The notes under the pieces: generated by a model
Told to the model about the DNA's origin: nothing
The model's input: only the letters and a program-made list of their open reading frames with translations
Database searches by the model: none
Made by a program: the position numbers and the translations under genes
Part shown: positions 1 to 64,000 of the stretch, in pieces
Layout: every line of letters begins with the position of its first letter
Position numbering within the stretch: position 1 is the first letter of the stretch
Assembly (NCBI GenBank): GCA_049671165.1
Contig: JBATUN010000023.1
Location: 11,722-75,721, forward strand
Direction of reading: 5' to 3'
Length of the DNA: 64,000 nucleotides
From: Dehalococcoidia bacterium
GTDB lineage: Bacteria > Chloroflexota > Dehalococcoidia > GIF9 > AB-539-J10

Positions 1-1131
1 TTCGAGAAGATTGTCAAGTTGGACGATAGAGACAATTATGCCTGGCATAGAAAGGGAATTGAGCTTAACTCTCTGAAGAAATACAAAGAGGCCCTGGATT
101 GTTTTGATAGGGCTATAGTAATCAAACGCAATGACGAATACGGATGGAATCACAGAGGCGTGGCACTGCGGGAGCTCGGAAGATACGATGAGGCTCTCCG
201 TAGCTGTAATAAAGCCATTAGAATCAATAACAAGTACCCTTTTGCCTGGTATACCAAAGGTTCTATCCTCCAACACCTGGGAGACCTTGCGGGAGCCAAA
301 GATTGTTTCCAGAATGCTGTTAGGTTTGCCCCTGATAATGACTCATATAGAAAGCGATTAGCCGGCATCAACGAGATTGCCGGTAGATCAGGAATAGAGA
401 ATGAAACCAGCGCCCAACTGCACCATGATGGGATTGCTCTTAGTAAATTGGGTAAACATGAAGAAGCTCTGGCCCAGTTTAAGAAAGCTATCAAGTTAGA
501 TCCCGAGGATAATGTCGCCTGGCACCGTAAAGGAATAGAACTAAACGCCCTGGGAAAATACAATGAGGCAATAGAGTGTTTTGAAAGGGCTATCAGGATT
601 AATTCCAGAGATAAATTCGCCTGGAACCATCGGGCGCTTTCTCTATGCAGGTTGGGAAATTATGGAGATGCCATAACTTCCTGTAATGAAGCCATCAAGA
701 TAGATGATACCTATCCGTTTGCCTGGTGTAATAGGGCGGTCATATCAGCTCATCTCGAGGACTTCGAGGATTTTCAGAAGTGTTTCCGCAGAGCCCGTCA
801 ACTCGACCCCAAAGGGTTGAATAACCGGTTTCTTGCTGAACACCTGCCAAAGATTGGGTATGAGGATTTGCTCAGCCGGAGTAAGGGCGATGTCAAGCGT
901 TCCAGCTATTACTGTTGCGAGCTCTGCCTGGTGCATCTACAGATAGAAGAAATGCCCCAGGCGTTGAAATATGCGTTGGACTTAGGCAAGTATGCCAACG
1001 AGAAGGTAAAAGCAGTGCTGAAGCCGCTTATCGAAGAACTTGAGTTCCGCATCGACGGGGGCATAGGTGTTACGGAGGACTTGATAGAACGGGCTGATGT
1101 AATACTGCACCAGGTCAAGATGGGATGGTAA
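1..1131 (+). CDS. TPR-repeat protein, 5' partial (reading frame is open to the window edge). Carries a conserved ~75-aa C-terminal domain that is also found at the C-terminus of the TPR-kinase at 13549
   Basis: Repeated 34-aa TPR units (W..KG..L..L.RY.EAL..F..AI.I.P). The C-terminus 'YYCCELCLVHLQ...ALKYALDL...EDLIERADVILHQVKMGW' is nearly identical in pattern to the C-terminus of ORF 13549..15915. Confidence 0.8.
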   Translation, partial: FEKIVKLDDRDNYAWHRKGIELNSLKKYKEALDCFDRAIVIKRNDEYGWNHRGVALRELGRYDEALRSCNKAIRINNKYPFAWYTKGSILQHLGDLAGAKDCFQNAVRFAPDNDSYRKRLAGINEIAGRSGIENETSAQLHHDGIALSKLGKHEEALAQFKKAIKLDPEDNVAWHRKGIELNALGKYNEAIECFERAIRINSRDKFAWNHRALSLCRLGNYGDAITSCNEAIKIDDTYPFAWCNRAVISAHLEDFEDFQKCFRRARQLDPKGLNNRFLAEHLPKIGYEDLLSRSKGDVKRSSYYCCELCLVHLQIEEMPQALKYALDLGKYANEKVKAVLKPLIEELEFRIDGGIGVTEDLIERADVILHQVKMGW

Positions 1132-1215
1132 TATTTCAGGAAACATATTAGAAAAAATCATAACAGGGAGACAGAAGGGGTATCACAATCAATAGGTACC
1201 CACCATTACGTGGAC

Positions 1216-1260
1216 AAACAGGAGATAATAGAAATGATAGATGAGGCGCTAAGGGAATAA
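1216..1260 (+). pseudogene. Decayed remnant of the conserved tail module (KQEIIEMIDEALRE*). It lies in the same frame as, and downstream of, the stop codon of the TPR gene
   Basis: The run aaacaggagataatagaaatgatagatgaggc is identical to the 3' end of genes at 7741-7812 and 10255-10329. No TM helix or start codon precedes it. Confidence 0.45.
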
Positions 1261-1261
1261 A

Positions 1262-1834
1262 ATGAAAAAGCAAGACAAGTGGCTGCTTTGGTTGACCCTA
1301 GTTACGCTCCCCTTTTTATTTAGCGGGGTTATCTTAAGCTTTGTAAACGCAAGCGATCGAATACCCACTGTCATAACTATCACACCTAGCTCATCTAGTG
1401 TCGAGTTCGGCAGCAGTATCACTTTGACTGCCACGCTAAGGAATTCTGAAGGCGATCCCCTGTCTGGGAAAACAATTGTGTGGCTTTTCACCACAACGGA
1501 GTATACCTTTGGCACTAATATCGGAAACCTAGAGCCAAGTCGAGGAGTCACGGACTCTTATGGACAAGCAACCACTACTTATACTCCTGCCATACAAGGT
1601 GAGCCATATGGAGTAACTATCCGAGCTAGCTTTGGTGATTTCATTGATTTTATTGCAATGGGAGATGATTTTCATGAGGGCTCATATGCCGTTTGCCATA
1701 TTAGCGTATCTAGAGCTCCAGGGACCGCTGGTGACATTCAGGATACTACAGGGGCACCATTATGGATTTGGGTAACGCTGACGATATTCCTCGTGGGCAG
1801 TGCTGGCATTGAGCGTCGTTTGGCAAGGAAATAA
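1262..1834 (+). CDS. Membrane-anchored protein with a bacterial Ig-like (Big-like) domain, an N-terminal signal/TM helix and a C-terminal TM helix with a short basic tail (ERRLARK)
   Basis: ATG directly follows the remnant stop codon. N-terminal hydrophobic helix. 'ITITPSSSSVEFGSSITLTATLRNSEGDPLSGKTIVW' resembles a Big-like fold. C-terminal 'LWIWVTLTIFLVGSAGI' is a TM helix. Confidence 0.6.
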   Translation: MKKQDKWLLWLTLVTLPFLFSGVILSFVNASDRIPTVITITPSSSSVEFGSSITLTATLRNSEGDPLSGKTIVWLFTTTEYTFGTNIGNLEPSRGVTDSYGQATTTYTPAIQGEPYGVTIRASFGDFIDFIAMGDDFHEGSYAVCHISVSRAPGTAGDIQDTTGAPLWIWVTLTIFLVGSAGIERRLARK

Positions 1835-1904
1835 ATAGGGCAGTGTAAAATTTGGTGACAATTCTACAATGGATTACTTGTAGCTAACGAATTAGAGGGG
1901 AATT

Positions 1905-2315
1905 ATGCCACTCGGTATTTTTGTTCTTGGGCTTGGATTCTTGATGGGAAGCGGGATATTTGGCGACACGATATCATTGGTCGCATTTATCCTTGGTTTC
2001 CTAGCAGTGTGTCTATTCTCCGCACTCAGACAGAGTCGTAAGTTGTCCCTTTTCTATGGAGTCAATTTCGGCATTGGTATGGTTATCGGCGTATTAGCCT
2101 TTATAGCTGAAGAAGGTTCTGCTGGCTCTGGGCTCGTCTTTGCTTGGATAGCACTGGGCACTATAGGTTCCATTGCTCTGGGAAATGGTGCTGTTTCACT
2201 AGGTTTAAAGAGGAGTTTGAAGAAGCAGCTTGCCAAAGAGCAATTCGAAGCAAAGAAAGCTGAGATAATTGCTATGATAGATGAGGCGTTGGAGGAGGAG
2301 AAGAGGACGCGATAA
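1905..2315 (+). CDS. Small polytopic membrane protein ending in the conserved cytoplasmic tail (KKAEIIAMIDEALEEEKRTR*)
   Basis: Three or four hydrophobic helices followed by a basic stretch and the tail motif. The 3' nucleotide sequence is shared with the other members of the family. Confidence 0.65.
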   Translation: MPLGIFVLGLGFLMGSGIFGDTISLVAFILGFLAVCLFSALRQSRKLSLFYGVNFGIGMVIGVLAFIAEEGSAGSGLVFAWIALGTIGSIALGNGAVSLGLKRSLKKQLAKEQFEAKKAEIIAMIDEALEEEKRTR

Positions 2316-2574
2316 ATAACGCCAAAGATACTTAGAATATGATGACAGATTTGAAGGAGTCATAGACTATGGGAGGATTTTGGATATATACTGCATCCCT
2401 ATAAGGTATCCTGATGCCCTGACCCCTGCTACCATTCCTTATGAGACTTATATCGAAAGGGATGCCTTTGATGCGGTAATTTTGCATGTACAATCGCGGC
2501 AATGGTCAAGGAAGGGCTAGAATAACCAATAAAGGGAAAACGTCTAGCTAGGGTACCATGAGCGAGGAAAGAAC

Positions 2575-2994
2575 ATGCGCAGAATTGGGGTGATATTGGG
2601 GATAGCTGTAGGCTTTGCTATAGGCTATTCAGCTAGCTTCTTGATATTTGCGGGGGGGCCGAAGGCTTGGGGGTTTTGGGGGCTATATCTTCCGATAGTG
2701 ATTGTAGCCACGGTTCTGACGGGCAGAAATACAAGGAGCCGGCTCGCCGTGGTGATCTCCTCGTGTGTCACACTGCTGTGCTTAGTGGTAGCCGGGGTAG
2801 GAGAACACGATTTGGGAACTTACATCTGGATATGCTTTGCAATACCTTTTGCCACGCTTGGAGCAACTAATGGATACTTTATGGGTCAGGCGAGACTCAC
2901 AATAAGGCAGCAGGAAATTAACCGCCTCGAAAAAGAGAAGGCAGAGATAATAGAAATGATAGACGAGGTGTTGGAGGAAGAAAAGAGGCGGTGA
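2575..2994 (+). CDS. Small polytopic membrane protein ending in the conserved cytoplasmic tail (EKEKAEIIEMIDEVLEEEKRR*)
   Basis: Hydrophobic helices followed by 'RLTIRQQEINRLEKEKAEIIEMIDEVLEEEKRR'. Confidence 0.65.
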   Translation: MRRIGVILGIAVGFAIGYSASFLIFAGGPKAWGFWGLYLPIVIVATVLTGRNTRSRLAVVISSCVTLLCLVVAGVGEHDLGTYIWICFAIPFATLGATNGYFMGQARLTIRQQEINRLEKEKAEIIEMIDEVLEEEKRR

Positions 2995-3134
2995 TATTCA
3001 ATGCCCAGTAATATTAAAACCAGATTTGAGCTTGCTAGAAATCGTGAAGATCATTCCATATTAGCTGGAGGGATTCAAGGGTCGAAGTTGTAAGTGTTGA
3101 GGTTGGAGACAGAACATTCGAGGGGGTCTTAAGA

Positions 3135-4862
3135 ATGAAGTGGACAGAAATGGCACTCAGGCTCCTTAGAATAGCACTCATGATTGCCATAATTGGAGTA
3201 GTCCTTTTTTGTGGTGACTATCTCTCCCGTAGCCAGGTCTTGGCAGAATCACCCGCACAGATGGAATGGTCTCAGACATTTGGTGGAGAAGATTCAGAGC
3301 ATGCCGACTCTGTGCAGCAGACCGACGACGGTGGCTATATAGTCGCTGGTACAATCGAATCATATGGCGCCAACCAAGGTGACGCTTGGCTGATAAAGAC
3401 AGATGCGGGCGGGAATGAACAGTGGTCCCGGACATTTGGCGAAAGCTATTATGTCGCAGCCACATTTGTGGAGCAAACCAGCGATGGTGGCTATATTATT
3501 GCCAGTGAGATCGAATCATATGAATCGGGATCATATAGCAGTGACGTCTGGTTGATAAAGACCAATGCGGAAGGAGATGAACAATGGTCCCAGACCATTG
3601 GTGGGACAGACGATGAGGGGGCCCACTCTGTACAGCAAACCAGCGATGGCGGTTATATTATCGCTGGTGACACTTACTCCTATGGTGCCGGCGAGAGTAA
3701 TAATCTCTTGCTGGTAAAGACCGATGCGGGCGGACATGAACAGTGGTCCCGGATCTGGGCTGGAAGCAAATCGGATGTAGCCTGGTGCGTGCAGCAGACC
3801 AGTGACGGCGGTTATATTGTCGCGGGTGAGACGATGTCTTACGGTGTCGGCGATGGTGATTTCTGGCTGATAAAGACGGATGCGGGAGGAAATGAACAGT
3901 GGTCCCGGACATTTGGTGGAAGCGATGATGACGGCGCAAGATCTGTGCAGCAAACCAGTGACGGCGGCTATGTTATCGCTGGTGAAACTTCCTCCTATGG
4001 TGCCGGCGGTGTTGACGCTTGGCTGATAAAGACGGATGCGGGAGGAAATGAACAGTGGTCCCGGACGTTTGGTGTAACAGACAATGAGTGGGCCTACTCT
4101 GTGCAGCAAACCAGCGATGGCGGCTATATTATCGCTGGTCAGACTTACTCATATAGTACGAAGGATACGGATATCTGGTTGATAAAGACCGATGCGGGAG
4201 GAGACGAACAATGGTCCCTGACCTTTGGTGGAGCGGACACTGAGTGTGCCCATTCTGTGCAGCAAACCACTGACGGCGGCTATATTATGGCTGGTAACAC
4301 TGCGTCATATGGTGCTGGCGATGGTGACTTCTGGCTCATAAAGATAGCGATTCCGCCTCCCCCCGACATACCGACCCTCATTTCACCGCCCGACAAGGAC
4401 AGGATAGGACTCATAGGCGGGATTACGCCAACATTTCAGTGGTCTGATGTATCCGACGATAGCGGAGTTCGGTACAACCTGCAGGTAGCGACCCACAAGG
4501 ATGTTACCTCCACCGGAGAATTCGTTGATCCCATGCTTTCGGTTGTGGGTCTGGTCGGAACAAGCTATACCCTGGAAGAGACAGAAGCACTGCCGTATGG
4601 TACCTATTACTGGATTGTACAGGCCGTAGACGAAGCAGAGAATGAAAGTGACTGGACCGCGCCCAGTTCGTTCCAAGTTGGGCTATTGCCCCTATGGGGA
4701 CTCGTTGCCATTATCGTAGTCCTGGCGATGCTGTTGATCCTCTTAACTCGTGCCCTAGTAATGAGAGCGAGATCAAGAGCAACACGACTGATAGAGAGGG
4801 AGAAAAAAGAGATAATAGAAATGATAGATGAGGCGTTGGAGGAAGATAAGAGGTCGCGATGA
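3135..4862 (+). CDS. Type-I-like membrane protein with an N-terminal signal anchor, about eight tandem ~47-aa beta-propeller-like repeats, an FN3-like domain, a TM helix and the conserved tail
   Basis: Repeat unit 'SVQQTSDGGYIIAG.T.SYGAG..DAWLIKTDAGGNEQWSRTFGG'. The 'PPPPDIPTLISP...YYWIVQAVDEAENESDWTAPSSFQV' region resembles FN3. C-terminal TM helix 'LWGLVAIIVVLAMLLILL' followed by 'EREKKEIIEMIDEALEEDKRSR*'. Confidence 0.8.
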   Translation: MKWTEMALRLLRIALMIAIIGVVLFCGDYLSRSQVLAESPAQMEWSQTFGGEDSEHADSVQQTDDGGYIVAGTIESYGANQGDAWLIKTDAGGNEQWSRTFGESYYVAATFVEQTSDGGYIIASEIESYESGSYSSDVWLIKTNAEGDEQWSQTIGGTDDEGAHSVQQTSDGGYIIAGDTYSYGAGESNNLLLVKTDAGGHEQWSRIWAGSKSDVAWCVQQTSDGGYIVAGETMSYGVGDGDFWLIKTDAGGNEQWSRTFGGSDDDGARSVQQTSDGGYVIAGETSSYGAGGVDAWLIKTDAGGNEQWSRTFGVTDNEWAYSVQQTSDGGYIIAGQTYSYSTKDTDIWLIKTDAGGDEQWSLTFGGADTECAHSVQQTTDGGYIMAGNTASYGAGDGDFWLIKIAIPPPPDIPTLISPPDKDRIGLIGGITPTFQWSDVSDDSGVRYNLQVATHKDVTSTGEFVDPMLSVVGLVGTSYTLEETEALPYGTYYWIVQAVDEAENESDWTAPSSFQVGLLPLWGLVAIIVVLAMLLILLTRALVMRARSRATRLIEREKKEIIEMIDEALEEDKRSR

Positions 4863-4938
4863 ACAATGCCGACCTCCCCAACTCCTGAGGATAGTCAACT
4901 AAGATCAGACAACCGCACATGGATAATCGGATCTAGAC

Positions 4939-7812
4939 ATGAAGAATAGACAGGTGCCCTTACTATCTCTGCTCTGTATCACACTCGCGTGCAGGCTGAT
5001 GCTTCCTGCTGTGTTAGCGGGAGCTTCAGCAGTCATGTCTCTGCCGGATGCCCGTATTGGTAGTCATGCAATTGAGGAAGCAGAACACGCCTCCATGATT
5101 GCGGCAGGTAAGCAGCACATTGTAGGACTTAGCGACAAAGGCACGGTCGTCGCCGTGGGATTGAACGCCCAAGGTCAGTGCAACGTGGATGGCTGGACGG
5201 ATATCACTCAGATTGCTGCAGGTGAGAGTCACACGGTGGGGTGTAAGTCTGATGGCACCGCGGTCGCCGTGGGAGGTAACTCGGATGGAGAGTGCAACGT
5301 GGATGGCTGGACGGATATCATTCAGGTCGCTGCGGGGCAGTATTGGCACACAGTCGGGCTTAAATCCGATGGTACCGTGGTTGCCGTGGGATGGAACGAC
5401 CATGGGGAGTGTGATGTTGGCGGCTGGAAGGGCATCACCAGAGTCGCCGCAGGTGCATATCATACGGTGGGGCTCAAGAATGATGGCAGGGTGGTCGCCG
5501 TAGGAGATAACTCATACGGGCGGTGTGATGTTGGCGGCTGGAAGGGCATCACCAGAGTCGCCGCAGGTGCATATCATACGGTGGGGCTCAAGAATGATGG
5601 CAAGGTGGTCGCCGTAGGAGATAACTCATACGGGCAGTGTGATGTTGGCAGCTGGACGAACATGGTTCAGGTCGCCGCAGGCGTCTGTCACACAGTGGGG
5701 CTTAGGGACGATGGCACCGTCGTCGCTGTGGGATGCAATACCCTCGGGCGATGCGATGTCTACGGCTGGACGGACATGATCCATGTCACGGCAGGCACGT
5801 CTACCACAGTAGGACTCCGGGCCAACGGAACTGTGATTGCTGCAGGACAGGTGTACGGTGGACAGTGCGACGTTAACAGCTTGACTGACATGACCCAGAT
5901 CGCTGCAGGTTACTATCATACCGTGGGAATAAAGACTGACGGCACTGTAGTCGCAGCAGGATACAGTGCCATAGGACGGTGCAATGTCGGCGGTTGGACG
6001 AACATCATCCAGATCGCCGCAGGCGATTTTCACACGGTAGGGGCCAAGTCCGACGGCACCGTGGTTGCCGTGGGGTACGGCGCCAGTGGGCGGTGCGATG
6101 TCGGAAACTGGACAGATATCGTGCAAGTCAGTGCGGGTGAGGCTCACACCGTGGGGCTTAGGGCCGATGGCACCGTCCTCGCTGTGGGATACAGTGGTGA
6201 TGGGCGGTGTGATGTGAGCGACTGGGCGGATATCACTCAGGTCGCGGCAGGCTGGTGTCATACAGTGGGCGTTAAATCCAACGGTACTGTGGTAGCTGTG
6301 GGAACAAACAGTCATGGACAGTGCGATGTCACCGGCTGGACCAATATCATGCAGATCGCTGCAGGCGCCTGGCATACAGTAGGGCTGAAAACAGATGGTA
6401 CCCTAGTCGCGGTGGGATGCAACGACCAAGGGCAGTGTGATATTTCCAGTTGGACGGATATCATCCAGATCTCCGCGGGCCGCGATCACACGGTGGGGGT
6501 TGAATTTGACGGTACTGTGGTCGCCGCGGGAGACAACGCCGGCGGGCAATGCAATATCGGCGACTGGACGAATATTGTCCAAGTCGCAGCGGGTCAATTA
6601 CACACGGTTGGGCTTAGGGCCGATGGCACCGTCTTTGCTGCAGGCCCAGAAATTGAGCTAGCCAAATGGGATCTAATAGAGCCTGTTGGGAATGATGATG
6701 TCAATGAAGTGAGCCCTACAACGTCCCTTTACCTGGTTTACCAGGCTGACCTTAGCGGTGTTGAGCCTAGTAACGAAACCGAGCTGATGCTTACGACAAA
6801 AGAAGTGATCGAACGGCGCGTTAATGCCTTCGGGATAACAGATGCAACTATTGCAGTACAGGAACAGCTAGGAGAATGGAGCATTGCTATACAGCTACCG
6901 GGCATTGTTGAGATTGACAGGGTCAAGGAGCTACTGGTGTGTTTCGCCTTGCTTGAGTTCAAGGAGCAAGATGAAGAAGGAAATTGGATTCCTGCCACAG
7001 GTATAGTGAGCGGCAAGCAACTGGTGCTTAGCAGTAGGTATTTTGAGGAAAACACCTCTATTAGTGTGGACCAATATGGGAAACCGCTACTAGTATTTGA
7101 GTGGGATGAGATGGGAGGGGAGCTTTCGAAACAAATAACAACCCGCCTTCTCGGCAAACCATTGGCGATCTTCCTTGGCGATGAGCCGCTCCGTGGTGAA
7201 GATGGCCATGTCATCGCCCCGGTAGTCCAGGCGGTCATAGAAGATGGGGCACAAATTGAAGGATTAAGCCTTGCCGATGCCACTGAATTACGAGACTTGC
7301 TGAATGCCGGGAAGATTCCTGTTCCATTAGGTAGGTGGGTGGAGGAAGGCCAATCCAGGTTGTTTGAGTCTGATGTGCCTCTATATGAAGGGCAGGTGAC
7401 CCCCGCGACTTTAGTAATCAATGTTGCCCCGAGTGATAGTGGCATGGTCACCTTATCACCCTCTCAGCCTGCCGAAGGATATGTCGCCGGGACAGAAGTC
7501 ACACTGACCGCTGTTGCTAGCGAGGGATATAAATTTAGCCACTGGAGTGGCGCCACCTCAGGGTCGCAAAGCCCCACTACAATAACCATAGACTCGGATA
7601 AGGAGGTAAGTGCCAGCTTCATAGTCGAGGGACAAGCTTTTCCTCTGAATGTGATATACATCATAGGGGCAGCCTTTGGTGTAGTGGTGCTCGTTCTGGC
7701 AGTGTCAAAGGTACGGAGAAGGGCGCGTAGTACAAGAGAGCAGCTTGAGAAAGAAAAACAGGAGATAATAGAAATGATAGATGAGGCATTGGAAGAGGAG
7801 AAGAAGCGGTGA
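4939..7812 (+). CDS. Surface protein with a signal peptide, more than 25 RCC1-like repeats, a central domain, an InlB B-repeat (Listeria-Bacteroides repeat), a TM helix and the conserved tail
   Basis: Repeats 'HTVGLKSDGTVVAVG.N..GQCDV.GWTDI.Q.AAG' (RCC1/BLIP-II-like). 'EGYKFSHWSG' is the B-repeat signature. TM helix 'VIYIIGAAFGVVVLVLAV' followed by 'EKEKQEIIEMIDEALEEEKKR*'. Confidence 0.85.
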   Translation: MKNRQVPLLSLLCITLACRLMLPAVLAGASAVMSLPDARIGSHAIEEAEHASMIAAGKQHIVGLSDKGTVVAVGLNAQGQCNVDGWTDITQIAAGESHTVGCKSDGTAVAVGGNSDGECNVDGWTDIIQVAAGQYWHTVGLKSDGTVVAVGWNDHGECDVGGWKGITRVAAGAYHTVGLKNDGRVVAVGDNSYGRCDVGGWKGITRVAAGAYHTVGLKNDGKVVAVGDNSYGQCDVGSWTNMVQVAAGVCHTVGLRDDGTVVAVGCNTLGRCDVYGWTDMIHVTAGTSTTVGLRANGTVIAAGQVYGGQCDVNSLTDMTQIAAGYYHTVGIKTDGTVVAAGYSAIGRCNVGGWTNIIQIAAGDFHTVGAKSDGTVVAVGYGASGRCDVGNWTDIVQVSAGEAHTVGLRADGTVLAVGYSGDGRCDVSDWADITQVAAGWCHTVGVKSNGTVVAVGTNSHGQCDVTGWTNIMQIAAGAWHTVGLKTDGTLVAVGCNDQGQCDISSWTDIIQISAGRDHTVGVEFDGTVVAAGDNAGGQCNIGDWTNIVQVAAGQLHTVGLRADGTVFAAGPEIELAKWDLIEPVGNDDVNEVSPTTSLYLVYQADLSGVEPSNETELMLTTKEVIERRVNAFGITDATIAVQEQLGEWSIAIQLPGIVEIDRVKELLVCFALLEFKEQDEEGNWIPATGIVSGKQLVLSSRYFEENTSISVDQYGKPLLVFEWDEMGGELSKQITTRLLGKPLAIFLGDEPLRGEDGHVIAPVVQAVIEDGAQIEGLSLADATELRDLLNAGKIPVPLGRWVEEGQSRLFESDVPLYEGQVTPATLVINVAPSDSGMVTLSPSQPAEGYVAGTEVTLTAVASEGYKFSHWSGATSGSQSPTTITIDSDKEVSASFIVEGQAFPLNVIYIIGAAFGVVVLVLAVSKVRRRARSTREQLEKEKQEIIEMIDEALEEEKKR

Positions 7813-7818
7813 TATTGA

Positions 7819-8268
7819 ATGGCGAGAAATACTACAAACAGGTCTGAATCGACTGGAAATCCAGGGGCTGATTTTGTGCTAGTTGGAAGGGTTCGACGGT
7901 TGGAAAGGATCGTATCACGCCACCTGAACGAAATACAGGCCGTCCTGGCTCTGATGCTGGTTATTTCAGCGCTCGTTCTTCCTCTACCACAGCCGGCAGT
8001 GGCCCAATCGCTTGATACATCAGCCTCGTGGCCGATGTTCCGCCAGAACTCGCGGCACACCGGCCTGAGCCCTTATGATACGGGTGACAATCCGGGTACC
8101 CAGAAGTGGACCTTCACCACGGGACACTATGTAGATTCTTCTCCGGCGATAGGCAGTGACGGCGCGATACATGTGCGTTCTAGATATGTGTTATCCCTAG
8201 AGTTATCGGCAGCTAACCGAGGCAACATTGGTGAGCGATCAGGGGTACGTTCAGGTGAGCAGAAATAA
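7819..8268 (+). pseudogene. Truncated N-terminal fragment of a PQQ-like beta-propeller repeat protein (signal peptide plus the first blade only)
   Basis: 'ALMLVISALVLPLPQPAVAQS' followed by 'WPMFRQNSRHTGLSPY...GTQKWTFTTGHYVDSSPAIGSDGAIHV' is a typical start of PQQ-repeat proteins. Similarity ends after one blade and the ORF terminates. Confidence 0.35.
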
Positions 8269-8310
8269 GACATCTGCATTCAATCATATTTCCTCCCTGT
8301 CAGAGGTGAG

Positions 8311-10329
8311 GTGGCAATGAAGACTGCTTTCCAATCGTGGAAAGGGATATCTGTTGCGGTCTTAGTTTTGTTTATCCTGCCCCTTGCTTCACTTCTGTTG
8401 TCGATACCTGCCCGTGCTAGTGAAAATGTTTGGCGTGAGCTTGACACTGGAATTGACTTTGAAATCTCACCTGAATCATATGGCCTTCACGACATCTGGG
8501 CCAATTCTGCTTCGGATATTTTCGCTGTCGGTGACAATGGTGTAATCGTGCACTACGATGGTAGTAGCTGGCACAAGATGAACAGCGGAGTCACATCAAG
8601 CCTCTCTTCTGTATGGGGTAGTTCATCGTCCGATGTCTTCGTGACGACCGGCGGCACAATACTGCATTATGATGGCAGTACGTGGAGCGAAATGGCCACT
8701 GGAGGGTATGGCGCCGGAGATGTATGGGGCAGTTCAGCCAGTGACGTCTATGCAGTGGGTGGTAAGCGTATCCTCCACTACGACGGAGGCAGTTGGACAG
8801 AGATAGTTGGCACAGGTTCTTCACACTCCCGGTACGGTGTTTGGGCAAGTTCATCATCGGACGTATTTGTTATAGGTTCGGGAGGTAGAGTCGAACATTA
8901 TGATGGGAGCACATGGACCCTCATGGATAATCTCGATTCTGCTTTTCTTTTGACTATATGGGGAAGTTCATCATCTGATGTCTTTGCAGGTGGTGACAAG
9001 CGAGCAGTCTTTCACTACGACGGTAGCACATGGAGAAGGATGAGCCTTCCCCATAGCACTCACAATGATCAGATCGTGTCTTTTTGGGGAAGCTCTCCTT
9101 CTAATATATTCGCTGTCTCCAACACTAATGCCATATACCGCTACGATGGCAGCGCATGGACCGAAATGAATAGATGGCTTCTTACATGGAATCTTTGGGG
9201 TATAGGGGGTAGTTCCGCCAATGACGTCTATGCAGTGGGTTATCCCTGTCATCCGGAGAGGAGCCCTATTCTACACTACCCCGAGCCAGAGTGGCTCGGC
9301 GACGCAGTGGACAATGTAGCACTTACGTGGAGCACCGGGGGCAGTGCCAAATGGATCGCACAAACGTGCCGCAGTTATTACGACGGTGACGCTGTTCAAA
9401 GTGGTTACATCACCCATAACCAAGCCACCTGGATAAGAACCACGGTCACCGGACCGGGGACTTTGAGCTTCTACTGGATGGTCCGTTCTCAAGATGAGTA
9501 TGACTGCCTAGAGTTCCATATCGATGGACTGGAACAAGTAAGCATCTCGGGTTCTCCTCAGTGGGAGCAAGAAACGCACTCTATCGCCTCAGGCACTCAT
9601 ATTGTGGAATGGAGATATACTAAGGATGGCTCGCAAGACAGTGACATGGACCGCGCCTGGCTTGATAAAGTGGAATTCACGTCAACACCAACCTATGCTC
9701 TTTCGGTGTACGAAAGCCCGAGTGGAAGCGGTACTGTGACCCCCTCTCCCTCCCAACCTTCAGGCGGATATACGGCTGCTACGGAGGTAACACTGACTGC
9801 AGAAGCTAACGAAGGCTATGAGTTTGACCACTGGAGCGGGACCAGCAATAACAACATAAACCCAACGACTGTTACCATGAATTCCGACAAGAGTGTCACG
9901 GCCTACTTTGAAGAGATACCACCAGACCAACATACCCTTAGCGTGAGCGTTAGTGGTCAAGGGACAACCAATCCCAGCGTGGGGAGTCACGGTTATGATG
10001 AAGGGACAGAAGTCACTGTGACTGCCTATTCTGCTTCTGGGTGGGAATTCGACCACTGGAGTGGCGCACTGTCTGGTTCTCAAAACCCCACTACAATGAC
10101 CATGGACTCGGACAAACAGGTAAGTGCCACCTTCATTGCTGAGGGACAAGCTTTCCCACTATATCTTATATATATCATCGGTGCAGCCTTTGGGGTACTG
10201 GTACTCATTCTGGCAATTAGAAAGGTACGGAAAAAGGCGCTTAGTCCAATGGAGCAGCTTGAGAAGGAGAAACAGGAGATAATAGAGATGATAGATGAGG
10301 CGTTGGAGGAGGAGAAGCGGAGGCGATAG
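8311..10329 (+). CDS. Surface protein with a signal peptide, tandem 'YDGSxW...WGSSSSDVF' beta-propeller repeats, a jelly-roll-like middle region, two InlB B-repeats, a TM helix and the conserved tail
   Basis: About ten ~45-aa repeats. 'GYEFDHWSG' and 'GWEFDHWSG' are B-repeat signatures. TM helix 'LYLIYIIGAAFGVLVLILAI' followed by 'EKEKQEIIEMIDEALEEEKRRR*'. Confidence 0.8.
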   Translation: MAMKTAFQSWKGISVAVLVLFILPLASLLLSIPARASENVWRELDTGIDFEISPESYGLHDIWANSASDIFAVGDNGVIVHYDGSSWHKMNSGVTSSLSSVWGSSSSDVFVTTGGTILHYDGSTWSEMATGGYGAGDVWGSSASDVYAVGGKRILHYDGGSWTEIVGTGSSHSRYGVWASSSSDVFVIGSGGRVEHYDGSTWTLMDNLDSAFLLTIWGSSSSDVFAGGDKRAVFHYDGSTWRRMSLPHSTHNDQIVSFWGSSPSNIFAVSNTNAIYRYDGSAWTEMNRWLLTWNLWGIGGSSANDVYAVGYPCHPERSPILHYPEPEWLGDAVDNVALTWSTGGSAKWIAQTCRSYYDGDAVQSGYITHNQATWIRTTVTGPGTLSFYWMVRSQDEYDCLEFHIDGLEQVSISGSPQWEQETHSIASGTHIVEWRYTKDGSQDSDMDRAWLDKVEFTSTPTYALSVYESPSGSGTVTPSPSQPSGGYTAATEVTLTAEANEGYEFDHWSGTSNNNINPTTVTMNSDKSVTAYFEEIPPDQHTLSVSVSGQGTTNPSVGSHGYDEGTEVTVTAYSASGWEFDHWSGALSGSQNPTTMTMDSDKQVSATFIAEGQAFPLYLIYIIGAAFGVLVLILAIRKVRKKALSPMEQLEKEKQEIIEMIDEALEEEKRRR

Positions 10330-10419
10330 ACAATGCCGCAGACATCACTGCTATAATAGTCACAACAGATGAAGCCCTCGTAGAGATCAGACCTTGAACA
10401 AAAGAAGAGGTGATAGACA

Positions 10420-12612
10420 ATGACAGATGATAAGGAAAGTGGCCAGAACCTAAAAAAGGAGGTTGTGGAGGCTGTCTCGCTCTTACGGCAGAAGCATGAT
10501 GGTGCCGACATAAATGAAGCGACAGAGTTCCTCCGCAAGGCAAAAGAGGCTATCGTTAAGAACGACTTCACTCAGGCATTGACCCTAGTCGGGAAGGCAC
10601 AGCTTGCTGCTCGACCGACGACAGAGTATCTTTTGGGCAGGGCCAAGAACCTGGAGGATACCGGAAGTCAGGCATACAAAAAAGGAAACTTCGCAAATGC
10701 CATAGAGTTGTGGCAGAGGTCTCTCAAAGAATATGGTCAAGCACAGAAGCAAGCTAAGAGCAGAGGCGAAAAGGAGATAGTTGAAGCCGTGAAGTCAACC
10801 GTTGACAGCATCAAGGCAGATATAAAGAGTGCTGAGACTGAGAAAGGCAATAGAGACATGCTGGCACTGGTCGAACAGGCAAACAAAGCCGTAGACGAGG
10901 CGAATGACAAGTTTGAAGCCAAGGAATTCGATACTGCCAAGGAAAGCTTTGAATCAGCCCGTGAGTTATATGCTAAAGCTGCTGCCGTCGCCGAGCAACT
11001 TGGCTCGGAAGATAAAGCCAGGTTGAGACAGATAGACGTGGATATGGCCACAAGCGTAGAAGCTTGTTTTCTTGGCAAGGGGGAGGTGCTTATCGAGCAA
11101 GCTTCTAAGGAAAAGGGCGAAAAGAAAGAGGCTGCCTTCTCAGACGTGATAGGGTATCTTGAATCATTCTCCTCTGACAGCCAAAGTTGTGAAGAACTCA
11201 GGGCGAAGGCTTACCAGGGTATGGCGCTGGGAAGAATAGAAGAGGGAATGGCGCTTATGGAGCAGGCTGAAGGATTGCTAGGACAGGGAGAACACTACAA
11301 GGCGAAGGAGGCATATCGCAAAGCCCAGGAGCACCTGGAAAGCCTGCGCGATTTTGCCGTGGAGCATAAGTTGGAAAGGGAAAAGGGGGAGGTTGATAAC
11401 CTGATAGATGATTGCGCAGCGAACGTAAAGGCATGCACCGATTCTATGCTGGGGGGGAGAGAAGGCGTGGCAGAGGGTGCAATCAGGAAAGTGGGAGATT
11501 TGAGGAAAGGCAAGAGGCCGCGCTTGAGACGCGAAGCTTTTAGTGATGAGAGAATGGAGAAGATCAAGACCGAGTATGAGCTTGTCAGATACCTGGGAGG
11601 GGGAGGCTTCGGTGATGTCTATCTGGCGAAGAACAGAGAAGGAGTCACTGTGGCCATAAAAGTTCCTAAAGACCTTGACAAGCACGGTGAGGAGACGTTC
11701 TTTCGTGAACTTGCGATATGGGGAAAACTTAGTCATAGGAATATAGTCAAGTTGTTACGGCCCAGGTTAACGCCCATACCTCTTTTTGAGATGGAGTATA
11801 TTGAAGGTGGAGACCTGGGGAGGTTATTGCGGGACACCAGAGCACTTTCATCCGAGAGGGCCTGTCGGATAGCCTTCGATATCGCCAGAGGGCTTCAATA
11901 TGCCCATGCCTCGCATAATGTCATTCACACTGACCTGAAACCAAGGAATATTCTGCTTACAAGCTTGGAAGAGGCCAAGATAAGCGACTGGGGCCTGGGG
12001 AAAGTCGCCACGAGCTCCAGCAGCGTTAAGGGCTATACCGAGTCCTATGCCGCCCCGGAGCAGATTGCTAGGGGGAAAGCCGAAGAGAAAACAGACACAT
12101 ACCAGCTGGGGGTGTTGTTCTATGAAATGATCGCGGGTCGTAATCCATTCGCTGGTGGTTCGGTGTATGAAGTCCGGGAGAAGGTATTGAACTTCATCCC
12201 CGAGAAACCCAGCACGTGCGCTAAAAACCCTGCAATCGAGCCCCTGGACGATATGGTGACAAGCTGCCTGCAAAAGGACTCTCAAGATAGACCGGCAATC
12301 AAGCAATTCAGGGAGGTGATATACAGATATATGAGGGAGGCCCATGGTGTCTCGCTCCATCTGACTAAGGCAGTCGGTTCTCAGACGAATCTCCTGTGTC
12401 GCATGGCCCTGCTTGAAGCCAAAGAGAGCAACTATGCGGGGCTGCTGCCGTGTCTAGAGCAATTAAAAACATTGGTGCACGATAAGCAAAGAAAGCGAAA
12501 CGTGCAGAACCTGATAGACGTTATGGCCATTCGGAAAAAGCAAGAGATGGAGATTGGGGAGGAAGCCATAGACGAGCTCAATGCTTTGGTGAGGTGGGCA
12601 GAATATGGCTGA
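10420..12612 (+). CDS. Hanks-type Ser/Thr protein kinase with a long N-terminal coiled-coil region and a C-terminal helical domain. The catalytic loop reads HTD rather than HRD, and the magnesium-binding motif is DWG rather than DFG
   Basis: 'LGGGGFGDVY...VAIKV' (Gly-loop and VAIK), 'HTDLKPRNILL', 'ISDWGLGK' and 'APEQ'. Confidence 0.85.
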   Translation: MTDDKESGQNLKKEVVEAVSLLRQKHDGADINEATEFLRKAKEAIVKNDFTQALTLVGKAQLAARPTTEYLLGRAKNLEDTGSQAYKKGNFANAIELWQRSLKEYGQAQKQAKSRGEKEIVEAVKSTVDSIKADIKSAETEKGNRDMLALVEQANKAVDEANDKFEAKEFDTAKESFESARELYAKAAAVAEQLGSEDKARLRQIDVDMATSVEACFLGKGEVLIEQASKEKGEKKEAAFSDVIGYLESFSSDSQSCEELRAKAYQGMALGRIEEGMALMEQAEGLLGQGEHYKAKEAYRKAQEHLESLRDFAVEHKLEREKGEVDNLIDDCAANVKACTDSMLGGREGVAEGAIRKVGDLRKGKRPRLRREAFSDERMEKIKTEYELVRYLGGGGFGDVYLAKNREGVTVAIKVPKDLDKHGEETFFRELAIWGKLSHRNIVKLLRPRLTPIPLFEMEYIEGGDLGRLLRDTRALSSERACRIAFDIARGLQYAHASHNVIHTDLKPRNILLTSLEEAKISDWGLGKVATSSSSVKGYTESYAAPEQIARGKAEEKTDTYQLGVLFYEMIAGRNPFAGGSVYEVREKVLNFIPEKPSTCAKNPAIEPLDDMVTSCLQKDSQDRPAIKQFREVIYRYMREAHGVSLHLTKAVGSQTNLLCRMALLEAKESNYAGLLPCLEQLKTLVHDKQRKRNVQNLIDVMAIRKKQEMEIGEEAIDELNALVRWAEYG

Positions 12613-13336
12613 TCTTGATATAGCCTGCGTTACTGATACTGGGGGCAGGGGTGGAAATGAAGATAGATTGGTGGCCAAAAGCCTCGGGGCAGTACATTTG
12701 CTTGCAGTTGCTGATGGTTTGGGAGGGCATGCGGCCGGTGAAGTTGCCAGTAGTGTAGCTTTGACAGAGCTGGAAGGATATCTCAGGGCAAACGTAGTCG
12801 GGGAAGATATTCTGCACGCGGTGAAAGAAGCCGTGTCAAAAGCAAACAAAGAGATTCACCTACTATCTGAGGAGAACCCTGGCTATGCTGGCATGGGCAC
12901 AACTCTGGTCATGGGGCTGGTTCAGGCGGACAAGGTTCTGGTAGCTAATGTGGGGGACAGCCGACTATATCATATTTCGGAGAATGCGATGAACCAGATA
13001 ACCAGAGATCACTCCGTAGTCCAGGAACTCGTGGAGCAAGGATTGATTACAGCGCAAGACGCCTTATGTCATCCTGAGAAGAGTGTCCTGACAAGGGTGC
13101 TGGGCTTGGAGCCAGAGGTAGAAGCAGATACCTATGATATTGAGTTTTTGCCCGACGATCTTTTGCTTCTCTGTTCCGATGGGTTGACGGACTCCCTAAG
13201 GGATGAAGAGATTCGGGGAATCATCGTCTCTTCAGGTAACCTGGATGAGGCTTGCGCCAGGCTCATAAGCCTGGCCAGAGAAAAAGGTGGCACGGACAAT
13301 ATCAGCGTAGTTCTGGCAAGGAGGAAACGGGAGTAA
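12605..13336 (+). CDS. PP2C-family Ser/Thr protein phosphatase (Stp1-like)
   Basis: 'LLAVADGLGGHAAGEVAS', 'LVANVGDSRLY' and 'GGTDNISVVL'. Its start overlaps the kinase stop by 8 nt, which suggests translational coupling. Confidence 0.9.
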   Translation: MADLDIACVTDTGGRGGNEDRLVAKSLGAVHLLAVADGLGGHAAGEVASSVALTELEGYLRANVVGEDILHAVKEAVSKANKEIHLLSEENPGYAGMGTTLVMGLVQADKVLVANVGDSRLYHISENAMNQITRDHSVVQELVEQGLITAQDALCHPEKSVLTRVLGLEPEVEADTYDIEFLPDDLLLLCSDGLTDSLRDEEIRGIIVSSGNLDEACARLISLAREKGGTDNISVVLARRKRE

Positions 13337-13548
13337 GGTAACACAAGGTAGCTGTACATGGGGCCGCTGATGACGAAAGAATGAATAGTCTCGGTAAAAC
13401 CATCGGTCACTACCTGGAAGAGTTAGAACCTGAGTGACTGGATGAACTCAGAGCGATGAGAATTAAGCCTGCGCGTAGGGAGAAAACCATAACTGACGAA
13501 ATCGAGCATAAGACGCTGTAGGGCAGAGGATCGAAGAGGGAACTCGCT

Positions 13549-15915
13549 ATGGGAAAGAATGATGATCAGAAGGGGCTTTACGAAGAAACCGTGAGCGCCT
13601 GCACCAAGGCGACAAACAGAGACCCAAACGATGCTATCTCCTGGCTACTCAAGGCCTTTGCCCTTTTTGAACTCGCAAGATACGAAGAATCCGTAGATGC
13701 CTGGAATGGAGCGATAGAAATAAACCCAGAAGATGCCAACCTCTGGCATTACAAAGGCCTTGCCCTTTTCAGACTTGAGAGATATGAGGAGGCACTAGAT
13801 GTCTATAATAGAGCGATGGAGATAGACCCAAAAGATGCCGTCCTCTGGCGTAACAAAGGCCTTGCCCTTCTCAGACTTGAGAGATATGAGGAGGCACTAG
13901 ATGTCTATAATAGAGCGATAGAGATAGACCCGAAAAATGCTGATGCTTGGCATAGCAAGGGGCTTGCCCTTTGTAAGCTTGAGAGATATCAAGAGGGTGT
14001 GGCTGCATACGATAAGGGGATAGAGATGAACCCGAAACACGCTGATGCGTGGCACGACAGGGGAATTGGGCTTGGCAGACTTGAAAGATACGAAGAAGCC
14101 CTGGATGCCTTCAACAGAGCGCTAAAGGTGAACCCAGAACATCCTACTGCTTGGTATAACAAGGGCCTTGCCCTTTATAGACTCGATAGATATGAGGAGG
14201 CCCTAGACGCCTACAACCGGATGATAGAGATAGACCCAGAAACTGCTGGTGCCTGGAATGCCAAGGGCCTTGCCTTTGAGAGGCTAAAGAGGTATGAAGA
14301 GGCCCTGGATGCCTACAACAGGGTGATAGAGATAGATCCAGAAGATGCCCTTGCTTGGCATAACAAGGGATTCTCTCTTCGCAAGCTTGAGAGATATGAA
14401 GAGGCGGTAGATGCCTACAGTAGAGCGATAGAGATAGACCCAGGGGATGCCGATACTTGGCATGGTAGGGGACTTGCCCTTGGTCATCTTGAGAGATATG
14501 AAGAGGCTGTGGATGACTACAATACCGCGATAAAGGTAAATCCAAAAGATGTTCTTGCATGGTATCGCAAGGGGTGTGCTCTGGAACATCTGGATAGGTA
14601 TGAGGACGCAATAAGGTGCTATCGAAAGACCATTGAGCTCGACCCGCATAATGAAAATGCGAAGGCGGCTTTGGCGTCACTTGAGCAGGGTCGGCAGAAG
14701 AAGGGGCAGGCGAAGGTCTTCGAAGCCGCTGGGGCCCACGAAGCTGATGAAGAGTCGGAAGGGGCTTTGATCTCCCTGGAACACACTCAACGAGGGAAGG
14801 AGCAGGCTGAGATTGCTCCCCATCGAGTACGTCCAAGTGTTTTCAGTTCTTCCTTTCCGGGAGAGCTGAATCAATATTATTCTGACGTCTCATTCATTGG
14901 CAGCGGTGGTTTCGCCCGTGTATTCCGTGCTAAGAGAAGAACTGATGGCACGGAAGTGGCCGTCAAAATCCCCCTGTTTGGAGATCCCAAAACGGGTAAA
15001 AGTTTCATCAGAGAGATAACTTCCTGGCAGGTTCTGGAGCACAGAAACATTGTCAAGCTCTACGACTTCAATGTCCTGCCTCTTCCGTACCTGGAGATGG
15101 AGCTATGTGATGGCAGCTTAGAAGACCTGCCGAAACCTGTCGGCGTTGAGGAAGCCACTCGCCTCGTATTTGATATCGCCAATGGTCTAAGTCATGCGCA
15201 TGCTAAACACATAATCCACCGGGACCTCAAGCCCGGTAATATTCTGACGCGTACTGGTATTCCCAAGATTTCCGACTGGGGACTAAGCAAGACAATTGCT
15301 ATGGGTAGGAGCTCAGGAACTCCTAGTTTCTCACCGATGTATGCCGCACCTGAACAGTTATCGCCGGATAGATTTGGCAAACCTGACTACAGAACGGACA
15401 TCTACCAACTGGGCGCTATCTTCTACGAGCTTGTTACGGGTGAACTGCCACACAAAGGAGACAGCATCACCGAGATTATGGCGCAGATTCTCATGGGGCA
15501 ACCGGAATTTCCGTCACAGCTGGACTTAGAAAAAAAGGGCATAAAACACATCATCATACGCTGTCTGGAGAAGAAGATGAGTCAGCGCTACCAGAGTGTT
15601 GACCAGCTACAAAGAGAGCTGGCTGAGTATCTCAAAGTAGAGTATGAAGAATCGCTCGGCAGGAGCCACGGAGATATGAGGCGTTCCGGACATTATTGCG
15701 CGGAACTCTGCCTGGTTCACCTTCAGGTCGGTAATACCTCTGAAGCGTTGAAATACGCGCTGGACTTAACCAACTATGCTAGTGGGCAAGCTAAGGTTCT
15801 CTTGACGCCGCTAATTGGAGAACTGGAGTTCCGCCGGAAAGAAGAACAAGCAGTTCCTGAAGACTTGATAGAGCGGGCAGGTGTGGTCTTGCACCAGGTG
15901 AAGATGGGGTGGTAA
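13549..15915 (+). CDS. TPR-repeat (about ten repeats) Ser/Thr protein kinase with a DWG motif. Its C-terminal ~75 aa are homologous to the C-terminus of the TPR protein at 1..1131
   Basis: TPR units in 13600-14640. 'GSGGFARVF...VAVKI', 'HRDLKPGNIL', 'ISDWGLSK' and 'APEQ'. C-terminus 'HYCAELCLVHLQ...ALKYALDL...EDLIERAGVVLHQVKMGW'. Confidence 0.9.
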   Translation: MGKNDDQKGLYEETVSACTKATNRDPNDAISWLLKAFALFELARYEESVDAWNGAIEINPEDANLWHYKGLALFRLERYEEALDVYNRAMEIDPKDAVLWRNKGLALLRLERYEEALDVYNRAIEIDPKNADAWHSKGLALCKLERYQEGVAAYDKGIEMNPKHADAWHDRGIGLGRLERYEEALDAFNRALKVNPEHPTAWYNKGLALYRLDRYEEALDAYNRMIEIDPETAGAWNAKGLAFERLKRYEEALDAYNRVIEIDPEDALAWHNKGFSLRKLERYEEAVDAYSRAIEIDPGDADTWHGRGLALGHLERYEEAVDDYNTAIKVNPKDVLAWYRKGCALEHLDRYEDAIRCYRKTIELDPHNENAKAALASLEQGRQKKGQAKVFEAAGAHEADEESEGALISLEHTQRGKEQAEIAPHRVRPSVFSSSFPGELNQYYSDVSFIGSGGFARVFRAKRRTDGTEVAVKIPLFGDPKTGKSFIREITSWQVLEHRNIVKLYDFNVLPLPYLEMELCDGSLEDLPKPVGVEEATRLVFDIANGLSHAHAKHIIHRDLKPGNILTRTGIPKISDWGLSKTIAMGRSSGTPSFSPMYAAPEQLSPDRFGKPDYRTDIYQLGAIFYELVTGELPHKGDSITEIMAQILMGQPEFPSQLDLEKKGIKHIIIRCLEKKMSQRYQSVDQLQRELAEYLKVEYEESLGRSHGDMRRSGHYCAELCLVHLQVGNTSEALKYALDLTNYASGQAKVLLTPLIGELEFRRKEEQAVPEDLIERAGVVLHQVKMGW

Positions 15916-15988
15916 GGGCCGCACAAAGTAAAGACTGGATCTTGGGGATTTCTTATGGAAGCCCGAACACGGACATCGACCCGTTGTG

Positions 15989-16018
15989 TTGATTGCATAT
16001 TCAGAGGAGCGTTATAGT
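15989..16018 (+). promoter_or_regulatory. Putative sigma-70-like promoter (TTGATT-N18-TATAGT) upstream of the ESCRT-III-like gene
   Basis: Found by eye. It sits in the 139-nt gap before the ATG at 16055, which has an AGGAGG RBS. Confidence 0.25.
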
Positions 16019-16054
16019 GTATAGAACCACAATATAACAAAGGAGGCAAAAGAG

Positions 16055-16654
16055 ATGGCAGGGTTCATTGAAAGAAGGCGTCAGGCGAAGGAAATCGAGC
16101 GCGATGTGAAGTTCAAGCAGGGGCTCTCCCGGGTGCGGAACTATGTTCATAAGTCCAACGATGCACAGAAGAAGTACTGGCAACTGGGCAAACGAGCTCT
16201 GAAACTGGGTGATAGGCAGCAGTTTGAGAACGGGGCCAAAGCTTATCTTCGCACGGCGGAGATGATTAACCGCTGGGAAAGATTCCTGGTAGCCATGGAA
16301 ACAGTCTCGCTACAGCGTGACCAGGTAAGAGTAACTGGCGAGTTCGCCAAGTCTATGGGCGCGTTGAGCAAGTCCATGATGGCCGGGGCTAGTCCTCAGG
16401 ATATTACCAAGATGCAGATGGATCTGGAACGTGCCCTCGCCAAAGCACATACCCTCGACGAGACCCTGGCCGCTGTAATGGACGCTACCAGCGATACCAT
16501 TTTCACGTCGGAAGGGGTCTCCGAAGAGTCGCTGCAACAGGTAGAAGGCGCCATGAAGGGTGAGGCGGTGCACGAAGAGGGAGAGACTCTCGATGATCGG
16601 ATTTCTGCCGGACTGCGCCGTATCGAAGAAGAAATGAGAAAGGAATCAAAATGA
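16055..16654 (+). CDS. Snf7/ESCRT-III family protein (CHMP2/Vps2-like) with a basic N-terminus, an acidic C-terminus and a C-terminal MIM1-like amphipathic helix
   Basis: By-eye alignment with human CHMP2A. 'VSLQRDQVRVTGEFAKSMGALSKSMMAGASPQDITKMQMDLERALAKAHTLDETLAAVMDATSD' corresponds to 'VSLKIQTLKSNNSMAQAMKGVTKAMGTMNRQLKLPQIQKIMMEFERQAEIMDMKEEMMNDAIDDAMGD'. C-terminus 'DDRISAGLRRIEEEMRK' corresponds to the CHMP2A MIM 'DADLEERLKNLRRD'. AGGAGG RBS. Confidence 0.75.
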   Translation: MAGFIERRRQAKEIERDVKFKQGLSRVRNYVHKSNDAQKKYWQLGKRALKLGDRQQFENGAKAYLRTAEMINRWERFLVAMETVSLQRDQVRVTGEFAKSMGALSKSMMAGASPQDITKMQMDLERALAKAHTLDETLAAVMDATSDTIFTSEGVSEESLQQVEGAMKGEAVHEEGETLDDRISAGLRRIEEEMRKESK

Positions 16655-17766
16655 GGTTTGCGCTGGAGAAGAGTGCCGAGCATCTTGAAAAGGGGCTCAG
16701 ATTGGAGCGTGATGGTGACCTGAAGGGAGCCAGATATAGTCTCTTGAAAGCTGCCGAGTTCTTGTATAAAGCCGCACAGGAATCGGAGCCTGCCCTGAAG
16801 GCGAAGCGAATTGAGCGCGCGGATAGCATAGTGCGACGTGCGGAAGCCTTGACTAAGATGCTGGCCGGAAAGAATGCACCAGGGGCAGCGACTCAGGCTG
16901 AAAGCGTTGGCGGAGCATCGCAATGGATGGTATTTGAAAGGCCGAACCTGAGGCTTGACGATGTGGCCGGACTACAGGAGGTTAAGGAACAAATCAGGAT
17001 CCGCATGATATATCCTTTTACGCATCCCGACCTAGCCAGTCGCTTCGGGATAAAGAAAGGAGGAGGCATATTGCTTTACGGCCCACCCGGTACGGGCAAG
17101 ACGATGCTGGCCAGGGCGGTAGCCGGTGAAATTGACGCTGCATTCTTCGCAGTTAAGCCGTCAGAGATAATGAGCAAATGGGTTGGTGAGGCGGAGCAGA
17201 ATGTAGCTCGTCTCTTTTCTGAGGCAAGAAGGCATGAACGCGCTATCATCTTCATCGACGAAGTTGAATCGCTCATACCAAAGCGCAGTGGTAGTTATTC
17301 CACCGTAATGCAACGAGTGGTCCCGCAGATCCTCTCTGAGATGGAGGGTTTTAGCAGCGGCAAAGATAGCGGGAATGCACTGCTTTTCATGGGAGCGACC
17401 AACGAACCCTGGGCGCTTGATGAAGCGGTTCTCCGCCCGGGGCGTTTCGACGAGAAAGTGTATGTTCCTCTTCCCGACTTCGCTGCTCGGCTCGCCATTC
17501 TGAACCATCATCTGAAGGACAAACCTCTCTCTCCTGACGTATGTCTGGATGAGATAGCTAAGATGCTGGAAGGCTACAGCGGGGCAGACATACGCCGTAT
17601 CTGTGAAAAAGCCTGTGACATCCCTTTTGTCGAGTCCGTGAGGACAGGTGAGGAGAGGAACGTGGAGAAACGTGATGTGCTCTGTGCTGTTCATTCAGTG
17701 AAGCCATCGGTGTCGGGCCAGGCCATAGCGAAATTTGAGAAACTCGCCTTCGCCAGCGGAGCGTGA
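16651..17766 (+). CDS. Vps4/CdvC-like AAA+ ATPase with an N-terminal MIT domain (meiotic-clade-like)
   Basis: The N-terminal three-helix pattern 'A.HLEKGLRLERDGDLKGARYSLLKAAEFLYKAAQE...AKRIERADSIVRRAEALTKML' matches the Vps4 MIT pattern. 'LLYGPPGTGKTMLARAVA' (Walker A), 'IIFIDEVESL' (Walker B) and 'GATNEPWALDEAVLRPGRFDEKVYVPLPDFAAR' (SRH). The ATGA overlap with the upstream stop indicates translational coupling. Confidence 0.85.
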   Translation: MRFALEKSAEHLEKGLRLERDGDLKGARYSLLKAAEFLYKAAQESEPALKAKRIERADSIVRRAEALTKMLAGKNAPGAATQAESVGGASQWMVFERPNLRLDDVAGLQEVKEQIRIRMIYPFTHPDLASRFGIKKGGGILLYGPPGTGKTMLARAVAGEIDAAFFAVKPSEIMSKWVGEAEQNVARLFSEARRHERAIIFIDEVESLIPKRSGSYSTVMQRVVPQILSEMEGFSSGKDSGNALLFMGATNEPWALDEAVLRPGRFDEKVYVPLPDFAARLAILNHHLKDKPLSPDVCLDEIAKMLEGYSGADIRRICEKACDIPFVESVRTGEERNVEKRDVLCAVHSVKPSVSGQAIAKFEKLAFASGA

Positions 17767-17795
17767 TAGTGCACTCATGGACCAAGGCTAGAGTG

Positions 17796-18248
17796 ATGAA
17801 GCGGGGAGAGTATCACGAGAAACTGAAGCAGTGGGAAGCAGAAGGCTATGATGTCTCAGAATTCAAGCAGAAGTGGTTTCCCGAAGGAAATGGAAGAGGC
17901 AGAAGCCGCGCCTGGATGCCGAGGGTTGCAGGGATTCTGGACTTGGTTGGCGGCGTAGTCGTTCTGTATGAGTTGACGATACGTTTTGGCGGGATTTGGC
18001 GGACGCCGTTTTTCGGCGTTTTGGTCGGCATTTTGGGGTGGAGCGTGTTCATCATGCTCGGGGCTGTACCGATAGTAGGTGGGATTTTCGCCATTAAGAG
18101 AAGAAACTGGCGTCTTTCTTTGACTGCCGCAATCTGTGTTTTGGCCGCCGGATTCATGAATGTGGACATGCAATATGTATTAATACTTTGGATTTTGGGT
18201 GTCGCGGCAGCAACGGTCACAGTTCGGGGAAGAGACAGGTTCAAGTAG
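17796..18248 (+). CDS. Membrane protein, paralog A. It has a conserved cytoplasmic N-terminus followed by three or four TM helices
   Basis: 'MKRGEYHEKLKQWEAEGYDVSEFKQKWFPEG...RAWMPRVAGILDLVGG' is about 90% identical to the N-terminus of the next gene. The start was moved to the internal ATG that matches the paralog start. Confidence 0.6.
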   Translation: MKRGEYHEKLKQWEAEGYDVSEFKQKWFPEGNGRGRSRAWMPRVAGILDLVGGVVVLYELTIRFGGIWRTPFFGVLVGILGWSVFIMLGAVPIVGGIFAIKRRNWRLSLTAAICVLAAGFMNVDMQYVLILWILGVAAATVTVRGRDRFK

Positions 18249-18260
18249 GCCAGAGGTGAA

Positions 18261-18698
18261 ATGACGAAGCGGGGAGAGTATCACGAGAAGCTAGAGCAGT
18301 GGGAAGCAGAAGGCTATGATGTCTCAGAATTCAAGCAGAAGTGGTTTCCTGAAGGAGAAGGAACAGGCAAAGGCCGCGCCTGGATGCCAAGGGCTGCAGG
18401 GATTCTGGATTTGGTGGGTGGGGTTTACGGCCTGATTTGGTCCATATTGGTGCTTATTGGGAGCGGGATTTTCGTTGGTAGCTGGTATAGAATGACGAGC
18501 GGCCCGGTAATCGTGCTCAGCACAATAGCGATAGCAGGTGGGATTTGCGCTGTGAGGAGCAAAACCTGGCGTCTCTCTCTGACTGGTGCTATCTGTGTGC
18601 TGGCTGGCGGATTGCTCAGTGCCGGGGCTAGCCTAGGTTTGCTTCTGGGTATCCTAGCGGTAACATTCACCATTCTGGGAAAAAGCAGGTTCAAGTAG
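18261..18698 (+). CDS. Membrane protein, paralog B (tandem duplicate of 17796..18248)
   Basis: GAGGTGA RBS. 'MTKRGEYHEKLEQWEAEGYDVSEFKQKWFPEG' followed by hydrophobic helices. Confidence 0.65.
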   Translation: MTKRGEYHEKLEQWEAEGYDVSEFKQKWFPEGEGTGKGRAWMPRAAGILDLVGGVYGLIWSILVLIGSGIFVGSWYRMTSGPVIVLSTIAIAGGICAVRSKTWRLSLTGAICVLAGGLLSAGASLGLLLGILAVTFTILGKSRFK

Positions 18699-19250
18699 GA
18701 GCTTCACAAGTCACATCAGTCGTAGTAATCGGCTCGTTCGTTTTGATCGTAGCACCGATGATGCGAGATTGATTTCAATCCTCCCTGGAGTCGTCAATGC
18801 CGCTGGCTGACAACTCGTCGGATGGTCATGGCTCATGAGCCATGCAGCTGAGGAGTGCTCCTTGAGGATGTTCGGGAAGATTAGTGACGCTCCTTACCAG
18901 TGATACATCTCACCGCTTAGCAGAAGTGTGAACACTTCTGAGTCCACGCAACCGCAGACCGGGGCAGAAGTTTAACCTATGACTGGCAACCGAGTACCTA
19001 TTGACAACAAGATCGCCGAGGAACGAACTAGGGCTCCACTTGTATATGTCATAGAGGCTAAGGGCACACTTGTTACACTAACTGCACAATAGCGTAGAAT
19101 GTTACCTGACTACATAAGCCGTCGATTCGTTGCCCCTGGATTGTTGTGCCCGACACATAGCTATCAGCGTACTTGACTTTTCCAGTCTGTTTCTAGTAGG
19201 ATCTCTACCAGAAAGGAGGCAAGCGGTCCTTGCCTTTTCTACTAGCTACA

Positions 19251-19291
19251 TGGGGTTCAGGTGGTCGGAGGTTCAAATCCTCTCACCCCGA
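19251..19291 (+). other. tRNA-like 3' fragment (T-arm GGAGG-TTCAAAT-CCTCT plus acceptor 3' strand CACCCCG-A). No matching 5' half is present. It may be an att-site or tRNA remnant
   Basis: A canonical GGTTCAAATCC T-loop lies in an 860-nt non-coding region and is followed by a T-run (tattttttgg). No complementary CGGGGTG was found upstream. Confidence 0.3.
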
Positions 19292-19557
19292 CTCTATTTT
19301 TTGGGCATCGCCGGTCTCCTCGGTCCATTCTGTTGACATCGCCTGTCCGTTCGACAAAGTGATAGCTACCATCTGGGATCGCCAGTGGGTCGACCACTAT
19401 TCCCTCGTCATAGGCAAAAGACCCCTCTTTAGGGGTGGTTACTGAACCGCCAGCGGTACCGGAGATGCTGACGTTATAGAAGGAGCAGGCTGAACACAGC
19501 CTATCATCCCTATAATTAAGGCTACAATAACAAAAAAGGTGCTAATTCTTGCCACTT

Positions 19558-20541
19558 TCATAGCTCCCAGCTCAGCAAGGGATGGGTCTGCCCGTCAACG
19601 ATGTTCCAGGTGTAGGCAGTGTTGCGTGTGCCAGGGCCGGCAACTGCGATTATGTCCCAGCCTGCAGCTGAGAAGGTGGCGATGCTCTTCATTTCGATGG
19701 TGGTCTTGACTGTCCCGCCATCTGAAGTAGCTTGTCCGCTGGTTTGAATATCCCAGAAGGAGTTGCTCACAGTGCCCTTGTTGTAACCCACCAGACCGCC
19801 AACCTGCGAGGACCCAGTCACCCTACCAACGGAGTAGGAGTTCGTTACGCTGCCATAATAATTGATTCCCACCAGACCGCCGACACGTGTAGAGCCAGTC
19901 ACGCCGCCGGTGGAATAAGAGTTGCTCACAGTGCCCCTGTAATACCAGTTGTCCCCCGTGAGACCGCCGACACGCGTCGAGCCCGTCACGCTGCAGTTGG
20001 AATAGGAGTTGCTCAGAGTAGCCTGATTCCATCCCACCAGACCGCCGACGCGCGAATCGCCAGTCACGCTGCCGCTGGAATACGAGTTGTTCACAATGCC
20101 TGCATTATGTCCCACGAGAGTACCAACCTCCGCGGAGGCACTCACCTCGGCGTTGACCAACCCGACATTCTCGACGACCCCGACATTGTCGATGTAACGT
20201 ATCCAAGAAATATGAGCAAAAAGCCCCACATAATCTTCGTCAGGGCGGTTCATGAATAAGTCTCTTATCTCATATCCCTGACCGTTGAACCTCCCGGTAA
20301 ACCCGTCATCAGGTGTCCCGATTGGCTCCCAGCCCCTTCCCCCATTGGCTGTCAAGCTCGCCAACTCCGTATAGCCGGCACTAGCAGAATCGAGGTCGTT
20401 CATCAGAATGTAACTGCCACGTAAGTCATTTCTGATGGCATGCAAATCATACCAATCCCGTATTTCAATAGGACCAGGAGCACAGCCTATCATCCCGCCG
20501 ATTAAGGCTACCACAATCAAGAAGACGCCAATTGTTTTCAC
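19558..20541 (-). CDS. Secreted or anchored GLUG-motif repeat protein
   Basis: N-terminal signal or TM helix. At least six repeats of 'NSYS.G.VTG..RVGGLVG.N.G' (GLUG motif). Confidence 0.75.
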   Translation of the reverse strand: MKTIGVFLIVVALIGGMIGCAPGPIEIRDWYDLHAIRNDLRGSYILMNDLDSASAGYTELASLTANGGRGWEPIGTPDDGFTGRFNGQGYEIRDLFMNRPDEDYVGLFAHISWIRYIDNVGVVENVGLVNAEVSASAEVGTLVGHNAGIVNNSYSSGSVTGDSRVGGLVGWNQATLSNSYSNCSVTGSTRVGGLTGDNWYYRGTVSNSYSTGGVTGSTRVGGLVGINYYGSVTNSYSVGRVTGSSQVGGLVGYNKGTVSNSFWDIQTSGQATSDGGTVKTTIEMKSIATFSAAGWDIIAVAGPGTRNTAYTWNIVDGQTHPLLSWEL

Positions 20542-21068
20542 GTATATGCCCTTCGTAGTCTTATTGTATCACTCCCGAACAAAGTCTCAATAGTCCCCTG
20601 TGTGGCTAAGTGACGATCCAAGTTAATGTGCCACAAGATGGGCTTCTGTCAATTACAGACAACATGTACCTACGCAGTGGGATTCAGAACACGCCCGGCA
20701 AACAGAATGGTACCAGTCTCAGTGTCGCGAACCAGGAAAATGAAGGGGTGGTCCACGGGGACTTGCGCTCTACAGTAGTCGCCGTCTCAGCACCTCCTTT
20801 CGCCTGCGCTGCGAACCCCGAACGGCAATACATCGAGGATCACAGTCCGCCCAATCCGCTGCAGTTGCCAACCTGAGTGTAGCCCCGAAACAAAAACGCT
20901 GTCGATTGCCCGCAAACAAATATCCCGGAATCTTGCTATAGACATTCGTAGTGTGGCCACTATACCGTTCTTTCAGAACCCAGCGTCACTAGTGTATCTG
21001 AACTAGCCCAAAATGGTCATTGACACTTCCTTCGGCGCTGCTACAATGACACTTCAAAGGGGATACAC

Positions 21069-23051
21069 GTGAAGAGAATCAGCAGTTTCTTGATTGTGGC
21101 AGCGCTAGTTGCAGGGATGGTAGGCTGTGTTTCCTCTCCTACTCAGTATGACCTCACCATTCTTACTCAGTACAACCTCACCATATCCGGCACCGAAGGT
21201 GGAGAAATAACAAACCTTGGAGAGGGTACTTTTACTTGTGACGAAGGTGAGGTGGTCAGTCTGGTGGCGACCCCAGCTCTTGGCTATCAATTTGTCAACT
21301 GGACTGGCGATGTGAACACCATTGAGAATATCGAGGCTGCCTCGACCACCATCACCATGAACGGAGACTATTCAATCGCTGCCAACTTCGAGGCGATTCT
21401 GGCAGACCAGTACAGTCTGATCGTCTCCAGTACTGCTGGAGGTTCGGTAACCCTACCGGGCGAAGGAACATTCGCCTGCAACACCGGCACGATGGCTAAC
21501 CTCGTTGCGACCCCAGACGCTGGCCACCGGTTTGTCAACTGGACTGGTGACGTGGACACCATTGACAATGTCGAGGCGGCTTCGACCACCATCACGATGA
21601 ACGAAGACCGTTCAATCACTGCCAACTTTGAGCAGATGCCTCCGGGGCAATTCGACCTCACCACCTCCAGCACCACCGGTGGCTTGGTCACACTACCTGG
21701 CGAGGGGACTTTCGCATATGACCCTGGCACTGTGGTTAGCCTGGTGGCCACCCCAGCTACCGGCTACCAATTTGTCAACTGGACTGGCGATGTGGACACA
21801 ATGGACAATGTCGAGGCTGCCTCGCCCACCATCACCATGAGCGGGAACTGCTCCATAACGGCCAATTTCGAGCCGATTGCGATGGTCCGGTACAACCTGA
21901 CTATCACCGTTACGGGCGGAGGGTGGGTAATTAGCCCTGGCAAGGGGACTTTCCCCTACGATGCTGGCACCGTAGTCAGCCTACTGGCGACGCCGGGTAC
22001 CGGCTACGAGTTTGTCGGGTGGACTGGCGATGTGACCACCATTGCCGATGTCAATGCTGCCTCAACCACTATCACCATGAACGGAGACTACTCCATAACG
22101 GCTAACTTCGAGGCGATTCCGGCCGGTCAGTACAGCCTGACCACGTCCAGCACCCCCGGAGGTTCGGTCACTACGCCGGGTGAAGGTACGTTTACGCACG
22201 ACGCTGGCATGGTAGTCAGCCTGGTGGCTACCCCGGCTACTGGCTACGAGTTTGTCAACTGGACTGGGGATGTGGGCACCATTGCAAATACTGATGCTGC
22301 CTCAACCACCATCACCATGGGTGGAGACTACTCCATAGCGGCTAACTTCGAGGCGATTCCGGCCGGTCGATACAGCCTCACCACGTCCAGTACCGCCGGA
22401 GGCTCGGTCACTACGCCGGGTGAAAGTACGTTTACGCACGACGCTGGCACGGTAGTCAGCCTGGTGGCGACCCCGGCTACCGGTTATGAGTTTGTCGGGT
22501 GGACTGGGGATGTGGGCACCATTGCCAATGTGAACGCTGCCTCAACCACCATCACCATGAGCGGCAGCTACTCGATACGTGCTGACTTTTTGGAGGACTC
22601 ACCAAGCCCTCCTGGAATAGACTATACCGAGGCCCAAGCCGAGGGACTCATAATTGTACTGGTTAATGCCGAAAGACAGCAGGTCGGCCTACCTGCTCTT
22701 AGCGAGGACCCTCTTTTGACCAGTCTGGCCAGGGAGCACAGTATCAGCATGGTTGTGAACAACTTCTTCAGCCATGACAGATATCCAGGGGAAAGGCCTT
22801 TCAGCTATGGCCAGCTCCCCGGAACTATACGCGGAGAGAATATAGCCATGATACCTACCAGGCAGTATATTCCGGGTCCCTATCTTTCTCTGCAAGAAGT
22901 ATGTGCGTGGGCAGTCTCGCTCTGGATGGGTAGTTCTGGACACAGAGCAAACATACTAGAATCCCGCTACACCAGGACGGGTGTGGGAGTTGCATTCTCA
23001 GAGGGGGGAGAATACCTGTATATAACCCAGATGTTTGAGGGTTACTACTAG
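21069..23051 (+). CDS. Surface protein with a signal peptide, nine InlB B-repeat (Listeria-Bacteroides repeat) domains and a C-terminal CAP/SCP (PR-1-like) domain
   Basis: Nine ~80-aa units, each with 'GY(Q/E)FV(N/G)WTGDV'. C-terminal 'LVNAERQQVGLPAL...GHRANILESRYTRTGVGVA...YITQMF' resembles CAP. Confidence 0.85.
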   Translation: MKRISSFLIVAALVAGMVGCVSSPTQYDLTILTQYNLTISGTEGGEITNLGEGTFTCDEGEVVSLVATPALGYQFVNWTGDVNTIENIEAASTTITMNGDYSIAANFEAILADQYSLIVSSTAGGSVTLPGEGTFACNTGTMANLVATPDAGHRFVNWTGDVDTIDNVEAASTTITMNEDRSITANFEQMPPGQFDLTTSSTTGGLVTLPGEGTFAYDPGTVVSLVATPATGYQFVNWTGDVDTMDNVEAASPTITMSGNCSITANFEPIAMVRYNLTITVTGGGWVISPGKGTFPYDAGTVVSLLATPGTGYEFVGWTGDVTTIADVNAASTTITMNGDYSITANFEAIPAGQYSLTTSSTPGGSVTTPGEGTFTHDAGMVVSLVATPATGYEFVNWTGDVGTIANTDAASTTITMGGDYSIAANFEAIPAGRYSLTTSSTAGGSVTTPGESTFTHDAGTVVSLVATPATGYEFVGWTGDVGTIANVNAASTTITMSGSYSIRADFLEDSPSPPGIDYTEAQAEGLIIVLVNAERQQVGLPALSEDPLLTSLAREHSISMVVNNFFSHDRYPGERPFSYGQLPGTIRGENIAMIPTRQYIPGPYLSLQEVCAWAVSLWMGSSGHRANILESRYTRTGVGVAFSEGGEYLYITQMFEGYY

Positions 23052-23275
23052 GAAGAGGCAGTAACGGGAAATGAAGGCTTACTTACGGGTCCTTGTAGCA
23101 ACAATGACAATCTGATAACGGTAGTGGCAAAATATCAAATAAGAGTGAGGCTGGATACGAAGCTTACTCGGCGTGGCGGCAATCTTGCGAGTGAACCGTT
23201 TGGTGCAGAGGCCTAATATGGGTGCCAGTTTTTGGAGAGACTATTGCTCCAAACATGACATAGTTTCCTAATGTA

Positions 23276-24166
23276 TTAGCTGGCAAGTCCCGCCGCTTTC
23301 AGGATACTGGGAACCACCTCTTCCCGGCCTATGGCCATGACATGGACTCCGTCGCACATGGATTCCCTCTTTATAGTGGCAATCATCCGACCCGCGATTT
23401 CAATACCTTTATTGATTGCCTCACCTTTGGGGGCGCTGGCTAATTCATCAATCAAATTCTGAGGCACAAAGACGCCCGGGACATTTTCAGTCATGTACTT
23501 CGCCATCTTGGCTGACACAAGCAGAATGATGCCGGCCAGTATCTTGACCGGAAACTGGCGGGCATACTCCATAAACTTGGCAAATTTATCCAGGTCATAG
23601 ATGGCCTGAGTCTGAAAGAATTCGGCACCGGCTTCAATCTTCTTTTCGAACTTGATTAGCTGGGGCTCGAGCGGATTTGCTTCAGGTGTGACGATGGCCC
23701 CGGCACAGAACTCTACAGTCCCATCGAGATCATTTCCTCCCAGGTCTTTGCCCGCTTCCATCTGCCGGATTGTCTTAAGCAACTGTGCTGAGTCCAGGTC
23801 GAAAACACCCTTGGCTGCCTTGTGGTCACCGACTACCACAGCATCTCCAGTTAGACAGAGGACATTTCTTATGCCTCTGGTGTATGCGAAAAGGAGCTCG
23901 GCTTGAAGGGCAAGGCGATTACGGTCGCGGCAGGTCACCTGTAATATAGGCTCGCCGCCTTGCTCCTTGATGGCCAGACAACCACCAATGGAGGGAAATC
24001 GCATTACGGAACTCTGGTGGTCAGTGACATTCAGCGCGTCTACTTTATCTTTGATAAGGTCGATATGGTGCAGCATCTTCTCAATATTTGTCCCCTTTGG
24101 TGGACCGATTTCGCTGGTTATCACAAATTTATCAGATTTAAGAACTTCTCTAAAGCTTGGTGCCAT
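23276..24166 (-). CDS. metF: Methylenetetrahydrofolate reductase (MetF family)
   Basis: 'FVITSEIGPPKG...NVTDHQSS...LTGD' and overall MTHFR TIM-barrel pattern. Confidence 0.8.
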   Translation of the reverse strand: MAPSFREVLKSDKFVITSEIGPPKGTNIEKMLHHIDLIKDKVDALNVTDHQSSVMRFPSIGGCLAIKEQGGEPILQVTCRDRNRLALQAELLFAYTRGIRNVLCLTGDAVVVGDHKAAKGVFDLDSAQLLKTIRQMEAGKDLGGNDLDGTVEFCAGAIVTPEANPLEPQLIKFEKKIEAGAEFFQTQAIYDLDKFAKFMEYARQFPVKILAGIILLVSAKMAKYMTENVPGVFVPQNLIDELASAPKGEAINKGIEIAGRMIATIKRESMCDGVHVMAIGREEVVPSILKAAGLAS

Positions 24167-24176
24167 AGCTCCTCCT

Positions 24177-24821
24177 TCATGTGATCTTAGCCGTTCGCGG
24201 CCTGGGTGCTACGTTGTAATCTCTGGGAGAGTGAAATCTACGCATCAAATCAAGCCGGCCCTGTTGCTCTAGGCGCTGGTATATAAGAGTCCAGGCACAA
24301 TCCTTTTCCTTATCCACCTCGCATTTGCCATTATTGGTGCCGCCACAAGGGCCATTCAACAAACCTTTGTGACAAGCCGTGAGTGGACAGATGCCCGCAG
24401 TCTCTCCCAGGACGCATTGACCACACTGGGCACATACCTCCTGAAAACACCCTGGATTATCCTCGACGCCTATGAAAAGTGTATCCAGAGCTGGTATGGC
24501 TGGCTTGTCAATATAGGTACTCAGCTTATGCACTCCCAAAGCACAGGCCATGACCAGAATGCAGCTGGCATTCTGAATGGGTCCATTATTTTCTTTGATA
24601 GCTACCTCCGTCATCTCATCACAGGCAGTAGGTATAACTATCCAGCCGGTGACTAGCTTGCCCAGTTCCTGTAGACGCTCCTTCATCGCCAGGACCTCGT
24701 CCCTGCCACCGGTTTTAGTCATTGTGGCGCACGTGCCACAACCGGCAATATATACCCGGTCAAATCCATCTAACTGCTGCTCAATTTCCTCAGAAGACTT
24801 CTGTTTAGTAATAGATTTCAT
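24177..24821 (-). CDS. MetV-like Cys-rich protein (methylene-THF reductase C-terminal-domain protein / zinc-finger partner of MetF)
   Basis: Multiple CxxC and CxxxC clusters. Adjacent to metF with a 10-nt gap. Confidence 0.65.
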   Translation of the reverse strand: MKSITKQKSSEEIEQQLDGFDRVYIAGCGTCATMTKTGGRDEVLAMKERLQELGKLVTGWIVIPTACDEMTEVAIKENNGPIQNASCILVMACALGVHKLSTYIDKPAIPALDTLFIGVEDNPGCFQEVCAQCGQCVLGETAGICPLTACHKGLLNGPCGGTNNGKCEVDKEKDCAWTLIYQRLEQQGRLDLMRRFHSPRDYNVAPRPRTAKIT

Positions 24822-24966
24822 GCCTAACCTCCATAAACAAAAAAGTCAAAGGTTAAGAATCAAAATGACAAATCAAAAATAGAACCTCTAAATACCTTTC
24901 TTTGCGTTCTTACTTTTTTATTTACTGTTGCTCTGTCATTTTGCATTTTTATTTTTGCTTCTTACA

Positions 24967-27900
24967 TTACTTTTCCAGGTCGCATCTTAAGCAACGCTTA
25001 GCCTCTTGTCTCGCTTTTTCCTCAGAGAAGCTCAATTCTATCTCTTTAAAGCTACCTTTCCTCTCCTGGAGAGGAAGATGAGGTATTTCTGGTCTGAATT
25101 GTGGTTCCCAGCTTTCCTCTTCCTCTCTGCTTATTTCTTCCTCAATAACGCTGGGCTTAAGGTCGTATATCTCGACCCGTGAGGTGTCGCCCCGGAGATA
25201 CTTGTCTATAGAGATGGCCCCTCTCCGGCCAGCCGCAATAGCCTCTATGACCATGCCTGGCCCGGAGACAAAATCCCCACCGGCAAAGACCCCGGGAACA
25301 TTAGTAGCTAATTTGTTTTCATTCACAGCCAGCCTTTCCCATCGAGTACGCTCAAGAGCACTATCCGGAGGTAAAAACGACAGGTCTGGAGCTTGCCCCA
25401 CAGCGGCAATGACGCTATCTGCTGGAGCAAAAAACTCTGAGCCGGAAACAGGAATTGGGCGACGACGCCCGCTGGAGTCGGGCTCGCCCAGCTTCATTTG
25501 GACGCACTGTAAACCGGTCACTTTCCAGTTGTTGCTTACTATGCGGGTGGGACTGACGAGGAAATTAACCTGGATGCCCTCGGCCACAGCCTCGTCGTAC
25601 TCGACTTCGGTTACTGGCATCTCCTCTCGTGACCGACGGTAAAAGATATTCACCTCATCGGCACCGAGGCGAAGAGCTGTTCGAGAGGAGTCCAAGGCTA
25701 CATTACCACCTCCAATGACAGCCACTCTGCCTCCAATCTTGACAGGCTTGCCAATCTTTGCATCCCTGAGAAATCTCAGACCATAGTAGAAACCTTCGAT
25801 GTCCTCCAATTCTCCGGGTATGCCAATGTTCTGGCTCCTTTGTGCTCCCGCAGCGATGAAGATGGCTTCAAAGCCACTGTTTCTGATATCTTCTATGGTG
25901 AAATTTACGTTGATTGGTGTGTTGTATTTTATTTCCACTCCGCGCTTCGCGATATAATCGATTTCCTTTTCGATAACGTCCCGCGGCAAGCGAAAGTCGG
26001 GTATAGCTACCGAGAGCATGCCGCCGCCTAGTGGGAGGGCTTCAAAGAGGGTGACAGGATAGCCCATTTGAGCCAGGAAGTAGGCGCAGGACAATCCTGT
26101 AGGGCCTGCTCCTACTACTGCTACTTTTTGGCTGTGAGTCTGGGGGAAGGGTTCTGGTGGAGGTAACTCCGCGACGTGGTCAAAATACCAGTCGGCAGCA
26201 AAGCGTTTGAGCGCCCTGATAGCTACAGGGTCGTCGAGTTCCCCGCGGCGACATCTTCCCTCGCAAGGGTGGTGACAGATGCGGCCGCAAATAGCAGGGA
26301 AGGGATTGCGCTCCCTGATGGTGTTGACAGCCTCCAGGTACTCACCATCGGCAATTTGAGCTACATATTTGGGAATATTAATTCCCACCGGGCAGGTATG
26401 CTGACATGGTGATATCATGAGGGCATCGCACACGGCGGCAGCGCATTTCTTTTCCCTTATGTGCGTTTCATATTCATCTCTGAAGTACTCGAGGGTGGTA
26501 AGCACAGGGTTGGGACAAGTCTGTCCCAGACCGCAGAGCGAACATTCCTTGACCGTTTTGGCTATGGTAAGCAGAGTATCCATATCCTGTTCATGCCCTT
26601 TGCCCTGAGTGATTCCGGTCAGTATTTCCAGTAGTTGTTTGGTTCCCAAGCGGCAAGGTACGCATTTCCCGCAGGACTCAGCCTGAGTAAAACTTAAAAA
26701 ATACCTGGCCACATCCACCATACAGGTGGTCTCGTCCAGTACCACCATGCCGCCGGAGCCCATAATTGAGCCTAATTTAGCCAATGTTTCATATTCCACG
26801 GGGGAGTCGAGGAATCGAGCAGGGATGCAGCCACCTGAAGGGCCACCCGTTTGCACCGCTTTAAATTGCTTGCCCCGCGGAATACCACCCCCGATATCAA
26901 AGATGATGGTGGATAAGGGAGTGCCCATAGGCACCTCCACCAATCCACTGTTGGCAATTTTCCCTGTGAGGGCAAAGACAGCCGTTCCTTTGCTCTTCTC
27001 CGTACCTATATTGGCAAACCAATCAGCACCTCGGTCAATGATAATGGGAATGGAAGCCAGACTTTTTACATTGTTAATAGTAGTTGGCATTCCTTCCAGG
27101 CCTGATTGGGCGGGAAATGGGGGGCGGGGACGAGGCATGCCCCGTCGGCTCTCGATGGAAGCCATTAGAGCTGTTTCCTCACCACAGACAAAGGCCCCGG
27201 CGCCCTCTTTGACATGCACCGTAAAACCGAAGCCAGAGCCGAGAATATCTTTGCCCAAAAAACCCCTTGCCTGGGCTTGCTCTAAGGCAGTGTGAACTCG
27301 CTTTACTGCCAACGGATACTCAGCACGGACATAGATATAACCCTCGTTGGCACCGATAGCATATCCGGCAATGGTCAGCCCTTCAATAACAGCGTGGGGA
27401 TCTGCTTCCAGTATGGAGCGGTCCATAAAAGCACCGGGATCGCCTTCATCGGCATTGCAGATTACGTATTTCTTTGCTCCGTGAGCGCTGCGGCAAAATT
27501 CCCACTTGCGACCGGTGGGAAAACCAGCGCCACCCCGCCCTCTAAGCCCAGAGTTCTTGACCTCAGTAATGACTTGCTCTGGTGTCATCTCAAGGAAAGC
27601 CTTTTTCAGCGCCTGGTAACCTCCACGAGCGATATAATGCTCGATTTTTTCCGGGTTGATTTGCCCGCAGTTGCGCAGAATGAGACGCTGCTGTTTTTTG
27701 TAGAAGTTTATTTCTGAATAGTGCGGTATTGCTTTGCCTGTTACCGGGTCGTGGTAGAAAAGGCGTTGCACAGGCTTGCCGTCTCGAAGATGAGAGGTGA
27801 CAATTTCCAGGGCATCCTCGGCCTGGACGTGGGTATAGAGAATACCCTCGGGTTCAATAACTACATTAGGGCCCTGCTCGCAGAATCCGTGACAACCAGT

Positions 27901-28029
27901 GAAATCCACCTCGGCATCGCTTATCCCTTGCTGGCTTATTTCTTCCTTGAGCGCCTCGTAGACAGCATCGGAGCCGCTGGAAAGGCATCCTGTTCCCTGG
28001 CAAACAAAAACAGTATGATGGTTTTGCAT
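24967..28029 (-). CDS. NuoF-like NAD(P)H-binding FMN / Fe-S flavoprotein fused to two 4Fe-4S ferredoxin domains and a GltD-like FAD/NAD(P) oxidoreductase (HylB/SfrB-like electron-input subunit)
   Basis: N-terminal thioredoxin-like 2Fe-2S, 'GRGGAGFPTGRKWEF' (FMN site), 'ESCGKCVPCR' (4Fe-4S), two CxxCxxCxxxCP clusters, 'VAVVGAGPTGLSCAYFL' and a 'VIGGGNVA' Rossmann motif. Confidence 0.9.
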   Translation of the reverse strand: MQNHHTVFVCQGTGCLSSGSDAVYEALKEEISQQGISDAEVDFTGCHGFCEQGPNVVIEPEGILYTHVQAEDALEIVTSHLRDGKPVQRLFYHDPVTGKAIPHYSEINFYKKQQRLILRNCGQINPEKIEHYIARGGYQALKKAFLEMTPEQVITEVKNSGLRGRGGAGFPTGRKWEFCRSAHGAKKYVICNADEGDPGAFMDRSILEADPHAVIEGLTIAGYAIGANEGYIYVRAEYPLAVKRVHTALEQAQARGFLGKDILGSGFGFTVHVKEGAGAFVCGEETALMASIESRRGMPRPRPPFPAQSGLEGMPTTINNVKSLASIPIIIDRGADWFANIGTEKSKGTAVFALTGKIANSGLVEVPMGTPLSTIIFDIGGGIPRGKQFKAVQTGGPSGGCIPARFLDSPVEYETLAKLGSIMGSGGMVVLDETTCMVDVARYFLSFTQAESCGKCVPCRLGTKQLLEILTGITQGKGHEQDMDTLLTIAKTVKECSLCGLGQTCPNPVLTTLEYFRDEYETHIREKKCAAAVCDALMISPCQHTCPVGINIPKYVAQIADGEYLEAVNTIRERNPFPAICGRICHHPCEGRCRRGELDDPVAIRALKRFAADWYFDHVAELPPPEPFPQTHSQKVAVVGAGPTGLSCAYFLAQMGYPVTLFEALPLGGGMLSVAIPDFRLPRDVIEKEIDYIAKRGVEIKYNTPINVNFTIEDIRNSGFEAIFIAAGAQRSQNIGIPGELEDIEGFYYGLRFLRDAKIGKPVKIGGRVAVIGGGNVALDSSRTALRLGADEVNIFYRRSREEMPVTEVEYDEAVAEGIQVNFLVSPTRIVSNNWKVTGLQCVQMKLGEPDSSGRRRPIPVSGSEFFAPADSVIAAVGQAPDLSFLPPDSALERTRWERLAVNENKLATNVPGVFAGGDFVSGPGMVIEAIAAGRRGAISIDKYLRGDTSRVEIYDLKPSVIEEEISREEEESWEPQFRPEIPHLPLQERKGSFKEIELSFSEEKARQEAKRCLRCDLEK

Positions 28030-28030
28030 A

Positions 28031-28519
28031 CTACTCTCTACCCTCCCGATTTCTGAACAGCTGCTCTACTTTCTTCGGGTTCATATGACCATGGACGTGG
28101 TCACCAACGACCATATTAGGGGCCAGGGCACAAACGCCGATGCAAGCTACAGTCTCCAGGGTGTATTCCAAATCGGGGCTGGTTTCTCCCTCTTCTATAT
28201 CCAGCTGCTGTTTAACCAATTTCAGGATCGTCTTCCCTCCCCGCACATGGCAGGCTGTCCCCCGGCAAACCCTAACAACTTTTCTGCCCCGTGGCTGAGT
28301 GTAGAGCTGAGTATAAAAACTTATCACCCCTTGCACCTGACTGGGGAAAAGCCCCAGGCCTCTAGCTATGAGTGGCATAGACTGAGGAGGAATATACCCG
28401 AGCTCACTCTGGATTTTCTGCAGTAGCGGTATTAGTGCCCACCTCTGCTGACTGTATTCGGAAACAATTGAGTTCATCCGTGCCAGGTCAGCCTTCGTGA
28501 TTGTCTTCGCTTTATTCAT
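28031..28519 (-). CDS. NuoE-like thioredoxin-fold [2Fe-2S] ferredoxin subunit
   Basis: 'VCRGTACHVRGG' and 'VACIGVCALAPNMVV'. Confidence 0.85.
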   Translation of the reverse strand: MNKAKTITKADLARMNSIVSEYSQQRWALIPLLQKIQSELGYIPPQSMPLIARGLGLFPSQVQGVISFYTQLYTQPRGRKVVRVCRGTACHVRGGKTILKLVKQQLDIEEGETSPDLEYTLETVACIGVCALAPNMVVGDHVHGHMNPKKVEQLFRNREGRE

Positions 28520-28599
28520 GAAGCTCCACCCTTTCTATTCTCATATTAAGTAGCCTGGGAGCTTGTCCTCCATCCTTTTGCCGACGACAAGCCTTGGTA

Positions 28600-31275
28600 T
28601 TACAACCTCTCTATTTTCACTCTGCATGATTTCAATGAAGGCGCTTTTGTTTCCGGGTCTAAAACAATGTCGAATAGCTCGCTAACCGGAGTCTCCGGGA
28701 ACGAAAATGGCATAAACAGCATCCCCTTACGCAATGTATCCCTAATCTTCACCATTGTAATCACCTCGCCCACAGCTGAGATTACCTTCACATCTTCACC
28801 ATCATTGATGACAAGGTTTCTGGCGTCAGATTCACAAATCTCCACAAAAGACCGGGCGGAAAACCTCCTCAGGCGCCAAGCCCTTGAACTCCTGTTACCA
28901 GTGCCAAAGTGATAAAGGGTAGTCCCGGTGAGCAAGGTAAAGGGATAATCTGGTTTTCTCTTCCCTGCTTGTGGAATATATTCGATGGAGGAAAAACGGG
29001 CGAATCCCTTTAGGAGTTGCCTACCATAGGTGTGTCCTGTTTCCCCGTATGCTAACTCATCCTGTCTTTCGGAATCAGGATAGGCTTCGTATGAAGGAAC
29101 TAATTCCTCAATCTCACTCGTAACATCCTGCAAGGAGGAGAATGGGAATGGATAACCCATCTTATGAGCTAGGCGCATGACTATTTCCCAGTCTGGCAGG
29201 CTTTCACCAATAGGCTCGATGGCTTTGCGTACCCTATTTACCTTGCCCTCAAAATTAGTGAAAGTCCCCTCCTTTTCGGCAAAGCTTGCCGCTGGCAGAA
29301 CTGCATTGGCCAGTTTGGCCGTTTCCGTAAGGAACATATCTTGGACTACCAGGAAATCGAGAGAAGTCACGATCTCTGAAATGAGTCTCGGATTTGGAAA
29401 GCTCAAGACAGGATTTTCTCCTACAATATACATGCCTTTAATTTTCTCTCTTTTTGTCTGTTGCATAATCTCCAGGGCTGTTAATCCAGTCTCGGCCGGC
29501 AGGCTTACTCCCCAACATTTTTCGAACTTCCCCCTGGCCTCAGCATCGGCAACACTCTGATATCCCGGGAGGAATTTGGGCAATGTTCCCATGTCACAGG
29601 CGCCTTGTCCGTTGTTCTCTCTTTGTAGGGCATAGATGCCACCTCCCTTGCGCCCAATGTTTCCCGTCAGTAGTGCCAAATTTGCCAGGGCCCCCACACC
29701 ATTTGTTCCTGTGGTATGCTGTGTAATTCCTGTGCCATAGACAATTGCTGCCCGGCTTGCCCGAGCATAAAGTCGAGCGGCGGCACGAATTTCTTGATCT
29801 GTAACGCCAGTGATCTTCTCAACGTACTCTGGGGTATACTTTTTCAAGCTTTCGTTGAAGGCTTCAAAGTTGTCTGTTCTTCTGGTGACAAACTCCTCGT
29901 CCAGCAAACCTTCATCAATAATCACCTTGGCCAGGCCATTTATGAGAGCCACGTCAGTGCCGACTTCAGGTCGTAACCAAAGTTGGGCAAACAAAGAGAG
30001 CCTTGTCTGCCGAGGGTCTATCAACAATAATTTGACACCGCGCTGTTTAACAGCGCGCTTGATGGCATAACCGACGACAGGGGCTGAGGAATCGGGATCA
30101 GCCCCGATGACCAGTATAAGATCGGTCTGCTCCAAGTCACTAAGATAACTTGTAGTGCCGGAGAAGCCAAGGGAAGATCCCAGGGCGACACGACTGGCAG
30201 AGTTGTACAAGCGACTGCCATTATCAATATTGTTGGTGCCGAGCACGGTCCTGGCGAATCTCTGCAGGACATAGTTATCTTCGTTGGTGCACTTGGATGA
30301 CCCTAGAACGGCTAGGCTGCCGGAACCTCGCTCGTCCTTTACTCGCTTGAGTCCAGTAGCTACTTGCTCCAGGGCTTCTTCCCATGACACCTCCTCAAAA
30401 GCGTTGTCCCTCTTGACCAATGGCTTGGTTAGCCTGTCCGGGCTGTGAACGAAATCACAGCCGTAGCTTCCCCTTACACAAAGCGCGCCGTGATTTACTG
30501 AGTCCTCCTTACCGGGTACGACTCGCACGACTTGATTATCCTTAACTTCCAAGCAGATGCTGCACCCGCAGCCACAAAAAGGACAAGTCGTTTCCGTCGT
30601 AGCCTTAGTCGTGCCGCCATACATCCTATCCTTTTCCATTAATGCGCCTGTAGGGCACAGCGCCACGCAGGTTCCGCAAAAAGTACACTCAGAGTCTTCC
30701 AGGGGCAAATTGTCCAGTGTCGCCGGTATGGTCGTAAATCCCCGTCGAAAGTAGTCGATGGCACCTTCAACGACTAGTTCCTGGCAGGCTCGAATGCATT
30801 TGGCGCACAGTATGCACTTGCTCAAATCCCGTTCAAGGAAGGGATTGACCTCCTCAATGCTGGCTATCTGGGGAATCCGCTGCAACTCCACCAATCCGAT
30901 GCCCAGGCCTGAGGCAATTTGGCGTAGCTGGCAGCGATTGCCTTTATCGCATACCAGGCAGGAATCGGGATGGCTGGTAAGCATCAGCTCAACTACGGTC
31001 TTACGGCGCTCTATTACTCGCGGGGAATGCGTGTTGATCACCATTCCCAATGCTATCGGTGTAACGCAAGACGCGAGCAAGGCTCCGTTTTGTTCGTTCT
31101 CTACCAGACAGACGCGGCAAGCACCGGTCGGAGACAAGTGGTTATCGTGACAGAGTGTAGGAATTTCTACGCCTGATTCTTTCGCCAGTTCCAGGATGGT
31201 CATCCCTGGGTAGCCACTTACCTCACGACCGTCAAGAGTAATGGTTATCGCCTGCAAACCAATGTCCTCCTTCAT
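28600..31275 (-). CDS. Formate dehydrogenase alpha / NuoG-like molybdopterin oxidoreductase with N-terminal 2Fe-2S and 4Fe-4S domains. The start was moved to the internal ATG before 'MKEDIGLQAITITLDGRE'
   Basis: 2Fe-2S ferredoxin-like N-terminus, CxxCxxCxxxCP clusters, 'CPFCGCGCSI' and molybdopterin-binding domains. There is no in-frame TGA, so it is not a selenoprotein. Confidence 0.85.
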   Translation of the reverse strand: MKEDIGLQAITITLDGREVSGYPGMTILELAKESGVEIPTLCHDNHLSPTGACRVCLVENEQNGALLASCVTPIALGMVINTHSPRVIERRKTVVELMLTSHPDSCLVCDKGNRCQLRQIASGLGIGLVELQRIPQIASIEEVNPFLERDLSKCILCAKCIRACQELVVEGAIDYFRRGFTTIPATLDNLPLEDSECTFCGTCVALCPTGALMEKDRMYGGTTKATTETTCPFCGCGCSICLEVKDNQVVRVVPGKEDSVNHGALCVRGSYGCDFVHSPDRLTKPLVKRDNAFEEVSWEEALEQVATGLKRVKDERGSGSLAVLGSSKCTNEDNYVLQRFARTVLGTNNIDNGSRLYNSASRVALGSSLGFSGTTSYLSDLEQTDLILVIGADPDSSAPVVGYAIKRAVKQRGVKLLLIDPRQTRLSLFAQLWLRPEVGTDVALINGLAKVIIDEGLLDEEFVTRRTDNFEAFNESLKKYTPEYVEKITGVTDQEIRAAARLYARASRAAIVYGTGITQHTTGTNGVGALANLALLTGNIGRKGGGIYALQRENNGQGACDMGTLPKFLPGYQSVADAEARGKFEKCWGVSLPAETGLTALEIMQQTKREKIKGMYIVGENPVLSFPNPRLISEIVTSLDFLVVQDMFLTETAKLANAVLPAASFAEKEGTFTNFEGKVNRVRKAIEPIGESLPDWEIVMRLAHKMGYPFPFSSLQDVTSEIEELVPSYEAYPDSERQDELAYGETGHTYGRQLLKGFARFSSIEYIPQAGKRKPDYPFTLLTGTTLYHFGTGNRSSRAWRLRRFSARSFVEICESDARNLVINDGEDVKVISAVGEVITMVKIRDTLRKGMLFMPFSFPETPVSELFDIVLDPETKAPSLKSCRVKIERL

Positions 31276-31309
31276 AACCCCGCAGGTGGGCGTAAGGCAT
31301 CCCGCAGGG

Positions 31310-32140
31310 TTACTTATTCTTCTCTTGGCCCTCTGGCCAGTTGGCAGACACGTAGGCAAAAGACCGAGGGAAATACCTTCCTTCACCTACTGTCCTTATA
31401 CCAGTCAAAAGGTCAGAACTGGCAGCGCTTTTGGCAATGAAGCCGCAAGCTCCTACCTGCTTAGCAACAAACATGTTCTCCTCTTCGTCATATTGGGTTA
31501 GAATCAGAACCTTTGTCTGTGGATATTCCTCAGTTATTCGTTTCGTTGCTTCAAGTCCGCTCATCACCGGCATAACTATATCCATCACCGCTACATCCGG
31601 TGTGAGACGCTGCACTTTGTCAATGGCATCTTGCCCGTCAACGGCTTCACCTATTACTTCCATGTCTTTTTGGAGACTCAACAGGGCACAAATTCCTTCC
31701 CTGACTACAGAATGGTCATCTACCACCAGCACCTTGATTCTTCTCAGCGTCTTATCCAGGAATTTCTCAGCCCAGGCCACCAGTGAAGCTGACTCGACTG
31801 GCTTGATCAAATATTGTTCGGCTTCAAGCTTCAGGCCTTCATCCATACGCCACCCCTTAATCAGACGCTTCTCTGATGAGGCATCAACCACAATGAGGGG
31901 CACTTCTCTGAAATTGGGGCTCTGTTTCAACCACTGATGCAGCAAGAAGGCATCTCCACGTGGCATTATTGTGCCCAATATGATCAGGTCGGGTTTTTCG
32001 TGAATCGCTACCTTCTCTGCCTCTGATCTGTTGCCGGCAGTGAGCACCTGCCAACCTTTTGCCAGTAATTTGGTTTGCGTGTCCGCAATGAATTCCGACT
32101 CGTCATCCACCAGCAGAATTTTAGCCTTCGTTTCCATCAT
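31310..32140 (-). CDS. Response regulator with two tandem receiver domains and no output domain
   Basis: 'ILLVDDE...D(L)IILG' and 'VLVVDDHSVVREG...DVAVMDIVMP'. Confidence 0.8.
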   Translation of the reverse strand: MMETKAKILLVDDESEFIADTQTKLLAKGWQVLTAGNRSEAEKVAIHEKPDLIILGTIMPRGDAFLLHQWLKQSPNFREVPLIVVDASSEKRLIKGWRMDEGLKLEAEQYLIKPVESASLVAWAEKFLDKTLRRIKVLVVDDHSVVREGICALLSLQKDMEVIGEAVDGQDAIDKVQRLTPDVAVMDIVMPVMSGLEATKRITEEYPQTKVLILTQYDEEENMFVAKQVGACGFIAKSAASSDLLTGIRTVGEGRYFPRSFAYVSANWPEGQEKNK

Positions 32141-32358
32141 TCACCCCCTTAACAAATACACATTCTTTAGAGTTATTTCAGTCTCCTCCTATAAAGTGTA
32201 ATGAGTGGCGTGCCGAAGGAATAGAGGTGTTCACCCCAGAAGATAAGGAAATACCACCGCAATTTTCTACGTTTGATCGCTCATTTATATGGACAATGCT
32301 CCCCATTAGTGGGGTATAGGAAACAAGGGGGTGTCGTGAAGACTTCAGGGCAATAATC

Positions 32359-33012
32359 TCAGACGGTGATAATGCCCTTGCGCAGGGCATATTTGAACAG
32401 GTCAAGGCGGTTGTGAATATCCAACTTTGCCATCAGGTTGGTCTTGTGTCTTTCTACAGTTTTGGGACTAAGGACCAGCATTCGGGCTATCTCAAGAGTA
32501 GAGTGCCCTTCTACTAGCAGTTTTAGTATTTCTCTCTCTCGGGCGGTCAGATGTTCGAAGGTATCCCTGTTCTTTCCTACTCTGGCTAGCTGTCGATAGT
32601 CATCGACTAAGAGTCTGGCTATGGATGGAGATAGGAAAGAATCCCCGCGGTACACAGACCGAATAGCTGAGGTGAGCTCTGAGGATGCGGATGCTTTACT
32701 GATGAAACCATTGGCCCCAGCTTCAATAACGGGTAATACATATTCCCTATCTTCGTACTGGGTCAATACTATCACTTTTGTCCCCGGGAACTTCTTACGT
32801 ATTCGGCGAGTCGCTTCCAGTCCATCCATAAGAGGCATGATTATGTCCATAAGCACTATGTCAGGCGAGAGCTTGGTAACCATTTCCAGCGCTTCTCTGC
32901 CATTGGTGGCCACGCCTATTGCTTCTATGTCCCCGGTAAGAGCAAGTAAAGCACAGATACCATCACGCACGATGGCATGGTCGTCAGTTACCAGTACTCT
33001 TATCTTCGCCAT
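32359..33012 (-). CDS. NarL/FixJ-family response regulator (REC plus LuxR-type HTH)
   Basis: 'IRVLVTDDHAIVRDG', 'DIVLMDIIMP' and C-terminal 'LTAREREILKLLVEGHSTLEIARML'. Confidence 0.9.
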   Translation of the reverse strand: MAKIRVLVTDDHAIVRDGICALLALTGDIEAIGVATNGREALEMVTKLSPDIVLMDIIMPLMDGLEATRRIRKKFPGTKVIVLTQYEDREYVLPVIEAGANGFISKASASSELTSAIRSVYRGDSFLSPSIARLLVDDYRQLARVGKNRDTFEHLTAREREILKLLVEGHSTLEIARMLVLSPKTVERHKTNLMAKLDIHNRLDLFKYALRKGIITV

Positions 33013-34288
33013 ATCTAATGTCTTGACTCATTGGAATCTTGGCCCAAACTGTAGTTCCTGCTGCAATCCTGGACTCGACGCCGCTGGTCCCGCCGAGGAA
33101 GCCAATCCTTTCTCTCATACTGAATAATCCACGGCCTCGCCCACTCTCCTCTACATCGGTGAGTTTGGAGACATCAAATCCCTGCCCGTCATCTCTAACA
33201 ATTAGTGAAAACTCATGTGGTTGATACCCCAGCACTATGGAAGCATTCTTTGCTTTGGAATGCTTGACAATATTGCCGATGGCTCCCTGAATAACGCGAA
33301 AAAGAGCAGCCTCTACGTCCGGAGGAAATCGCATCTCAGTCCCATTGACCTCCACTGTTACGTTAATATTTAAGGGCTGAAGGCTATTCTTGACATGCTG
33401 GCGAACAGCAGCGACTAACCCCAGCGTATCCAATACGGTAGGGTGGAGATTGGAAATCACCCTGCTTACCTCCTTATGTACATGCACCGTCAGAGATTGA
33501 ACTTTCTTCAGACCAGCAATGAATTGAGGATCTTGGTTACCGGATTGCGCGGATATTTCGATCAGCGCTTCTAGTTGAAGTGCTATCCCAGAGAGCGATT
33601 GACTAGTCTCATCGTGTAGTTCACGGGCAATCCTCCTTCGTTCTTCTTCCTCTGCGACAAGATTCTGTCGTGCAAGTTTGCGTAATCTTTCCCGTGCTTT
33701 TCTCAGCCGCTCGTTCAGTATTGCCTGCTCGATGGCTGTGCCAAGTTGGTCCCCAATCGAGTGCAAAAGATGCACGTCTTCTTTGGTGAAGCGATGTGGC
33801 ACATAGCTAGCAACATTCATTACTCCCAGAACATTATCTTTGGCTCGGAGGGGGACGCTGATGAATGCTCTCAAACCCTCTGAACTTATCAGGTCAACGC
33901 GAGCGGCATCTGGTTCTGAGGAAATGTCCTCCAGCAGCACTGCCCTGCCGCTTTGAGCTACCTTTCCTGCGATTCCTTCACCAAGTTTAAGACGCATCTC
34001 TTCAGTATACTTATCAGACAGACCGTGATAAACACGGTAGGACAGCGTCTGATTTGTTTCATCCAGGAGCATTATTCCTCCCACGGTTCCGTTCATGATG
34101 CTAAGCACATTATCGAGGCCAATCCCGAGAATAGCATCCAACTCATGCAGCCCGCTTATTGCCGCAGAGACTCGACTCAAAGCCACAAGGTCATGATAAT
34201 GTTTCTCAGCCGTGCCGCCCTGATCAGATAGAATCAAATCAGCACTAGCTGGACCGGCAGCTTTCTCAACTCCATCACCGTTGTTCAT
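32984..34288 (-). CDS. Cytoplasmic sensor histidine kinase (GAF + HisKA_3 + HATPase_c)
   Basis: GAF-like N-terminus, H-box 'RELHDETSQSLSGI' and ATPase 'DDGQGFD...GRGLFSMRERIGFLGG'. Overlaps the regulator gene by 29 nt. Confidence 0.9.
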   Translation of the reverse strand: MNNGDGVEKAAGPASADLILSDQGGTAEKHYHDLVALSRVSAAISGLHELDAILGIGLDNVLSIMNGTVGGIMLLDETNQTLSYRVYHGLSDKYTEEMRLKLGEGIAGKVAQSGRAVLLEDISSEPDAARVDLISSEGLRAFISVPLRAKDNVLGVMNVASYVPHRFTKEDVHLLHSIGDQLGTAIEQAILNERLRKARERLRKLARQNLVAEEEERRRIARELHDETSQSLSGIALQLEALIEISAQSGNQDPQFIAGLKKVQSLTVHVHKEVSRVISNLHPTVLDTLGLVAAVRQHVKNSLQPLNINVTVEVNGTEMRFPPDVEAALFRVIQGAIGNIVKHSKAKNASIVLGYQPHEFSLIVRDDGQGFDVSKLTDVEESGRGRGLFSMRERIGFLGGTSGVESRIAAGTTVWAKIPMSQDIRYGEDKSTGN

Positions 34289-34559
34289 TGTCCTTACTTC
34301 GCCAAAGCAGCGTTACATTTAAGCCTATACAAAATCGTGACCTTTTGCAACCTCTTGTGTTTGCTGCAATGCCACTGGTGGCAGAGTGATTCATTAATGA
34401 CATACAGGGTGGCGAGCCACAATAGGAAATGGGCTATTACTTGATGAAAGTGAAGATTTGGTTGCGAACTTGTCCTCGGCAAAACCAGCGGACTTTATGG
34501 AGGTAAATGAGTGGGGTAGGGTATCGTTTTGTCCTTTTGGAGTGTTGCCTATTGCTTAT

Positions 34560-34650
<91 letters not shown>

Positions 34651-34651
34651 G

Positions 34652-34739
34652 CGGAGAGGGTGGGATTCGAACCCACGCTCCGATATAATCGGAGACCGCT
34701 TTTCGAGAGCGGCACCATAAACCACTCGGTCACCTCTCC
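34652..34739 (-). tRNA. tRNA-Ser (anticodon CGA), type II, directly abutting the previous tRNA
   Basis: Acceptor GGAGAGG/CCTCTCC, anticodon stem CCGCT/AGCGG with loop CTCGAAA, long variable arm and T-arm GTGGG-TTCGAAT-CCCAC. Confidence 0.85.
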
Positions 34740-34804
34740 TGAAGCTAATTATGAGGGTCGTAACTTTACATAAACCAATTTTGCCAATAATGCTTTTCAA
34801 CAGC

Positions 34805-35946
34805 CTATTTTTCGCAAACGCCATTATACTTTGGCGACACGAGATTATCAAAGCTTTCCGCGGCAGCCTCTTGGAGACCGGGGGCTACGTGAGAATATGT
34901 ATCAAGAAGTATCTGCATTGAAGCATGACCTAGCCGCTCCTGGACTATTTTGGGGTGTACTCCTTGCTTGAGCATTAAGCTAGTGTGGGTATGCCTTGCA
35001 TCGTGAAGCCTGATAACGTTTAGACCAGCACGGGCAGCTAGCATAGTCCACGCTCTGGTAACCGTATTAGGACGTAATGGCTTGCCGTCTGGTGCGCTGA
35101 ATACTAAGTCTTCCTCCTTTAGCGTTATTCTCAACATAGCTCGTATTCGCTTCTGCTTTTCCTTATGTTCTGCCAGAGTAAGAATGAATGAAGGTGACAG
35201 GGCTATCGTACGTCTGCTCTGAGCTGACTTCGGTTGTGTGAAAAACGTAGCTACCATCCTTCAATTGATGAAGTGAGCGGTTAACGTAAATCTGGTGGAG
35301 GTCCATGTCTCGCCATTGCAGGGCCAATAGTTCAGAGCGACACATCCCGGTAAATAGTGCCGTGCGGAACAGAGCATAATAATAACTATCCTTCGCGGCA
35401 TCCAGGAAATGGCGAACCTCAAGGTCGTCCCAAGTCTGCATCAATTACGGCGAGTACGGGGCACATCTACACCGTCAGCCGCATTACGGTTTAACAATCC
35501 CCACTTAATAGCAGTCTGTAATGCCTTGTGAATCAGGGTTGGTGATATCTTATAGTGAGGGCACTTAGTCCCTTACTCTGCATAGCGCTGTAATGCCTCT
35601 GAATATGCTCACGCTTAACCTGAGTTAGCGGGATTTTGCCAAGACTGGGTATAAGATGTACCCGGACTATGCTTTCATACCGTTCAAAGCCTCTCGGTGA
35701 TAGGTTAGGCCTAGCATAGTCTTTTAACCACCTTTCAAGGTGTTCCCCCAGTGTCGTTTTATTGGGCTTCACAAAAGTACCTGTATCAAGCTGGTGTAGC
35801 AGTTCTGAAAGGCGTTTTTCGGCATCCTTTTTGGTTCCCTTGACGCTTACCCACTGGTATCTATATTTGCCGGTAGTAGGGTCCTTCCCCAAGCTGGTGG
35901 CGATAGAATAGCTGTTTCTACTCCTTCTGGTTATATATTCTCTCAT
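34805..35946 (-). pseudogene. Phage-type tyrosine integrase broken into three reading-frame pieces: N-terminal arm/SAM-like (35533..35946), middle (35163..35444) and catalytic C-terminus (34805..35257)
   Basis: The C-terminal piece carries 'RLHDARHTHTSLML...LGHASMQILLDTYSHV' (the R-H-R-Y catalytic residues). The pieces are in different frames and separated by a degraded gap. Adjacent to the tRNA-Ser genes. Confidence 0.7.
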
Positions 35947-36013
35947 TTTATGCCTCCTTCAGTGGTTAAGATTTGTCAATACGCTAGGGATCATCACGTG
36001 ATGGAGCTGCATT

Positions 36014-36220
36014 ATGAAAGAGGAGAATCTAATAATGACGGTTAAGGAAGCCGCGGCTGTCTTTAATAGCAGTAGGGGCCTGGCTTATCAGGCTGCTCGA
36101 GACGGCAGCATCCCCACGATTCGGATCGGTAGACGTCTGTTTGTCCCCCGCAGGGCTCTCGAGAAGCTCCTCGAAGCACCGATTTCCTCCGATATCAGAG
36201 AACCGGGTAAGCAGTCATAA
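36014..36220 (+). CDS. Excisionase-family HTH DNA-binding protein
   Basis: 'MTVKEAAAVFNSSRGLAYQAARDGSIPTIRIGRRLFVPRRALEKLL' is a typical Xis/MerR-like HTH. Confidence 0.55.
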   Translation: MKEENLIMTVKEAAAVFNSSRGLAYQAARDGSIPTIRIGRRLFVPRRALEKLLEAPISSDIREPGKQS

Positions 36221-36257
36221 CGCGAGCACTTCCAGAGTGACGCGGAGAAATCGAGGC

Positions 36258-36938
36258 ATGGTGAAAGCCTACCTGGAACTGGATGACATGGTTGTGATGG
36301 AGAGAGTTGCTACAAACCTCCGGGATCGCCTGTTAATCAGGATGCTATCACGTCTTGGCTGCCGCATATCGGAGGTTCTTGGTCTCACTTTACAGGATGT
36401 TGACTTCACCCGTGGTACAGTAACAATTAAACATCTCAAAGCCCGCCCAAAGCTGTCCTGCACCGTGTGCGGACAGAAGCTGGGCATAACCCGTACATTC
36501 TGTCCAAACTGTGGCAGCAGGACCGACAAGGTTCAAGTTGAGCAGCAAGAACGTCGAAGGCAGAGGGTACTTCCCGTTGACAACGATACCTTGAAGCTGC
36601 TCAACGAGTATGTGCAACACCGTAGCCCGGTGATTAGGAATGGGAGGGAGCTGATTTCTGGCATAAATCGTCACAGGGCCTGGCAGATCGTGACCCAATG
36701 CCCTGAAAGAGCTGGCTTGCCAAAATTGAACAATCCTGAAACCGGTAGAGTCCATAACGTCAGTCCTCATCGGCTGCGGCATGCCTTTGCCGTGCACGCC
36801 ATCAAATTGGATGATTCTGGTGATGGACCAAGATTGCTCCATGAGCACCTGGGCCACCAGAGCTTCAACGCCACCGCGAAGTATCGAAAGGTGGCCGGGG
36901 AAGAACATCGGGAGTGGTATCAGAAGCTCTGGGAATGA
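36258..36938 (+). CDS. Small tyrosine recombinase (catalytic domain only) with an inserted CxxC...CxxC zinc ribbon
   Basis: 'RISEVLGL', 'HRLRHAFAVH', 'LGHQSFNATAKY' and the insert 'CTVCGQKLGITRTFCPNCG'. The start was chosen at the ATG after the excisionase. Confidence 0.65.
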   Translation: MVKAYLELDDMVVMERVATNLRDRLLIRMLSRLGCRISEVLGLTLQDVDFTRGTVTIKHLKARPKLSCTVCGQKLGITRTFCPNCGSRTDKVQVEQQERRRQRVLPVDNDTLKLLNEYVQHRSPVIRNGRELISGINRHRAWQIVTQCPERAGLPKLNNPETGRVHNVSPHRLRHAFAVHAIKLDDSGDGPRLLHEHLGHQSFNATAKYRKVAGEEHREWYQKLWE

Positions 36939-37001
36939 GGAAATACATGAGCGACACGTCCACATGGAATCGCTTTGTCGAAAGGAAAGGAGCCTTAAGC
37001 A

Positions 37002-37208
37002 ATGGAGAAGTACATAATCCCCAGAAACAAACGGCGGCACCTGGTGGTGTCAGACGCCGTCCACCAGGCGGTAAGCATGTATGCCAGCCAGCGGCAACTT
37101 TCTCTCGTCGAGGCTACATATCGGCTCCTGAAGCTGGGGTTAATCCAGGGGTATGATTTACGGGTCCCGGACGATGAAGTGGACAGGTACGAGATCAAGA
37201 AACCATGA
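37002..37208 (+). CDS. Small ribbon-helix-helix-like protein (possible antitoxin or regulator)
   Basis: An N-terminal basic beta-strand 'KRRHLVVSDAVHQAV' followed by two helices. 68 aa. Confidence 0.35.
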   Translation: MEKYIIPRNKRRHLVVSDAVHQAVSMYASQRQLSLVEATYRLLKLGLIQGYDLRVPDDEVDRYEIKKP

Positions 37209-37485
37209 CAGAACAGTTGAAGGCGATAATCAAGCAGGCGTAATACCTCAGGTTTCGATTGTAATATAAGTTCGGATACTGACCAGGCTGCAAGAGGCCG
37301 CAAAGTAGTATCTTGTAGCCTAGAGAGAGATTCTACTTGTTTTAGAGACCCACTCAGAGCAACTACCGACGGGCAGTGCCAGTTTCTATCGGGGGCATTA
37401 AGATAGACTTTCCTGAAAGCTTTGTAGAGGAGAGAAATAGGCGTTATAATGAAGCAAATCTTGCTACCTCGCGGGGATATGAGTT

Positions 37486-38157
37486 ATGGCTGTTCAGTTG
37501 GAATTCTTGAAGAGTATTGTATACTTTTCCGATCTTGGCATAGCTGAGCTTGAGTCAATCAGAAAGCTCGTCTTCGAGAAAACTGCTGACAGAGCGGAAA
37601 TGGTCTTGCTGGAGGGCGAATCGCCTGATAATCTGTATTTTGTCGCTTCAGGGGCGGTAAAAGCGTTCAAGACCTCGGCCGGAGGAAAGGAGCAGATCTT
37701 GAGCATTGTGCGCCCTGGGGAGTCCTTCAATGATGTCCCTATCTTTGATGGCGGTCCAAATCCCGCCAGCGCTCGGGCTATGGGGCCTGTTCTTCTTTAC
37801 GGGATAAAGAAGAATGACGTGCAAGCTGTCCTCCAGGACCATCCACAGGTGGCATTGAACGTTATTAAGGTACTGGCAAGGCGAGTGCGTCACCTCGTAT
37901 CGCTGGTTGAGGATCTGTCTTTCAAGCATGTCATCAGCAGAGTAGCCAAGATACTCTTTGAGCACATCGGAGGTGAAATAGGTAGTGGGCCGCGGCTTAC
38001 ACAGCAAGAAATGGCAGCTATGGCAGGTACTGCTCGGGAGGTAGTGGGTAGGTCGCTAAAGACATTAGAAGAGGAAGGGGCCATCAAGTTGGATCGGCAT
38101 CGCATAATAATTACGGATAAAAAAGCTCTCCAGAAGGTAATGGAGGTGCCTTCTTGA
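37486..38157 (+). CDS. Crp/Fnr-family transcriptional regulator (cNMP-binding domain plus HTH)
   Basis: 'GESPDNLYFVASGAVKAF' (cNMP-binding) and C-terminal 'MAGTAREVVGRSLKTLEEEGAI' (HTH). Confidence 0.9.
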   Translation: MAVQLEFLKSIVYFSDLGIAELESIRKLVFEKTADRAEMVLLEGESPDNLYFVASGAVKAFKTSAGGKEQILSIVRPGESFNDVPIFDGGPNPASARAMGPVLLYGIKKNDVQAVLQDHPQVALNVIKVLARRVRHLVSLVEDLSFKHVISRVAKILFEHIGGEIGSGPRLTQQEMAAMAGTAREVVGRSLKTLEEEGAIKLDRHRIIITDKKALQKVMEVPS

Positions 38158-38221
38158 GACAAAGGTCACAGACAGATGGCAAGCTTTGATTTTAAAATAA
38201 CTAAAATGGAGACTGGAAGCC

Positions 38222-38428
38222 GTGGCTGAAATGCCTGTTATAGACCCCCAAAAGTGTGATGGCTGTGGGTTATGTGTTGGCGTGTGCCACTTCAATGCTC
38301 TGGCGATAGTTAACAATATTATTACCATTATTGAAACAGTGGAGTGCGACTGGTGCACAGACTGCGAAGCCGTTTGTCTCACTGGGGCCATAAGTTGCCC
38401 CTTTGAGATAATTGTCCAAGAGCGCTAG
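38222..38428 (+). CDS. 2x[4Fe-4S] ferredoxin
   Basis: 'CDGCGLCVGVC' and 'CDWCTDCEAVC'. Confidence 0.75.
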   Translation: MAEMPVIDPQKCDGCGLCVGVCHFNALAIVNNIITIIETVECDWCTDCEAVCLTGAISCPFEIIVQER

Positions 38429-38619
38429 AGACCAACTAACACCTTCTGTACAATATTTTCACCCGCTTTCCCGGTTAATCTTCTAGTATCCCGTGTTTAC
38501 TTGTCCCGTCGTCATGTCTGTATGAGACAAAAGTCGCATACAGGAATTGCCTCCCTACCTATAATGATTTTGCATGAAAGACGCATCTGTCCGAACGAAA
38601 AGTGTAAAGGAGGCTGAAG

Positions 38620-40038
38620 ATGATAACGGTTTTAGAAAACGTTAAAGATAGAAAACGAGTCTCTTCCGAGGATGAGGAATTGCATTTGACTGGCGAGGAA
38701 AATGACCAGGGAGAGGAATTCTCTGAGCTTGAGATTACTCCTCAAAAGCGGGATCTCGAACTTGGTGAGGACCTGTTGAATTTATATTTGGATGAGGTGG
38801 GGCAAACTCCCCTTCTCAATGCCGAGGAGGAAAGAGTGCTGGGCAGCCAGATAGAGGAAGGGAAGCATCTTTCCCGGCTTGAGCAAGACTGGCTCGCCGG
38901 ACATGACGGTCAGCCATCGGCAATCGACCTATTGTTGGTATTGGTGGAGCGCTTCAGCCGGGCGCGTTTGCTCTTTGAAACCCTTTATCAGTATCTGGAA
39001 CTTCCTTCTCATGGGAGTATAGCAGAGAAAGTATCACACCCAGATCTACGTCGCGCAATTGACGGCAATATCGATCAGCATCTGTCCAGTGCTATAGCAG
39101 AAATTACCGGGGCAAGCCAAACCAAAATCGAGAAAACTGTGATTGAATTATCGCTGGACAGCCGGCTAATACCTTGGCATATCATGGAAGATGCAGGCCG
39201 GAGAAGTTCCTTGGCCGAATTTGGGAAGGTGCTGCATTCGCCGGAATTCCAGGACAAACTAAAAGCGCATCGCTCAGAAACTGTCAAGCACTTTGAGCAA
39301 ATAAGAGAAAGGGCACGACGGGCAACCAACTACATGATTCAAGCCAATTTGCGCCTGGTGATAAGCGTGGCCAAGGGACGTATTGGTTGGGGCGTGCCTC
39401 TATCTGATCTCATTCAGGAAGGTAGTATCGGGTTAATGCAAGCGGTGCGGAAATTCGACCATCGCAGAGGCTACAAGTTCAGTACATACGCTATTCCCTG
39501 GATCTGGCAGGCAATAAACAGGGCAGTTGATGACCAGTCACGCATTGTACGCCTACCGGGACATGTGGTTGAGGAGCTGACCAGGCTGTCACGGGTAAGA
39601 AGGAACTTAGCTCAGAAGCTTGGCCGCCAGCCGATTGAGAAGGAGTTAGCTTCTGAGACGGGACTGCCGTTCAAAAAGATAGAATCGCTGCTTAAGCTGA
39701 GTTCTGGTGTGCCTATTTCTTTTGAGACACCTGTAGGAGAAGAGGGAGGCCAACTCGGTGATTTAATCGCAGATCAGACGATTATGCAGCCTGAGGAGCA
39801 GTCTACTGCAAGTCTGCTCAGGGAAGAGTTGGCCAAAACATTGGAGTCGCTGACACCACGAGAACGACGCATAATCGAATTGAGGTTTGGGCTGGGCAAT
39901 GAGTACAGTCGGACCCTAGCAGAGGTTGGCATAGAGTTAGGTCTCAGCAAGGAGCGAATACGGCAGATTGAAAAAGAAGCACTCGCTAAGCTGCGCCATC
40001 CGAGTCGCAGTCGCGAGTTGATAGGATATCTCGGATGA
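38620..40038 (+). CDS. rpoD: RNA polymerase sigma-70 factor (RpoD-like) with an acidic N-terminal extension
   Basis: Region 1.2 'LNLYLDEVGQTPLL', region 2 'IQEGSIGLMQAVRKFDHRRGYKFSTYAIPWIWQAI' and region 4 'LTPRERRIIELRFGL...TLAEVG..LGLSKERIRQIE'. Confidence 0.9.
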   Translation: MITVLENVKDRKRVSSEDEELHLTGEENDQGEEFSELEITPQKRDLELGEDLLNLYLDEVGQTPLLNAEEERVLGSQIEEGKHLSRLEQDWLAGHDGQPSAIDLLLVLVERFSRARLLFETLYQYLELPSHGSIAEKVSHPDLRRAIDGNIDQHLSSAIAEITGASQTKIEKTVIELSLDSRLIPWHIMEDAGRRSSLAEFGKVLHSPEFQDKLKAHRSETVKHFEQIRERARRATNYMIQANLRLVISVAKGRIGWGVPLSDLIQEGSIGLMQAVRKFDHRRGYKFSTYAIPWIWQAINRAVDDQSRIVRLPGHVVEELTRLSRVRRNLAQKLGRQPIEKELASETGLPFKKIESLLKLSSGVPISFETPVGEEGGQLGDLIADQTIMQPEEQSTASLLREELAKTLESLTPRERRIIELRFGLGNEYSRTLAEVGIELGLSKERIRQIEKEALAKLRHPSRSRELIGYLG

Positions 40039-40735
40039 TGAGTTTTCAGGCTGTTTAATTTTGATTTTTCGTTCAAATTTCGGCATTTTACATGCTGCCT
40101 CCTTTTGGCGGGAAACAAATCCCCGCCCTACGAAGCCTGATTTATGCAGTCACTTTTTGTCAGGTCATCAGGAAACCATGGCACAGAAATTTGATCAGTT
40201 ATTGGACGCCGGTCGGCATGCTGAAATTTGAGAAGCTGCTGTTAGCAAATTCTAGACCGCTTGAATAACATAAAGTGCCTTCGCCGTGAAAATGAAACTC
40301 AGCTCAATGATTTGATGAAAACCAGAGAGAATCTAACAGATTTCGCCAATACCAAAGTCAAGTTGGGTGATTTGTATGATCGAGTGTTAGAGAATCTTCA
40401 ATGCGCCACACCGGAAACAAAGGCACTAGCCCTGGATACTCTGGACATGAATGTTTATGCCAGAGGCACTGACGGTGTAGAGATTCAGGGTGTCATTCCG
40501 CTGGAATTAGCTTCACTCACCACTGCACAGACATCGGCATCACTGTTCCGTTGTAGATATAGCTATATTAAGGGCAAAGGCTATGCTTTGTCAAGGGCAT
40601 AGCCATGACTTTAGGCGGGTACATTGACCTGAATCGAACTCTCCGTGAAGTATGGTTGACTTTTTTGTAACATTTCAGGCTGGTGTGCAATCTCACCATC
40701 AGGCACTCTGTAGCCTTAGCCCAACTGCCTGAGTT

Positions 40736-42337
40736 CTAATAGTCAACAATCACTCCCCTCGCCTCAAGTTGTGGTATGTATATGCTGATGGAATCAGAGC
40801 TCAGCGGATTCTCCCGGAGGTAAACTTCATCCCCTTCTGAAAGCCCTTCATTATCCACCAGAGGTGAGATATCGCTTATCTGGTTATGGCCGAGGTGGAG
40901 GTCTTTTAAGTTGGTGAGGTTGGCCAGAGGCAAGATATCGCTTACCTGGTTAGACGCAAGCCAGAGGTCTGTTAGGTTAGTGAGGTGGGCCAGGGGCGAG
41001 ATATCACTCACCGAGTTACTGTACAGCATGAGCCGTCCGAGGCTGGTGAGGTTGGCCAGAGGCGAGATATCACTTATCTGGTTAGAGCCGAGGTGGAGGT
41101 CTGTCAGGTTGGTTAGGTTGGCCAGAGCGGAGATATCGGTTATCTGATTTTCCCAGAGGATTAGGTCTGTCAGGTTGGTTAGGTTGGCCAGAGGCGAGAT
41201 ATCGGTTATCTGGTTATCATAGAGGGAGAGGTCTGTCAGGTTGGTTAGGTTGGCCAGGGGCGAGACATTCTTTATCTGGTTAGACCCGAGGTAGACCTCT
41301 GTCAGGTCCGTGAGGTTGGCCAGAGTGGAGATATCGCTTATCGGGGTAGACGCAAGGTCGAGGAGTGTCAGGTTGGTTAGGTTGGCCAGGGGCGAGACAT
41401 TCTTTATCTGGTTAGAGCCGAGGTAGACCTCTGTCAGGTCTGTGAGCTTGGCCAGAGTGGAGATATCGCTTATCTGGTTAGACGCAAGTTGGAGGAGTGT
41501 CAGGTTGGTGAGGTTGGCCAGAGGCGAGACATCGCTTATCTGATTACCGTAGAGGTGGAGGAGTGTCAGGTTGGTGAGGGTAGCCAGGGGCGAGATATCG
41601 CTTATCTCGTTATAGTCAAGCCAGAGGTCTGTTAGGTTAGTGAGGTCGGCCAGGGGCGAGATGTTGCTTGTCTGGTTGTCCCGAAGGTCGAGCCACGTCA
41701 GGCCGGTGAGGCCCGCCAGAGCCGACACATCGCCTATCTGGTTACTCTCAAGGTCGAGTGAGGTCAGGCTGGTGAGGTCAGCCAGGGGCAAGATATCGCT
41801 TATCTGGTTAGAGTTCAGGCCGAGATATGTCAGGTTGGTGAGGCTGGCCAAAGGGGAGATATCGCTTATCTGGTTAGAGCCGAGGTAGAGGTCTGTCAGG
41901 TTGGTTAGGGTAGCCAGGGACGAGATATCGCTTATCTCGTTATCATAGAGGTAGAGGTCTGTCAGGTTGGTTAGGTTGGCCAAGGGCAAGACGTCGCTTA
42001 TTTGGTTCGCCGTGAGCCACAGGGTACTAAGATTGGTGAGGCTGGCCAGAGGCGAGGCATCGCTTATTTGGTTACCATTGAGATTGAGGTTCGCCAGGTT
42101 GGTGCAGTGATCGAGCCCGGTGACATCGGTGATATTCCTACCAGAAGCGCCAAGAGAGCTTAGTCCCTCCAGGTCCTCAGAATAGATGGGCCCCTCCGGT
42201 TTGCCGATGGCTTCTCTTACTGCTGTCTCAATGTTAGAATCGGCGAAGGTAATTATGTGCGGACGCAGCGCCACCACGAGTACGATGGCGACTGCAATGC
42301 ATGCTACAGCGATTCCTATCAGCTTGTTCCTGCTCAT
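40736..42337 (-). CDS. Leucine-rich-repeat (internalin-like) protein with an N-terminal signal anchor and about twenty 22-aa LRRs
   Basis: 'LTNLT.L.L..NQISDISPLA' repeated with a 66-nt period. N-terminal hydrophobic helix. Confidence 0.9.
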   Translation of the reverse strand: MSRNKLIGIAVACIAVAIVLVVALRPHIITFADSNIETAVREAIGKPEGPIYSEDLEGLSSLGASGRNITDVTGLDHCTNLANLNLNGNQISDASPLASLTNLSTLWLTANQISDVLPLANLTNLTDLYLYDNEISDISSLATLTNLTDLYLGSNQISDISPLASLTNLTYLGLNSNQISDILPLADLTSLTSLDLESNQIGDVSALAGLTGLTWLDLRDNQTSNISPLADLTNLTDLWLDYNEISDISPLATLTNLTLLHLYGNQISDVSPLANLTNLTLLQLASNQISDISTLAKLTDLTEVYLGSNQIKNVSPLANLTNLTLLDLASTPISDISTLANLTDLTEVYLGSNQIKNVSPLANLTNLTDLSLYDNQITDISPLANLTNLTDLILWENQITDISALANLTNLTDLHLGSNQISDISPLANLTSLGRLMLYSNSVSDISPLAHLTNLTDLWLASNQVSDILPLANLTNLKDLHLGHNQISDISPLVDNEGLSEGDEVYLRENPLSSDSISIYIPQLEARGVIVDY

Positions 42338-42808
42338 CCTATCCTCCTTTTGTAGACATGTGTGATATTCATACCATAAAGCATGCGACCAGAAGTGTCA
42401 ATAGGTTGTTCATTTGCTCGCAGAACAATCTGAGGGGCACGACGACCAGAATAACATGAGCAACGTAACACCTATACCTTCTAGCTTGAGGTTGTCCGCA
42501 GGTGTTGCGTAGAGACGTGAGTTAACGTTATTTTGTTGCGCCAAGGGGAACAAAACACCATTTTTTCCTGATGAGTTAACGGAACACTGCTTTGCTACCT
42601 CCAGGCGGATACCGGGATGTTTGCATTTTCTATTAGGCGAACATGACCACGGCACGAACATGGGGATGTCTAACTCTGAACTTTCAGTCATACCACAGGA
42701 AAAGAGACATTGTATACTGTGACCGGAAATTTTTCTTCCGGCGTAACTGTTTTTTATGTTAATATATTGATTGTAATCTAAATGCACCATTTGTAGAAAG
42801 GTCCTAAT

Positions 42809-44257
42809 GTGGCTATTCACTATTTAAAGCTGAGCCCTAAACGCCCACAATGGCTTGGAGGCGGTCAGTGGATTTTGTCAGACTTGACTGATGTAAATGT
42901 TATTTTTGGAAGGAACAGTTCTGGAAAAAGCCTTTTGCTTAGGGCTCTGTTTGATGAATTGAAAGGACAATCTCAGTATGTGTCTCCTGAGCGTGCTGGT
43001 GAGGTCAGCTACCAGCAAGCGATTGTAGAGGAAGAACTCCAAGAAGAAAGACGTGGCAGTCAACGGAAAGGAAAGAATCAAGCTGCGCGCTTTCGCCAAG
43101 AAAGTGTTTCCCGGCTAGGCTCATTAGAGATGAGAATCGGTGAATTAGCAGGAAAAGGGAGACCAGTACCTACAATGTTGCTCAAAATCGAGAGAGACCT
43201 TGCGGCTCTATTGCCTGACTTTAAGTTCTCAATAATTAATGAACCACCTCTCTTTAAACTTGAAAGGTATGACTACGAAAAGGACCAAATGACTTCTGTA
43301 AACCCTCAGCAGTTAAGCAGTGGTGAAACTGAGATGCTTACACTGGCTCTTGACTTGCTGACAATATGCAGTCTATGGGAACTTGAGGAAAGGCCTAAAC
43401 GAGTTCTTCTGATCGACGAACCCGATCCTCACTTACATCCGGACCTTCAGCTATCGTTGGCGGAGTTTCTTGTTCGACTTGGGCGTGAGTACAATACCCA
43501 AATCTTTGTTGCAACTCATAGCACTACACTCCTAGCAAGCTTGGGACAACAACGAGGGAGCGAAGTTGGAGTTATATATCTCAATAATGCACAGAACCAA
43601 CAAGAATTGATTAAATTCAACGAATATTACCAAAAGCTTAGTGTGTGTTTAGGTGGACATGCTTTAATGGGTCCCCTATTTAATGCGCCACTCCTTCTTG
43701 TTGAAGGAGACGATGATTATCAGATTTGGAGTCACCTACCACGTAATCCTAATTATGGACGTTCCTTGGCAGTAATTCCTTGCGGAGGTGAGAAGATAAT
43801 GCAGTACCAATCGACTCTCGAAGCTTTGTTTGGGAGTCTCCGAGGAACAAAAAGCGGTCCTCTTGGGTATGCACTCGTTGATGGGGACAAATCAGTACCG
43901 GGTAATGTCAGCCAGGAGCACATCAAGTTTTTGAAGCTTAAATGTCATGAAGCAGAAAACTTGTATCTGACCGATCAGGTGCTCAATAAACTGGGCTATA
44001 CTTGGCGGGAAGCCAGCAAGCAGATCATTGGAAAGGCAAATGAATATGGCGGCAAGGCCGAAGCATTAAATCAGTGTGAAAACTGGGACCGAAAAAAGGA
44101 AGATGTGAAAAACGTCATTATGCCTATTGCTCAAATTTTAGATCAGAAAGGCTTGCCGTGGACCATGCGCTTAGGGAAGTTACTTGGTGAGCGTAAGCCT
44201 AAAGCTCAATTGGCGGAATTTCTTGGCGAGGACGTTATCGAAGCGATTTGGGGATAG
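42809..44257 (+). CDS. OLD-family-like / PARIS-like ABC-type ATPase fused to a TOPRIM-like domain (candidate anti-phage nuclease)
   Basis: Walker A 'GRNSSGKS', Walker B / D-loop 'VLLIDEPDPHLHP' and C-terminal 'LLLVEGDDD' plus 'ALVDGDKS' (TOPRIM-like E and DxD). AT-rich gene. Confidence 0.7.
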   Translation: MAIHYLKLSPKRPQWLGGGQWILSDLTDVNVIFGRNSSGKSLLLRALFDELKGQSQYVSPERAGEVSYQQAIVEEELQEERRGSQRKGKNQAARFRQESVSRLGSLEMRIGELAGKGRPVPTMLLKIERDLAALLPDFKFSIINEPPLFKLERYDYEKDQMTSVNPQQLSSGETEMLTLALDLLTICSLWELEERPKRVLLIDEPDPHLHPDLQLSLAEFLVRLGREYNTQIFVATHSTTLLASLGQQRGSEVGVIYLNNAQNQQELIKFNEYYQKLSVCLGGHALMGPLFNAPLLLVEGDDDYQIWSHLPRNPNYGRSLAVIPCGGEKIMQYQSTLEALFGSLRGTKSGPLGYALVDGDKSVPGNVSQEHIKFLKLKCHEAENLYLTDQVLNKLGYTWREASKQIIGKANEYGGKAEALNQCENWDRKKEDVKNVIMPIAQILDQKGLPWTMRLGKLLGERKPKAQLAEFLGEDVIEAIWG

Positions 44258-44435
44258 ACTTCATCTTAAGATAATCTGTCGATGTTCCCTAACTGCTGTT
44301 CCTAAAAAGGGAGTAATAGTCTGCCCTTTCACGGTTATGAGGTTAATTAAGATTTATTACCAGTGCAGGAACATAGGGATGTTTGCCATTCCATGCGTAC
44401 GCTACCGCAGTGTCTTCATATGTGTTGTTTGAAAA

Positions 44436-45113
44436 TCAAGCGGGGAATCTGGCGATGAAGTCTCGTATTCCTTGCAGTGTTAATTCAACTTGGTCTTCAG
44501 TGTATTCAGTATATTTACCATGAGCTGCCTTGTTACGAAGGTCAAGCCAAGCAGTAATATTCTTCTGGTCTAGACGATTGTACACGTTGGAATTGGCGAG
44601 GTCTGCATTCATCGCATCTGCTTTTTTGAGACGGTCCTTTGTTTTGATATTGATTGAGTTTTTCAGGCAAAGTTTCCTGAGATGTTCTTCTAAAACACCG
44701 CCGATAATAACAGCAGCGGGGTCTTTATAGCCTTCTTTCAATAGATACTGCCCCATGTCAAGAAAATCGCTGAAGAGTTCGGCGTGTATCAGTTCCTCAA
44801 CTTCATATAGGTATCCAGATTCATATGCAGTTTTTAAGGCTTGGACGATACCGACCAAAACTGGAATGATAGCACGGTTAAGATGACCATAGTGATCTAG
44901 GGCGAGCTCCAAGCTTGTATAGTAGTATGTTCCGGTGGGTGCGAGACGTTGTATAGCTGCGACCAAAGATGTACGCACCTGGACTTGTATAGCTTTCGTG
45001 CCATCACCCAAATCGTCACCATAGTTTTTCCTAAGGTTTGCGTAACTACCCAATATTTGTTGAAGTTGGTCGCTAGGTGATGGTTTTGCAGTCATGTTAA
45101 GTGATTCTGCCAA
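44436..45113 (-). CDS. Hypothetical protein with a C-terminal HEPN-like Rx4H motif (DUF4145/Swt1-like)
   Basis: 'WLDLRNKAAHGKY' near the C-terminus of a predicted all-helical protein. Convergent with the ATPase gene. Confidence 0.45.
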   Translation of the reverse strand: MAESLNMTAKPSPSDQLQQILGSYANLRKNYGDDLGDGTKAIQVQVRTSLVAAIQRLAPTGTYYYTSLELALDHYGHLNRAIIPVLVGIVQALKTAYESGYLYEVEELIHAELFSDFLDMGQYLLKEGYKDPAAVIIGGVLEEHLRKLCLKNSINIKTKDRLKKADAMNADLANSNVYNRLDQKNITAWLDLRNKAAHGKYTEYTEDQVELTLQGIRDFIARFPA

Positions 45114-45578
45114 CGTTGGGCTTTTCAGGTGAGGAACTTCACATAATTAATTATAACATAACTTGAGAACAATAGATTGCGATAGATGGTAGAATGGCTC
45201 GACGTATGGAGAAAAACGGCGATTCAAGAGAAGCTGTAAAAGGTGTCAAGGATGTAGCGAATAATACATCATGGTTTGGAGAGACTGCTCACTACTGGGC
45301 AGAAGCATCGTTGCCTTTGGCTTATGCACTGGCGTGTGTTGAAGTTGTTTCTAGAAGCTCGGAGAAGGCTCGCATACTCTACAATAGGCTTATTGAAGCA
45401 TGGAGTGACATGGGGATGTCGACATGCACTTAAATGTGAGAGGGTTATTCTCTCATCTGCAATATATGTCACAGGATGAGTTAATGTAGAATTAGACAAG
45501 CAGAAGTCACGCCGTAGCTAGGTCCAGAATCTATTTCTTAAAGAAGCCTCATACGCCTTGAGAAGGGATATAGCATTA

Positions 45579-46373
45579 TCACCCACCACCTTGCCCCGGT
45601 CTTCGCATAGTTATTGTATCTGGCTTCCCTCCTATTTTCGCACGTTCAGCTTGCTTATAGGCATCTGGTTCTGTATGTTTGGTCATTACCCGGCGGTGAT
45701 ATGACCTAGAGAGGTAGAGAGCTAGTAACGGAGCGTGTCCGAATACCCTATCTTTGGCAGCAAGCACGGTGCAGGGCGCCCTACTGTTCTTAAGGAATAA
45801 CGAATCATGCCCTACGCAGAGGCACACCATAATATTGAGCTCTGTGTTGTAGCTGTTAAGGATTGCTGCCTGAGCTATGGGATGGCACATCGGCTCAAAC
45901 GTTCCAGGACTAATCTTTTCCCACTCCTCAAAGCCCAATTCCTCTTTGGGCACGGAGCCACATTTGCAGCAAACCGAGACAACTTCAAATCCTCTGTTCT
46001 CCAAGATAGGTACAAGTAGACTGACCTCATACTGAACACCTACACAATAAGCAACCCCCAGCCTCTTATAACGCATCCTTTCGGCAAACTCCATGATCTC
46101 CTCGACTCTGCTCTTTGAAGGTGAAATAACTTCGGGAGCATGGGGAAGCTTGATATAGCAAGATGCCTCTTGCTTAGAGGCGTTGTAGGCAAGCATGAGA
46201 TTTTCAGGGTCAATGCATTTCTGGGTGGCTTTCTTTATAACCTCTGTCCTTATCTTAGACGGACAGTTGTCTGGTCCCTTGTCCCATTCCGCAGTACTGC
46301 ATGCACGCCGTGCACATTTGGCACAATTCACCAATAGCTCTGCTCTTTGCTCTGTTTGTCTAGTCATAATCAC
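45579..46373 (-). CDS. Cys-rich putative metal-binding protein of unknown function
   Basis: 264-aa ORF with a CxxCxxxxC N-terminus and several CC/CxC clusters. No family recognised with confidence. Confidence 0.5.
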   Translation of the reverse strand: MIMTRQTEQRAELLVNCAKCARRACSTAEWDKGPDNCPSKIRTEVIKKATQKCIDPENLMLAYNASKQEASCYIKLPHAPEVISPSKSRVEEIMEFAERMRYKRLGVAYCVGVQYEVSLLVPILENRGFEVVSVCCKCGSVPKEELGFEEWEKISPGTFEPMCHPIAQAAILNSYNTELNIMVCLCVGHDSLFLKNSRAPCTVLAAKDRVFGHAPLLALYLSRSYHRRVMTKHTEPDAYKQAERAKIGGKPDTITMRRPGQGGG

Positions 46374-47001
46374 ACTCCCATTTTTCTATTCGAATTCAAA
46401 TCTTCTCCAATTCACTGCAATTCAATGAGTCCGAAAGACATCCGCACGGCTAAAAATCTGTGTCCGTATGCGAACTCGCTGCTTACACCCGCAATGTTCC
46501 CCATAATAACACTATTGGTATCGTGAGTAAAAAGGATAATCAATTCCTTAGAAAGGCAAATCTCTTGCCTAATGCCGCTACTTTTGCTAGCAGCTATACT
46601 AATCCTACTGTAACCTAGGTGACGATAAAGGACACACCATTGAACAAAACCGAGGATTGTTCAACTGGATGCTGTTCCTGAGTGGCAACCGGAGCCCTTA
46701 TTGCTTGTCGCTCGTCTCTTAGTCCTCTGGTAATGCTAACTGTGAACACTGAAGCTGGATACCAGCTTACTCAGCTTCTCGAACCATGCATTGGAACACG
46801 GAACTGGAGGTGCAAAGTCACAGATTACAGCTTGTGAGCTACGAGTTTTAAGTTCCAGGTTCCAAGTCTCAAGTGTAAGTCACAAGCTACAACCTGACTG
46901 ACTACTAGGTCACAAAACAATGTTTTGCTTAGATAAGCTGTTGACTAGTCATTATCTTGATGTTATTCTCACAAACAAATCTTAAGCGCAAGGAGGTTCA
47001 A

Positions 47002-47139
47002 ATGCAGGCATATTGCATGAAATGCAGAAGAAAGGTTGAGATCAAGAATCCAAAGGCTATCAGAATGAAGAACAAACGTCCTGCGACTCAAGGTGTGTGC
47101 CCGAGGTGCGGGACTAAGGTATTTCGCATAGGACAGTAG
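47002..47139 (+). CDS. Small zinc-ribbon protein (CxxC...CxxC)
   Basis: AGGAGG RBS 7 nt upstream. 'YCMKCRRKVE...GVCPRCGTKVFRI'. Confidence 0.55.
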   Translation: MQAYCMKCRRKVEIKNPKAIRMKNKRPATQGVCPRCGTKVFRIGQ

Positions 47140-47415
47140 CGCTGGCAATCTTGGAATAACGGCCTTACCCAGTAGCCCTCATCCTATTAGTAACAAAACT
47201 GGCTGCCAGTCGGCTAAACGTTTTGGCTGATTGTTACCCCTGATCCTGTCCTCTGAATCACTTGGTGTTGGACGAGATGGATACATACAAACGGCGATTG
47301 ATCAGGCTTTTTTGTATTGGCTTCTCCTAGTGTTGATCCTACTATTTCAGCCAAATGGTCTTTCATATAATTTGACAAGCCTTGGTACAATTTAATGTCA
47401 CCGTAAGAGGATAAT

Positions 47416-49392
47416 ATGCTGACTGTCACCGGCGTCTCCAAGTCATACAACGACCATGAGCTCTTCAGCGGGATTAGCTTCACCGTTGGCATGAGCGATC
47501 GCATTGCGGTCATCGGGCGGAATGGCACGGGGAAGACCACCCTTTTCGAAATCATAACCGGCAACATCATCCCAGATTCCGGAAGCGTGTCTGTGCGACG
47601 TGACACTGCTATCGGTTATCTTCGTCAGGATGTCCAACCATCATCGGAGCGTAGTCTGCTGGAATACGTGTCCGGTTCGTCCGATCTGGTCAGGGACCTT
47701 GCGCATAAGATCGCGCTGGTGCAAGAAGACCTGGCAGAGGAACAGGACGAAGAAACCGTGAATGGCCTGTTGAGAAAGCTGGGCGAGCTGCAGTCACTCT
47801 ATGAGGCGAAGGGTGGCTATAGCTCCGAACACGAGGCGAAGATCATCCTCGCTGGAATGGGTTTTGCCCGGTCAGATTTCGAGCATCCGCTATCTGAATT
47901 CAGCGGCGGCTGGCGGACGCGTATTGAACTGGCCAGGCTCCTTTTCCTTAATCCCGATATCTTGCTGCTGGACGAACCTACAAACTATCTCGATCTGGAG
48001 ACGCAGCGCTGGTTTGAGACCTACCTGAAGCGCTATCGCGGTGCTGTTCTGGTGACGTCACATGACCGAGCCTTTCTCAACAATGTTGTGAGCAAGATCA
48101 TAGCTATTGAGGATGAGGGCGTTATCTTCCACCATGGAGATTATGATAGCTACGTTCGCGCCCGCGAGAGGGATATCGAGAGTCGCAAGGCAGCTGCCCG
48201 GCGACAGGAGGTAGAAATCAGACGGCAAATGCGTTTCATTGAGCGCTTCCGGGCCAAGAATACCAAGGCTTCTCAGGTGCAGAGCCGCATCAAGCAACTG
48301 GGCAAGATTGAGCGGATTACAGTTCCTCGGGTAATGAAGAGAATACACTTCAATTTCAGAGAGCCTCCGCGGAGCGGTCGTGTCGTAATCGAACTCAAGC
48401 ACCTTGCGAAGTCTTACGGCCAGCATGTCGTATACCAGGATCTTAACATGGTGCTGGAGCGGGGAGATCGGGCCGCCATAGTAGGTGTGAATGGGGCCGG
48501 GAAGACAACCCTTCTGCGCATACTAGCGGGTGTTTTGCCCTTTGAAAGAGGGCAGCGCGTACTCGGGCACAATGTAACTACGGCATACTTCGCCCAGTAC
48601 TATATAGAATCTCTCAACCCCTACAACAGCATCATTGAGGAGTTGCGGAGCGTAGCACCGGAAGAGCCGGAACAGCGGTTGCGCGGTCTGGCCGGGGCAT
48701 TCCTCTTCAGTGGTGACGATGTAACGAAGAGGATATCGGTGCTCTCGGGTGGGGAAAAGACGCGCATTGCTATTGCCAGGATGCTCGTAAGGCCGGCCAA
48801 TCTCCTTCTTATGGATGAACCAACCAATCACCTGGACATTGCGTCCCGCGAGATTTTGACCGATGCCCTGGATTCTTACAAAGGGACCTTATGTTTTATC
48901 ACTCATGACCGTACTCTTATCCGGGAGATCGCCAACAAAATAATTCAGGTGCGGGATGGCCAAGTAACGGTTTTCCCAGGTAGTTACGATGATTATCTAT
49001 GGCGGAACAGATCACCGGGCGGTCAAGCGGAGACTATGGAAACACAGCCCCGTATAGGGCAGTTACGTCAGCCACCAACGACCGTGAGGAAGCGCCAACG
49101 CAAGGCACTCGAGGGCCGACTGCGGAACGAGTACTACCGGGCCATATCGCCGGTAAGGGAACGCATCACAGAAATAGAGCAGGAGATGGCAGGGAACACG
49201 GGGCGAATTGAAGAGATCGAAGCTATAATGGCTGACCCCTCCCATTACAAGGATTCCCGTAACGTAGTTGCTGTGAATCGTGAATATATGACGTTAAGAG
49301 AAAAGGTGGCGAGGTTGACGGCCGAATGGGAGGGCCTGATGGGCGAGGCTGAGCGGATAGGCCTGGACTACCGCAGGAGACGAGAAGAATGA
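47416..49392 (+). CDS. ABC-F family ATPase (two ABC domains, no TM domain) with a C-terminal coiled coil
   Basis: Two Walker A motifs ('GRNGTGKTT' and 'GVNGAGKTT'), two signature motifs ('FSGGWRTRIELA' and 'LSGGEKTRIAIA') and a linker between the domains. Confidence 0.9.
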   Translation: MLTVTGVSKSYNDHELFSGISFTVGMSDRIAVIGRNGTGKTTLFEIITGNIIPDSGSVSVRRDTAIGYLRQDVQPSSERSLLEYVSGSSDLVRDLAHKIALVQEDLAEEQDEETVNGLLRKLGELQSLYEAKGGYSSEHEAKIILAGMGFARSDFEHPLSEFSGGWRTRIELARLLFLNPDILLLDEPTNYLDLETQRWFETYLKRYRGAVLVTSHDRAFLNNVVSKIIAIEDEGVIFHHGDYDSYVRARERDIESRKAAARRQEVEIRRQMRFIERFRAKNTKASQVQSRIKQLGKIERITVPRVMKRIHFNFREPPRSGRVVIELKHLAKSYGQHVVYQDLNMVLERGDRAAIVGVNGAGKTTLLRILAGVLPFERGQRVLGHNVTTAYFAQYYIESLNPYNSIIEELRSVAPEEPEQRLRGLAGAFLFSGDDVTKRISVLSGGEKTRIAIARMLVRPANLLLMDEPTNHLDIASREILTDALDSYKGTLCFITHDRTLIREIANKIIQVRDGQVTVFPGSYDDYLWRNRSPGGQAETMETQPRIGQLRQPPTTVRKRQRKALEGRLRNEYYRAISPVRERITEIEQEMAGNTGRIEEIEAIMADPSHYKDSRNVVAVNREYMTLREKVARLTAEWEGLMGEAERIGLDYRRRREE

Positions 49393-49677
49393 AGGGCCTG
49401 GCGAAGTGTTTGGCTACGGTAGGCCTCAATACTTCCCTGAGTGTCACTCCTAGAGCCATAGACGGACGGTGATGCAACAACCTGACGAAAAGTGGCCCAA
49501 CAATTCTGGCATTTGTGCAATGGTTCGCGGTGTCTAGAAACCTTCGCATATAGGTTTCCACTAGGTACAGCTTGCGCGAGATTCAACCTACAGGTTTGAC
49601 TATGGTTGCTTCTTGCATAATGTGGGATAATAACCTCAACACCTCTTTGCTCGTCTAGTCGATTAAGGAAGGAGCAG

Positions 49678-50598
49678 ATGAGTAAGTTAACCTGCCAAAT
49701 TCCTATGAAACCGATTACGCCTATTGTAATTGGCGTCATGCTTATGTTAAGCATTCTTGTGTCAAGCATTTGTGCCACCCCAAAAGGGCAAGGTTTTGCC
49801 ATTTACTTGACCAGAGAAGATATTCCTCCCGAGAAGATGGAGATGCTCAGCCACGTCGACATCGCCGACCAACCTATCGTATCAATTCAAGATATCATCA
49901 CCTATAATGCCCGAACTCACGAGATAAAACTTACTGACGAAGCCTTTGAACGTATCGCTAGTCTGGAAGTGCCCGTCAGGGGAAAGGCACTTCTGGTTTG
50001 TGTTGACGGGACACCCATTTATTGGGGCGCTTTCTGGACACCGATTTCTTCTATTTCATTTGATGGGGTTATCATCTGGAAGCCACTGGGCTCCCAGAAA
50101 CCAAAAGTAATAACAATCGGGCTTGGTTACCCTACCTCATCTTCTTTTGAAGGTGAAGATCCCAGGAATAATCCAGCAGTATTGCATTCGCTTGAACAGG
50201 CTGGCAAGCTAATCAACAAGCCATCAATTACATCTATAGAAAAGCTACCCAGCGCATTCAAAGGATATGAGCTGTACTCATGGGAAGAAGAAGGCCAATG
50301 GCACTTCACTTTGATTACAGGTACCAATCGTATTAAGACGATAGAAGAAATAACTTCTAAAGAGGATTTTCTCTCTGAAACCGGGTGGGTGAAAATCCGA
50401 GTGGTGGGTGCAGATGCGATTAAAGATGTTCTCAGCCGCTTGCCTGAGGGTGAATCAGTCTTCTGGTGTGATGAGTTGCATATAGGGCAATCAACAGAGA
50501 CGGACTTACAGTTACCACCTGAGGAGATTGCAGATGCAATCCAGGAATATGCTAAGCAGTGCGGTTTGGATTTTGTAGTTGCAGTACATAGCTATTGA
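49678..50598 (+). CDS. Hypothetical secreted or membrane-anchored protein
   Basis: AAGGAAGGAG RBS, N-terminal hydrophobic helix and a 306-aa ORF. Confidence 0.55.
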   Translation: MSKLTCQIPMKPITPIVIGVMLMLSILVSSICATPKGQGFAIYLTREDIPPEKMEMLSHVDIADQPIVSIQDIITYNARTHEIKLTDEAFERIASLEVPVRGKALLVCVDGTPIYWGAFWTPISSISFDGVIIWKPLGSQKPKVITIGLGYPTSSSFEGEDPRNNPAVLHSLEQAGKLINKPSITSIEKLPSAFKGYELYSWEEEGQWHFTLITGTNRIKTIEEITSKEDFLSETGWVKIRVVGADAIKDVLSRLPEGESVFWCDELHIGQSTETDLQLPPEEIADAIQEYAKQCGLDFVVAVHSY

Positions 50599-51169
50599 AA
50601 ATAAAGGTCACGAAAAAGTGCATTGTTGAGTAGCCACTGAGCAAATTAGCTAAGGCCATCACACATTTGTGCTCGCTCATCCAGACAACGTACCTTGTGC
50701 TCTCCGATTCCAGCCAGGTCAATACCGACACTTTTGATCATTGTATCTTCTCCTTTTCCAAATATTCGGGCTCCGCAGTAACGAGCCGGTCCCCTTTCCC
50801 ATGCTTGTAACATAATACGGAGCTATCTACTAGCGACACTCCAATTTCCTAAAGCGGGTCTCGTTATAAGGACCGGCAGGCAATCTAAACGACGGGGCAG
50901 CTTTCGGCTCCCCAGCGAATTGTGCACCTCACCGGAACCCGTTAGTCTAAATATTAACCCCCCTCTGGACTGAAAAGCATCTGCTAGCTTCGGAAGTAAT
51001 ATACAAGCGTAATGTGACCGTCCCAGATTTTGTTCTCTTACTTCCTGTAAATTCATTTGCTATGCTAATACCGAGGCAGTACAATTTACCCCAAGAAGGT
51101 CTGTACAAAAACGTGAAAAGCCGTGCATAAGCAGGGACAAGAATGCCAACCGGAGGATTAGGGCAAAAG

Positions 51170-51958
51170 ATGAAAACTATTGTCATTACTGGGAGCACCA
51201 GTGGGATAGGATTCGGACTTGCCGATGTGTTCCTCTCACATGGTTGTGCTATTACCATTAGTGGACGTTCTCAGACAAATTTAGACAAAGCTTATCAGAT
51301 ATTGACTGGCAAATACGACCGGAACGGGATTCTGGCGTACATGTGTGACGTAAGCCATTATGATCAAGTCGAAGGCTTGTGGAGTGCGGCAAGAGCGAGG
51401 TTCGGCCGCGTCGACATATGGATAAACAATGCCGGCGCGGGCCATCCTGAAACTCTGATTTGGGACTATTCTCACGAGACGATTGATAGGGTTATTGCGG
51501 CGAACGTTACCGGCGCTATGTACGGCTTGACGGTGGCTTCAAAGGGAATGATGCAACAAGGATTCGGCAGCATCTACAACATGGAGGGATTAGGCAGTAG
51601 CGGCCCTGTGATTAGGGGACTGGCATTATACTCCGCCACGAAATCAGCACTAGCACACCTTACAACAGCTGCTGCGAAAGAAGTTCAGGGCACACCAATA
51701 ATGATTGGCGGCCTTCGACCAGGCATGGTTACCACGAAATTGATAACGGAGCAGTATGAGGGTCACCCGGAAGAATGGAAACGCGCGGAACGGATTTTCA
51801 ACATTTTGTCTGACCGAGTCGAAACCGTTACCCCGTGGTTGGTAAACAAGATCCTCTCCAATAAGAAGAACGGTGTGAGGATTGAGTGGCTTACAAAATC
51901 GAAGATATTTATGCGTTTCCTAACTTCGCCATTCCACAAGCGTAGTATCTTTGATTAA
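51170..51958 (+). CDS. Short-chain dehydrogenase/reductase (SDR) family oxidoreductase
   Basis: 'ITGSTSGIGFGLA', 'NNAG' and 'YSATKSA'. Confidence 0.85.
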   Translation: MKTIVITGSTSGIGFGLADVFLSHGCAITISGRSQTNLDKAYQILTGKYDRNGILAYMCDVSHYDQVEGLWSAARARFGRVDIWINNAGAGHPETLIWDYSHETIDRVIAANVTGAMYGLTVASKGMMQQGFGSIYNMEGLGSSGPVIRGLALYSATKSALAHLTTAAAKEVQGTPIMIGGLRPGMVTTKLITEQYEGHPEEWKRAERIFNILSDRVETVTPWLVNKILSNKKNGVRIEWLTKSKIFMRFLTSPFHKRSIFD

Positions 51959-52164
51959 AGGCCTTACGAGTCTGCACTTTAGTCCAGATTGTTTGATGTC
52001 CCGAGTACTGGGCCGGTTTTCAGAGGTAGGCTAGAGCAAAGATATGCACCTCATGCCCTTCCTTAGTAGGTTCCCGTTCCATCATCTGGATGACGGTAAC
52101 AATACTATTTGTGGCGGGAAGGAATGTGTCGGTGGAAAAGCCGATTTTCGTGAAGACTCCACGT

Positions 52165-52638
52165 CTAATGTCCGCAGAATCTTATTTGAGGTTCTTTATA
52201 TAATTGCACACTATTGTCACGAATCTTTTCTATCTTGATAGTTCGAAGTTCTGGGTCATTCCCAGCAATTAATGACATCTGCTGCGCCAAAGTTGGCCGA
52301 ATGTTTTCTCTTTTTATAATTCGGTACCAGTCTTTGTAGCAGTAGATTCCCTGGAAGATAACGGCGGAGAGGAAGCCGTAAGAGACCTCCGGTGCCAAGA
52401 TGTAAAAGCCTCTTACCACGAATACTCCGCCAATAACTAGGGCAAGAAACCAGTGGTGCAAGTGGAGCTGATAGTTCCGCCAGGGGATGATTATTGACCT
52501 GACAATTCCTTCTTTACCGTCTGTCCGGCCGCTGAGGTACTTGGTGATGACGAAAGCGATAATCCAGCTCTTGTAGCAGAGTAGACCAAGGAAGAGAAAG
52601 CCGACAATCAGGCTGATGAGGAATATCTTTTTCCTCAT
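52165..52638 (-). CDS. Hypothetical small membrane protein
   Basis: Three or four hydrophobic helices. No family recognised. Confidence 0.45.
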   Translation of the reverse strand: MRKKIFLISLIVGFLFLGLLCYKSWIIAFVITKYLSGRTDGKEGIVRSIIIPWRNYQLHLHHWFLALVIGGVFVVRGFYILAPEVSYGFLSAVIFQGIYCYKDWYRIIKRENIRPTLAQQMSLIAGNDPELRTIKIEKIRDNSVQLYKEPQIRFCGH

Positions 52639-52859
52639 TTCATCTATTATATGATAATCCTAAATAGCCCAAAAGTCCATTTGCTATTACTAATCCTTCG
52701 CTGGCTTGGTTGGCGGGACCTCAAGCTTGGCCTTAGGCTATTCTTTGTAAAGGACTGAACAATCGCCTGAAGTGTTACTTAATTACACAAAAAGCCATTT
52801 TGTGCCTTCAAGATTTACTTCATAGTTCCGCCTTTTCCCTGCATTATTGATATTTATTC

Positions 52860-53290
52860 GTATTTTTCAAGGAACGTCCCTGGGACGTTTCGAGTTGTTC
52901 CGGGGTTGTTTCAGGGTTAATTTCAGGGTTGGTTCAGCCCTGTTCAGCTACAATTTTCGACCTAGTTCCAACCTTGTTTCAACTTATTTCAGCCTAGTTT
53001 CACTTTGCGTTTCGGTTTCCGATTTGTTGCCGCTTGTTTCCACTTTTGTCCGTTTCAATCTCCACTTTGTTCCCCACACGGTGGACTAGACGAGCTGGTT
53101 CTGGATTGGCTTCGCGCTAGTCCTATGGTTCCAGTTCCAGGTTGGAACTGCTAACTTCAGAGTTGTAGCTTCGTTGTAGCTTCTAACTTGCAGTTGGAAC
53201 TTGGAAGTTGGAATTCGTAGCTCATAAGTCGTAACCTGTAACTTCACACTTCCAGTTCTATATTCCAATACATGGTTCCAGAACAATCCG
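52860..53290. repeat. Non-coding low-complexity region of degenerate short-period repeats (GTTTCA/GTTCC/GTTGGAACT/GTAGCTTC units)
   Basis: Visible as strings such as 'gttgtttcagggttaatttcagggttggttcag...gtttcaacttatttcagcctagtttcac...' and 'gttggaactgctaacttcagagttgtagcttcgttgtagcttctaacttgcagttggaacttggaagttggaa'. Confidence 0.5.
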
Positions 53291-53352
53291 ATGGATTGTT
53301 GGATAATTTCCTGAGTTAAAGTGACCCTCCAAAAAGATTGCTATTTCTTAAG

Positions 53353-53619
53353 TTATCGTGGGTAGTCAGTCAATACTAGCGGTTCTTGATCACTTGCTAC
53401 GACAGTGTCCTCTACTCTCACACCCCACGGATCGGTATAAAGACCGCAGTTACCTACGGCGGTAACCACTCTAGCCTCAAGCGGAGGTGGTTCGTTTTCC
53501 TCATGGAAAAAGGCATAGCCCGGTGGCAGAGGCGATTCTTCGAACTCAATGCCGACGCCATGAATCGGCGGCCCAAAGATATGCTCACCATGCTTCGCAT
53601 CCTTTAATATGTCATGCAA
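53353..53619 (-). pseudogene. C-terminal fragment of an M24-family Xaa-Pro aminopeptidase (gene remnant)
   Basis: 'HGVGIEFEESP' and 'GLYTDPWGVRVEDTVV' are conserved C-terminal M24 motifs. Only 88 aa are present and the N-terminal two-thirds is missing. Confidence 0.5.
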
Positions 53620-53758
53620 GGTCTGTTCCGGATCGTCCTACTGTTCTTCTATTCTAGAGCCAGACAATTCCCATGGCCAATCGAAGTGAGGAAGAGTCTA
53701 TGACGCAAGCCCGGGTTGAATTGTACCTTCCATCTTAATAAAAGATATTCCTCTGGCA

Positions 53759-54787
53759 CTAAGCTGGCTTACTAAGAAAGTACAGGGTTGTCATAGCCGC
53801 GAAGTATAAGAGCGCTAGAGCCACCGTATCTACACCAACCCAGATGCGCAGCCAGAATCGAGGCCGGAAAACGATACCGATAATCACAATGCTACTCATC
53901 AGTACCGCAAAAAGAGCCGTTATGACATGGTATACCTCCGCTCCCTGCAGAATTGGCCCGGCAGCATAGAAAAGGTCACTTATAAAGATAACAACACCCA
54001 TATTGAACAAGTTACTTCCCACCATATTACCAACAGCCATTTCCAAGGCACCCAATCGTGCTGCAGAAATTGAGACCACAATTTCGGGTGCGGATGTACA
54101 GATGGCAAGAAACAAGGTACCCACAAAGCTGGCGCTGAGACCGGTGACTTGAGAAATCTGGTCGCCAACAGGTGCCAGCCATATTCCGGCTCCAGCAGTT
54201 GCTATTGCTGCCACAACAAATAAGGTGACCGCCCTTTTCAGAGACATGTGATGATCGTTGGCAGGGACTATCTCGTTTCCCTGAGCGTCTGCACTTTTAG
54301 CCGACTGGAAGCGAAATATCATGTATTGTGCAAGAAGGTACAGGAGGAATAGTATTAGAGAAAGGATCCCAATCCGACCGAAAATGGTCAATGTTAGCAG
54401 ATTCTGAGCCAGATAAAGGAATGTGGCTGCTGCCGCTATTAGAAAGAGACTCAACGCTGCGCCCAAGGTAATGCCTGTGCTCATATAATGCAACGCTGGG
54501 CCGCTCCTGTGGACCAAATCGATAATGGCAATAATCACCAGGTTTATCAAGTTGGAGCCAAAGAGGTCTCCGATCGTTAAGTCGGGCTCACCTACCAAGG
54601 TCACCGAACTGATGCCGGTAGCTAGTTCCGGGAGAGATGTTATAGTGGCGAGAAGAACTACACCAATCCAAACGCGCCCCAGACCTGTCTTCTCTGCAAT
54701 CAAATCACCATATTTGGCAAGTTTAGTTCCAGCTAAGACAATAATTGCAAGGCAGACAGCGAATTGTATCCAAACCATGCCGTACAC
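53759..54787 (-). CDS. Na+/Ca2+ exchanger (CaCA) family antiporter
   Basis: Two alpha-repeat motifs, 'GSNLINLVIIAIIDL' and 'GNMVGSNLFNMGVVIFISD'. About ten TM helices. Confidence 0.85.
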   Translation of the reverse strand: MYGMVWIQFAVCLAIIVLAGTKLAKYGDLIAEKTGLGRVWIGVVLLATITSLPELATGISSVTLVGEPDLTIGDLFGSNLINLVIIAIIDLVHRSGPALHYMSTGITLGAALSLFLIAAAATFLYLAQNLLTLTIFGRIGILSLILFLLYLLAQYMIFRFQSAKSADAQGNEIVPANDHHMSLKRAVTLFVVAAIATAGAGIWLAPVGDQISQVTGLSASFVGTLFLAICTSAPEIVVSISAARLGALEMAVGNMVGSNLFNMGVVIFISDLFYAAGPILQGAEVYHVITALFAVLMSSIVIIGIVFRPRFWLRIWVGVDTVALALLYFAAMTTLYFLSKPA

Positions 54788-55595
54788 TACCTAAATTATT
54801 CTTTTAGATACTAACACGCTACTAAGCTGTCGCGCAAAACCTAGTAGTTTTCCGACTGTATCCTTTCGCTCCGGGGGGTAAGACCCCAGTCTGGGGTCCA
54901 AACAGCTGTATTTCATAAGCTTAGAACCAGTTCAAAGTCTTTATTTCTGCCTACCGTATAATACCGCCCACCGTAGTAACTTTTTCGAGTAATCGTGACA
55001 CCGCGAGAGCTTTCTTGTGGACCTCAAGTCACCGTTTACTAGAAATTTCGGCTCTTAGTCTTATCCTGACATGGTTTTACCTTTTAACTTCGGTTTGTAC
55101 TTGCCAAAGCTATAGAGTTTCAGAAAGAGGGCTTTATGGATTTCTTCAAGGGCAAATATCTCTCCGGCAGCCAGTAAGACGTATATTAGAGGACTGAGGA
55201 ACTGCTGCAGGGAAACCATAATCGGAGGGTTTTTCTTCTTGCCGATAAGCTCGCTCTCACCATTCTGGACCGGGGAATTCTGGAATTATTCATATAAGTA
55301 ACTCTAACCTAATTATTATTCGGATTCAGTTTTTCAATCCAGAATTACTAGATGTCAAAGATAAATCCTTACGAGCTGACAAATGCCGTCCTAAAGGAGA
55401 GCCGTTCGTTTTTTTATTTCATTCCCCAGCCCCCGCTACACATTACGTCAGATTGTTAGGTGTGAATGTGCCCTTTCTAAGCCCAGGCTAATGAGTCTCG
55501 CTGAAACGAGACATCGGGCTCAAGCGGGATCGCTTTAGTCTGCTCTTCTCTTTCTTCGAGGTACTTGTGACTCAGTGCTAGGCACTCTGGCAACT

Positions 55596-55934
55596 TCAGT
55601 GCCCGGCGGGAAGCCACCCTTCTTTGCTCAGGATTTGTGCCGTCATCATGGTGCTGGGCACGTCACCCCGTGAGACGGTTATGGGGACTCTTTCACCAAC
55701 TGCGCTGCGAACCTTAGCTATTCCTTCGTGTGAGAAACCGGGGCAGAGGCTTATCGACTGTATCCCTTCCTTTTCAACCAAGTCTTTGCACACCTGAGCA
55801 GCCCGGTCGAAGTTGAATAACGGAATGACCACCATGGTGTATTCAAATTGGTCACCCTTGACGGAGGCTCGGTGCTTCACAGGGTCAGCATTCGGTGCCA
55901 TGATGACATTCGCTGCCTTAAACATCGTGCCCAC
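55596..55934 (-). CDS. Hypothetical protein
   Basis: Strong AGGAGGTG RBS upstream of the ATG. 112 aa. Confidence 0.5.
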   Translation of the reverse strand: MGTMFKAANVIMAPNADPVKHRASVKGDQFEYTMVVIPLFNFDRAAQVCKDLVEKEGIQSISLCPGFSHEGIAKVRSAVGERVPITVSRGDVPSTMMTAQILSKEGWLPAGH

Positions 55935-56439
55935 CTCCTTTCGAAGGATGATTATACGCTTGATGCTTCAGTTGTCAATATCGGCTCTTCCCCTTAGTGT
56001 GATTCCGGGTCAATTGCACAAAAGCCACAAATGTGCAACAGCGATTCGGTGCATCACACAACACGATGAATTGTGCATTAGTGGCGGATAATTTAGAATA
56101 CTAAGAAACTGATAGTCCTGGAGGCAATGAAAAACGTCAAATATTGGGTATACCATCCTTGAATCGTGGCCTATGCTGAAGGAAGACCTGATCAGCTTCT
56201 TAAGCGATACCGATGCATGGGTAATCAGTGAACTGAGGAAAGCATATGAGGTTAAGGATTGGGGACGAATTAGTAACGTAATTGATGTGATGGATTCACT
56301 GCACAATCTGTCACACTCAGACTAACCAAACTGAGCAAAAGAGGATGATTGTGTTGAGCCTTCTCCGAACAACAAACATCTTGGCTTTTTGTTATTTCAC
56401 AATAAGGTGTCTTGTTGAGGATCATTTGTTAAAGGTAGG

Positions 56440-57048
56440 TCAAAGATTCACATCTAGATCATCCAGGATACTCTCCCAGACTTCAACAGCTTCTAACATA
56501 GTCTTGTGGAGGTCGCTGATCTTATTGCCATCTCTATCCAGGATATCACCAGTAATTATGACTGTAGCTGTACCTGATCCCGTTACTAGTGGAACACCCT
56601 GAGGATCAAACGTCAGGCTCATAAGGGCGCCTTTTTCTGGTTTTGTGGTCATTCGCATGACAGTAGTAATGTTATCGACTCTAGGTGCCCTACCAGAATG
56701 CCCTGGCTTCTTAGGATCGTACCCATGCCTGTCATTATTGGATAGGTCTTTCATGATTCTTAGTGCCAGTGAGTTCTTGAAGGCATCATCCACTTTAGCC
56801 GTAGCTTTGCCATTCTGAATAGCCCACTTTTTGAGCAAGTCTCTTAGATTTGCTATGTTGTAGATTAATATGTAAATAGTATTAGCTAGCTCTGCATCGC
56901 TGCGTCCACCCCTCCAGTCTTGGTAGAAACACACACGCTTACCATCAGAAGTCACGGTAGGCTTACATCTACTGATGTCAGTCTCCTCAGTTTCCTTGAT
57001 TGCTCTATACAGACGCTGAACCCTAGAAATCAAATCATCGTCTATCAT
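56440..57048 (-). CDS. Hypothetical protein
   Basis: 202-aa ORF with no recognised family. Confidence 0.45.
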   Translation of the reverse strand: MIDDDLISRVQRLYRAIKETEETDISRCKPTVTSDGKRVCFYQDWRGGRSDAELANTIYILIYNIANLRDLLKKWAIQNGKATAKVDDAFKNSLALRIMKDLSNNDRHGYDPKKPGHSGRAPRVDNITTVMRMTTKPEKGALMSLTFDPQGVPLVTGSGTATVIITGDILDRDGNKISDLHKTMLEAVEVWESILDDLDVNL

Positions 57049-57149
57049 GACTTGGACCCGCTCTTCATACCATCACTGTGAATCCTTGTCTCTGCTATCG
57101 ATTATAGCAGATACCCCGCTCAACAATATGACGAATTAGTATATGGAAT

Positions 57150-58560
57150 AACTAAGGGAGACAGCTTCGGCTACAATGGAGTGAATGGTGTGGCTTAGCA
57201 CCAAATCTAAAGTAGGAGGAGCTATCTCACATGAAGAATACTGCAGCCAGGAAACGAAAGCAAGTGCCGGAGGGGTACTTGGTCATAGGAGTCGATCCAC
57301 ATAAGAAGAGGCATGCCGCGGTCGCTATCACTCAAGATTTCACCACCCAGGCCAAATTCAAGGTCGACAACACCAGGGAAGGATTGGAGACGATGTTGGA
57401 TCGAGCCAGAGCAGAGATGGTGAAATCCTGTTGCCGGGGTGTCATATTCGCCATAGAGACAGGGGGGCACTACTGGCGAAATATAGCTTACTACCTTGAT
57501 GAGAGAGGTATTCCCTTCCGTTTCATTAACCAGTATACCTTGAAGCGGAGGCGTGAGGGCAAAGATCTCAATCGCAGGAAGAATGACTATCGAGACAGTG
57601 AAGTAGCAGCGCAACTCCTGTGTACCGGGGAGTTTGTTGAGAGTGTCATACCGCAAGGTGTTTATGCAGAGCTTCGGAGCTCACACAATGCCTATGCACG
57701 ACTGGTCAAGGAAAGGACCAGGATAACCAACCTGGTAAAAGGGCTGCTGGATGCGCTTTTCCCAGAGTTCACCCATGTCTTCAAAGACCCCGGTGGGTTG
57801 ACGGCGCTGAGCGTACTTTCCACATGTCTCATCCCCGGAGTAATAGCGGGGATGACAGAGGATGAATTCGTAGCCACCATCGAGGCTCGCCACAAAGGGC
57901 GACGCCTGATGCGGAAGAAACTGAGGGCACTACACTACTCGGCGAGCCCATCAATCGGGATTCATGCCGGCGCCCGCTCGGTGTCTTCTGAAATCGCGTT
58001 CCTGGTCGATAAACTTGAGTTGATCAGACAGCAGATTCGCATCATGGAGGGGATACTGGTAAAGCTGGTAGATGAAACAGAAGAAGGGAAATACCTCCTC
58101 TCGATAAGGGGACTCCACTACATTGCTGTGGCCGGGTTACTGGCCGAACTCGGCTGCTTCAAGTTATACCGGAGCGCCAAGCAGATGATAAAGATGGCAG
58201 GTAGTAATCCCACTGAATCGGAATCAGCTGGCAAGAAGAGATCAAAAACACCAATGAGTAAGCAAGGACGTCCATTATTGAGGCACTGCGCCTGGACGGC
58301 GGTCATCCCCATGCTGCGATTCAATGCTGATTTTCGTGCCTGGGCCAGGCAAAGGCGAGAACGACCCACCCATGCCAACCCTCTCAATGGAAGAGAGATT
58401 GTGGGGGCAGCACTTAACAGGCTGCTGCGTTTGGCCTTTGCCCTGGTTAAAAATCAGACCTATTACCAGGATACAAGACCGGCTCTGATACCGGTTGCAG
58501 TCTAGATATTGGAGGTATTTTCATTACATCAGGTGGGCAGGGAGACGCCGCTTAGCGTTT
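57150..58560 (+). mobile_element. IS110-family insertion sequence. The limits are approximate because this family lacks clear terminal inverted repeats
   Basis: A single transposase ORF. Boundaries are inferred from the flanking non-coding sequence. Confidence 0.45.
57231..58505 (+). CDS. IS110-family transposase
   Basis: N-terminal DEDD domain 'VIGVDPHKKRHAAVAI' and C-terminal IS116/IS110/IS902 domain. Confidence 0.9.
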   Translation: MKNTAARKRKQVPEGYLVIGVDPHKKRHAAVAITQDFTTQAKFKVDNTREGLETMLDRARAEMVKSCCRGVIFAIETGGHYWRNIAYYLDERGIPFRFINQYTLKRRREGKDLNRRKNDYRDSEVAAQLLCTGEFVESVIPQGVYAELRSSHNAYARLVKERTRITNLVKGLLDALFPEFTHVFKDPGGLTALSVLSTCLIPGVIAGMTEDEFVATIEARHKGRRLMRKKLRALHYSASPSIGIHAGARSVSSEIAFLVDKLELIRQQIRIMEGILVKLVDETEEGKYLLSIRGLHYIAVAGLLAELGCFKLYRSAKQMIKMAGSNPTESESAGKKRSKTPMSKQGRPLLRHCAWTAVIPMLRFNADFRAWARQRRERPTHANPLNGREIVGAALNRLLRLAFALVKNQTYYQDTRPALIPVAV

Positions 58561-59011
58561 TGGGAGCTCATTTGAGCCAACCCGTGTACACAACATGGTG
58601 CCCCTGCCTTCCTGGCCAAACCCGTATGAGGTATGATGGGACTCTGTCAAGCGGATGAACCCGTATCTAACCGCTAAGTTGGGAGCCAGGAAAAGAGAGG
58701 CTGGGGTCTGCCCACCGGTGTGAGGATAAAACACAATGAGATTTGGCTGGAGCTATTGACCTTAGGGAATATAGTATGTTGTTACCTAACTACACAAGCC
58801 ATCGGATTGTTCATTTCGCCGTCCATAGCATCTGAGTCAGACGTAGACCTGGAATAGCACCACGGCGGGATTTAGCAACCCTAATAAGCGACCTGGCAAT
58901 ATTAGCTGTTTGCCCTTCGGCGTATTCTGAGCCAGATTACCAAAGGCGGAACTGAATTTTTCACTTGGCGCTTGAGGCAGAGTTGAAGCACAAATACAGC
59001 CACGGCGGGAC

Positions 59012-59039
59012 TTGACAATCTTAATAATCGGTGTATGAT
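59012..59039 (+). promoter_or_regulatory. Putative sigma-70 promoter (TTGACA-N16-TATGAT) upstream of the zinc-ribbon / RRM genes
   Basis: Near-consensus hexamers. It sits inside the second copy of a ~31-bp imperfect direct repeat (58849-58879 and 59000-59030). Confidence 0.3.
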
Positions 59040-59154
59040 GTACTTAATAGTGTAAGTTTAGGTTATTACAAGCTTCTTAGGATTCTGCCAGACTCATATC
59101 AAGTATTGGATGACCCAAACCCCAGCTAAAAATTTTGAGAAAGGAGATCATCCA

Positions 59155-59460
59155 ATGAGTTTTCAAGAGAAAACGCTCCAGTGTGCCGATTGTGGGGCTG
59201 ACTTCAGCTTCACCGCTGAGGAACAAGAATTCTTTCAATCCAAGGGCTATACTAATGAGCCCAAGCGCTGTCCGTCATGCCGACAGGCAAGGAAGACGGA
59301 ACGGAATGGCAGTCGTGGTAACAGCTACGGACTCCCACGGCAAATGTTCCCTGCCGTATGCGCCGAGTGCGGCAAAGACACCGAAGTGCCTTTTGAGCCT
59401 ACCAACGGCAGGCCGGTCTATTGTAGCGATTGCTACAAAAAAGTCAGACTGAGTAGATAA
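59155..59460 (+). CDS. Zinc-ribbon protein (CxxC-x17-CxxC ... CxxC ... CxxC)
   Basis: AAGGAG RBS. 'CADCGADFSF...CPSCRQ' and 'CAECG...CSDCYKK'. Confidence 0.7.
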   Translation: MSFQEKTLQCADCGADFSFTAEEQEFFQSKGYTNEPKRCPSCRQARKTERNGSRGNSYGLPRQMFPAVCAECGKDTEVPFEPTNGRPVYCSDCYKKVRLSR

Positions 59461-59472
59461 TACCGATTTGAC

Positions 59473-59518
59473 CATAAACATACACGGGCCGGGGATACCC
59501 GGCCCGTGTATGTTTATG
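59473..59518 (+). terminator. Long perfect hairpin (about 20-bp stem) between the zinc-ribbon gene and the RRM gene. It may act as a terminator or a 5'-UTR regulatory structure
   Basis: CATAAACATACACGGGCCGG-GGATAC-CCGGCCCGTGTATGTTTATG. There is no clear T-run after it. Confidence 0.4.
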
Positions 59519-59600
59519 GGTGGAATTCCGCGCGAGGCAAAGTCCCACCGCCATTTGCCGGCCAAGGATTACGAAATTAAGCAAAAGGAGGAGCATTGGC

Positions 59601-59918
59601 ATGAAGATTTACGTCGGTAACTTGCCTTATGAGATGACTGAACAAGAGTTACGTCAGGAATTTGAGACTTTTGGAGAAGTGAAGTCTGTAAACATCCTAA
59701 CAGATAGGTACAGCGGACGGTCCAAGGGATTCGCGTTTGTGGAAATGGGAGTAGTGTCTCAAGGCCAAGCTGCAATTACTGGCCTCAACGGAAAAACGCT
59801 GAAGGATCAGAGGCTTAACGTTAGTGCGGCTCGCCCACCTTCTGAGAGCCGAGGGAGTGGGTCTTACGGCAGCAGGAGAGGCGGCTGGTCTGGCAGGGGA
59901 AGACAGAGGAAGTATTAA
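59601..59918 (+). CDS. RRM-type RNA-binding protein with a Gly/Arg-rich tail
   Basis: RNP-2 'KIYVGNL', RNP-1 'KGFAFVEM' and a 'RGSGSYGSRRGGWSGRGRQRKY' tail. AGGAGG RBS. Confidence 0.9.
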   Translation: MKIYVGNLPYEMTEQELRQEFETFGEVKSVNILTDRYSGRSKGFAFVEMGVVSQGQAAITGLNGKTLKDQRLNVSAARPPSESRGSGSYGSRRGGWSGRGRQRKY

Positions 59919-60256
59919 ACTCCTTCTCGTTCATTTCTGCCTGAGACAAACAGCATATATTTATTACTCCTGAGGCTGTTGTTTGGGGGCTGGTGCCTCT
60001 AATTGATATGGTGTCCGTGGAATTGCGGGTTGAATCTATCCGTTGGCGCTTAAAGACAGCTGGAAAACTTCACAATCCGTCACAAAGTGCAATCCACTAG
60101 AGCCTGACATCTCTACCGGAGGATCATAGACTTCGCCATGGCCGAATTCCAGGATGTGAGGATAGAACCTTCTGGAAGGGGCGTTCAGGTGCAAACAGAT
60201 ACCGAATACCGAAGGCGTAAGTGAAGCCAAAAAAGGGATCGTTGAAGGGGGTACAG

Positions 60257-61090
60257 ATGTCTACAGCAAAGGTTGGCGATATCAACATCTATTATGAGAT
60301 TCATGGTAAAGGAGAACCATTGGTTCTGATTTACGGCTATGGCGGTCACTCAAAGCTGTGGTTCCGGCAGATTCCAATTCTTTCAAAGAAGTACCGGATT
60401 ATTGCCTTTGATAACAGGGGGGTGGGGCGGAGTGATAAGCCAGATATGCCTTATACTATGGCGATGATGGCGGGAGATGTCGCAGGATTGCTTGATATCA
60501 TAGGTGTCGATGCTGCCCACATCTGCGGGATTTCCATGGGTGGAATGATTGCGCAGCATTTTGCCCTTGATTACCCACAAAGAGTGATCAGTCTCATACT
60601 GGGCTGTACTTACTGCGGTGGAGCTCAAAGTATCCAGCCCGAACCTGAATCATTGGCAGCTCTCTTTGACTTCGGGCGCTTGGGCAAGATGACCCCTGAA
60701 GAAGCTGTAAGGCAGGCAATGCCCTTCTGTTTCAGCCAGGAGTTCATCAGCAAGAATCCCGACATTATTGACAAAAGAGTAGCTAAACAGCTTGAGTATC
60801 CGACGCCGGCTCATGGATTCACGAGGCAAGCAGAGGCTATCATGGGGCACGACACATATGAGCTGTTGCCGAATATAAGATTGCCTACTCTCGTGATTGC
60901 TGGAGACAATGACAGACTGATTCCCGTAGAGAACTCACGAATACTAGCCTCTAGGATACCAGAGGCGGAACTCGCAATAATCGCGGGTGTGGGACATGAG
61001 TTTTTCATAGAAGATGCAGAGAAGGTAAATAAGCTAGGTCTTGATTTCTTGAGACGGCACAAGAAAGGCCTGAAGCCAGAATCTACTTGA
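60257..61090 (+). CDS. Alpha/beta-fold hydrolase
   Basis: 'GISMGGMIAQ' nucleophile elbow and 'LVLIYGYGG' oxyanion region. Confidence 0.85.
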   Translation: MSTAKVGDINIYYEIHGKGEPLVLIYGYGGHSKLWFRQIPILSKKYRIIAFDNRGVGRSDKPDMPYTMAMMAGDVAGLLDIIGVDAAHICGISMGGMIAQHFALDYPQRVISLILGCTYCGGAQSIQPEPESLAALFDFGRLGKMTPEEAVRQAMPFCFSQEFISKNPDIIDKRVAKQLEYPTPAHGFTRQAEAIMGHDTYELLPNIRLPTLVIAGDNDRLIPVENSRILASRIPEAELAIIAGVGHEFFIEDAEKVNKLGLDFLRRHKKGLKPEST

Positions 61091-61681
61091 ATATCGGCTT
61101 TGCCCGCCTTAAGGAGAGAGAGGTTTACCCCTTCGCTGCAGAGTACATTTAGGTATAAGGGGCTATTGAAGATGTGGCCTGCGGCCCTGTGAAAGGTCTA
61201 TGTCGAAGCGTTGCAGTCTCGTGATCTCAACTGCACGATAAGCCACATTGTGCAGTAAGCGTCAACAGCCAGTGTCGCGCCAAATTGTTTCAGTCTTCCA
61301 GTGTCACAAACCGGTTGGCCAAGTCTTTGGCCGTCGGCAAGGCTCTCACATTTATGGCAAATGAAATAAGAATAGTAATGGAATTATACATTTTAAGGAT
61401 AAGATTGAATTTCTTAGAAAAAGCAAAGGAGTTAATATGCCCGACTGTAGTAATTTCTCTGCATTAAAACATTGTGCAGGTTATTGTCTGGGTGACGTAA
61501 TGGATGAATCAGGTGATTTATTCGGGAAGAAACCTCAAACTTGTGAACCTGTGAGATATCTACTTGCAGAAATGCCTGAAGAGTCAAGACAATGTAAATA
61601 TTTACACCCATAAACATACTTTTGATTTCTATTAATGCTCTACTCAGCGCTGTGACTATAACCAAGCACTCTCGGAGGCTG

Positions 61682-62566
61682 TCATGTTTTCAGTCGCGTA
61701 ACGCTCCGATCTGATCTTAGGTTGATAATAAACATTGCTGCCAGTATGCACGCTGCACCACCGAGAGTTCGCGGTGTCAGCCGGTTTCCGCCAATGACGA
61801 CAGCGAATAATCCGGCAAAGACCGGCTCCATTGTCATTACCACCGCTGCACGCGTTGCTGATACAAGTGATTGAGCCCACGTCTGTACAAAAAAAGCCAC
61901 AGCGGTTGCTAGTACCCCTGTAATCCCTACAACTCCCCACACTCCAGGATCGGGCGGCACGGCAATTCCTCCAGGTGTAGCAGCTATGAGCGATATTACG
62001 GCGACAGCCCCAATTTGGAGCAGGGAGAAGGCGTACGGCTGATATTGTGATGACCATTCACCTAAACCAACTATATGAATGGCGAAGAATATGGCGCATC
62101 CTAGTGTGAGCAACTCACCGATTCCAACTGACCAACCGTTGAGACTGAGTAATGCCAAGCCCACAGTAGCCAGTGCTACTACCATCCAGGTATTACGATT
62201 GGTTTTACGGCGAAGTAATATCCATGACATAACTGGGGTAAGAACGACAAACATGCCGGTAATAAACCCCGAACTAGCTGCGGATGTATAGCGCAAGCCG
62301 TATGTCTGAGCAATATAACCCAGGCCAAGTATTGTGCCTAGTCCAACGCCGCGCAGTAGTTCGAGACGCGTCACGTTACGCAGACAGGTCGGACGCAAGG
62401 CAATCATCACAACACTGGCCACTACAAAGCGCCACGCTAGAAAGTCCATGACTGGCATGCGTGCTACGGCATCTTGTACAACAAGAAAAGTATAGCCCCA
62501 GACTGCCGTTACCCCAACAAGGGCAACCGAGGCAATCATTGGTGATGATTTCCAATTCGCTGACAT
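61682..62566 (-). CDS. EamA/DMT-family transporter
   Basis: Ten TM helices and duplicated EamA domains. Confidence 0.85.
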   Translation of the reverse strand: MSANWKSSPMIASVALVGVTAVWGYTFLVVQDAVARMPVMDFLAWRFVVASVVMIALRPTCLRNVTRLELLRGVGLGTILGLGYIAQTYGLRYTSAASSGFITGMFVVLTPVMSWILLRRKTNRNTWMVVALATVGLALLSLNGWSVGIGELLTLGCAIFFAIHIVGLGEWSSQYQPYAFSLLQIGAVAVISLIAATPGGIAVPPDPGVWGVVGITGVLATAVAFFVQTWAQSLVSATRAAVVMTMEPVFAGLFAVVIGGNRLTPRTLGGAACILAAMFIINLRSDRSVTRLKT

Positions 62567-62800
62567 ATTCCTCTCTGTATTATGTGTGATGCCAAGCCAT
62601 CAGTCTACCATAGGTATTATGTATGAGTTAGGTGAGGGATTGGCCTATGTCAGAGCCGGGGACCACTAAAGAAAACTTGCGCCGCAGCCATTTTGTTAAA
62701 TAGTCTGTAGTCGGTATAATCGACCAAATAACGATATTTCGGAAGCACTACGCCAGTTGGTGCCACTCTACTCTAGGCTGATGAAAAGAGAAACTTCCGT

Positions 62801-63193
62801 CTAGATTCCTCCAAATCTGATAAGCATACTGTCTTTAAACCGAACCTTAGGGAATTCTTTGAGACCTTCAAAGATCTCTTGGAGATGAGTGATTTTGTAT
62901 CTCTTCCTTATCTCAGCATATCGCTGTCGGTCTTCATTCGAGACGCCATTTTTTGGAGTATAGTTTATTGGCCCTAGCCATGTCGACTCTGTGACATAAG
63001 GCGACACGACGTGAACTACCTTTGAGGGATCACAATCAAGAAATGGTTCTATTGAAACACTCGTCTTGAGGTCATTTGGAAATCTGGTTTTCGTTTCGCT
63101 AAGGTCATCCCAAGTAAAAACAGCGGCAGCCCAGAGCATTTTTTCTGTCTTATCACCGATTCCTGGTATGAAACTGAAAGAGCTTCGGATCAC
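62801..63193 (-). CDS. Hypothetical protein with a helix-hairpin-helix-like 'FIPGIGDKT' motif
   Basis: 130-aa ORF. 'FIPGIGDKTEKMLW' resembles an HhH motif. Confidence 0.4.
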   Translation of the reverse strand: MIRSSFSFIPGIGDKTEKMLWAAAVFTWDDLSETKTRFPNDLKTSVSIEPFLDCDPSKVVHVVSPYVTESTWLGPINYTPKNGVSNEDRQRYAEIRKRYKITHLQEIFEGLKEFPKVRFKDSMLIRFGGI

Positions 63194-63689
63194 GACTATC
63201 GCTTGAATTTACCAAGCGAGAATCACTTAACTCACCACGTGGCGCATTATGACGTCTAAAACTACAAGGTATCAATAGTAATCCTCTGCTAGGATTAGAT
63301 GGCAGAATCTCTCAGATTTAACCTTAGATCAGACTATGATTCGGCCAGATTTCGAATTCGAGTTCAACTCCGCCCAGTCTACCCAGAGGTTAGTTGAACA
63401 ATCCATCGGATTGTTCAATGGCCAGGTCGGAGGCAACGGGTTTTCTCTGCAACTGATGTTATCTGTTTACAGGCAATTGACAGTGTTTTCAATTTGGGTC
63501 TACACTGCAGTTAGCAATCAAAGTGGATTGGTTGAACTGTGATCGTCGATGAATTGCAGTTCGGGGGCCCGAAGTATAGGCAAAAGGAGGTATTAAGACG
63601 GCGGCTAGCGTGGAGATGATATTAGATGATCGTATTGCGACGTGGTGGATTGAAAATCCAGCGTAGTAAGAGCGTCGGAGGTGAATGAG

Positions 63690-64000
63690 GTGAACAAGAA
63701 ATTGACAGCCGTATTAGTTGTGGTGTTGCTGCTGCCACTGATAGCCTGTATTCAACCGGCAGCGGCCGAGGTGCTCAAATCAGATAAGGAGCGGATAGCT
63801 TCACCAGATGTCAATCCGAGTGAGCAAGCATTACTGGTTGAAGGAAACAGTGCCTTCGCCTTCGCGCTTTATCAGGCGCTCAGAGCGCAAGAAGGTAATC
63901 TCTTCTACTCTCCTCACAGCATCTCGGTAGCCCTAGCCATGACTTATGCCGGAGCCCGCAGCGAGACCGCAGAGCAGATGGCCGCTACCCTTCAATTCCT
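63690..64000 (+). CDS. Serpin (serine protease inhibitor), 3' partial. It has an N-terminal signal peptide or lipobox-like region
   Basis: GGAGGTGA RBS followed by a GTG start. 'EQALLVEGNSAFAFALYQAL...NLFYSPHSISVALAMTYAGARSETAEQMAATL' is a typical serpin N-terminus. Runs off the window edge. Confidence 0.6.
   Translation, partial: MNKKLTAVLVVVLLLPLIACIQPAAAEVLKSDKERIASPDVNPSEQALLVEGNSAFAFALYQALRAQEGNLFYSPHSISVALAMTYAGARSETAEQMAATLQF

Follow-up and report, generated by a model that had tools for sequence, protein, structure and literature searches.

Which function may be assigned to a bacterial gene cluster in which a Snf7-type ESCRT-III protein and a Vps4-like AAA+ ATPase are encoded beside Ser/Thr kinases, a phosphatase and a variable group of membrane proteins, and do these genes constitute one system at all? 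The bacterial host is the main reason for the interest of this cluster, as a Vps4-like ATPase appears to be absent from bacteria according to reviews (PMC7619361) and its pairing with Snf7 is said to be absent from them as well. On balance we lean towards reading these genes as one arm of a membrane-remodelling system that is conserved in the Chloroflexota and built around a Snf7-type ESCRT-III protein and an AAA+ ATPase with an MIT domain.

The cluster lies on a Dehalococcoidia (Chloroflexota) contig, of which a stretch of 64 kb (the window) was analysed. The window is bacterial, as it encodes RpoD, an ABC-F protein and a histidine kinase, and the Snf7 product is named 'MAG: Snf7 family protein [Dehalococcoidia bacterium]' at the source. 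An earlier, sequence-only reading had missed the bacterial nature of the host. An IS110 element and a retron-effector-like ATPase are found elsewhere in the window.

From 19 to 18698 every supported gene is located on the plus strand, so that, with small corrections, the co-directional order described in that reading from the window start to 18698 holds. Beyond it the strand changes with the next supported gene (19558-20541, minus). Of the minus-strand ORFs within the region, the eight longest gave no match in Pfam, and we read these eight as probable antisense shadows.

Terminal tags on membrane proteins with unrelated ectodomains

Five membrane proteins of the cluster end with a transmembrane (TM) segment and ...EIIEMIDEALEEEKRR followed by the stop codon. 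This tag, T1, follows the TM segment and a basic stretch and is predicted to close the chain with an acidic, amphipathic helix. A second tag, T2 (QWEAEGYDVSEFKQKWF), is N-terminal in the two membrane proteins A and B; its motif W-E-x-E-G-Y-D-V-S-E-F-K-x-K-W can occur at either terminus and is C-terminal in the related loci L004 and L008, and one hybrid T1/T2 tail exists in L002. In every case the tags are predicted to lie on the cytoplasmic side of the membrane. Both peptide tags are previously undescribed; the presence of T2 on both paralogues was absent from the sequence-only reading. The term tail module used there denotes a cytoplasmic C-terminal peptide, and taking it for a phage tail would be the wrong sense.

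1219-1260, plus: orphan T1 remnant, QEIIEMIDEALRE and stop; DNA repeat family D6
1262-1834, plus: surface protein with Big_1 domain and TM segment, 190 aa; Pfam Big_1 32 bits, below cut-off
1905-2315, plus: small polytopic membrane protein, ~4 TM segments; C-terminal T1 AEIIAMIDEALEEEKRTR and stop; T1 HMM E = 5e-12
2575-2994, plus: small polytopic membrane protein, 3-4 TM segments; C-terminal T1; T1 HMM E = 2e-11
3135-4862, plus: type-I surface protein, 575 aa; signal peptide, Ig-like domain, TM segment, T1
4939-7812, plus: type-I surface protein, 957 aa; Pfam RCC1_2 E = 1e-102, SecD_1st, Flg_new_2; T1
7819-8268, plus: 149-aa ORF; one TM/signal segment, no Pfam match, no tag
8311-10329, plus: type-I surface protein, 672 aa; Pfam Flg_new_2 E = 7e-27; TM segment, T1
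17763-18248 (likelier start ATG 17796), plus: membrane protein A; N-terminal T2 EKLKQWEAEGYDVSEFKQKWF, then 4 TM segments; T2 HMM E = 1e-17
18261-18698, plus: membrane protein B, paralogue of A; T2, 4 TM segments; repeat family D8

Six tail-module genes or remnants had been claimed for this region. Five intact copies and one orphan remnant stand, the latter in frame 87 nt past the stop codon of the upstream TPR gene and lacking a plausible start or gene, while 1262-1834 and 7819-8268 carry no tail. In the former, a signal/anchor segment (aa 8-26) and a TM segment near the C-terminus (aa 165-183) flank an Ig-like (Big_1) domain, and the latter, a probable gene remnant, resembles the N-terminal part of a PQQ/beta-propeller surface protein. 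Among the tagged proteins, that of 3135-4862 contains ~7 repeats of ~52 aa (..SVQQTSDGGY.., repeat family D4), that of 4939-7812 contains 13 RCC1 repeats (a beta-propeller), a SecDF-P1-like domain, an InlB B-repeat and a TM segment (aa 905-923), and that of 8311-10329 contains repeats and two InlB B-repeat domains. The claimed overlap of the ATPase gene with that of membrane protein A exists if GTG 17763 is the start and gives way to a 29-nt gap if ATG 17796 is used, which is favoured because membrane protein B starts with MTKRGEYHEK.

Part of the tag conservation within the window is due to recent DNA duplication: the final 293 nt of 8311-10329 are 81% identical to the end of 4939-7812 (repeat family D7), and the N-terminal 163 nt of membrane protein B are 90% identical to those of A. 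The repetition of tag-coding DNA in the cluster suggests that new surface proteins may join the system by way of a tag cassette. Between loci, synonymous codons differ, which indicates that the tag peptide itself is under selection. The ectodomains of tagged proteins are unrelated (RCC1, WD40/PQQ, CarboxypepD_reg, LRR, cadherin-like, Big_1). An independent DNA search with the tail yielded one real copy, in L019, directly upstream of an orthologue of the first kinase and of PP2C, where T1 ends a soluble TPR protein. A search of the whole 64-kb window revealed no T1 beyond the five intact copies and the remnant, and neither tag occurs in the remaining 45 kb. Ser, Thr and Tyr are all missing from the conserved T1 core, which hence has no phosphorylatable residue, and T1 neither fits the MIM1 consensus nor has a match in the PDB.

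Like the signals of the LPXTG/sortase, PEP-CTERM/exosortase and PGF-CTERM/archaeosortase systems, the tags are short terminal modules (TM segment, basic stretch and motif) on otherwise unrelated surface proteins and are encoded close to the presumed processing machinery. In contrast to those signals, the conserved part is cytoplasmic, situated past the TM segment, helical and acidic, a sortase-like enzyme is absent from the cluster, T2 can be N-terminal and T1 is also found on a soluble protein.

The Snf7 protein, its ATPase and the kinases

The remaining genes of the cluster encode a TPR protein, the kinases, the phosphatase and the ESCRT-III/ATPase pair:

19-1131, plus: soluble TPR protein, ~6 TPR repeats; Pfam TPR_1 E = 9e-56; no TM segment
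C-terminal end of 19-1131, plus: C-terminal domain (CTD) of the TPR protein, ~85 aa, helical, ..YYCCELCLVHLQ...HQVKMGW and stop
10420-12612, plus: STK1, soluble Hanks-type Ser/Thr kinase; Pfam Pkinase E = 2e-46
12605-13336, plus: PP2C-family protein phosphatase; Pfam PP2C E = 6e-16
13549-15915, plus: STK2, TPR-kinase; Pfam TPR_1 E = 2e-95, Pkinase E = 2e-41
16055-16654, plus: Snf7-type ESCRT-III protein, 199 aa; Pfam Snf7 above gathering score
16651-17766, plus: Vps4-like AAA+ ATPase, 371 aa; Pfam AAA E = 4e-40

Nine of the 12 family members match Snf7 and none of the 12 matches PspA_IM30. A Foldseek search with the moderately confident model of the Snf7 protein (pLDDT 70.6) gave a best E value of 0.07. 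Its C-terminal helix is conserved (D-x-R-I-x-x-G-L-x-x-I-E-E-x-M) and MIM1-like. The Snf7 gene overlaps that of the ATPase by 4 bp in the window, as had been read from the sequence, and equally in L002 and L004.

In the ATPase an MIT-like three-helix bundle (aa 2-74) is joined by a disordered linker to a single classical AAA cassette, in which Walker A/B and the arginine fingers are present, and a lid and a C-terminal helix complete the protein; its AlphaFold2 model (pLDDT 83) shows the bundle, linker, cassette and C-terminal helix. The MIT domain proposed from the sequence is supported by the match of an N-terminal profile to the MIT domain 2mpk (E = 4e-4) and by the three-helix bundle of the model. 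The NCBIfam CdvC HMM aligns end to end (aa 14-364) with 233.8 bits, the CdvC cut-off being 650, and CDC48 reaches 241 bits as against 234 for CdvC. The top Foldseek matches of the model are all p97, D2 domain. The AAA cassette is thus closest to Cdc48/p97 D2 and not to Vps4, and the protein could be an independent fusion of an MIT domain with a Cdc48-like cassette. Precomputed annotation assigns Vps4_C to many of its orthologues and MIT to one.

With eukaryotic and crenarchaeal Vps4/CdvC the ATPase shares the domain order of MIT, flexible linker, one AAA cassette and C-terminal helix, a partner ESCRT-III protein that ends in a conserved amphipathic helix, and pore-loop-1 (SKWVGE), which resembles what we take to be the Vps4 motif SKW[ML]GE. 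It differs in that its cassette scores slightly better to Cdc48/p97 D2 and remains far under the CdvC cut-off, and in that it lacks the beta-domain; judged from the sequences, the resemblance of the Snf7 C-terminal helix and of T1 to MIM1 is only loose, and ESCRT-I, ESCRT-II, CdvA and ubiquitin parts are absent.

The likeness to Cdc48 raises the possibility that the tags are degron-like and that the ATPase, with a Cdc48-D2-like motor, grasps the cytoplasmic tails and pulls tagged proteins from the bilayer for degradation or recycling, Snf7 merely sealing or stabilising the membrane. The Cdc48/p97 D2 domain is an unfoldase domain, the tags are located at chain termini, the usual engagement point of AAA+ unfoldases, and Vps4 itself threads ESCRT-III tails; turnover was also among the options of the sequence-only reading. 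We nevertheless consider this rather improbable, as a conserved protease gene is missing from the cluster, both in the window and in related loci, T1 is carried by a soluble TPR protein as well, and the 4-bp coupling together with the MIM-like Snf7 C-terminus points to Snf7 as the primary substrate of the ATPase.

Both kinases are soluble, with no TM segment predicted. STK1 comprises a helical N-terminal region of ~370 aa, the kinase domain (aa 386-631) and a divergent CTD, and STK2 comprises ~10 TPR repeats, the kinase domain (aa 444-687) and a CTD. They are indeed atypical, as had been noted, because DWG replaces DFG in both and STK1 in addition has HTD (non-RD) where STK2 has HRD. The 8-bp overlap of STK1 and PP2C was read correctly, and a kinase/PP2C overlap is kept in related loci; STK1 orthologues adjoin PP2C in L002, L004, L006, L010, L019 and L020. 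Alignment including related loci revealed that the TPR proteins and both kinases share the ~85-aa helical CTD, which also ends an SPFH protein beside Snf7 in one related locus (L008). The domain has no match in the PDB. The CTD, which the sequence-only reading did not contain, is a third candidate reader of the tags besides the MIT and TPR domains.

Conservation of the neighbourhood

Twelve independent Chloroflexota loci were compared, namely the window, L002 and L004-L013, L020 standing in as a further locus on a long contig. The Snf7/AAA(MIT) pair is kept in all 12, a kinase in 10 of 12 and PP2C in 5 of 12 (listed carriers: the window, L002, L004, L006, L010 and L020), and 8 of 12 have membrane proteins with T1 or T2 no more than 10 kb from the pair (the window, L002, L004, L007, L008, L009, L010 and L020). 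The proposal that the tail-bearing membrane proteins, kinases, PP2C, Snf7 and Vps4-like ATPase form one system, for which co-occurrence in related genomes had been suggested as a check, is therefore supported by the conserved neighbourhood. Four related loci carry neither tag, nor do the more distant loci L022, L024-L026, L001 and L014-L016, suggesting that the tags are a feature of a sub-lineage and not a core part. The kinases are the most constant neighbours, even at tag-free loci.

It might be argued that three functionally unrelated units, namely surface-protein genes, an operon of kinase and phosphatase and one of Snf7 and AAA, just happen to be adjacent and co-directional. Some intergenic gaps do measure 130-260 nt, and a promoter-like site was found upstream of Snf7 in a promoter/terminator scan that was uninformative on operon structure. 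However, the combination recurs at loci whose cluster genes are only 60-80% identical and stand in a rearranged order, the tags occur nowhere else in the window, and the CTD ties together TPR proteins, kinases and the SPFH protein, all beside Snf7. A chance neighbourhood is thus disfavoured and the least credible of the readings considered.

Proposed function and related systems

In the membrane-remodelling system that we favour, the 199-aa Snf7 protein would polymerise on the cytoplasmic face of the membrane, as expected from its family membership. By analogy to Vps4/CdvC, its C-terminal helix would recruit the ATPase via the MIT domain, and the ATPase would remodel or disassemble the polymer with ATP. 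The changing set of membrane proteins (beta-propeller, Ig-like, InlB-repeat and small polytopic), each of which carries T1 or T2, may be drawn to the Snf7 patch by the tags as recruitment or sorting signals, with the MIT domain, the CTD of TPR proteins and kinases, or the TPR arrays as possible readers. The two soluble Hanks kinases and PP2C, a conserved kinase and phosphatase pair, might time assembly. The likeliest outcome would be outward budding or the sorting of tagged proteins into a membrane domain or vesicle, which would topologically correspond to the reaction of ESCRT-III/Vps4 elsewhere.

Alternatively, the tagged proteins could be sensors or anchors, and not cargo, of an envelope-stress or membrane repair system similar to PspA/Vipp1, their tails calling Snf7 and the ATPase to a lesion and the kinases and PP2C passing the signal on. 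Membrane repair is seen as the original function of the ESCRT-III superfamily (PMC7619361), an SPFH protein with a CTD is encoded beside Snf7 in L008, SPFH proteins localise PspA in Bacillus according to a citation within PMC11188069, the small polytopic tagged proteins are more anchor-like than cargo-like, and the kinases persist where tags are missing. PspA/Vipp1 also shares the bacterial host, a helical ESCRT-III-superfamily protein at the cytoplasmic membrane (here predicted) and, occasionally, an SPFH partner. Here, however, the protein matches Snf7 and not PspA_IM30, its partner is an MIT-AAA ATPase, typical of the remodelling/scission branch, instead of PspF/PspBC, and the many diverse tagged ectodomains per locus suit a set of clients better than a sensor. 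We regard repair as unlikely, if worth keeping in mind.

A Cdv-type cytokinesis by Snf7 and the ATPase in a lineage with a reduced wall, with the tagged proteins as CdvA-like tethers, would recall the Thermoproteota, which are divided by ESCRT-III/Vps4 (PMC11188069), and peptidoglycan is reported to be missing in Dehalococcoides and Dehalogenimonas (PMC10284905). It is very unlikely given that no CdvA-like gene was recognised, that the system is patchy in the Chloroflexota, that a variable and duplicated client set would be unusual for an essential divisome and that FtsZ is said to divide the cell where it coexists with ESCRT-III (PMC7619361).

Even less plausible is a conflict or anti-phage role in which the kinase/phosphatase/AAA/TPR module guards the envelope and the variable surface proteins serve as receptors or decoys. 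The kinase, AAA and TPR domains match PADLOC models (mad6, PD-T4-6, IetA, TPR), the client genes are variable and cassette-like, and the IS110 element and retron-effector-like ATPase mentioned above are in the same window. Yet these are matches to generic domains only, none was obtained for Snf7, the tagged proteins or the membrane paralogues, no nuclease or other effector is conserved, and the core order is conserved across loci at 60-80% identity, as in a housekeeping accessory system.

Sporadic Vps4-like ATPases of bacterial genomes, e.g. ACB74714.1, have been noted in a survey of PSP systems and explained by transfer from archaea, with snf7 reported to be replaced by a TPR + 6TM protein (PMC11237479). 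Our ATPase is likewise a bacterial Vps4-like AAA+ protein, but here the Snf7 gene persists, is translationally coupled to that of the ATPase by the 4-bp overlap and is accompanied by kinases, PP2C and tagged membrane proteins.

A close parallel is found in the archaeal 'Main'-clade and Halo_FHA ESCRT systems, which encode Vps4, ESCRT-III, a Ser/Thr kinase and a phosphatase in addition to arCOG09748 and arCOG08177, the kinases having a small C-terminal helical domain (Makarova et al. 2024, PMC11188069). Common to both are the adjacent genes for ESCRT-III and an MIT-AAA ATPase, a dedicated kinase and phosphatase in the locus, the small C-terminal helical domain on the kinases, SPFH and zinc-ribbon proteins in some related loci (L001, L008, L024) and a proposed role in protein sorting and not in cell division. 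On the other hand, the archaeal kinases are membrane proteins with Ig repeats, whereas those described here are soluble with TPR or coiled-coil regions, arCOG09748 and arCOG08177 were not recognised in the window, and tags such as T1 and T2 on membrane proteins are not described in PMC11188069. By its gene content the cluster appears to be a new bacterial variant of these archaeal ESCRT-III/Vps4 and kinase/phosphatase systems. Genes for proteins of ~170 aa and ~635 aa in related loci may be candidate counterparts of arCOG09748 and arCOG08177.

The cluster and its counterparts in related genomes

The cluster at window 19-18698 is best described as a bacterial variant of known ESCRT-type systems, with two peptide tags (T1 and T2, both cytoplasmic) and a shared C-terminal domain (CTD). 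A sequence-only reading had reported a co-directional cluster reaching from the window start to 18698, and this is confirmed: every supported ORF from 19 to 18698 lies on the plus strand, the first supported minus-strand gene starts at 19558, and the eight longest antisense ORFs inside the cluster have no Pfam match. The gene order was found to be the same as listed there, namely TPR protein, then several membrane and surface proteins, STK1, PP2C, STK2, Snf7, ATPase and two membrane paralogues.

Main features of the cluster (window coordinates)
19-1131, plus: TPR protein
1219-1260, plus: orphan T1 copy
10420-12612, plus: kinase STK1
12605-13336, plus: phosphatase PP2C
13549-15915, plus: TPR-kinase STK2
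16055-16654, plus: Snf7 protein, 199 aa
16651-17766, plus: AAA ATPase, 371 aa
17763-18248, plus: membrane protein A
18261-18698, plus: membrane protein B

Two of the three gene overlaps claimed earlier stand, STK1 with PP2C (8 bp) and Snf7 with the ATPase (4 bp); the third, between the ATPase and membrane protein A, exists only with a GTG start, and the start of the paralogue favours the ATG at 17796. A promoter and terminator scan of the cluster stayed near background and yields no operon map. A 149-aa ORF at 7819-8268 is similar to a PQQ-like propeller surface protein in the N-terminal part only and is probably a gene fragment.

Twenty related loci from genomes and metagenomes (given here by L numbers) were scored with the window proteins and with HMMs of the tags. 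In twelve independent Chloroflexota loci the MIT-AAA ATPase follows Snf7; the pair is accompanied by a kinase in ten of them, by PP2C in five, and by T1 or T2 tags in eight. The conservation of the neighbourhood, which had been proposed as a check, is thus positive, and it supports the earlier suggestion that tagged membrane proteins, kinases, PP2C, Snf7 and ATPase are linked as one system. Because the neighbourhood is conserved across related loci, a chance adjacency of the cluster genes is effectively excluded.

In most related loci a second AAA ATPase (385-412 aa) follows a coiled-coil protein of about 200 aa just upstream of Snf7 (L002 219-2049, L009 7981-9952, L010 753-2677, L011 3469-5245 and L020 7388-9359). 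Neither gene is present in the window, and those of this genome may be located on the part of the contig beyond it. The coiled-coil protein was considered as a second ESCRT-III protein ('Snf7-2') and rejected, the hhalign probability against the Snf7 family being 0.1%, with no PDB or Pfam match. Two further genes of about 170 and 635 aa, both lacking a Pfam match, are conserved upstream of the core (L011 1035-3454, L020 4877-7301 and L006 1-1419); in L020 the shorter gene occupies 4877-5386 and the longer one 5394-7298.

More distant loci keep two ATPases, a Snf7-like protein and many kinases, and scoring with the tag HMMs found neither T1 nor T2 in them; the tags are therefore an elaboration of a sub-lineage, and the kinase association is older. 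The tagged system is found in Dehalococcoidia and other Chloroflexota, and the tag-less core also in Planctomycetota and Eisenbacteria.

Snf7, the AAA ATPase and the kinases

The Snf7 protein matches Pfam Snf7 over aa 19-164 by a small margin (E = 1e-6, 29.0 bits, cut-off 27.3), and its predicted structure has the ESCRT-III fold with a long alpha1/alpha2 hairpin followed by alpha3-alpha5; Pfam Snf7 matches nine of 12 family members. Its profile search of PDB sequences returned CHMP1B only (E = 0.28). The helix at the C-terminus, D180-x-R-I183-x-x-G186-L-x-x-I-E191-E-x-M194, is fully or almost invariant and has a MIM1-like hydrophobic spacing, but lies outside the MIM1 consensus. A word-indexed search gave 91 clusters at 90% identity, whose named members are all Dehalococcoidia or Chloroflexota, and a full HMMER scan gave 276 representatives at 50% identity (E <= 1e-3); the named ones among the distant members are Planctomycetota, and one locus comes from Eisenbacteria.

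A rival reading takes the cluster as a PspA-like repair system in which the tagged proteins would be sensors or anchors. The cluster differs from the PspA/Vipp1 stress system in that none of the 12 Snf7 family members matches PspA_IM30, and among its genes no PspB, PspC or PspF could be recognised.

For archaeal Vps4 proteins two operational criteria have been given (Makarova et al. 2024, PMC11188069), an N-terminal MIT domain and an ESCRT-III gene in the neighbourhood, and the window ATPase has both. The profile of aa 1-91 matches the MIT domain of Saprolegnia chitin synthase 1 (2mpk) over aa 8-69 (E = 4e-4), and the AF2 model (pLDDT 83) has a three-helix bundle at aa 2-74 with a pLDDT of about 90, followed by a disordered linker, the AAA domain with its lid and a C-terminal helix (aa 356-370); Pfam MIT does not match the window ATPase. 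The overlapping Snf7 gene is the neighbour, and the pair is kept in the 12 Chloroflexota loci.

The AAA cassette is complete. HMM scores, phmmer and Foldseek did not group it with Vps4/CdvC: the NCBIfam models score 241.2 bits for CDC48, 233.8 bits for CdvC (cut-off 650) and 220.9 bits for PAN, and the best phmmer and Foldseek matches are p97/Cdc48 D2 at about 38% identity. These matches dominate whole-protein searches, which are therefore uninformative on the MIT domain. The motor domain is no less close to Cdc48/p97 D2 than to CdvC, and extraction or turnover by a Cdc48-like motor is a rival explanation. Cdv-like division is another. The CdvC model spans aa 14-364 of the ATPase, N-terminal domain included, at the score given above. 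Pfam Vps4_C reaches 17.5 bits on the window ATPase, under the cut-off of 21.3, and PF09336 (Vps4_C) is precomputed in many orthologues.

Both kinases are soluble and retain the catalytic residues and motifs of Hanks-type Ser/Thr kinases, with DWG in place of DFG, as also in the L004 kinase (STK1: GGGGFGDV, VAIK, HTDLKPRN, DWG, APE; STK2: VAVK, HRDLKPGN, DWG, APE). PP2C is ordinary in type. The TPR protein and STK2 both end in the CTD, a helical domain of about 85 aa reading ..YYCAELCLVHLQ...ALKYALDL..YA...LI.ELEFR...E.LIERA.V.LHQVKMGW up to the stop codon, and the end of STK1 is a divergent CTD which aligns over the full length. In related loci the CTD is found on a TPR protein (L002), on kinases (L004 and L011) and on an SPFH protein (Band_7_1, E = 3e-41; L008 3325-4308) immediately upstream of Snf7. 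Its profile has no match among PDB sequences. Since the CTD joins otherwise different proteins to the Snf7/ATPase system, it is a candidate docking domain beside MIT and TPR.

The peptide tags T1 and T2

In five window proteins T1, the 'tail module' of the sequence-only reading, comes after a TM segment and a basic stretch and reads ...EKEKxEIIEMIDEALEEEKRR directly before the stop codon. Two of the five are small polytopic proteins; the others are a repeat protein of 575 aa, one of 957 aa that combines 13 RCC1 repeats with a SecDF-P1-like domain and an InlB B-repeat, and one of 672 aa in which two InlB B-repeats occur. A phage-tail reading of the term was rejected, as the genes encode surface and membrane proteins. 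In the remaining 45 kb of the window neither a six-frame scan nor the tail HMM turned up another copy. By DNA repeat search a sixth, orphan copy (QEIIEMIDEALRE and a stop codon) was located at 1219-1260, in frame and 87 nt past the stop codon of the TPR gene; it has no plausible start codon and looks like what is left of a tagged gene after loss or rearrangement. Five intact genes and this copy probably account for the 'six tail-module genes or remnants' counted before.

The DNA coding for T1 forms a repeat family with 64-86% identity which runs on beyond the stop codon.

T1 DNA repeat copies (window coordinates)
2247-2324
2929-3006
4794-4871
7747-7824
10261-10338
2926-3082 against 7744-7900: longer pair

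Because the similarity persists for tens of bases 3' of the stop codon (..TGATATTnAATGCC..), T1 may well spread as a cassette including the downstream spacer. The last 293 nt of two T1 genes are 81% identical and, together with the repeats, this means that part of the conservation of T1 within the genome is due to recent duplication. Between genomes the same residues are written with different synonymous codons, and therefore the peptide itself is conserved. Selection at the nucleotide level (ATA codons) was considered and set aside: ATA is in any case the most frequent Ile codon of the cluster, and the loci differ from one another at synonymous sites.

A DNA pattern scan of metagenomes for T1 gave three matches, one of them real, and a profile search of a set of 5.8 billion proteins returned five short proteins only and missed known positives; against PDB sequences the profile had no meaningful match. 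In L019 (2-373) a soluble TPR protein, encoded directly upstream of the STK1 orthologue and PP2C, carries T1 as its C-terminus, and the tag is thus not confined to membrane proteins.

The second tag, T2 (MKRGEYHEKLKQWEAEGYDVSEFKQKWFPEG), came to light on membrane proteins A and B. These paralogous four-TM proteins are present as listed earlier, where their N-terminal tag went undescribed; both start with (M)KRGEYHEKLKQWEAEGYDVSEFKQKWF before the first TM segment. T2 is also the extreme C-terminus of five L004 proteins and of a WD40/PQQ propeller protein in L008, and the N-terminus of an L007 protein with seven CarboxypepD_reg domains. A 70-aa membrane protein in L002 (7888-8100) ends in a T1/T2 hybrid tail, EEAEIIDMINEAL-GYDVSEFKDKWLKRS. 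In every case the tags lie on the predicted cytoplasmic side, and the extracellular domains of their carriers are unrelated. Both tags are thus portable.

Three lipoprotein-type surface proteins in the window carry neither tag.

19558-20541, minus: GLUG-repeat protein
21069-23051: protein with six InlB-B-like repeats
40736-42337, minus: LRR internalin-like protein

Outside the cluster, surface proteins thus lack the tags.

Described systems and a proposed working

Among described systems, the euryarchaeal 'Main' and Halo_FHA ESCRT loci come closest: they contain Vps4 and ESCRT-III along with a phosphatase and a Ser/Thr kinase that ends in a small helical domain, and some of their relatives contain SPFH and zinc-ribbon proteins (PMC11188069). 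The kinase and phosphatase that mark the 'Main' type are represented here by STK1, STK2 and PP2C, whereas nothing in the window is comparable to its arCOG09748 (C-terminal winged helix) or arCOG08177 (Cas2-like and TBP-like); by size and position alone, the genes of about 170 and 635 aa in related loci might correspond to arCOG08177 and arCOG09748. An archaeal origin of the window is ruled out by its bacterial genes (an RpoD-type sigma factor, an ABC-F protein and a two-component histidine kinase, besides a formate-dehydrogenase/NuoF/MetF cluster), and the source record names the Snf7 protein, on an 81-kb contig, 'MAG: Snf7 family protein [Dehalococcoidia bacterium]'.

According to a 2025 review, a Vps4-like ATPase appears to be absent from bacteria (PMC7619361), and a survey of PSP systems reported isolated bacterial Vps4-like ATPases with a TPR and 6TM gene in place of snf7 (PMC11237479). 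In a literature search that covered some but not all journals, no paper was found tying Dehalococcoidia, Chloroflexi or Planctomycetes to an ESCRT-III/Vps4 pair. T1, T2 and the CTD appear to be undescribed so far. A further rival reading is that of a conflict system; the PADLOC models of anti-phage systems gave generic kinase, AAA and TPR domain matches only, while Snf7, the membrane paralogues and the tagged proteins had no match.

The sequences show the parts, their joint conservation, the placing of the tags on the cytoplasmic side and their portability; the working we propose goes beyond these. By analogy with its family, Snf7 would polymerise on the inner face of the membrane, and its C-terminal helix would recruit the ATPase via the MIT domain, the ATPase then remodelling the polymer. 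From the anatomy of the proteins, T1 and T2 would bind MIT, CTD or TPR arrays and so draw the proteins that carry them to this machinery, and the kinases and PP2C would gate assembly. Elsewhere ESCRT-III/Vps4 makes membranes bud away from the cytoplasm, and in a monoderm such budding would set free or set apart the membrane that bears the tagged proteins. Dehalococcoides and Dehalogenimonas in culture reportedly have no peptidoglycan (PMC10284905), so that budding would be physically easy there; the envelope of the window's own lineage may differ. Taken as a whole, tag recruitment seems to us to lie a little on the probable side of even, and any particular reader or outcome is much less probable. 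Tentative, and on balance doubtful, is the bolder idea that a genuine sorting machine of the ESCRT type exists in some bacteria and is related to the kinase-associated ESCRT systems of euryarchaea, with T1 and T2 as transferable signals which would direct diverse surface proteins into buds or vesicles made by Snf7/Vps4 under kinase and phosphatase control.

If true, signal-directed, ESCRT-dependent trafficking of membrane proteins would extend beyond archaea and eukaryotes. A conserved bacterial pair of Snf7 and MIT-AAA with a kinase/phosphatase association of the euryarchaeal style would alter the known distribution of ESCRT and would inform the question of whether the kinase-linked module is ancient or moves horizontally. 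The cluster would also offer a compact system for the choice of clients by ESCRT-III machines: with two short tags on many membrane proteins and three small candidate reader domains, client recognition is directly testable with peptides, and T1 and T2 could serve as portable targeting signals.

Outside the cluster, the window contains a C1/formate redox cluster at 23276-31386 (minus) with a MetF-like methylenetetrahydrofolate reductase, a 1020-aa NuoF/GltD-type fusion and a formate dehydrogenase alpha subunit. An IS110-family transposase (57231-58505) and an ATPase weakly similar to the retron/Septu effector ATPases PtuA and Eco8 (42809-44257) were also seen, as was a tRNA-Ser pair (anticodons GGA and CGA) at 34560-34739 (minus), placed end to end with zero spacer.

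Follow-up and report, generated by a model that had tools for sequence, protein, structure and literature searches.

We find that the C-terminal tail of a TPR protein and a TPR-kinase in a 64,000-nucleotide stretch of a Dehalococcoidia contig (the window) is the C-terminal domain that characterises an archaeal-type family of Hanks Ser/Thr kinases from Snf7/Vps4 (ESCRT-III-like) loci. The window holds three copies: two canonical ones, on TPR-kinase 2 and ORF1, and one of a diverged subtype on kinase 1. This mostly rediscovers a domain mentioned in a 2024 survey, since a small helical domain at the C-terminus of ESCRT-locus Ser/Thr kinases, with an HHpred likeness to PCI / winged-helix domains, was already reported by Makarova et al. 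2024 (PMC11188069), who proposed that it serves oligomerisation or binds a winged-helix partner. Two points are new. The domain also exists without a kinase, on TPR, HEAT and TIR heads, with its signature and purifying selection retained. Moreover, a tail gene adjoins Snf7-Vps4 in every informative locus of the window's clade, whatever its N-terminal part.

Three tail copies in the window

The genes and domains concerned are the following.

1..1131, + strand: ORF1, TPR-repeat protein with a C-terminal tail and no kinase domain (translation; Pfam TPR only)
823..1128, + strand: tail domain copy 1, ORF1 aa 275-376 (BLASTP E 7e-34 against copy 2; family HMM E 1.8e-33)
10420..12612, + strand: kinase 1, with a helical N-terminal region, Pkinase at aa 386-631 and a diverged tail (Pfam)
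12334..12609, + strand: tail domain copy 3 at kinase 1 aa 639-730, a member of the diverged kinase-1-type subfamily (family HMM, hhalign)
12605..13336, + strand: PP2C-type Ser/Thr phosphatase, whose start lies within the end of kinase 1 (Pfam PP2C)
13549..15915, + strand: TPR-kinase 2, with ~10 TPRs, Pkinase at aa 444-687 and a tail (Pfam)
15610..15912, + strand: tail domain copy 2, kinase 2 aa 688-788 (family HMM E 2.5e-38; AF2 models)
16055..16654, + strand: Snf7/ESCRT-III-like gene (Pfam Snf7, 29 bits; cut-off 27.3)
16651..17766, + strand: Vps4-like AAA ATPase with an MIT-like N-terminus (Pfam AAA, AAA_lid_3, weak Vps4_C)

The tail lies directly C-terminal to Pkinase in kinases 1 and 2 (boundaries 631/639 and 687/688, respectively), while ORF1 carries TPRs and no kinase. 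ORF1 is truncated at its 5' end by the start of the window, and ~32 aa are missing relative to its 408-aa orthologue P0204. TPR-kinase 2 is identical to NCBI MGB5925600.1; the Snf7 gene starts 139 nt downstream of it and overlaps the Vps4-like gene by 4 nt. The N-terminal profile of the Vps4-like protein matched the 74-aa PDB chain 2mpk_A, named 'Chitin synthase 1' and presumably an MIT domain, at E 0.003. The host contig looks bacterial; its source is a Dehalococcoidia MAG in which a sigma-70 gene is present.

Both C-termini quoted in an earlier note on this DNA were found in the sequence exactly as given. The module that it assigned to both the TPR protein and the TPR-kinase does exist, although it spans ~101 C-terminal residues of ORF 1..1131 and ORF 13549..15915 and not ~75. 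ORF1 aa 275-376 and TPR-kinase aa 688-788 are identical at 62 of 102 positions (61%; BLASTP, E 7e-34), and the common stretch starts where the last kinase helix ends (QRELAEYLKVEYEESL / NRFLAEHLPKIGYEDLL). The autonomous four-helix core of copy 1 runs from ~nt 883 (aa ~295) to 1128 and retains most family-conserved core residues, with E replacing the consensus G at positions 43 and 61.

At the DNA level copies 1 and 2 are 67% identical, falling to 47% at third codon positions, with dN 0.26, a saturated dS of 2.8 and dN/dS 0.09. Because the synonymous sites are saturated and the DNA is only 67% identical, the duplication is not recent; the two copies stem from an old duplication and are under purifying selection. 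A family HMM of 113 homologues, including Thermococcus proteins and leaving out the window sequences, was run against the six-frame translation of the window. It recovered copy 2 (E 2.5e-38) and copy 1 (E 1.8e-33), beyond which only the tail of kinase 1 was matched. A recent partial gene duplication, or chance similarity in helical low-complexity sequence, therefore has a probability close to nil: the pairwise E value, the diverged DNA with its saturated dS, the independent HMM matches (1e-33 to 1e-38) and the existence of orthologues of both genes all stand against it. Nothing was left in its favour once tested, and we consider it refuted. The near-identical DNA without conservation in orthologues that would mark such an event, as the earlier note had it, is absent, and the ORF1 orthologues P0204 (71% identity) and P0123 (67%) keep the domain.

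The suspicion that the first kinase ends in a diverged third copy was borne out by comparison of profiles. The family HMM matched the kinase 1 tail (aa ~661-726) at E 6e-4, and a pairwise shuffle test was ambiguous (z 3.7 against one canonical copy, 0.8 against the other). The kinase 1 relatives P0282-P0292 were matched at E 5e-10 to 2e-4, and in hhalign the kinase-1-type tails aligned with the canonical tails end to end over 89 columns (A5 vs A3; 97.1% probability, E 5.2e-11). The pairwise signal is weak; it is the profile-profile comparison that confirms the third copy. Kinase 1 is collinear with kinase 2 up to aa 718 of 730. Its orthologues adjoin a PP2C gene in related loci L002 and L009, so that the kinase-1/PP2C pairing is conserved.

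The tail family and its kinase-less members

Of the 120 best kinase homologues, 119 have the tail, which almost always forms the very C-terminus. These homologues come from Thermococcus, Methanosarcinales, Thermoplasmata and Dehalococcoidia MAGs, the Thermococcus kinases showing 50% identity at 96-100% coverage including the tail. An exhaustive profile search (E <= 1e-3) returned 247 clusters at the 50% identity level, which agrees with the description of the domain as conserved. It had also been taken to tag the TPR and kinase components of the cluster; it does sit on the TPR protein and both kinases, but the 119 homologues make it a family-wide rather than a cluster-specific feature. No Pfam, NCBIfam or PDB sequence match was found for the domain, the tail profile giving nothing below E 0.04 against PDB sequences, and a scan of genome contigs with 8 close tails yielded only a spurious 12-residue Mycobacterium match.

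The window tails are homologous to the C-termini of locus kinases from Thermococcales and Methanomicrobia, copies 2 and 1 through the HMM (E 2.5e-38 and 1.8e-33, respectively) and the third through hhalign. As in the 'Main'-clade euryarchaeal ESCRT loci of Makarova et al., the domain comes right after a Hanks-type kinase, and Vps4, ESCRT-III and PP2C are present. In contrast to those loci, the contig is bacterial-looking, the N-terminal parts are TPR/helical instead of transmembrane plus Ig-like, one copy is kinase-less, and the reported PCI / winged-helix similarity was not reproduced. For the arCOG09748 (winged-helix) and arCOG08177 proteins that accompany the 'Main' clade, no obvious counterpart stood out in the window.

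The tail stands straight after a kinase domain in 234 of 263 proteins, and 29 lack a kinase domain. About half of these 29 products are short, several being evident kinase C-terminal fragments. Genuine kinase-less TPR+tail proteins are P0204, P0123, P0209, P0190 and P0230, and other heads are found in P0163 (HEAT+tail), P0184 (PPC+tail) and a TIR+tail protein of Thermococcus gammatolerans. The genuine kinase-less tails retain most or all of the core signature (Y31, C32, L35, K50, Y51, D54, L55, Y58, L70, L74, R77, E87, A92, H97), and the ORF1 tail gave dN/dS of 0.11-0.16 against its orthologues. TPR-only ORF1 is the unusual, kinase-less member of the family. The TPR, HEAT and TIR forms show that the domain is a portable module and more than a kinase appendage. 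Neither Pfam nor NCBIfam has a model for it and no structure has been solved; its defined profile and clear boundaries make it searchable.

A predicted four-helix bundle

The helical nature of the domain, also claimed in the earlier note, was supported by AF2, which gave four long helices for the tail alone (pLDDT 90.6, pTM 0.81). The tail is thus predicted to be an autonomous four-helix bundle of ~80 residues. In the kinases the bundle is preceded by a short helix that prolongs the last kinase helix, and in the model of the full kinase plus tail (pTM 0.90) one long helix joins kinase to bundle.

Searching the PDB with the tail model using Foldseek returned nothing better than E 0.3. A four-helix bundle being generic and without a good match, the fold therefore indicates no particular partner. 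The top match was the P1 (HPt) domain of CheA (TMq 0.68, E 0.32); the solvent-exposed, phospho-accepting His of HPt domains sits on helix two, the near-invariant His of the family (92%) lies in the last helix of the tail, and the HPt-like resemblance of the model is probably that of a generic bundle only. The full kinase-plus-tail model aligned essentially over the kinase domain only (~250-295 aligned columns), the longer alignments being CDPK entries only, with rmsd above 10 Å. Since only the kinase domain aligns, we conclude that no known kinase has this C-terminal bundle.

Three known helical domains were compared with the tail, and none was borne out. The PCI domain of the proteasome, COP9 and eIF3 is likewise helical and partly TPR-like, but there was no Pfam PCI (PF01399) match at E <= 10 among 3 + 40 tails (43 in all) and no PCI protein among the 50 Foldseek PDB matches listed. 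Both AF2 models are all-helical and lack β-strands, and the tail therefore has no winged-helix wing as in the PCI winged-helix subdomain. TPR profiles gave a weak TPR_2 match in only 2 of 40 tails (best E 0.016). The MIT domain, the ESCRT-III-binding bundle of Vps4, shares the small helical bundle and the ESCRT context; it has three helices where the tail has four, and hhalign against the local Vps4 N-termini (A6 vs A3) gave a probability of 1%.

Linkage to Snf7-Vps4 and candidate roles

The tail gene adjoins Snf7-Vps4 orthologues in the window, in L002/3 (as a kinase) and in L005/6 and L008 (as TPR+tail); in L009 the order is Snf7, HEAT+tail, Vps4. The same was found in all six metagenome loci that were informative (L011-L016). 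Snf7 orthologues adjoin tail genes in L002, L005, L008, L009 and L011-L016, with neighbourhoods like that of the window (PP2C at 12605, Snf7 at 16055, Vps4-like at 16651), and the tail is the sole constant part of the genes flanking Snf7-Vps4. In T. gammatolerans a Vps4 gene lies ~9 kb from the tail gene. Two or more tails are present in most loci that extend over ~9 kb or more (window, L002, L007, L009, L035), and the multi-tail loci of the window's clade combine one canonical with one kinase-1-type tail; a single tail is found in L004, L013 and L014 (12-21 kb).

The tail stays constant in proteins beside Snf7-Vps4 that otherwise vary, a context that makes an interaction or localisation role plausible, and we infer that the tail binds a partner. 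We give an even chance to its being a module for protein-protein docking or assembly, through which variable heads (kinase, TPR, HEAT, TIR) would be attached to the Snf7-Vps4 machinery or to a shared complex around it. TPR-only ORF1 would then be an adaptor or competitor that lacks a kinase and is recruited to where the kinases are, as FRNK is in relation to FAK. FRNK is a kinase-less product of FAK that shares its FAT targeting domain, a four-helix bundle that binds LD motifs. The comparison is by analogy only: in both cases a kinase has a C-terminal four-helix bundle and a kinase-less protein with the same bundle co-exists, but the sequences do not match, no structural match is significant (the closest FAT-like Foldseek entry was the GIT1 paxillin-binding domain, probability 0.51, TM 0.44), and organisms and pathways are unrelated. 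The portable tail points to a handle that would couple signalling proteins to the prokaryotic ESCRT-III/Vps4 machinery. Two observations count against docking: L004 has a tail-kinase, an LRR protein and PP2C with Snf7/Vps4 absent within 10 kb, and the bridging helix and pTM of 0.90 of the full model fit a fixed, possibly cis-regulatory kinase arrangement.

Direct binding of the bundle to the Snf7-type ESCRT-III polymer or to Vps4 is a bolder proposal and rather unlikely. The tail would then be an unnamed ESCRT-docking domain recruiting its heads to membrane-remodelling sites in a Snf7+Vps4 system that would have moved from archaea into Dehalococcoidia. If true, the tail would do in prokaryotes what ESCRT-III-binding adaptor domains do in eukaryotes, and the kinase-less TPR protein would serve specifically as an adaptor for cargo or regulators.

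The tails may instead pair among themselves, a canonical tail joining either a kinase-1-type tail or another canonical one, the linkage to Snf7/Vps4 being only at the level of the pathway; we hold this to be possible, if on the unlikely side. It would join both kinases and the TPR scaffold or drive kinase trans-autophosphorylation, and it overlaps the docking module rather than excluding it. The two or three tail copies per locus in the window, L002, L007, L009 and L035 speak for it, and oligomerisation was listed as an option by Makarova et al. (PMC11188069). The same helical domain on several neighbours also follows the logic of the effector-associated / Death-like adaptor domains of prokaryotic conflict systems, for which homotypic interaction and domain-domain coupling were predicted (Kaur et al. 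2020, PMC7159879). Those domains too are small, α-helical and found on several proteins of a neighbourhood, with kinase, TPR and TIR heads, but the tail loci centre on Snf7/Vps4 and not on STAND, vWA-MoxR or GTPase cores, and the likeness is one of pattern. Against pairing, a single tail gene stands beside Snf7-Vps4 in L005, L008 and L012-L016, where contigs are maybe too short, and L004, L013 and L014 have one tail in 12-21 kb.

It is improbable that the tail extends the kinase C-lobe as a cis-acting regulator or stabiliser without a partner of its own, with kinase-less proteins as evolutionary leftovers. The predominance of tails directly after a kinase domain (234/263), the continuity of the last kinase helix into the tail and the rigid two-domain model (pTM 0.90) would fit such an extension. 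Yet four or more different heads are found on kinase-less forms, which have orthologues, retain most or all of the signature under purifying selection and fill the same slot beside Snf7-Vps4, and the tail alone is confidently folded by AF2.

A short acidic C-terminal peptide (…EKEKxEIIEMIDEALEEEK…) is present on the cluster's secreted and membrane proteins. By analogy with FAT and its LD motifs, the tail might be a receptor for this peptide, which we consider very improbable: kinase C-terminal four-helix bundles can bind amphipathic helices, as FAK FAT does, but the domain is far more widespread than the peptide, and as candidate receptors the TPR arrays and the MIT-like domain of Vps4 are as good or better. 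Neither the T. gammatolerans locus nor L035/L037 yielded the motif; since the domain occurs in a Thermococcus locus without the peptide, peptide binding cannot be the ancestral function of the tail. In favour of such a receptor, variant copies recur on several proteins of the related tail-bearing loci L002, L009, L013 and L014 (ORF C-termini, loose pattern), and pairing of tail and peptide within the window's clade is possible.

Tail copies in the window

The tail is a C-terminal domain carried by three genes of the window, which lie near a phosphatase and two ESCRT-related genes:

1..1131 (+), ORF1, a TPR protein without kinase domain; the window start falls inside the ORF, which holds about six TPRs, then the tail with its core at aa 295-376, and ends in TAA
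10420..12612 (+), kinase 1, with a kinase-1-type tail at aa 639-730
12605..13336 (+), PP2C phosphatase
13549..15915 (+), kinase 2, with about ten TPRs, Pkinase at aa 444-687, then the tail with its core at aa 700-788
16055..16654 (+), Snf7, an ESCRT-III-like gene
16651..17766 (+), Vps4-like AAA ATPase, MIT-like at its N-terminus (aa 1-75)

BLASTP aligned the C-termini of ORF1 and kinase 2 with 62 identities in 102 columns (E 7e-34), so the common module claimed in an earlier note is real and statistically solid, but it spans ~101 aa rather than ~75. Its onset is the end of the last kinase helix (QRELAEYLKVEYEESL in kinase 2, NRFLAEHLPKIGYEDLL in ORF1). In a codon alignment the tail DNA is 67% identical overall and 47% identical at third positions, with dN 0.26, dS 2.8 and dN/dS 0.09. 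The near-identical DNA of a recent duplication, named in that note as grounds for doubting a conserved domain, is therefore absent, and from this divergence we infer that the two tails are old paralogues under purifying selection.

The diverged third copy tentatively placed on kinase 1 also proved to be real. Kinase 1 aligns collinearly with kinase 2 up to 12 residues before its own end. Pairwise, its tail alone gave a weak signal (z 3.7 and 0.8 against shuffles); a family HMM made without window sequences matched aa ~661-726 at E 6e-4, and the tails of its closest relatives matched along the full model at 5e-10 to 2e-4. Profile-profile comparison of kinase-1-type (n = 5) with canonical tails (n = 40) gave a probability of 97.1% (E 5.2e-11, 89 columns). 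No copies beyond these three were found in six-frame scans of the window. The pairing of a kinase-1-type kinase with PP2C was found again in the related loci L002 and L009.

Family extent and predicted fold

A word-indexed search returned 1712 proteins at E <= 1e-10 with a kinase+tail query and no matches with the tail only. The best 120 of these share 46-65% identity across 81-100% of the query (mostly at least 95%), and phmmer with a tail-only query located the tail in 119 of the 120, where it nearly always extends to the C-terminus or stops a few residues short of it. Among the sources named for them are several Thermococcus species, Methanosarcinales, Ca. Argoarchaeum, Ca. Alkanophagales, Thermoplasmata, Methanoregula and Dehalococcoidia/Chloroflexota MAGs, and the N-terminal regions of the homologues differ (TPR, transmembrane, PEGA, Ig-like and MIT-like segments). 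When a 40-sequence tail profile was run exhaustively with HMMER against 1.84 billion representatives, it recovered 247 clusters at E <= 1e-3 (185 at <= 1e-10), revealing a wide family; none of the tails is matched by a Pfam or NCBIfam model, and PDB sequences gave no match.

In the neighbourhoods of 'Main' clade euryarchaeal ESCRT loci, Ser/Thr kinase and phosphatase genes are frequent (Makarova et al. 2024, PMC11188069), and the same survey proposed for the C-terminal domain a role in oligomerisation or in binding the winged-helix domain of arCOG09748 proteins. One neighbourhood of this kind surrounds P0042, the homologue in Thermococcus gammatolerans; it holds two more kinases and PP2C, and a Vps4 gene lies ~9 kb away. 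The tail is therefore the C-terminal domain of ESCRT-locus kinases already noted in the literature, though without a database model, and not a tag peculiar to the window cluster as previously supposed. Our analysis adds to that survey the portability of the tail and its occurrence without a kinase, the tight adjacency of tail genes to Snf7-Vps4, and its presence on a contig that looks bacterial.

The conserved helical domain of the earlier note is borne out by AlphaFold2, which predicts for the tail alone (40 sequences; pLDDT 90.6, pTM 0.81) a short helix and then a four-helix bundle, with helices of 18, 14, 19 and 15 residues and strands absent. In the kinase+tail model (112 sequences; pLDDT 90.9, pTM 0.90) the last kinase helix extends as one long helix (query residues 252-272) into the bundle, whose four helices follow it. 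Foldseek comparison of the tail model with the PDB gave hits at E 0.3 or worse only; closest in shape were CheA-P1/HPt domains and designed four-helix bundles (TM 0.58-0.68), and the full model found partners essentially for the kinase domain only. The prediction therefore amounts to a generic four-helix bundle of the up-and-down type. The PCI/winged-helix similarity reported by Makarova et al. 2024 (PMC11188069) was not reproduced with Pfam, the AlphaFold2 model or Foldseek. An MIT-like assignment was rejected at profile level (probability 1%).

Kinase-less tails and linkage to Snf7-Vps4

Among 263 tail-bearing proteins, a kinase domain is present in 234 and absent from 29. About half of the latter are short products, several of them opening with the very end of a kinase domain. 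Proteins that genuinely lack a kinase join the tail to TPRs (P0204, P0123, P0209, P0190, P0230), HEAT (P0163), PPC (P0184) or, in several proteins, an N-terminus without domain assignment. A 259-aa TIR_2 protein of T. gammatolerans (L007:14540-15319, CP001398) carries the tail at aa ~175-246 (E ~1e-7 with both tail profiles); its gene sits between two tail-bearing kinases, and ATPase_2, Mrr_cat and HATPase_c_4 genes resembling defence genes surround it. Most or all conserved core positions of the family, among which are K50, D54, Y58 and H97, are kept in kinase-less proteins. ORF1 has orthologues in P0204 (408 aa, 71% identity), by whose length it is short of only ~32 N-terminal residues, and P0123 (300 aa, 67%), with dN/dS of 0.11-0.16 in the tail. 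The kinase-borne tail nearest to that of ORF1 belongs to kinase 2 in its own locus (62% versus at most 57% for others), in keeping with a TPR-kinase of this clade having lost its kinase domain long ago.

On related contigs a tail gene adjoins orthologues of the window Snf7 (36-88% identity) and Vps4-like ATPase (53-85%). It encodes kinase P0009 in L002/L003, TPR+tail proteins in L005/L006 (P0204) and L008 (P0123), and a tail-kinase in each of the six informative metagenome loci (L011-L016); in L009 the HEAT+tail gene (P0163) lies between Snf7 and Vps4. In the window, 139 nt separate kinase 2 from Snf7, and Snf7 and Vps4 overlap by 4 nt. At least two tails occur in most loci whose sequence spans at least ~9 kb (window, L002, L007, L009, L035), and L004, L013 and L014 have one each within the stretch read. 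Around the L004 tail-kinase, which lies with an LRR protein and PP2C next to type IV pilus genes, Snf7/Vps4 was not found within 10 kb. Directly upstream of the tail-bearing gene, L002:2930-6858 and L005:93-3872 share a second conserved module encoding a ~634-aa protein, a ~199-aa protein and a 400-aa AAA ATPase with 38-41% identity to the Vps4-like protein; a counterpart may lie beyond the window start.

The archaeal-type Snf7, Vps4-like, Ser/Thr kinase and PP2C locus (window 10420-18698, considered together with 38620-40038 and 47416-49392) shares its contig with HisKA_3 histidine kinases, a sigma-70 factor and an ABC-F protein. NCBI labels the contig as a Dehalococcoidia MAG, and window proteins are the same as MGB5925598-MGB5925631 on an 81-kb 'Dehalococcoidia bacterium' contig, 17 kb of which fall outside the window. 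According to Makarova et al. 2024 (PMC11188069), ESCRT components are not found in bacteria, and a Vps4-like ATPase appears absent there according to a 2025 review (PMC7619361). Mis-binning or a chimeric assembly may explain an archaeal-type locus on a bacterial-looking contig; related loci were found on other contigs, one of them (L004) beside the pilus genes. The window also holds two tandem tRNA-Ser genes (34560-34739 (-); GGA and CGA anticodons, zero spacer) and an IS110-family transposase (57231-58505 (+)).

Possible partners of the tail and locus peptides

The heads in the slot beside Snf7-Vps4 vary (coiled-coil kinase, TPR-kinase, TPR only, HEAT only) and the tail is constant. It is also conserved and predicted to fold by itself. 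On the most economical view, it is the tail that cooperates with the Snf7/Vps4 machinery; it would serve for docking or assembly, and the heads would provide catalysis or cargo/partner recognition. It is reasonable to regard it as a putative conserved helical interaction domain. Direct binding to ESCRT-III/Vps4 is one option and binding to a third component, the winged-helix proposal of Makarova et al. (PMC11188069), is another; binding to another tail would fit the loci with two or three copies and the logic of effector-associated domains (PMC7159879). A purely cis-regulatory role towards the kinase is unlikely because kinase-less forms exist under selection, although the rigid kinase-tail model leaves room for a dual role that includes cis-regulation.

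Locus peptides considered as possible partners were EKEKQEIIEMIDEALEEEKRR and EKLKQWEAEGYDVSEFKQKWF. A short tail peptide (…EKEKxEIIEMIDEALEEEKRR) ends five membrane/secreted proteins of the window (2944-2994, 2262-2315, 4809-4862, 7750-7812, 10264-10329), and variants such as IEKEKAEIIDMIEDRLKRD and IEEQKAEIIGMIDEALNNK end several proteins in L002, L009, L013 and L014, including the L002 LRR protein. Pairing of the tail domain with this peptide is possible within this clade, but cannot have been the original role of the domain, since no copy of the peptide was found in the Thermococcus locus (L007) or in L035/L037. Directly past the ORF1 TAA, an in-frame 42-codon open stretch (1132-1260) ends in …VDKQEIIEMIDEALRE*, 1 nt ahead of the ATG of ORF 1262; it is either a tail-peptide remnant or a tail-peptide micro-ORF with a GTG start at 1210. 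An LRR protein with an N-terminal membrane anchor (40736-42337 (-)) resembles in domain content those adjoining tail-kinases in L002 and L004, and carries neither C-terminal motif.

The second motif, W-E-x-E-G-Y-D-V/I-S-x-F-K-x-K-W-F, occurs in the window at 17832-17880 and 18300-18348, near the N-terminus of two paralogous membrane proteins (17763.., 18261..), and elsewhere at L004:12958, L011:357, five sites in L013 and three in L014. In related loci several proteins have it at their very C-terminus, among them the L004 LRR protein adjoining the tail-kinase, and it also lies near the N-terminus of the tail-kinase P0004. It may serve as a further signal for sorting or recognition.

Follow-up and report, generated by a model that had tools for sequence, protein, structure and literature searches.

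A conserved C-terminal helix on varied surface proteins of Dehalococcoidia as a possible docking module for a genetically linked kinase

Five plus-strand open reading frames in the window analysed here (the whole 64-kb stretch of DNA under study) share one C-terminal ending, in which a membrane helix is followed by a basic cluster and then by ..EKEKxEIIxMIDEALEEEKRR. This tail is an unannotated conserved protein module and not a local duplication. The explanation we favour, to which we give a probability of roughly 45% and which derives from gene linkage, is that the tail is a portable cytoplasmic docking helix recruiting the downstream kinase to varied surface proteins.

All five genes that a preliminary description had credited with the tail are present, on the plus strand and at the starts it gave, and its domain calls for their differing ectodomains (RCC1 and B-repeats, propellers, two small polytopic proteins) proved broadly right. 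The genes g1905 (1905..2315) and g2575 (2575..2994) encode polytopic membrane proteins of 136 and 139 aa, with the tail motif at 2235-2315 and 2917-2994. The 575-aa product of g3135 (3135..4862) comprises a signal/anchor, a repeat propeller, an Ig-like domain, a membrane helix and the tail (4782-4862); that of g4939 (4939..7812, 957 aa; entry P0009 in the protein-cluster search) has RCC1 repeats, SecD-P1, an InlB B-repeat, a membrane helix and the tail (7735-7812); and that of g8311 (8311..10329, 672 aa) has propeller-like repeats, two B-repeats, a membrane helix and the tail (10249-10329). A truncated PQQ-propeller frame, orf7819 (7819..8268, plus strand), lies in frame with g8311, a single stop codon between them. 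The proteins had been said to end identically; the ending is indeed shared, but the individual versions (FEAKKAEIIAMIDEALEEEKRTR, LEKEKAEIIEMIDEVLEEEKRR, IEREKKEIIEMIDEALEEDKRSR, LEKEKQEIIEMIDEALEEEKKR and LEKEKQEIIEMIDEALEEEKRRR in g1905, g2575, g3135, g4939 and g8311, respectively) are near-identical rather than strictly so, with KEQLEKEKAEIIAMIDEALE as the family consensus, EQLEKEKQEIIEMIDEALEEEKRRR as the tail peptide and a variable extreme C-terminus (KRR, KGK, GEDKK).

The tail is an acidic amphipathic helix of ~17-20 residues with a hydrophobic face I-I-M-I-A-L and a hydrophobic moment of 0.5 over its core. Because a hydrophobic segment and then K/R precede it in each of the five ORFs, the positive-inside rule places it in the cytoplasm, its conserved part 10-45 residues past the membrane helix, in agreement with the cytoplasmic helix first proposed. 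It had also been called unrecognised, and no Pfam or NCBIfam model covers it; g2575, identical to NCBI MGB5925593.1 from a Dehalococcoidia MAG, and g8311, which matches MGB5925597.1, both carry the label 'hypothetical protein'. The 35-nt tail core occurs five times in the window at <=3 mismatches, against none in 100 shuffles, and six-frame translation of the 64 kb revealed no copies beyond the five genes and one remnant. This remnant, a non-coding sixth copy on the plus strand (1216..1260; KQEIIEMIDEALRE and a stop), accounts for the start coordinate, 1216, of the region originally delimited. It abuts the ATG of gene 1262 (1262..1834, plus strand), whose product is a Big_1 surface protein that ends in a membrane helix but has no tail. 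In the related loci L129 (1955-2377) and L120 the equivalent position is taken by the tail of a small TPR protein encoded 5' of the Big_1 gene, and in L129 the orthologue of gene 1262 is found in the same place. The first gene of the window (19..1131, plus strand) encodes a TPR protein. Its N-terminal part has a homologue in L115, in a protein made up of TPRs, a membrane helix and the tail.

When the tail was sought in related genomes, as the preliminary description had suggested, ~20 further copies were found on nine related contigs, and a search of 1.84 billion representative proteins gave 29 clusters at E<=1e-3. In all 29 a hydrophobic segment precedes the motif, which lies at or near the C-terminus, and every named source belongs to the Dehalococcoidia. 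The carriers include propellers, LRR, RCC1 and polytopic proteins, bare membrane anchors and, in a few cases, soluble TPR proteins, which end in the tail in L120 and L129. Seven clusters consist of proteins of 53-73 aa that are nothing but a membrane helix and the tail, and in L124 a 60-aa gene of this kind immediately precedes the kinase. These mini-proteins and the soluble TPR-tail proteins fit a recruiting peptide rather than a cargo tag or membrane-sorting signal. In one locus (L125) a single tail gene stands in an unrelated neighbourhood.

At almost every informative locus the tail gene lies immediately 5' of one rare type of kinase, that with a TPR-like N-domain, in the company of PP2C, Snf7 and MIT-AAA ATPase genes. 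The representative of this kinase type in the window, kin10420 (10420..12612, plus strand; Pfam Pkinase), is a soluble Ser/Thr kinase that begins with a 345-aa all-helical TPR-like solenoid and continues through the kinase domain into a C-terminal helical domain; we propose it as the tail's receptor. The kinase gene follows the tail gene directly in L120, L123, L124 and L129; in L115, L084, L096 and L127 the tail stop codon overlaps the kinase start codon; 6 nt separate the two genes in L120 and L129, and 9 nt in L128; and the last codons of the tail double as the Shine-Dalgarno sequence of the kinase. In L129 (2955-3629) a protein 79% identical to g1905 has this tail, lengthened by 90 aa, and the kinase starts 6 nt later. 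The N-domain of kin10420 has only three homologues among 5.8 billion proteins, and in all three a tail gene lies 5-6 nt upstream. Its AF2 model reaches a pLDDT of ~81-96 per 10-residue block over residues 11-330, and TPR scaffolds, Hop TPR2A and LGN/Pins among them, come out best in Foldseek and PDB profile searches, though at weak scores (Foldseek E ~1e-3 with low TM-scores; PDB profile E 1e-8 to 1e-3, owing to a single repeat). An invariant basic/hydrophobic block, AQLAA(K/R)PTTEYLLGRAK, would complement the acidic tail, and a role of this domain as a peptide receptor is plausible.

Among 80 loci retrieved with the Vps4-like ATPase as query, 34 of them also with a Snf7 match, the tail is found only in L004, which ends at a contig edge, and L005, which has the kinase with the full N-domain. 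In L003, whose kinase lacks residues 1-275, there is no tail gene in 18 kb. L126, a contig with 4.6x coverage, seems to encode an X-domain-kinase fusion, which may reflect a frameshift. The tail also resembles a helix within the kinase (LEREKGEVDNLIDD), but not significantly so (E=1). The kinase is not the only neighbour to which gene order points: in L005 (2 nt apart), L103, L112 and L126 a tail gene comes directly after the MIT-AAA ATPase or its paralogue. Further helical domains that could serve as receptors are encoded close by, namely the MIT domain and the canonical TPRs in the products of the first gene and the second kinase gene.

Downstream of kin10420 the plus strand carries a tightly packed cluster. 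A PP2C phosphatase (12605..13336; Pfam PP2C, 59 bits), whose start overlaps the end of kin10420, also follows the kinase in L005, L115, L120, L127, L128 and L129. The second Ser/Thr kinase (13549..15915) has ~10 canonical N-terminal TPRs and a C-terminal helical domain; in its relatives the TPRs are replaced by an ectodomain and membrane helix (L003) or by HEAT repeats (L126). A 199-aa Snf7/ESCRT-III family protein (16055..16654) scores 29.0 bits with Pfam Snf7 (cut-off 27.3); its counterparts in L001-L005 share 72-79% identity with it, and in each case the gene lies immediately 5' of that for the ATPase. The MIT-AAA ATPase of Vps4/CdvC type (16651..17766) aligns over its full length with NCBIfam CdvC at 234 bits, below the model cut-off, and its N-terminal profile matches MIT domains in the PDB (chitin synthase MIT, 7e-6; calpain-7 MIT; more weakly, Vps4 MIT). 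Two paralogous small membrane proteins follow (17763-18248 and 18261-18698), with cytoplasmic N-termini bearing a second motif, KLxQWEAEGYDVSEFKQKWF, which forms the C-terminal tail of proteins in L001 (6044-7537) and L129 (3-302).

We envisage that the three-part ending would act as membrane anchor, K/R cluster and acidic amphipathic helix, the last of which may bind the N-terminal solenoid of kin10420. The bound kinase, which has no membrane segment of its own, in contrast to the ectodomain-membrane helix-kinase fusion of the same cluster in L003, would thereby be tethered to the membrane and to exchangeable extracellular binding or sensor domains, giving split receptor kinases. Kinase and PP2C partner could then act on the adjacent Snf7 and MIT-AAA proteins, a presumed ESCRT-III/Vps4-like membrane-remodelling pair. 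What we infer, beyond the conserved module and its tight linkage to this kinase type and the ESCRT-like cluster, is which partner the tail binds, which way the signal runs and that Snf7/Vps4 is involved.

It is possible, if unlikely, that the tail docks instead on the ATPase MIT domain, in the manner of an MIT-interacting motif, or on Snf7; membrane proteins so marked would, with the same low likelihood, be recruiters or cargo of a bacterial ESCRT-III/Vps4 machine. The i, i+4, i+7 hydrophobic spacing of this acidic C-terminal helix is the general format of a helical MIM, the N-terminus of the ATPase is MIT-like, tail genes adjoin the 3' side of the ATPase in the four loci named above, and the slot after Vps4 is taken by either a tail protein or a protein with the second motif (17763 in the window; L001). 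However, the ATPase-query loci other than L004 and L005 have no tail, Snf7 matches or not, and the Snf7 protein has a conserved C-terminal helix of its own, DRIxxGLxxIExEM (DDRISAGLRRIEEEMRKE), which is closer to MIM1 and would be the natural MIT ligand, whereas the tail lacks the MIM1 Arg and terminal basic position. The mini-proteins and soluble TPR-tail proteins would also be poor cargo.

More doubtful is self-association, in which tails would bundle as short coiled coils and cluster surface proteins with no dedicated soluble receptor. Individual genomes contain several copies (five in the window; four to five in L005, and as many on the L112/L115 contig), the helix has a broad hydrophobic face, and in some members (P0013, P0024, P0028) the tail is extended by a 90-aa acidic coiled coil. 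Yet the helix is short and highly acidic, so that like-charged bundles would repel, and this reading explains neither why one kinase type lies next to the tail almost without exception and shares translation signals with it, nor why soluble TPR proteins carry tails.

A nucleotide-level origin of the shared 3' ends, through gene conversion or a DNA/RNA element and with a functionless peptide, is largely refuted and seems very improbable. Identity among the window copies is 81% in the 60-nt core but 35-39% upstream and 29% downstream; being confined to the core, it shows that the tail genes are not recent whole-gene duplicates, a possibility raised at the outset. Within the tail, pN is ~0.10 against a pS of ~0.64 (pN/pS ~0.15), and codon pairs for the same residue differ in 30% of cases, against 57% expected at random, most tail codons being two-fold degenerate (E, K, D). 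The high identity claimed even at synonymous positions was thus overstated, although codon sharing does exceed chance: TTG for Leu and ATA for Ile are fixed in 5/5 window copies, while the codons for Ala, Leu, Asp and Glu are free to vary between genomes. From pN/pS and the codon differences it follows that the copies are old and held by purifying selection acting at the protein level, with residual shared descent limited to the central GAG ATA ATA .. ATG ATA GAT GAG GCG TTG. The peptide is, moreover, kept across genomes with differing codons and in the 29 protein clusters.

The reported conservation past the stop codon is real (3-10 nt; ACAATGCC, TATTCAATGCC and similar), but it is no new element, because these bases are a relic of the kinase gene's Shine-Dalgarno sequence (AGGAGG, the KRR codons), spacer and ATG. 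The working copy, on the plus strand directly upstream of the kinase ATG (10394..10419), is degraded (..KKR* TGA TAG ACA); the L129 junction, AAGAAGAGGAGGTAATCAACAATG, serves for comparison. Relics on the same strand follow g1905 (2316-2321, degraded start codon, ATA ACG), g2575 (2995-3012, TAT TCA ATG CCC AGT AAT), g3135 (4863-4868, ACA ATG) and g8311 (10330-10338, ACA ATG CCG), and the relic ATG after the g4939 tail is the start of orf7819. A 6-7 bp stem, GGCGUUG/CAAUGCC, can form in the window and in the closely related L120 but not in other genomes, being absent from L122, L123, L124, L115 and L005, and the tail 3' ends gave no Rfam match and no consistent terminator.

A variant sorting or anchoring signal served by a dedicated sortase-like enzyme is hardly credible: many single-pass tail proteins do have a tripartite look, with a juxtamembrane (D)FAPT(I/V)xNxYIY, a membrane helix and an Arg/Lys cluster, but no NCBIfam or Pfam sorting domain matches, in line with the original exclusion of LPXTG, PEP-CTERM, PGF-CTERM and GlyGly-CTERM types, the conserved part is cytoplasmic, the tail also occurs on polytopic and soluble TPR proteins and internally before the long extension, and no sortase-like gene adjoins any locus examined.

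Returning to the docking-helix reading, several known systems offer parallels. MIM1 and other helical MIMs are C-terminal ESCRT-III motifs that bind the Vps4 MIT domain; like the tail they are short C-terminal amphipathic acidic helices in a system with an MIT-AAA ATPase and Snf7, and they recruit, as proposed for the tail. Unlike them, the tail sits on membrane and TPR proteins without a Snf7 fold, does not fit (D/E)xxLxxRLxxL(K/R) and goes with the kinase type, not with the ATPase; the Snf7 protein of the window has a MIM-like end itself. The EEVD C-terminal peptides of Hsp70 and Hsp90 bind TPR domains of Hop, PP5 and CHIP, and here too an acidic C-terminal peptide is common to different proteins and a TPR-type reader is proposed, the kinase N-domain profile matching Hop TPR2A and TPR1; the tail, however, has no EEVD-COOH, varies at its extreme C-terminus and is a helix, whereas EEVD is an extended pentapeptide. 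In Sulfolobus, the C-terminal ESCRT-III-binding peptide of CdvA docks on the CdvB winged helix; a membrane-associated protein there recruits a prokaryotic ESCRT-III/Vps4 machine through a short terminal peptide, as the tail might, but the window locus has no CdvA homologue, its Snf7 has no winged-helix extension and the sequences are unrelated.

Vps4-like ATPases are stated in reviews to be absent from bacteria (PMC7619361). Makarova et al. (2024, PMC10936438) describe archaeal 'Main clade' ESCRT loci in which Vps4 and ESCRT-III occur together with a Ser/Thr kinase and a phosphatase, the same core set as here (MIT-AAA, Snf7, a Ser/Thr kinase with a small C-terminal helical domain, PP2C). Their kinases are described there as themselves membrane-anchored, and the section on non-Asgard archaeal loci describes no shared tail motif (PMC10936438). 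The window locus differs in being bacterial (Dehalococcoidia), and a Methanoperedens ATPase is 52% identical to that of the window (L025). Cytokine receptors, which have no kinase domain, bind soluble JAK through short cytoplasmic Box1/Box2 motifs. With no sequence or evolutionary relationship to these receptors, and with the bacterial case drawn from gene linkage only, the proposed tail system would nevertheless share their arrangement of a variable ectodomain, a single-pass helix, a short motif and a non-covalently held kinase.

The five genes of the forward strand that a preliminary description had placed at 1905, 2575, 3135, 4939 and 8311 (g1905 to g8311) are all present, and their products share a C-terminal tail made of a membrane helix, a cluster of Lys/Arg residues and an acidic amphipathic helix. 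The endings had been called identical; they are indeed common to all five proteins, but only near-identical (..E(K/R)EKxEII(E/A)MIDE(A/V)LEE(E/D)K(R/K)..; representative peptide, EQLEKEKQEIIEMIDEALEEEKRRR). A 35-nt core of the tail occurred five times with ≤3 mismatches and never in 100 shuffles, and nucleotide identity among the copies was 81% in a 60-nt core, compared with 35–39% upstream and 29% downstream. A sixth, non-coding copy lies at 1216–1260, and no further tail was found anywhere in the window. As had been noted, the ectodomains are unrelated to one another, with RCC1/SecD-P1/B-repeat in one protein, propeller-like repeats and B-repeats in another and a repeat propeller with an Ig-like domain in a third; the other two are small polytopic proteins. 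The cytoplasmic location first proposed for the tail also held, since in each protein the hydrophobic segment is followed by K/R, which by the positive-inside rule places the C-terminus in the cytoplasm. Its conserved part, approximately 17 residues long, is an acidic helix on which I, I, M, I, A and L make up a wide hydrophobic face. At E ≤ 0.01, neither Pfam nor NCBIfam had a model matching the tail region in the five window proteins or in 29 clusters of the wider family, so that its reading as a module without prior annotation is upheld; g2575 and g8311 are "hypothetical protein" in the NCBI annotation of the Dehalococcoidia MAG. Weak matches to LapA_dom, DUF5058 and DUF2069 (Pfam) and GapR (NCBIfam) fell far under the cut-offs and were discarded. 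The tail is a real, previously unannotated, lineage-restricted ending of the docking type, and we class it among the short C-terminal docking motifs.

Searches of related genomes recovered tails in other Dehalococcoidia and in metagenomes, establishing a protein family and no local quirk. The alignment of the five window copies matched nothing in genome contigs, metagenome contigs or a word-indexed search of 5.8 billion proteins, which is explained by a profile that was too narrow and by tblastn and E-value filters that were too strict. Loci retrieved through the neighboring MIT-AAA ATPase yielded tails in two Dehalococcoidia genomes (e.g., RIEKSKSEIVDMIEEAL and RIEKQKAEIVAMIEGAL), and a degenerate DNA pattern found others in the metagenomic loci L084, L096, L105, L110, L112/L115 and L120, with zero matches in viral contigs. 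When 1.84 billion representatives were then scanned in full with HMMER, 29 clusters of uniform layout emerged at E ≤ 1e-3. In an alignment of 20 members, the membrane helix and K/R cluster are followed by a charged linker of 0–35 aa, the motif (R/Q)(I/L)ExxK(A)EI(I/V)xMI(D/E)(E/K)AL and 2–15 variable residues (family consensus, KEQLEKEKAEIIAMIDEALE). The large carriers have PQQ and other propellers, PD40, RCC1, NosD/beta-helix, LRR or B-repeats, and small polytopic proteins also bear the tail. Seven mini proteins of 53–73 aa consist of a membrane helix and the tail and nothing else, and at least two soluble TPR proteins with no visible membrane helix end in it (L120 and L129). Rare, and with Dehalococcoidia as its only named sources, the family is so far confined to uncultured members of that class, which restricts its reach.

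Some members depart from this layout. Three carry an acidic coiled-coil extension of ~90 aa after the tail; such an extension (..RARAVHQVAREEEGDDxDEEEKRFIxEDIEY..) is conserved among clusters P0013, P0024 and P0028 and the protein at 2955–3629 of locus L129, and terminates in KKRR immediately before the kinase start. The window's g1905 corresponds to this L129 protein cut off directly after the tail. At 6191–8770 of L115 the motif lies between two membrane helices near the N-terminus, followed by a PQQ propeller, which looks like a mini membrane-helix–tail gene merged with the next gene via loss of a stop codon.

Identity among the copies had been described as high even at synonymous positions, but by our counts these sites are not frozen (pS ~0.64, pN ~0.10). 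Among the window copies, 30% of codon pairs for the same residue differ, where the codon usage of the window predicts 57%, and between genomes there is free variation in the codons for Ala, Leu, Asp and Glu. Because synonymous sites vary both within the window and across genomes, selection sees the peptide; the codon identity left in the central core is due to shared descent. The similarity reported past the stop codons does exist, but not as a DNA or RNA element, since relatives show the translation-initiation junction of a kinase there. In L120, L123, L124 and L129 the last codons of the tail, AAG AGG AGG, are themselves the Shine-Dalgarno sequence, with the kinase ATG 3–6 nt past the stop, and this junction accounts for the bases kept after the window stops: L120 reads ATG CCC GAT AGT AAT where ATG CCC AGT AAT follows the g2575 stop, and a degraded ..KKR* TGA TAG ACA junction stands immediately 5' of the real kinase ATG at 10420. 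Protein-level selection and these relics of an initiation junction supersede the earlier appeal to gene conversion or an RNA element. A possible 6–7 bp stem between GGCGUUG (Ala-Leu codons) and CAAUGCC (post-stop), at 2285–2321, 2967–3005 and 10299–10337 of the window and ~338–385 of L120, would hide the downstream AUG by pairing; it was restricted to the window copies and L120, showed no compensatory double changes and was not kept in other genomes. With no Rfam match and no consistent terminators, and the stem being weak and not retained elsewhere, an RNA element at the 3' ends was rejected.

The relics also record how the locus grew. L129, a close relative (74% kinase protein identity), has the order TPR(tail)–Big_1–g1905 homologue(tail)–kinase–PP2C, and therefore g2575, g3135, g4939, the truncated ORF at 7819–8268 and g8311 are insertions between g1905 and the kinase in the window. 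All of them except this ORF bear the tail, each tail being followed by a relic, and the ORF begins at the relic of g4939, whose ATG is its start. Its 149 aa comprise a cytoplasmic segment, then a membrane helix and the opening blades of a PQQ-type propeller. It is in frame with g8311 and is separated from it by a single stop codon (8266–8268); it is probably a gene truncated by the insertion of g8311. At the other end of the array, residues 1–279 of the TPR gene at 19–1131 match a TPR–membrane-helix–tail protein of L115 (51%), its final 85 residues correspond to the helical domain at the C-terminus of the window's TPR-kinase (71% nucleotide identity, ~15633–15915), and the orphan tail remnant begins 85 nt past it. 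The gene looks chimeric and, taken with the flanking stretch at 1132–1260, suggests a recombination event in which the membrane helix was lost and the tail left behind. By eye, and from the ORF translations alone, the stretches at 34805–36938 and 57231–58505 look like fragments of integrase-like ORFs and an ORF for a transposase of the IS110 type.

Downstream of the five tail genes lie a soluble Ser/Thr kinase (10420–12612; Pkinase match), a PP2C phosphatase (12605–13336; Pfam PP2C match), the TPR-kinase (13549–15915; Pkinase match), a Snf7 family protein (16055–16654; Pfam 29.0 bits, cut-off 27.3) and a CdvC-like MIT-AAA ATPase with an MIT-like N-terminus (16651–17766), the last two overlapping by 4 nt. 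The CdvC model covers ATPase residues 14–364 with 234 bits, under that model's equivalog cut-off, and with MIT domains of known structure the N-terminal profile gave E = 7e-6 and 3e-3, and with that of Vps4 0.1–0.2. With this Vps4-like ATPase as query, 80 loci were retrieved (47–80% ATPase identity) from Chloroflexota, Planctomycetota and one Methanoperedens, and in at least 34 of the 80 Snf7 adjoins the ATPase. According to a 2025 review, bacteria seem to lack a Vps4-like ATPase (PMC7619361). For bacteria, an earlier genomics paper recorded only transferred ATPases with displacement of snf7 (PMC11237479), whereas here Snf7 is retained beside the ATPase. Our literature search found no paper describing the tail or a bacterial Snf7/MIT-AAA/kinase/PP2C cluster. 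The Snf7 and MIT-AAA pair is widespread in bacteria, including many Planctomycetota/Phycisphaerae and the complete genome of Fontivita pretiosa. The order in relatives of the window is second Snf7-like, second AAA, Snf7, Vps4-like, tail genes, kinase and PP2C. The second Snf7-like gene and second AAA ATPase, the latter with a helical N-terminus, were seen in L003 (27–9230), L005 (3–2677), L112 (1–2598) and L128 (5024–7367), together with an upstream protein ending in ..RYIKDVGLVLE, possibly of the winged-helix type. The only tblastn match of these extra genes in the 64-kb window was that of their ATPase to the window's own MIT-AAA gene, and a candidate for the upstream protein (L005, 3–653), considered in relation to the arCOG09748 (winged-helix) and arCOG08177 proteins of archaeal 'Main clade' ESCRT loci, matched neither the window by tblastn nor Pfam.

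The tightest gene link of the tail is to one kinase type, that of 10420–12612. Its N-terminal 345 residues have three homologues among 5.8 billion proteins, and a tail gene stands 5–6 nt upstream of all three genes. The tail-gene stop overlaps the kinase start in L115, L084, L096 and L127, and the gap is 6 nt in L120 and L129 and 9 nt in L128. Among the 80 ATPase-retrieved loci, the tail was found in L004 and L005 alone; L005 has the full N-domain kinase and L004 reaches the contig edge. L003, whose kinase lacks residues 1–275, has no tail gene within 18 kb and instead encodes an ectodomain–membrane-helix–kinase fusion; in L125 a tail gene occurs in an unrelated neighborhood. The kinase has no membrane segment, and its N-domain is modeled by AlphaFold as 12 helices (pLDDT ~81–96 per 10-residue block, residues 11–330), for which Foldseek and PDB profile searches returned the TPR scaffolds CTPR, LGN/Pins, OGT and Hop TPR2A/TPR1; an MIT-like fold was discarded (hhalign probability, 8%). 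It holds an invariant basic/hydrophobic block, AQLAA(K/R)PTTEYLLGRAK. An internal kinase helix, LEREKGEVDNLIDD, resembled the tail by eye and was the top non-tail match in the window, but with E = 1 it was set aside. At 9957–10663 of L126, the N-terminal domain (..HKWHDI(K/R)YQ(D/E)(M/L)PDWVK..) of a membrane-helix–tail protein, known from L084 (477–1142) and L096 (612–1256), apparently continues in frame into the N-domain of the kinase. A genuine fusion and a frameshift are the two explanations: a tail remnant is legible in another frame and contig coverage is 4.6x. Because the reading passes through a frameshifted tail remnant on a low-coverage contig, it was not used as Rosetta-stone evidence.

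We envisage, with a probability of roughly 45%, that the tail is a docking helix by which exchangeable surface proteins tether this kinase, upstream of PP2C and Snf7/Vps4. The bare anchor-plus-tail minis and the soluble TPR-tail proteins favor a recruiting peptide over a cargo tag or membrane-sorting signal. Acidic, and with its wide hydrophobic face, the helix has the format expected of a ligand for a helical-repeat groove; it would insert into such a groove, putatively that of the kinase N-domain, and a kinase devoid of its own membrane segment would be held at the membrane through the tails of surface proteins. Docking on MIT or Snf7, which is unlikely, agrees with the tail genes that also adjoin the ATPase in several loci, and the MIM1 consensus known for MIT ligands is not what the tail displays. 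Somewhat more doubtful is that the tail serves as an address label of the bacterial ESCRT system, with a second motif, QWEAEGYDVSEFKQKWF, as an alternative label. Membrane proteins bearing it, bare anchor peptides included, would be captured by the Snf7/MIT-AAA machine, directly or through a tail-bound kinase, with vesicle budding, membrane-protein extraction or local membrane remodeling as the outcome, and a bacterium would thereby possess an ESCRT sorting signal that does not depend on ubiquitin. Self-association of the tail is the least probable of these alternatives.

The second conserved cytoplasmic motif, (K/E)LxQW(E/K)xEGYDVSE(F/L)xxKWF, occupies the N-terminus of two small membrane proteins encoded past the ATPase gene (17763–18248 and 18261–18698), and in relatives it follows a membrane helix as a C-terminal tail (L001, 6044–7537 and 1–1398; L023, 12427–12909; L129, 3–302). 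In L129 its gene is immediately upstream of the other kinase type. The proteins at 2735–4735 of L112 and 6044–7537 of L001 have an ectodomain end and membrane helix in common, but the former bears the first motif and the latter the second, and on this basis one tail seems able to replace the other.

If the tail docks as we propose, these would be modular bacterial receptor kinases, in which acquiring a 20-residue ending is enough to make a kinase partner of any domain at the surface, or even of a bare anchor of 60 residues; the insertion of four or five tail genes at the tail–kinase junction relative to L129 shows such modular acquisition under way. As a synthesizable peptide with three or four candidate receptor domains, the tail offers a concrete handle on a poorly known system, the Snf7 and MIT-AAA (Vps4/CdvC-like) pair with kinase and phosphatase of Chloroflexota and Planctomycetota, and its partner would reveal what feeds into, or is handled by, this ESCRT-like machine.

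Among known systems, the tail had been set apart from LPXTG, PEP-CTERM, PGF-CTERM and GlyGly-CTERM, and no sorting-domain HMM matched at E ≤ 0.01. Sorting signals end a few basic residues past the membrane helix, whereas the tail proteins continue for 25–60 residues that include the conserved helix, which lies 10–45 residues into the cytoplasm, unlike a sortase-type signal; no sortase, exosortase, archaeosortase or rhombosortase was present among the called neighbors of eight loci. In mode the tail may be likened to MIMs, to EEVD-type TPR ligands and to the C-terminal peptide of CdvA, although by sequence it belongs to neither of the first two. It has no C-terminal EEVD or similar carboxylate-clamp peptide, its extreme C-termini differ (KRRR, KGK, GEDKK, NEGRR) and some tails are internal, in contrast to the free EEVD end. 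Against the MIM1 consensus, (D/E)xxLxxRLxxL(K/R), the best register fits I7, I11 and A14 to three hydrophobic positions, leaving Met at the Arg position and Leu at the terminal basic one; MIM1 is moreover the C-terminus of an ESCRT-III (Snf7-fold) protein, and none of the five window tail proteins or 29 clusters matched Snf7. The Vps4/CdvC-type ESCRT system is represented in the window by both a CdvC/MIT-type ATPase and the adjacent Snf7 gene. With its two Pkinase proteins and PP2C, the core gene set is similar to the 'Main clade' ESCRT loci that Makarova et al. (PMC10936438) described in archaea, where a kinase and a phosphatase are likewise present; here it occurs in a bacterium.
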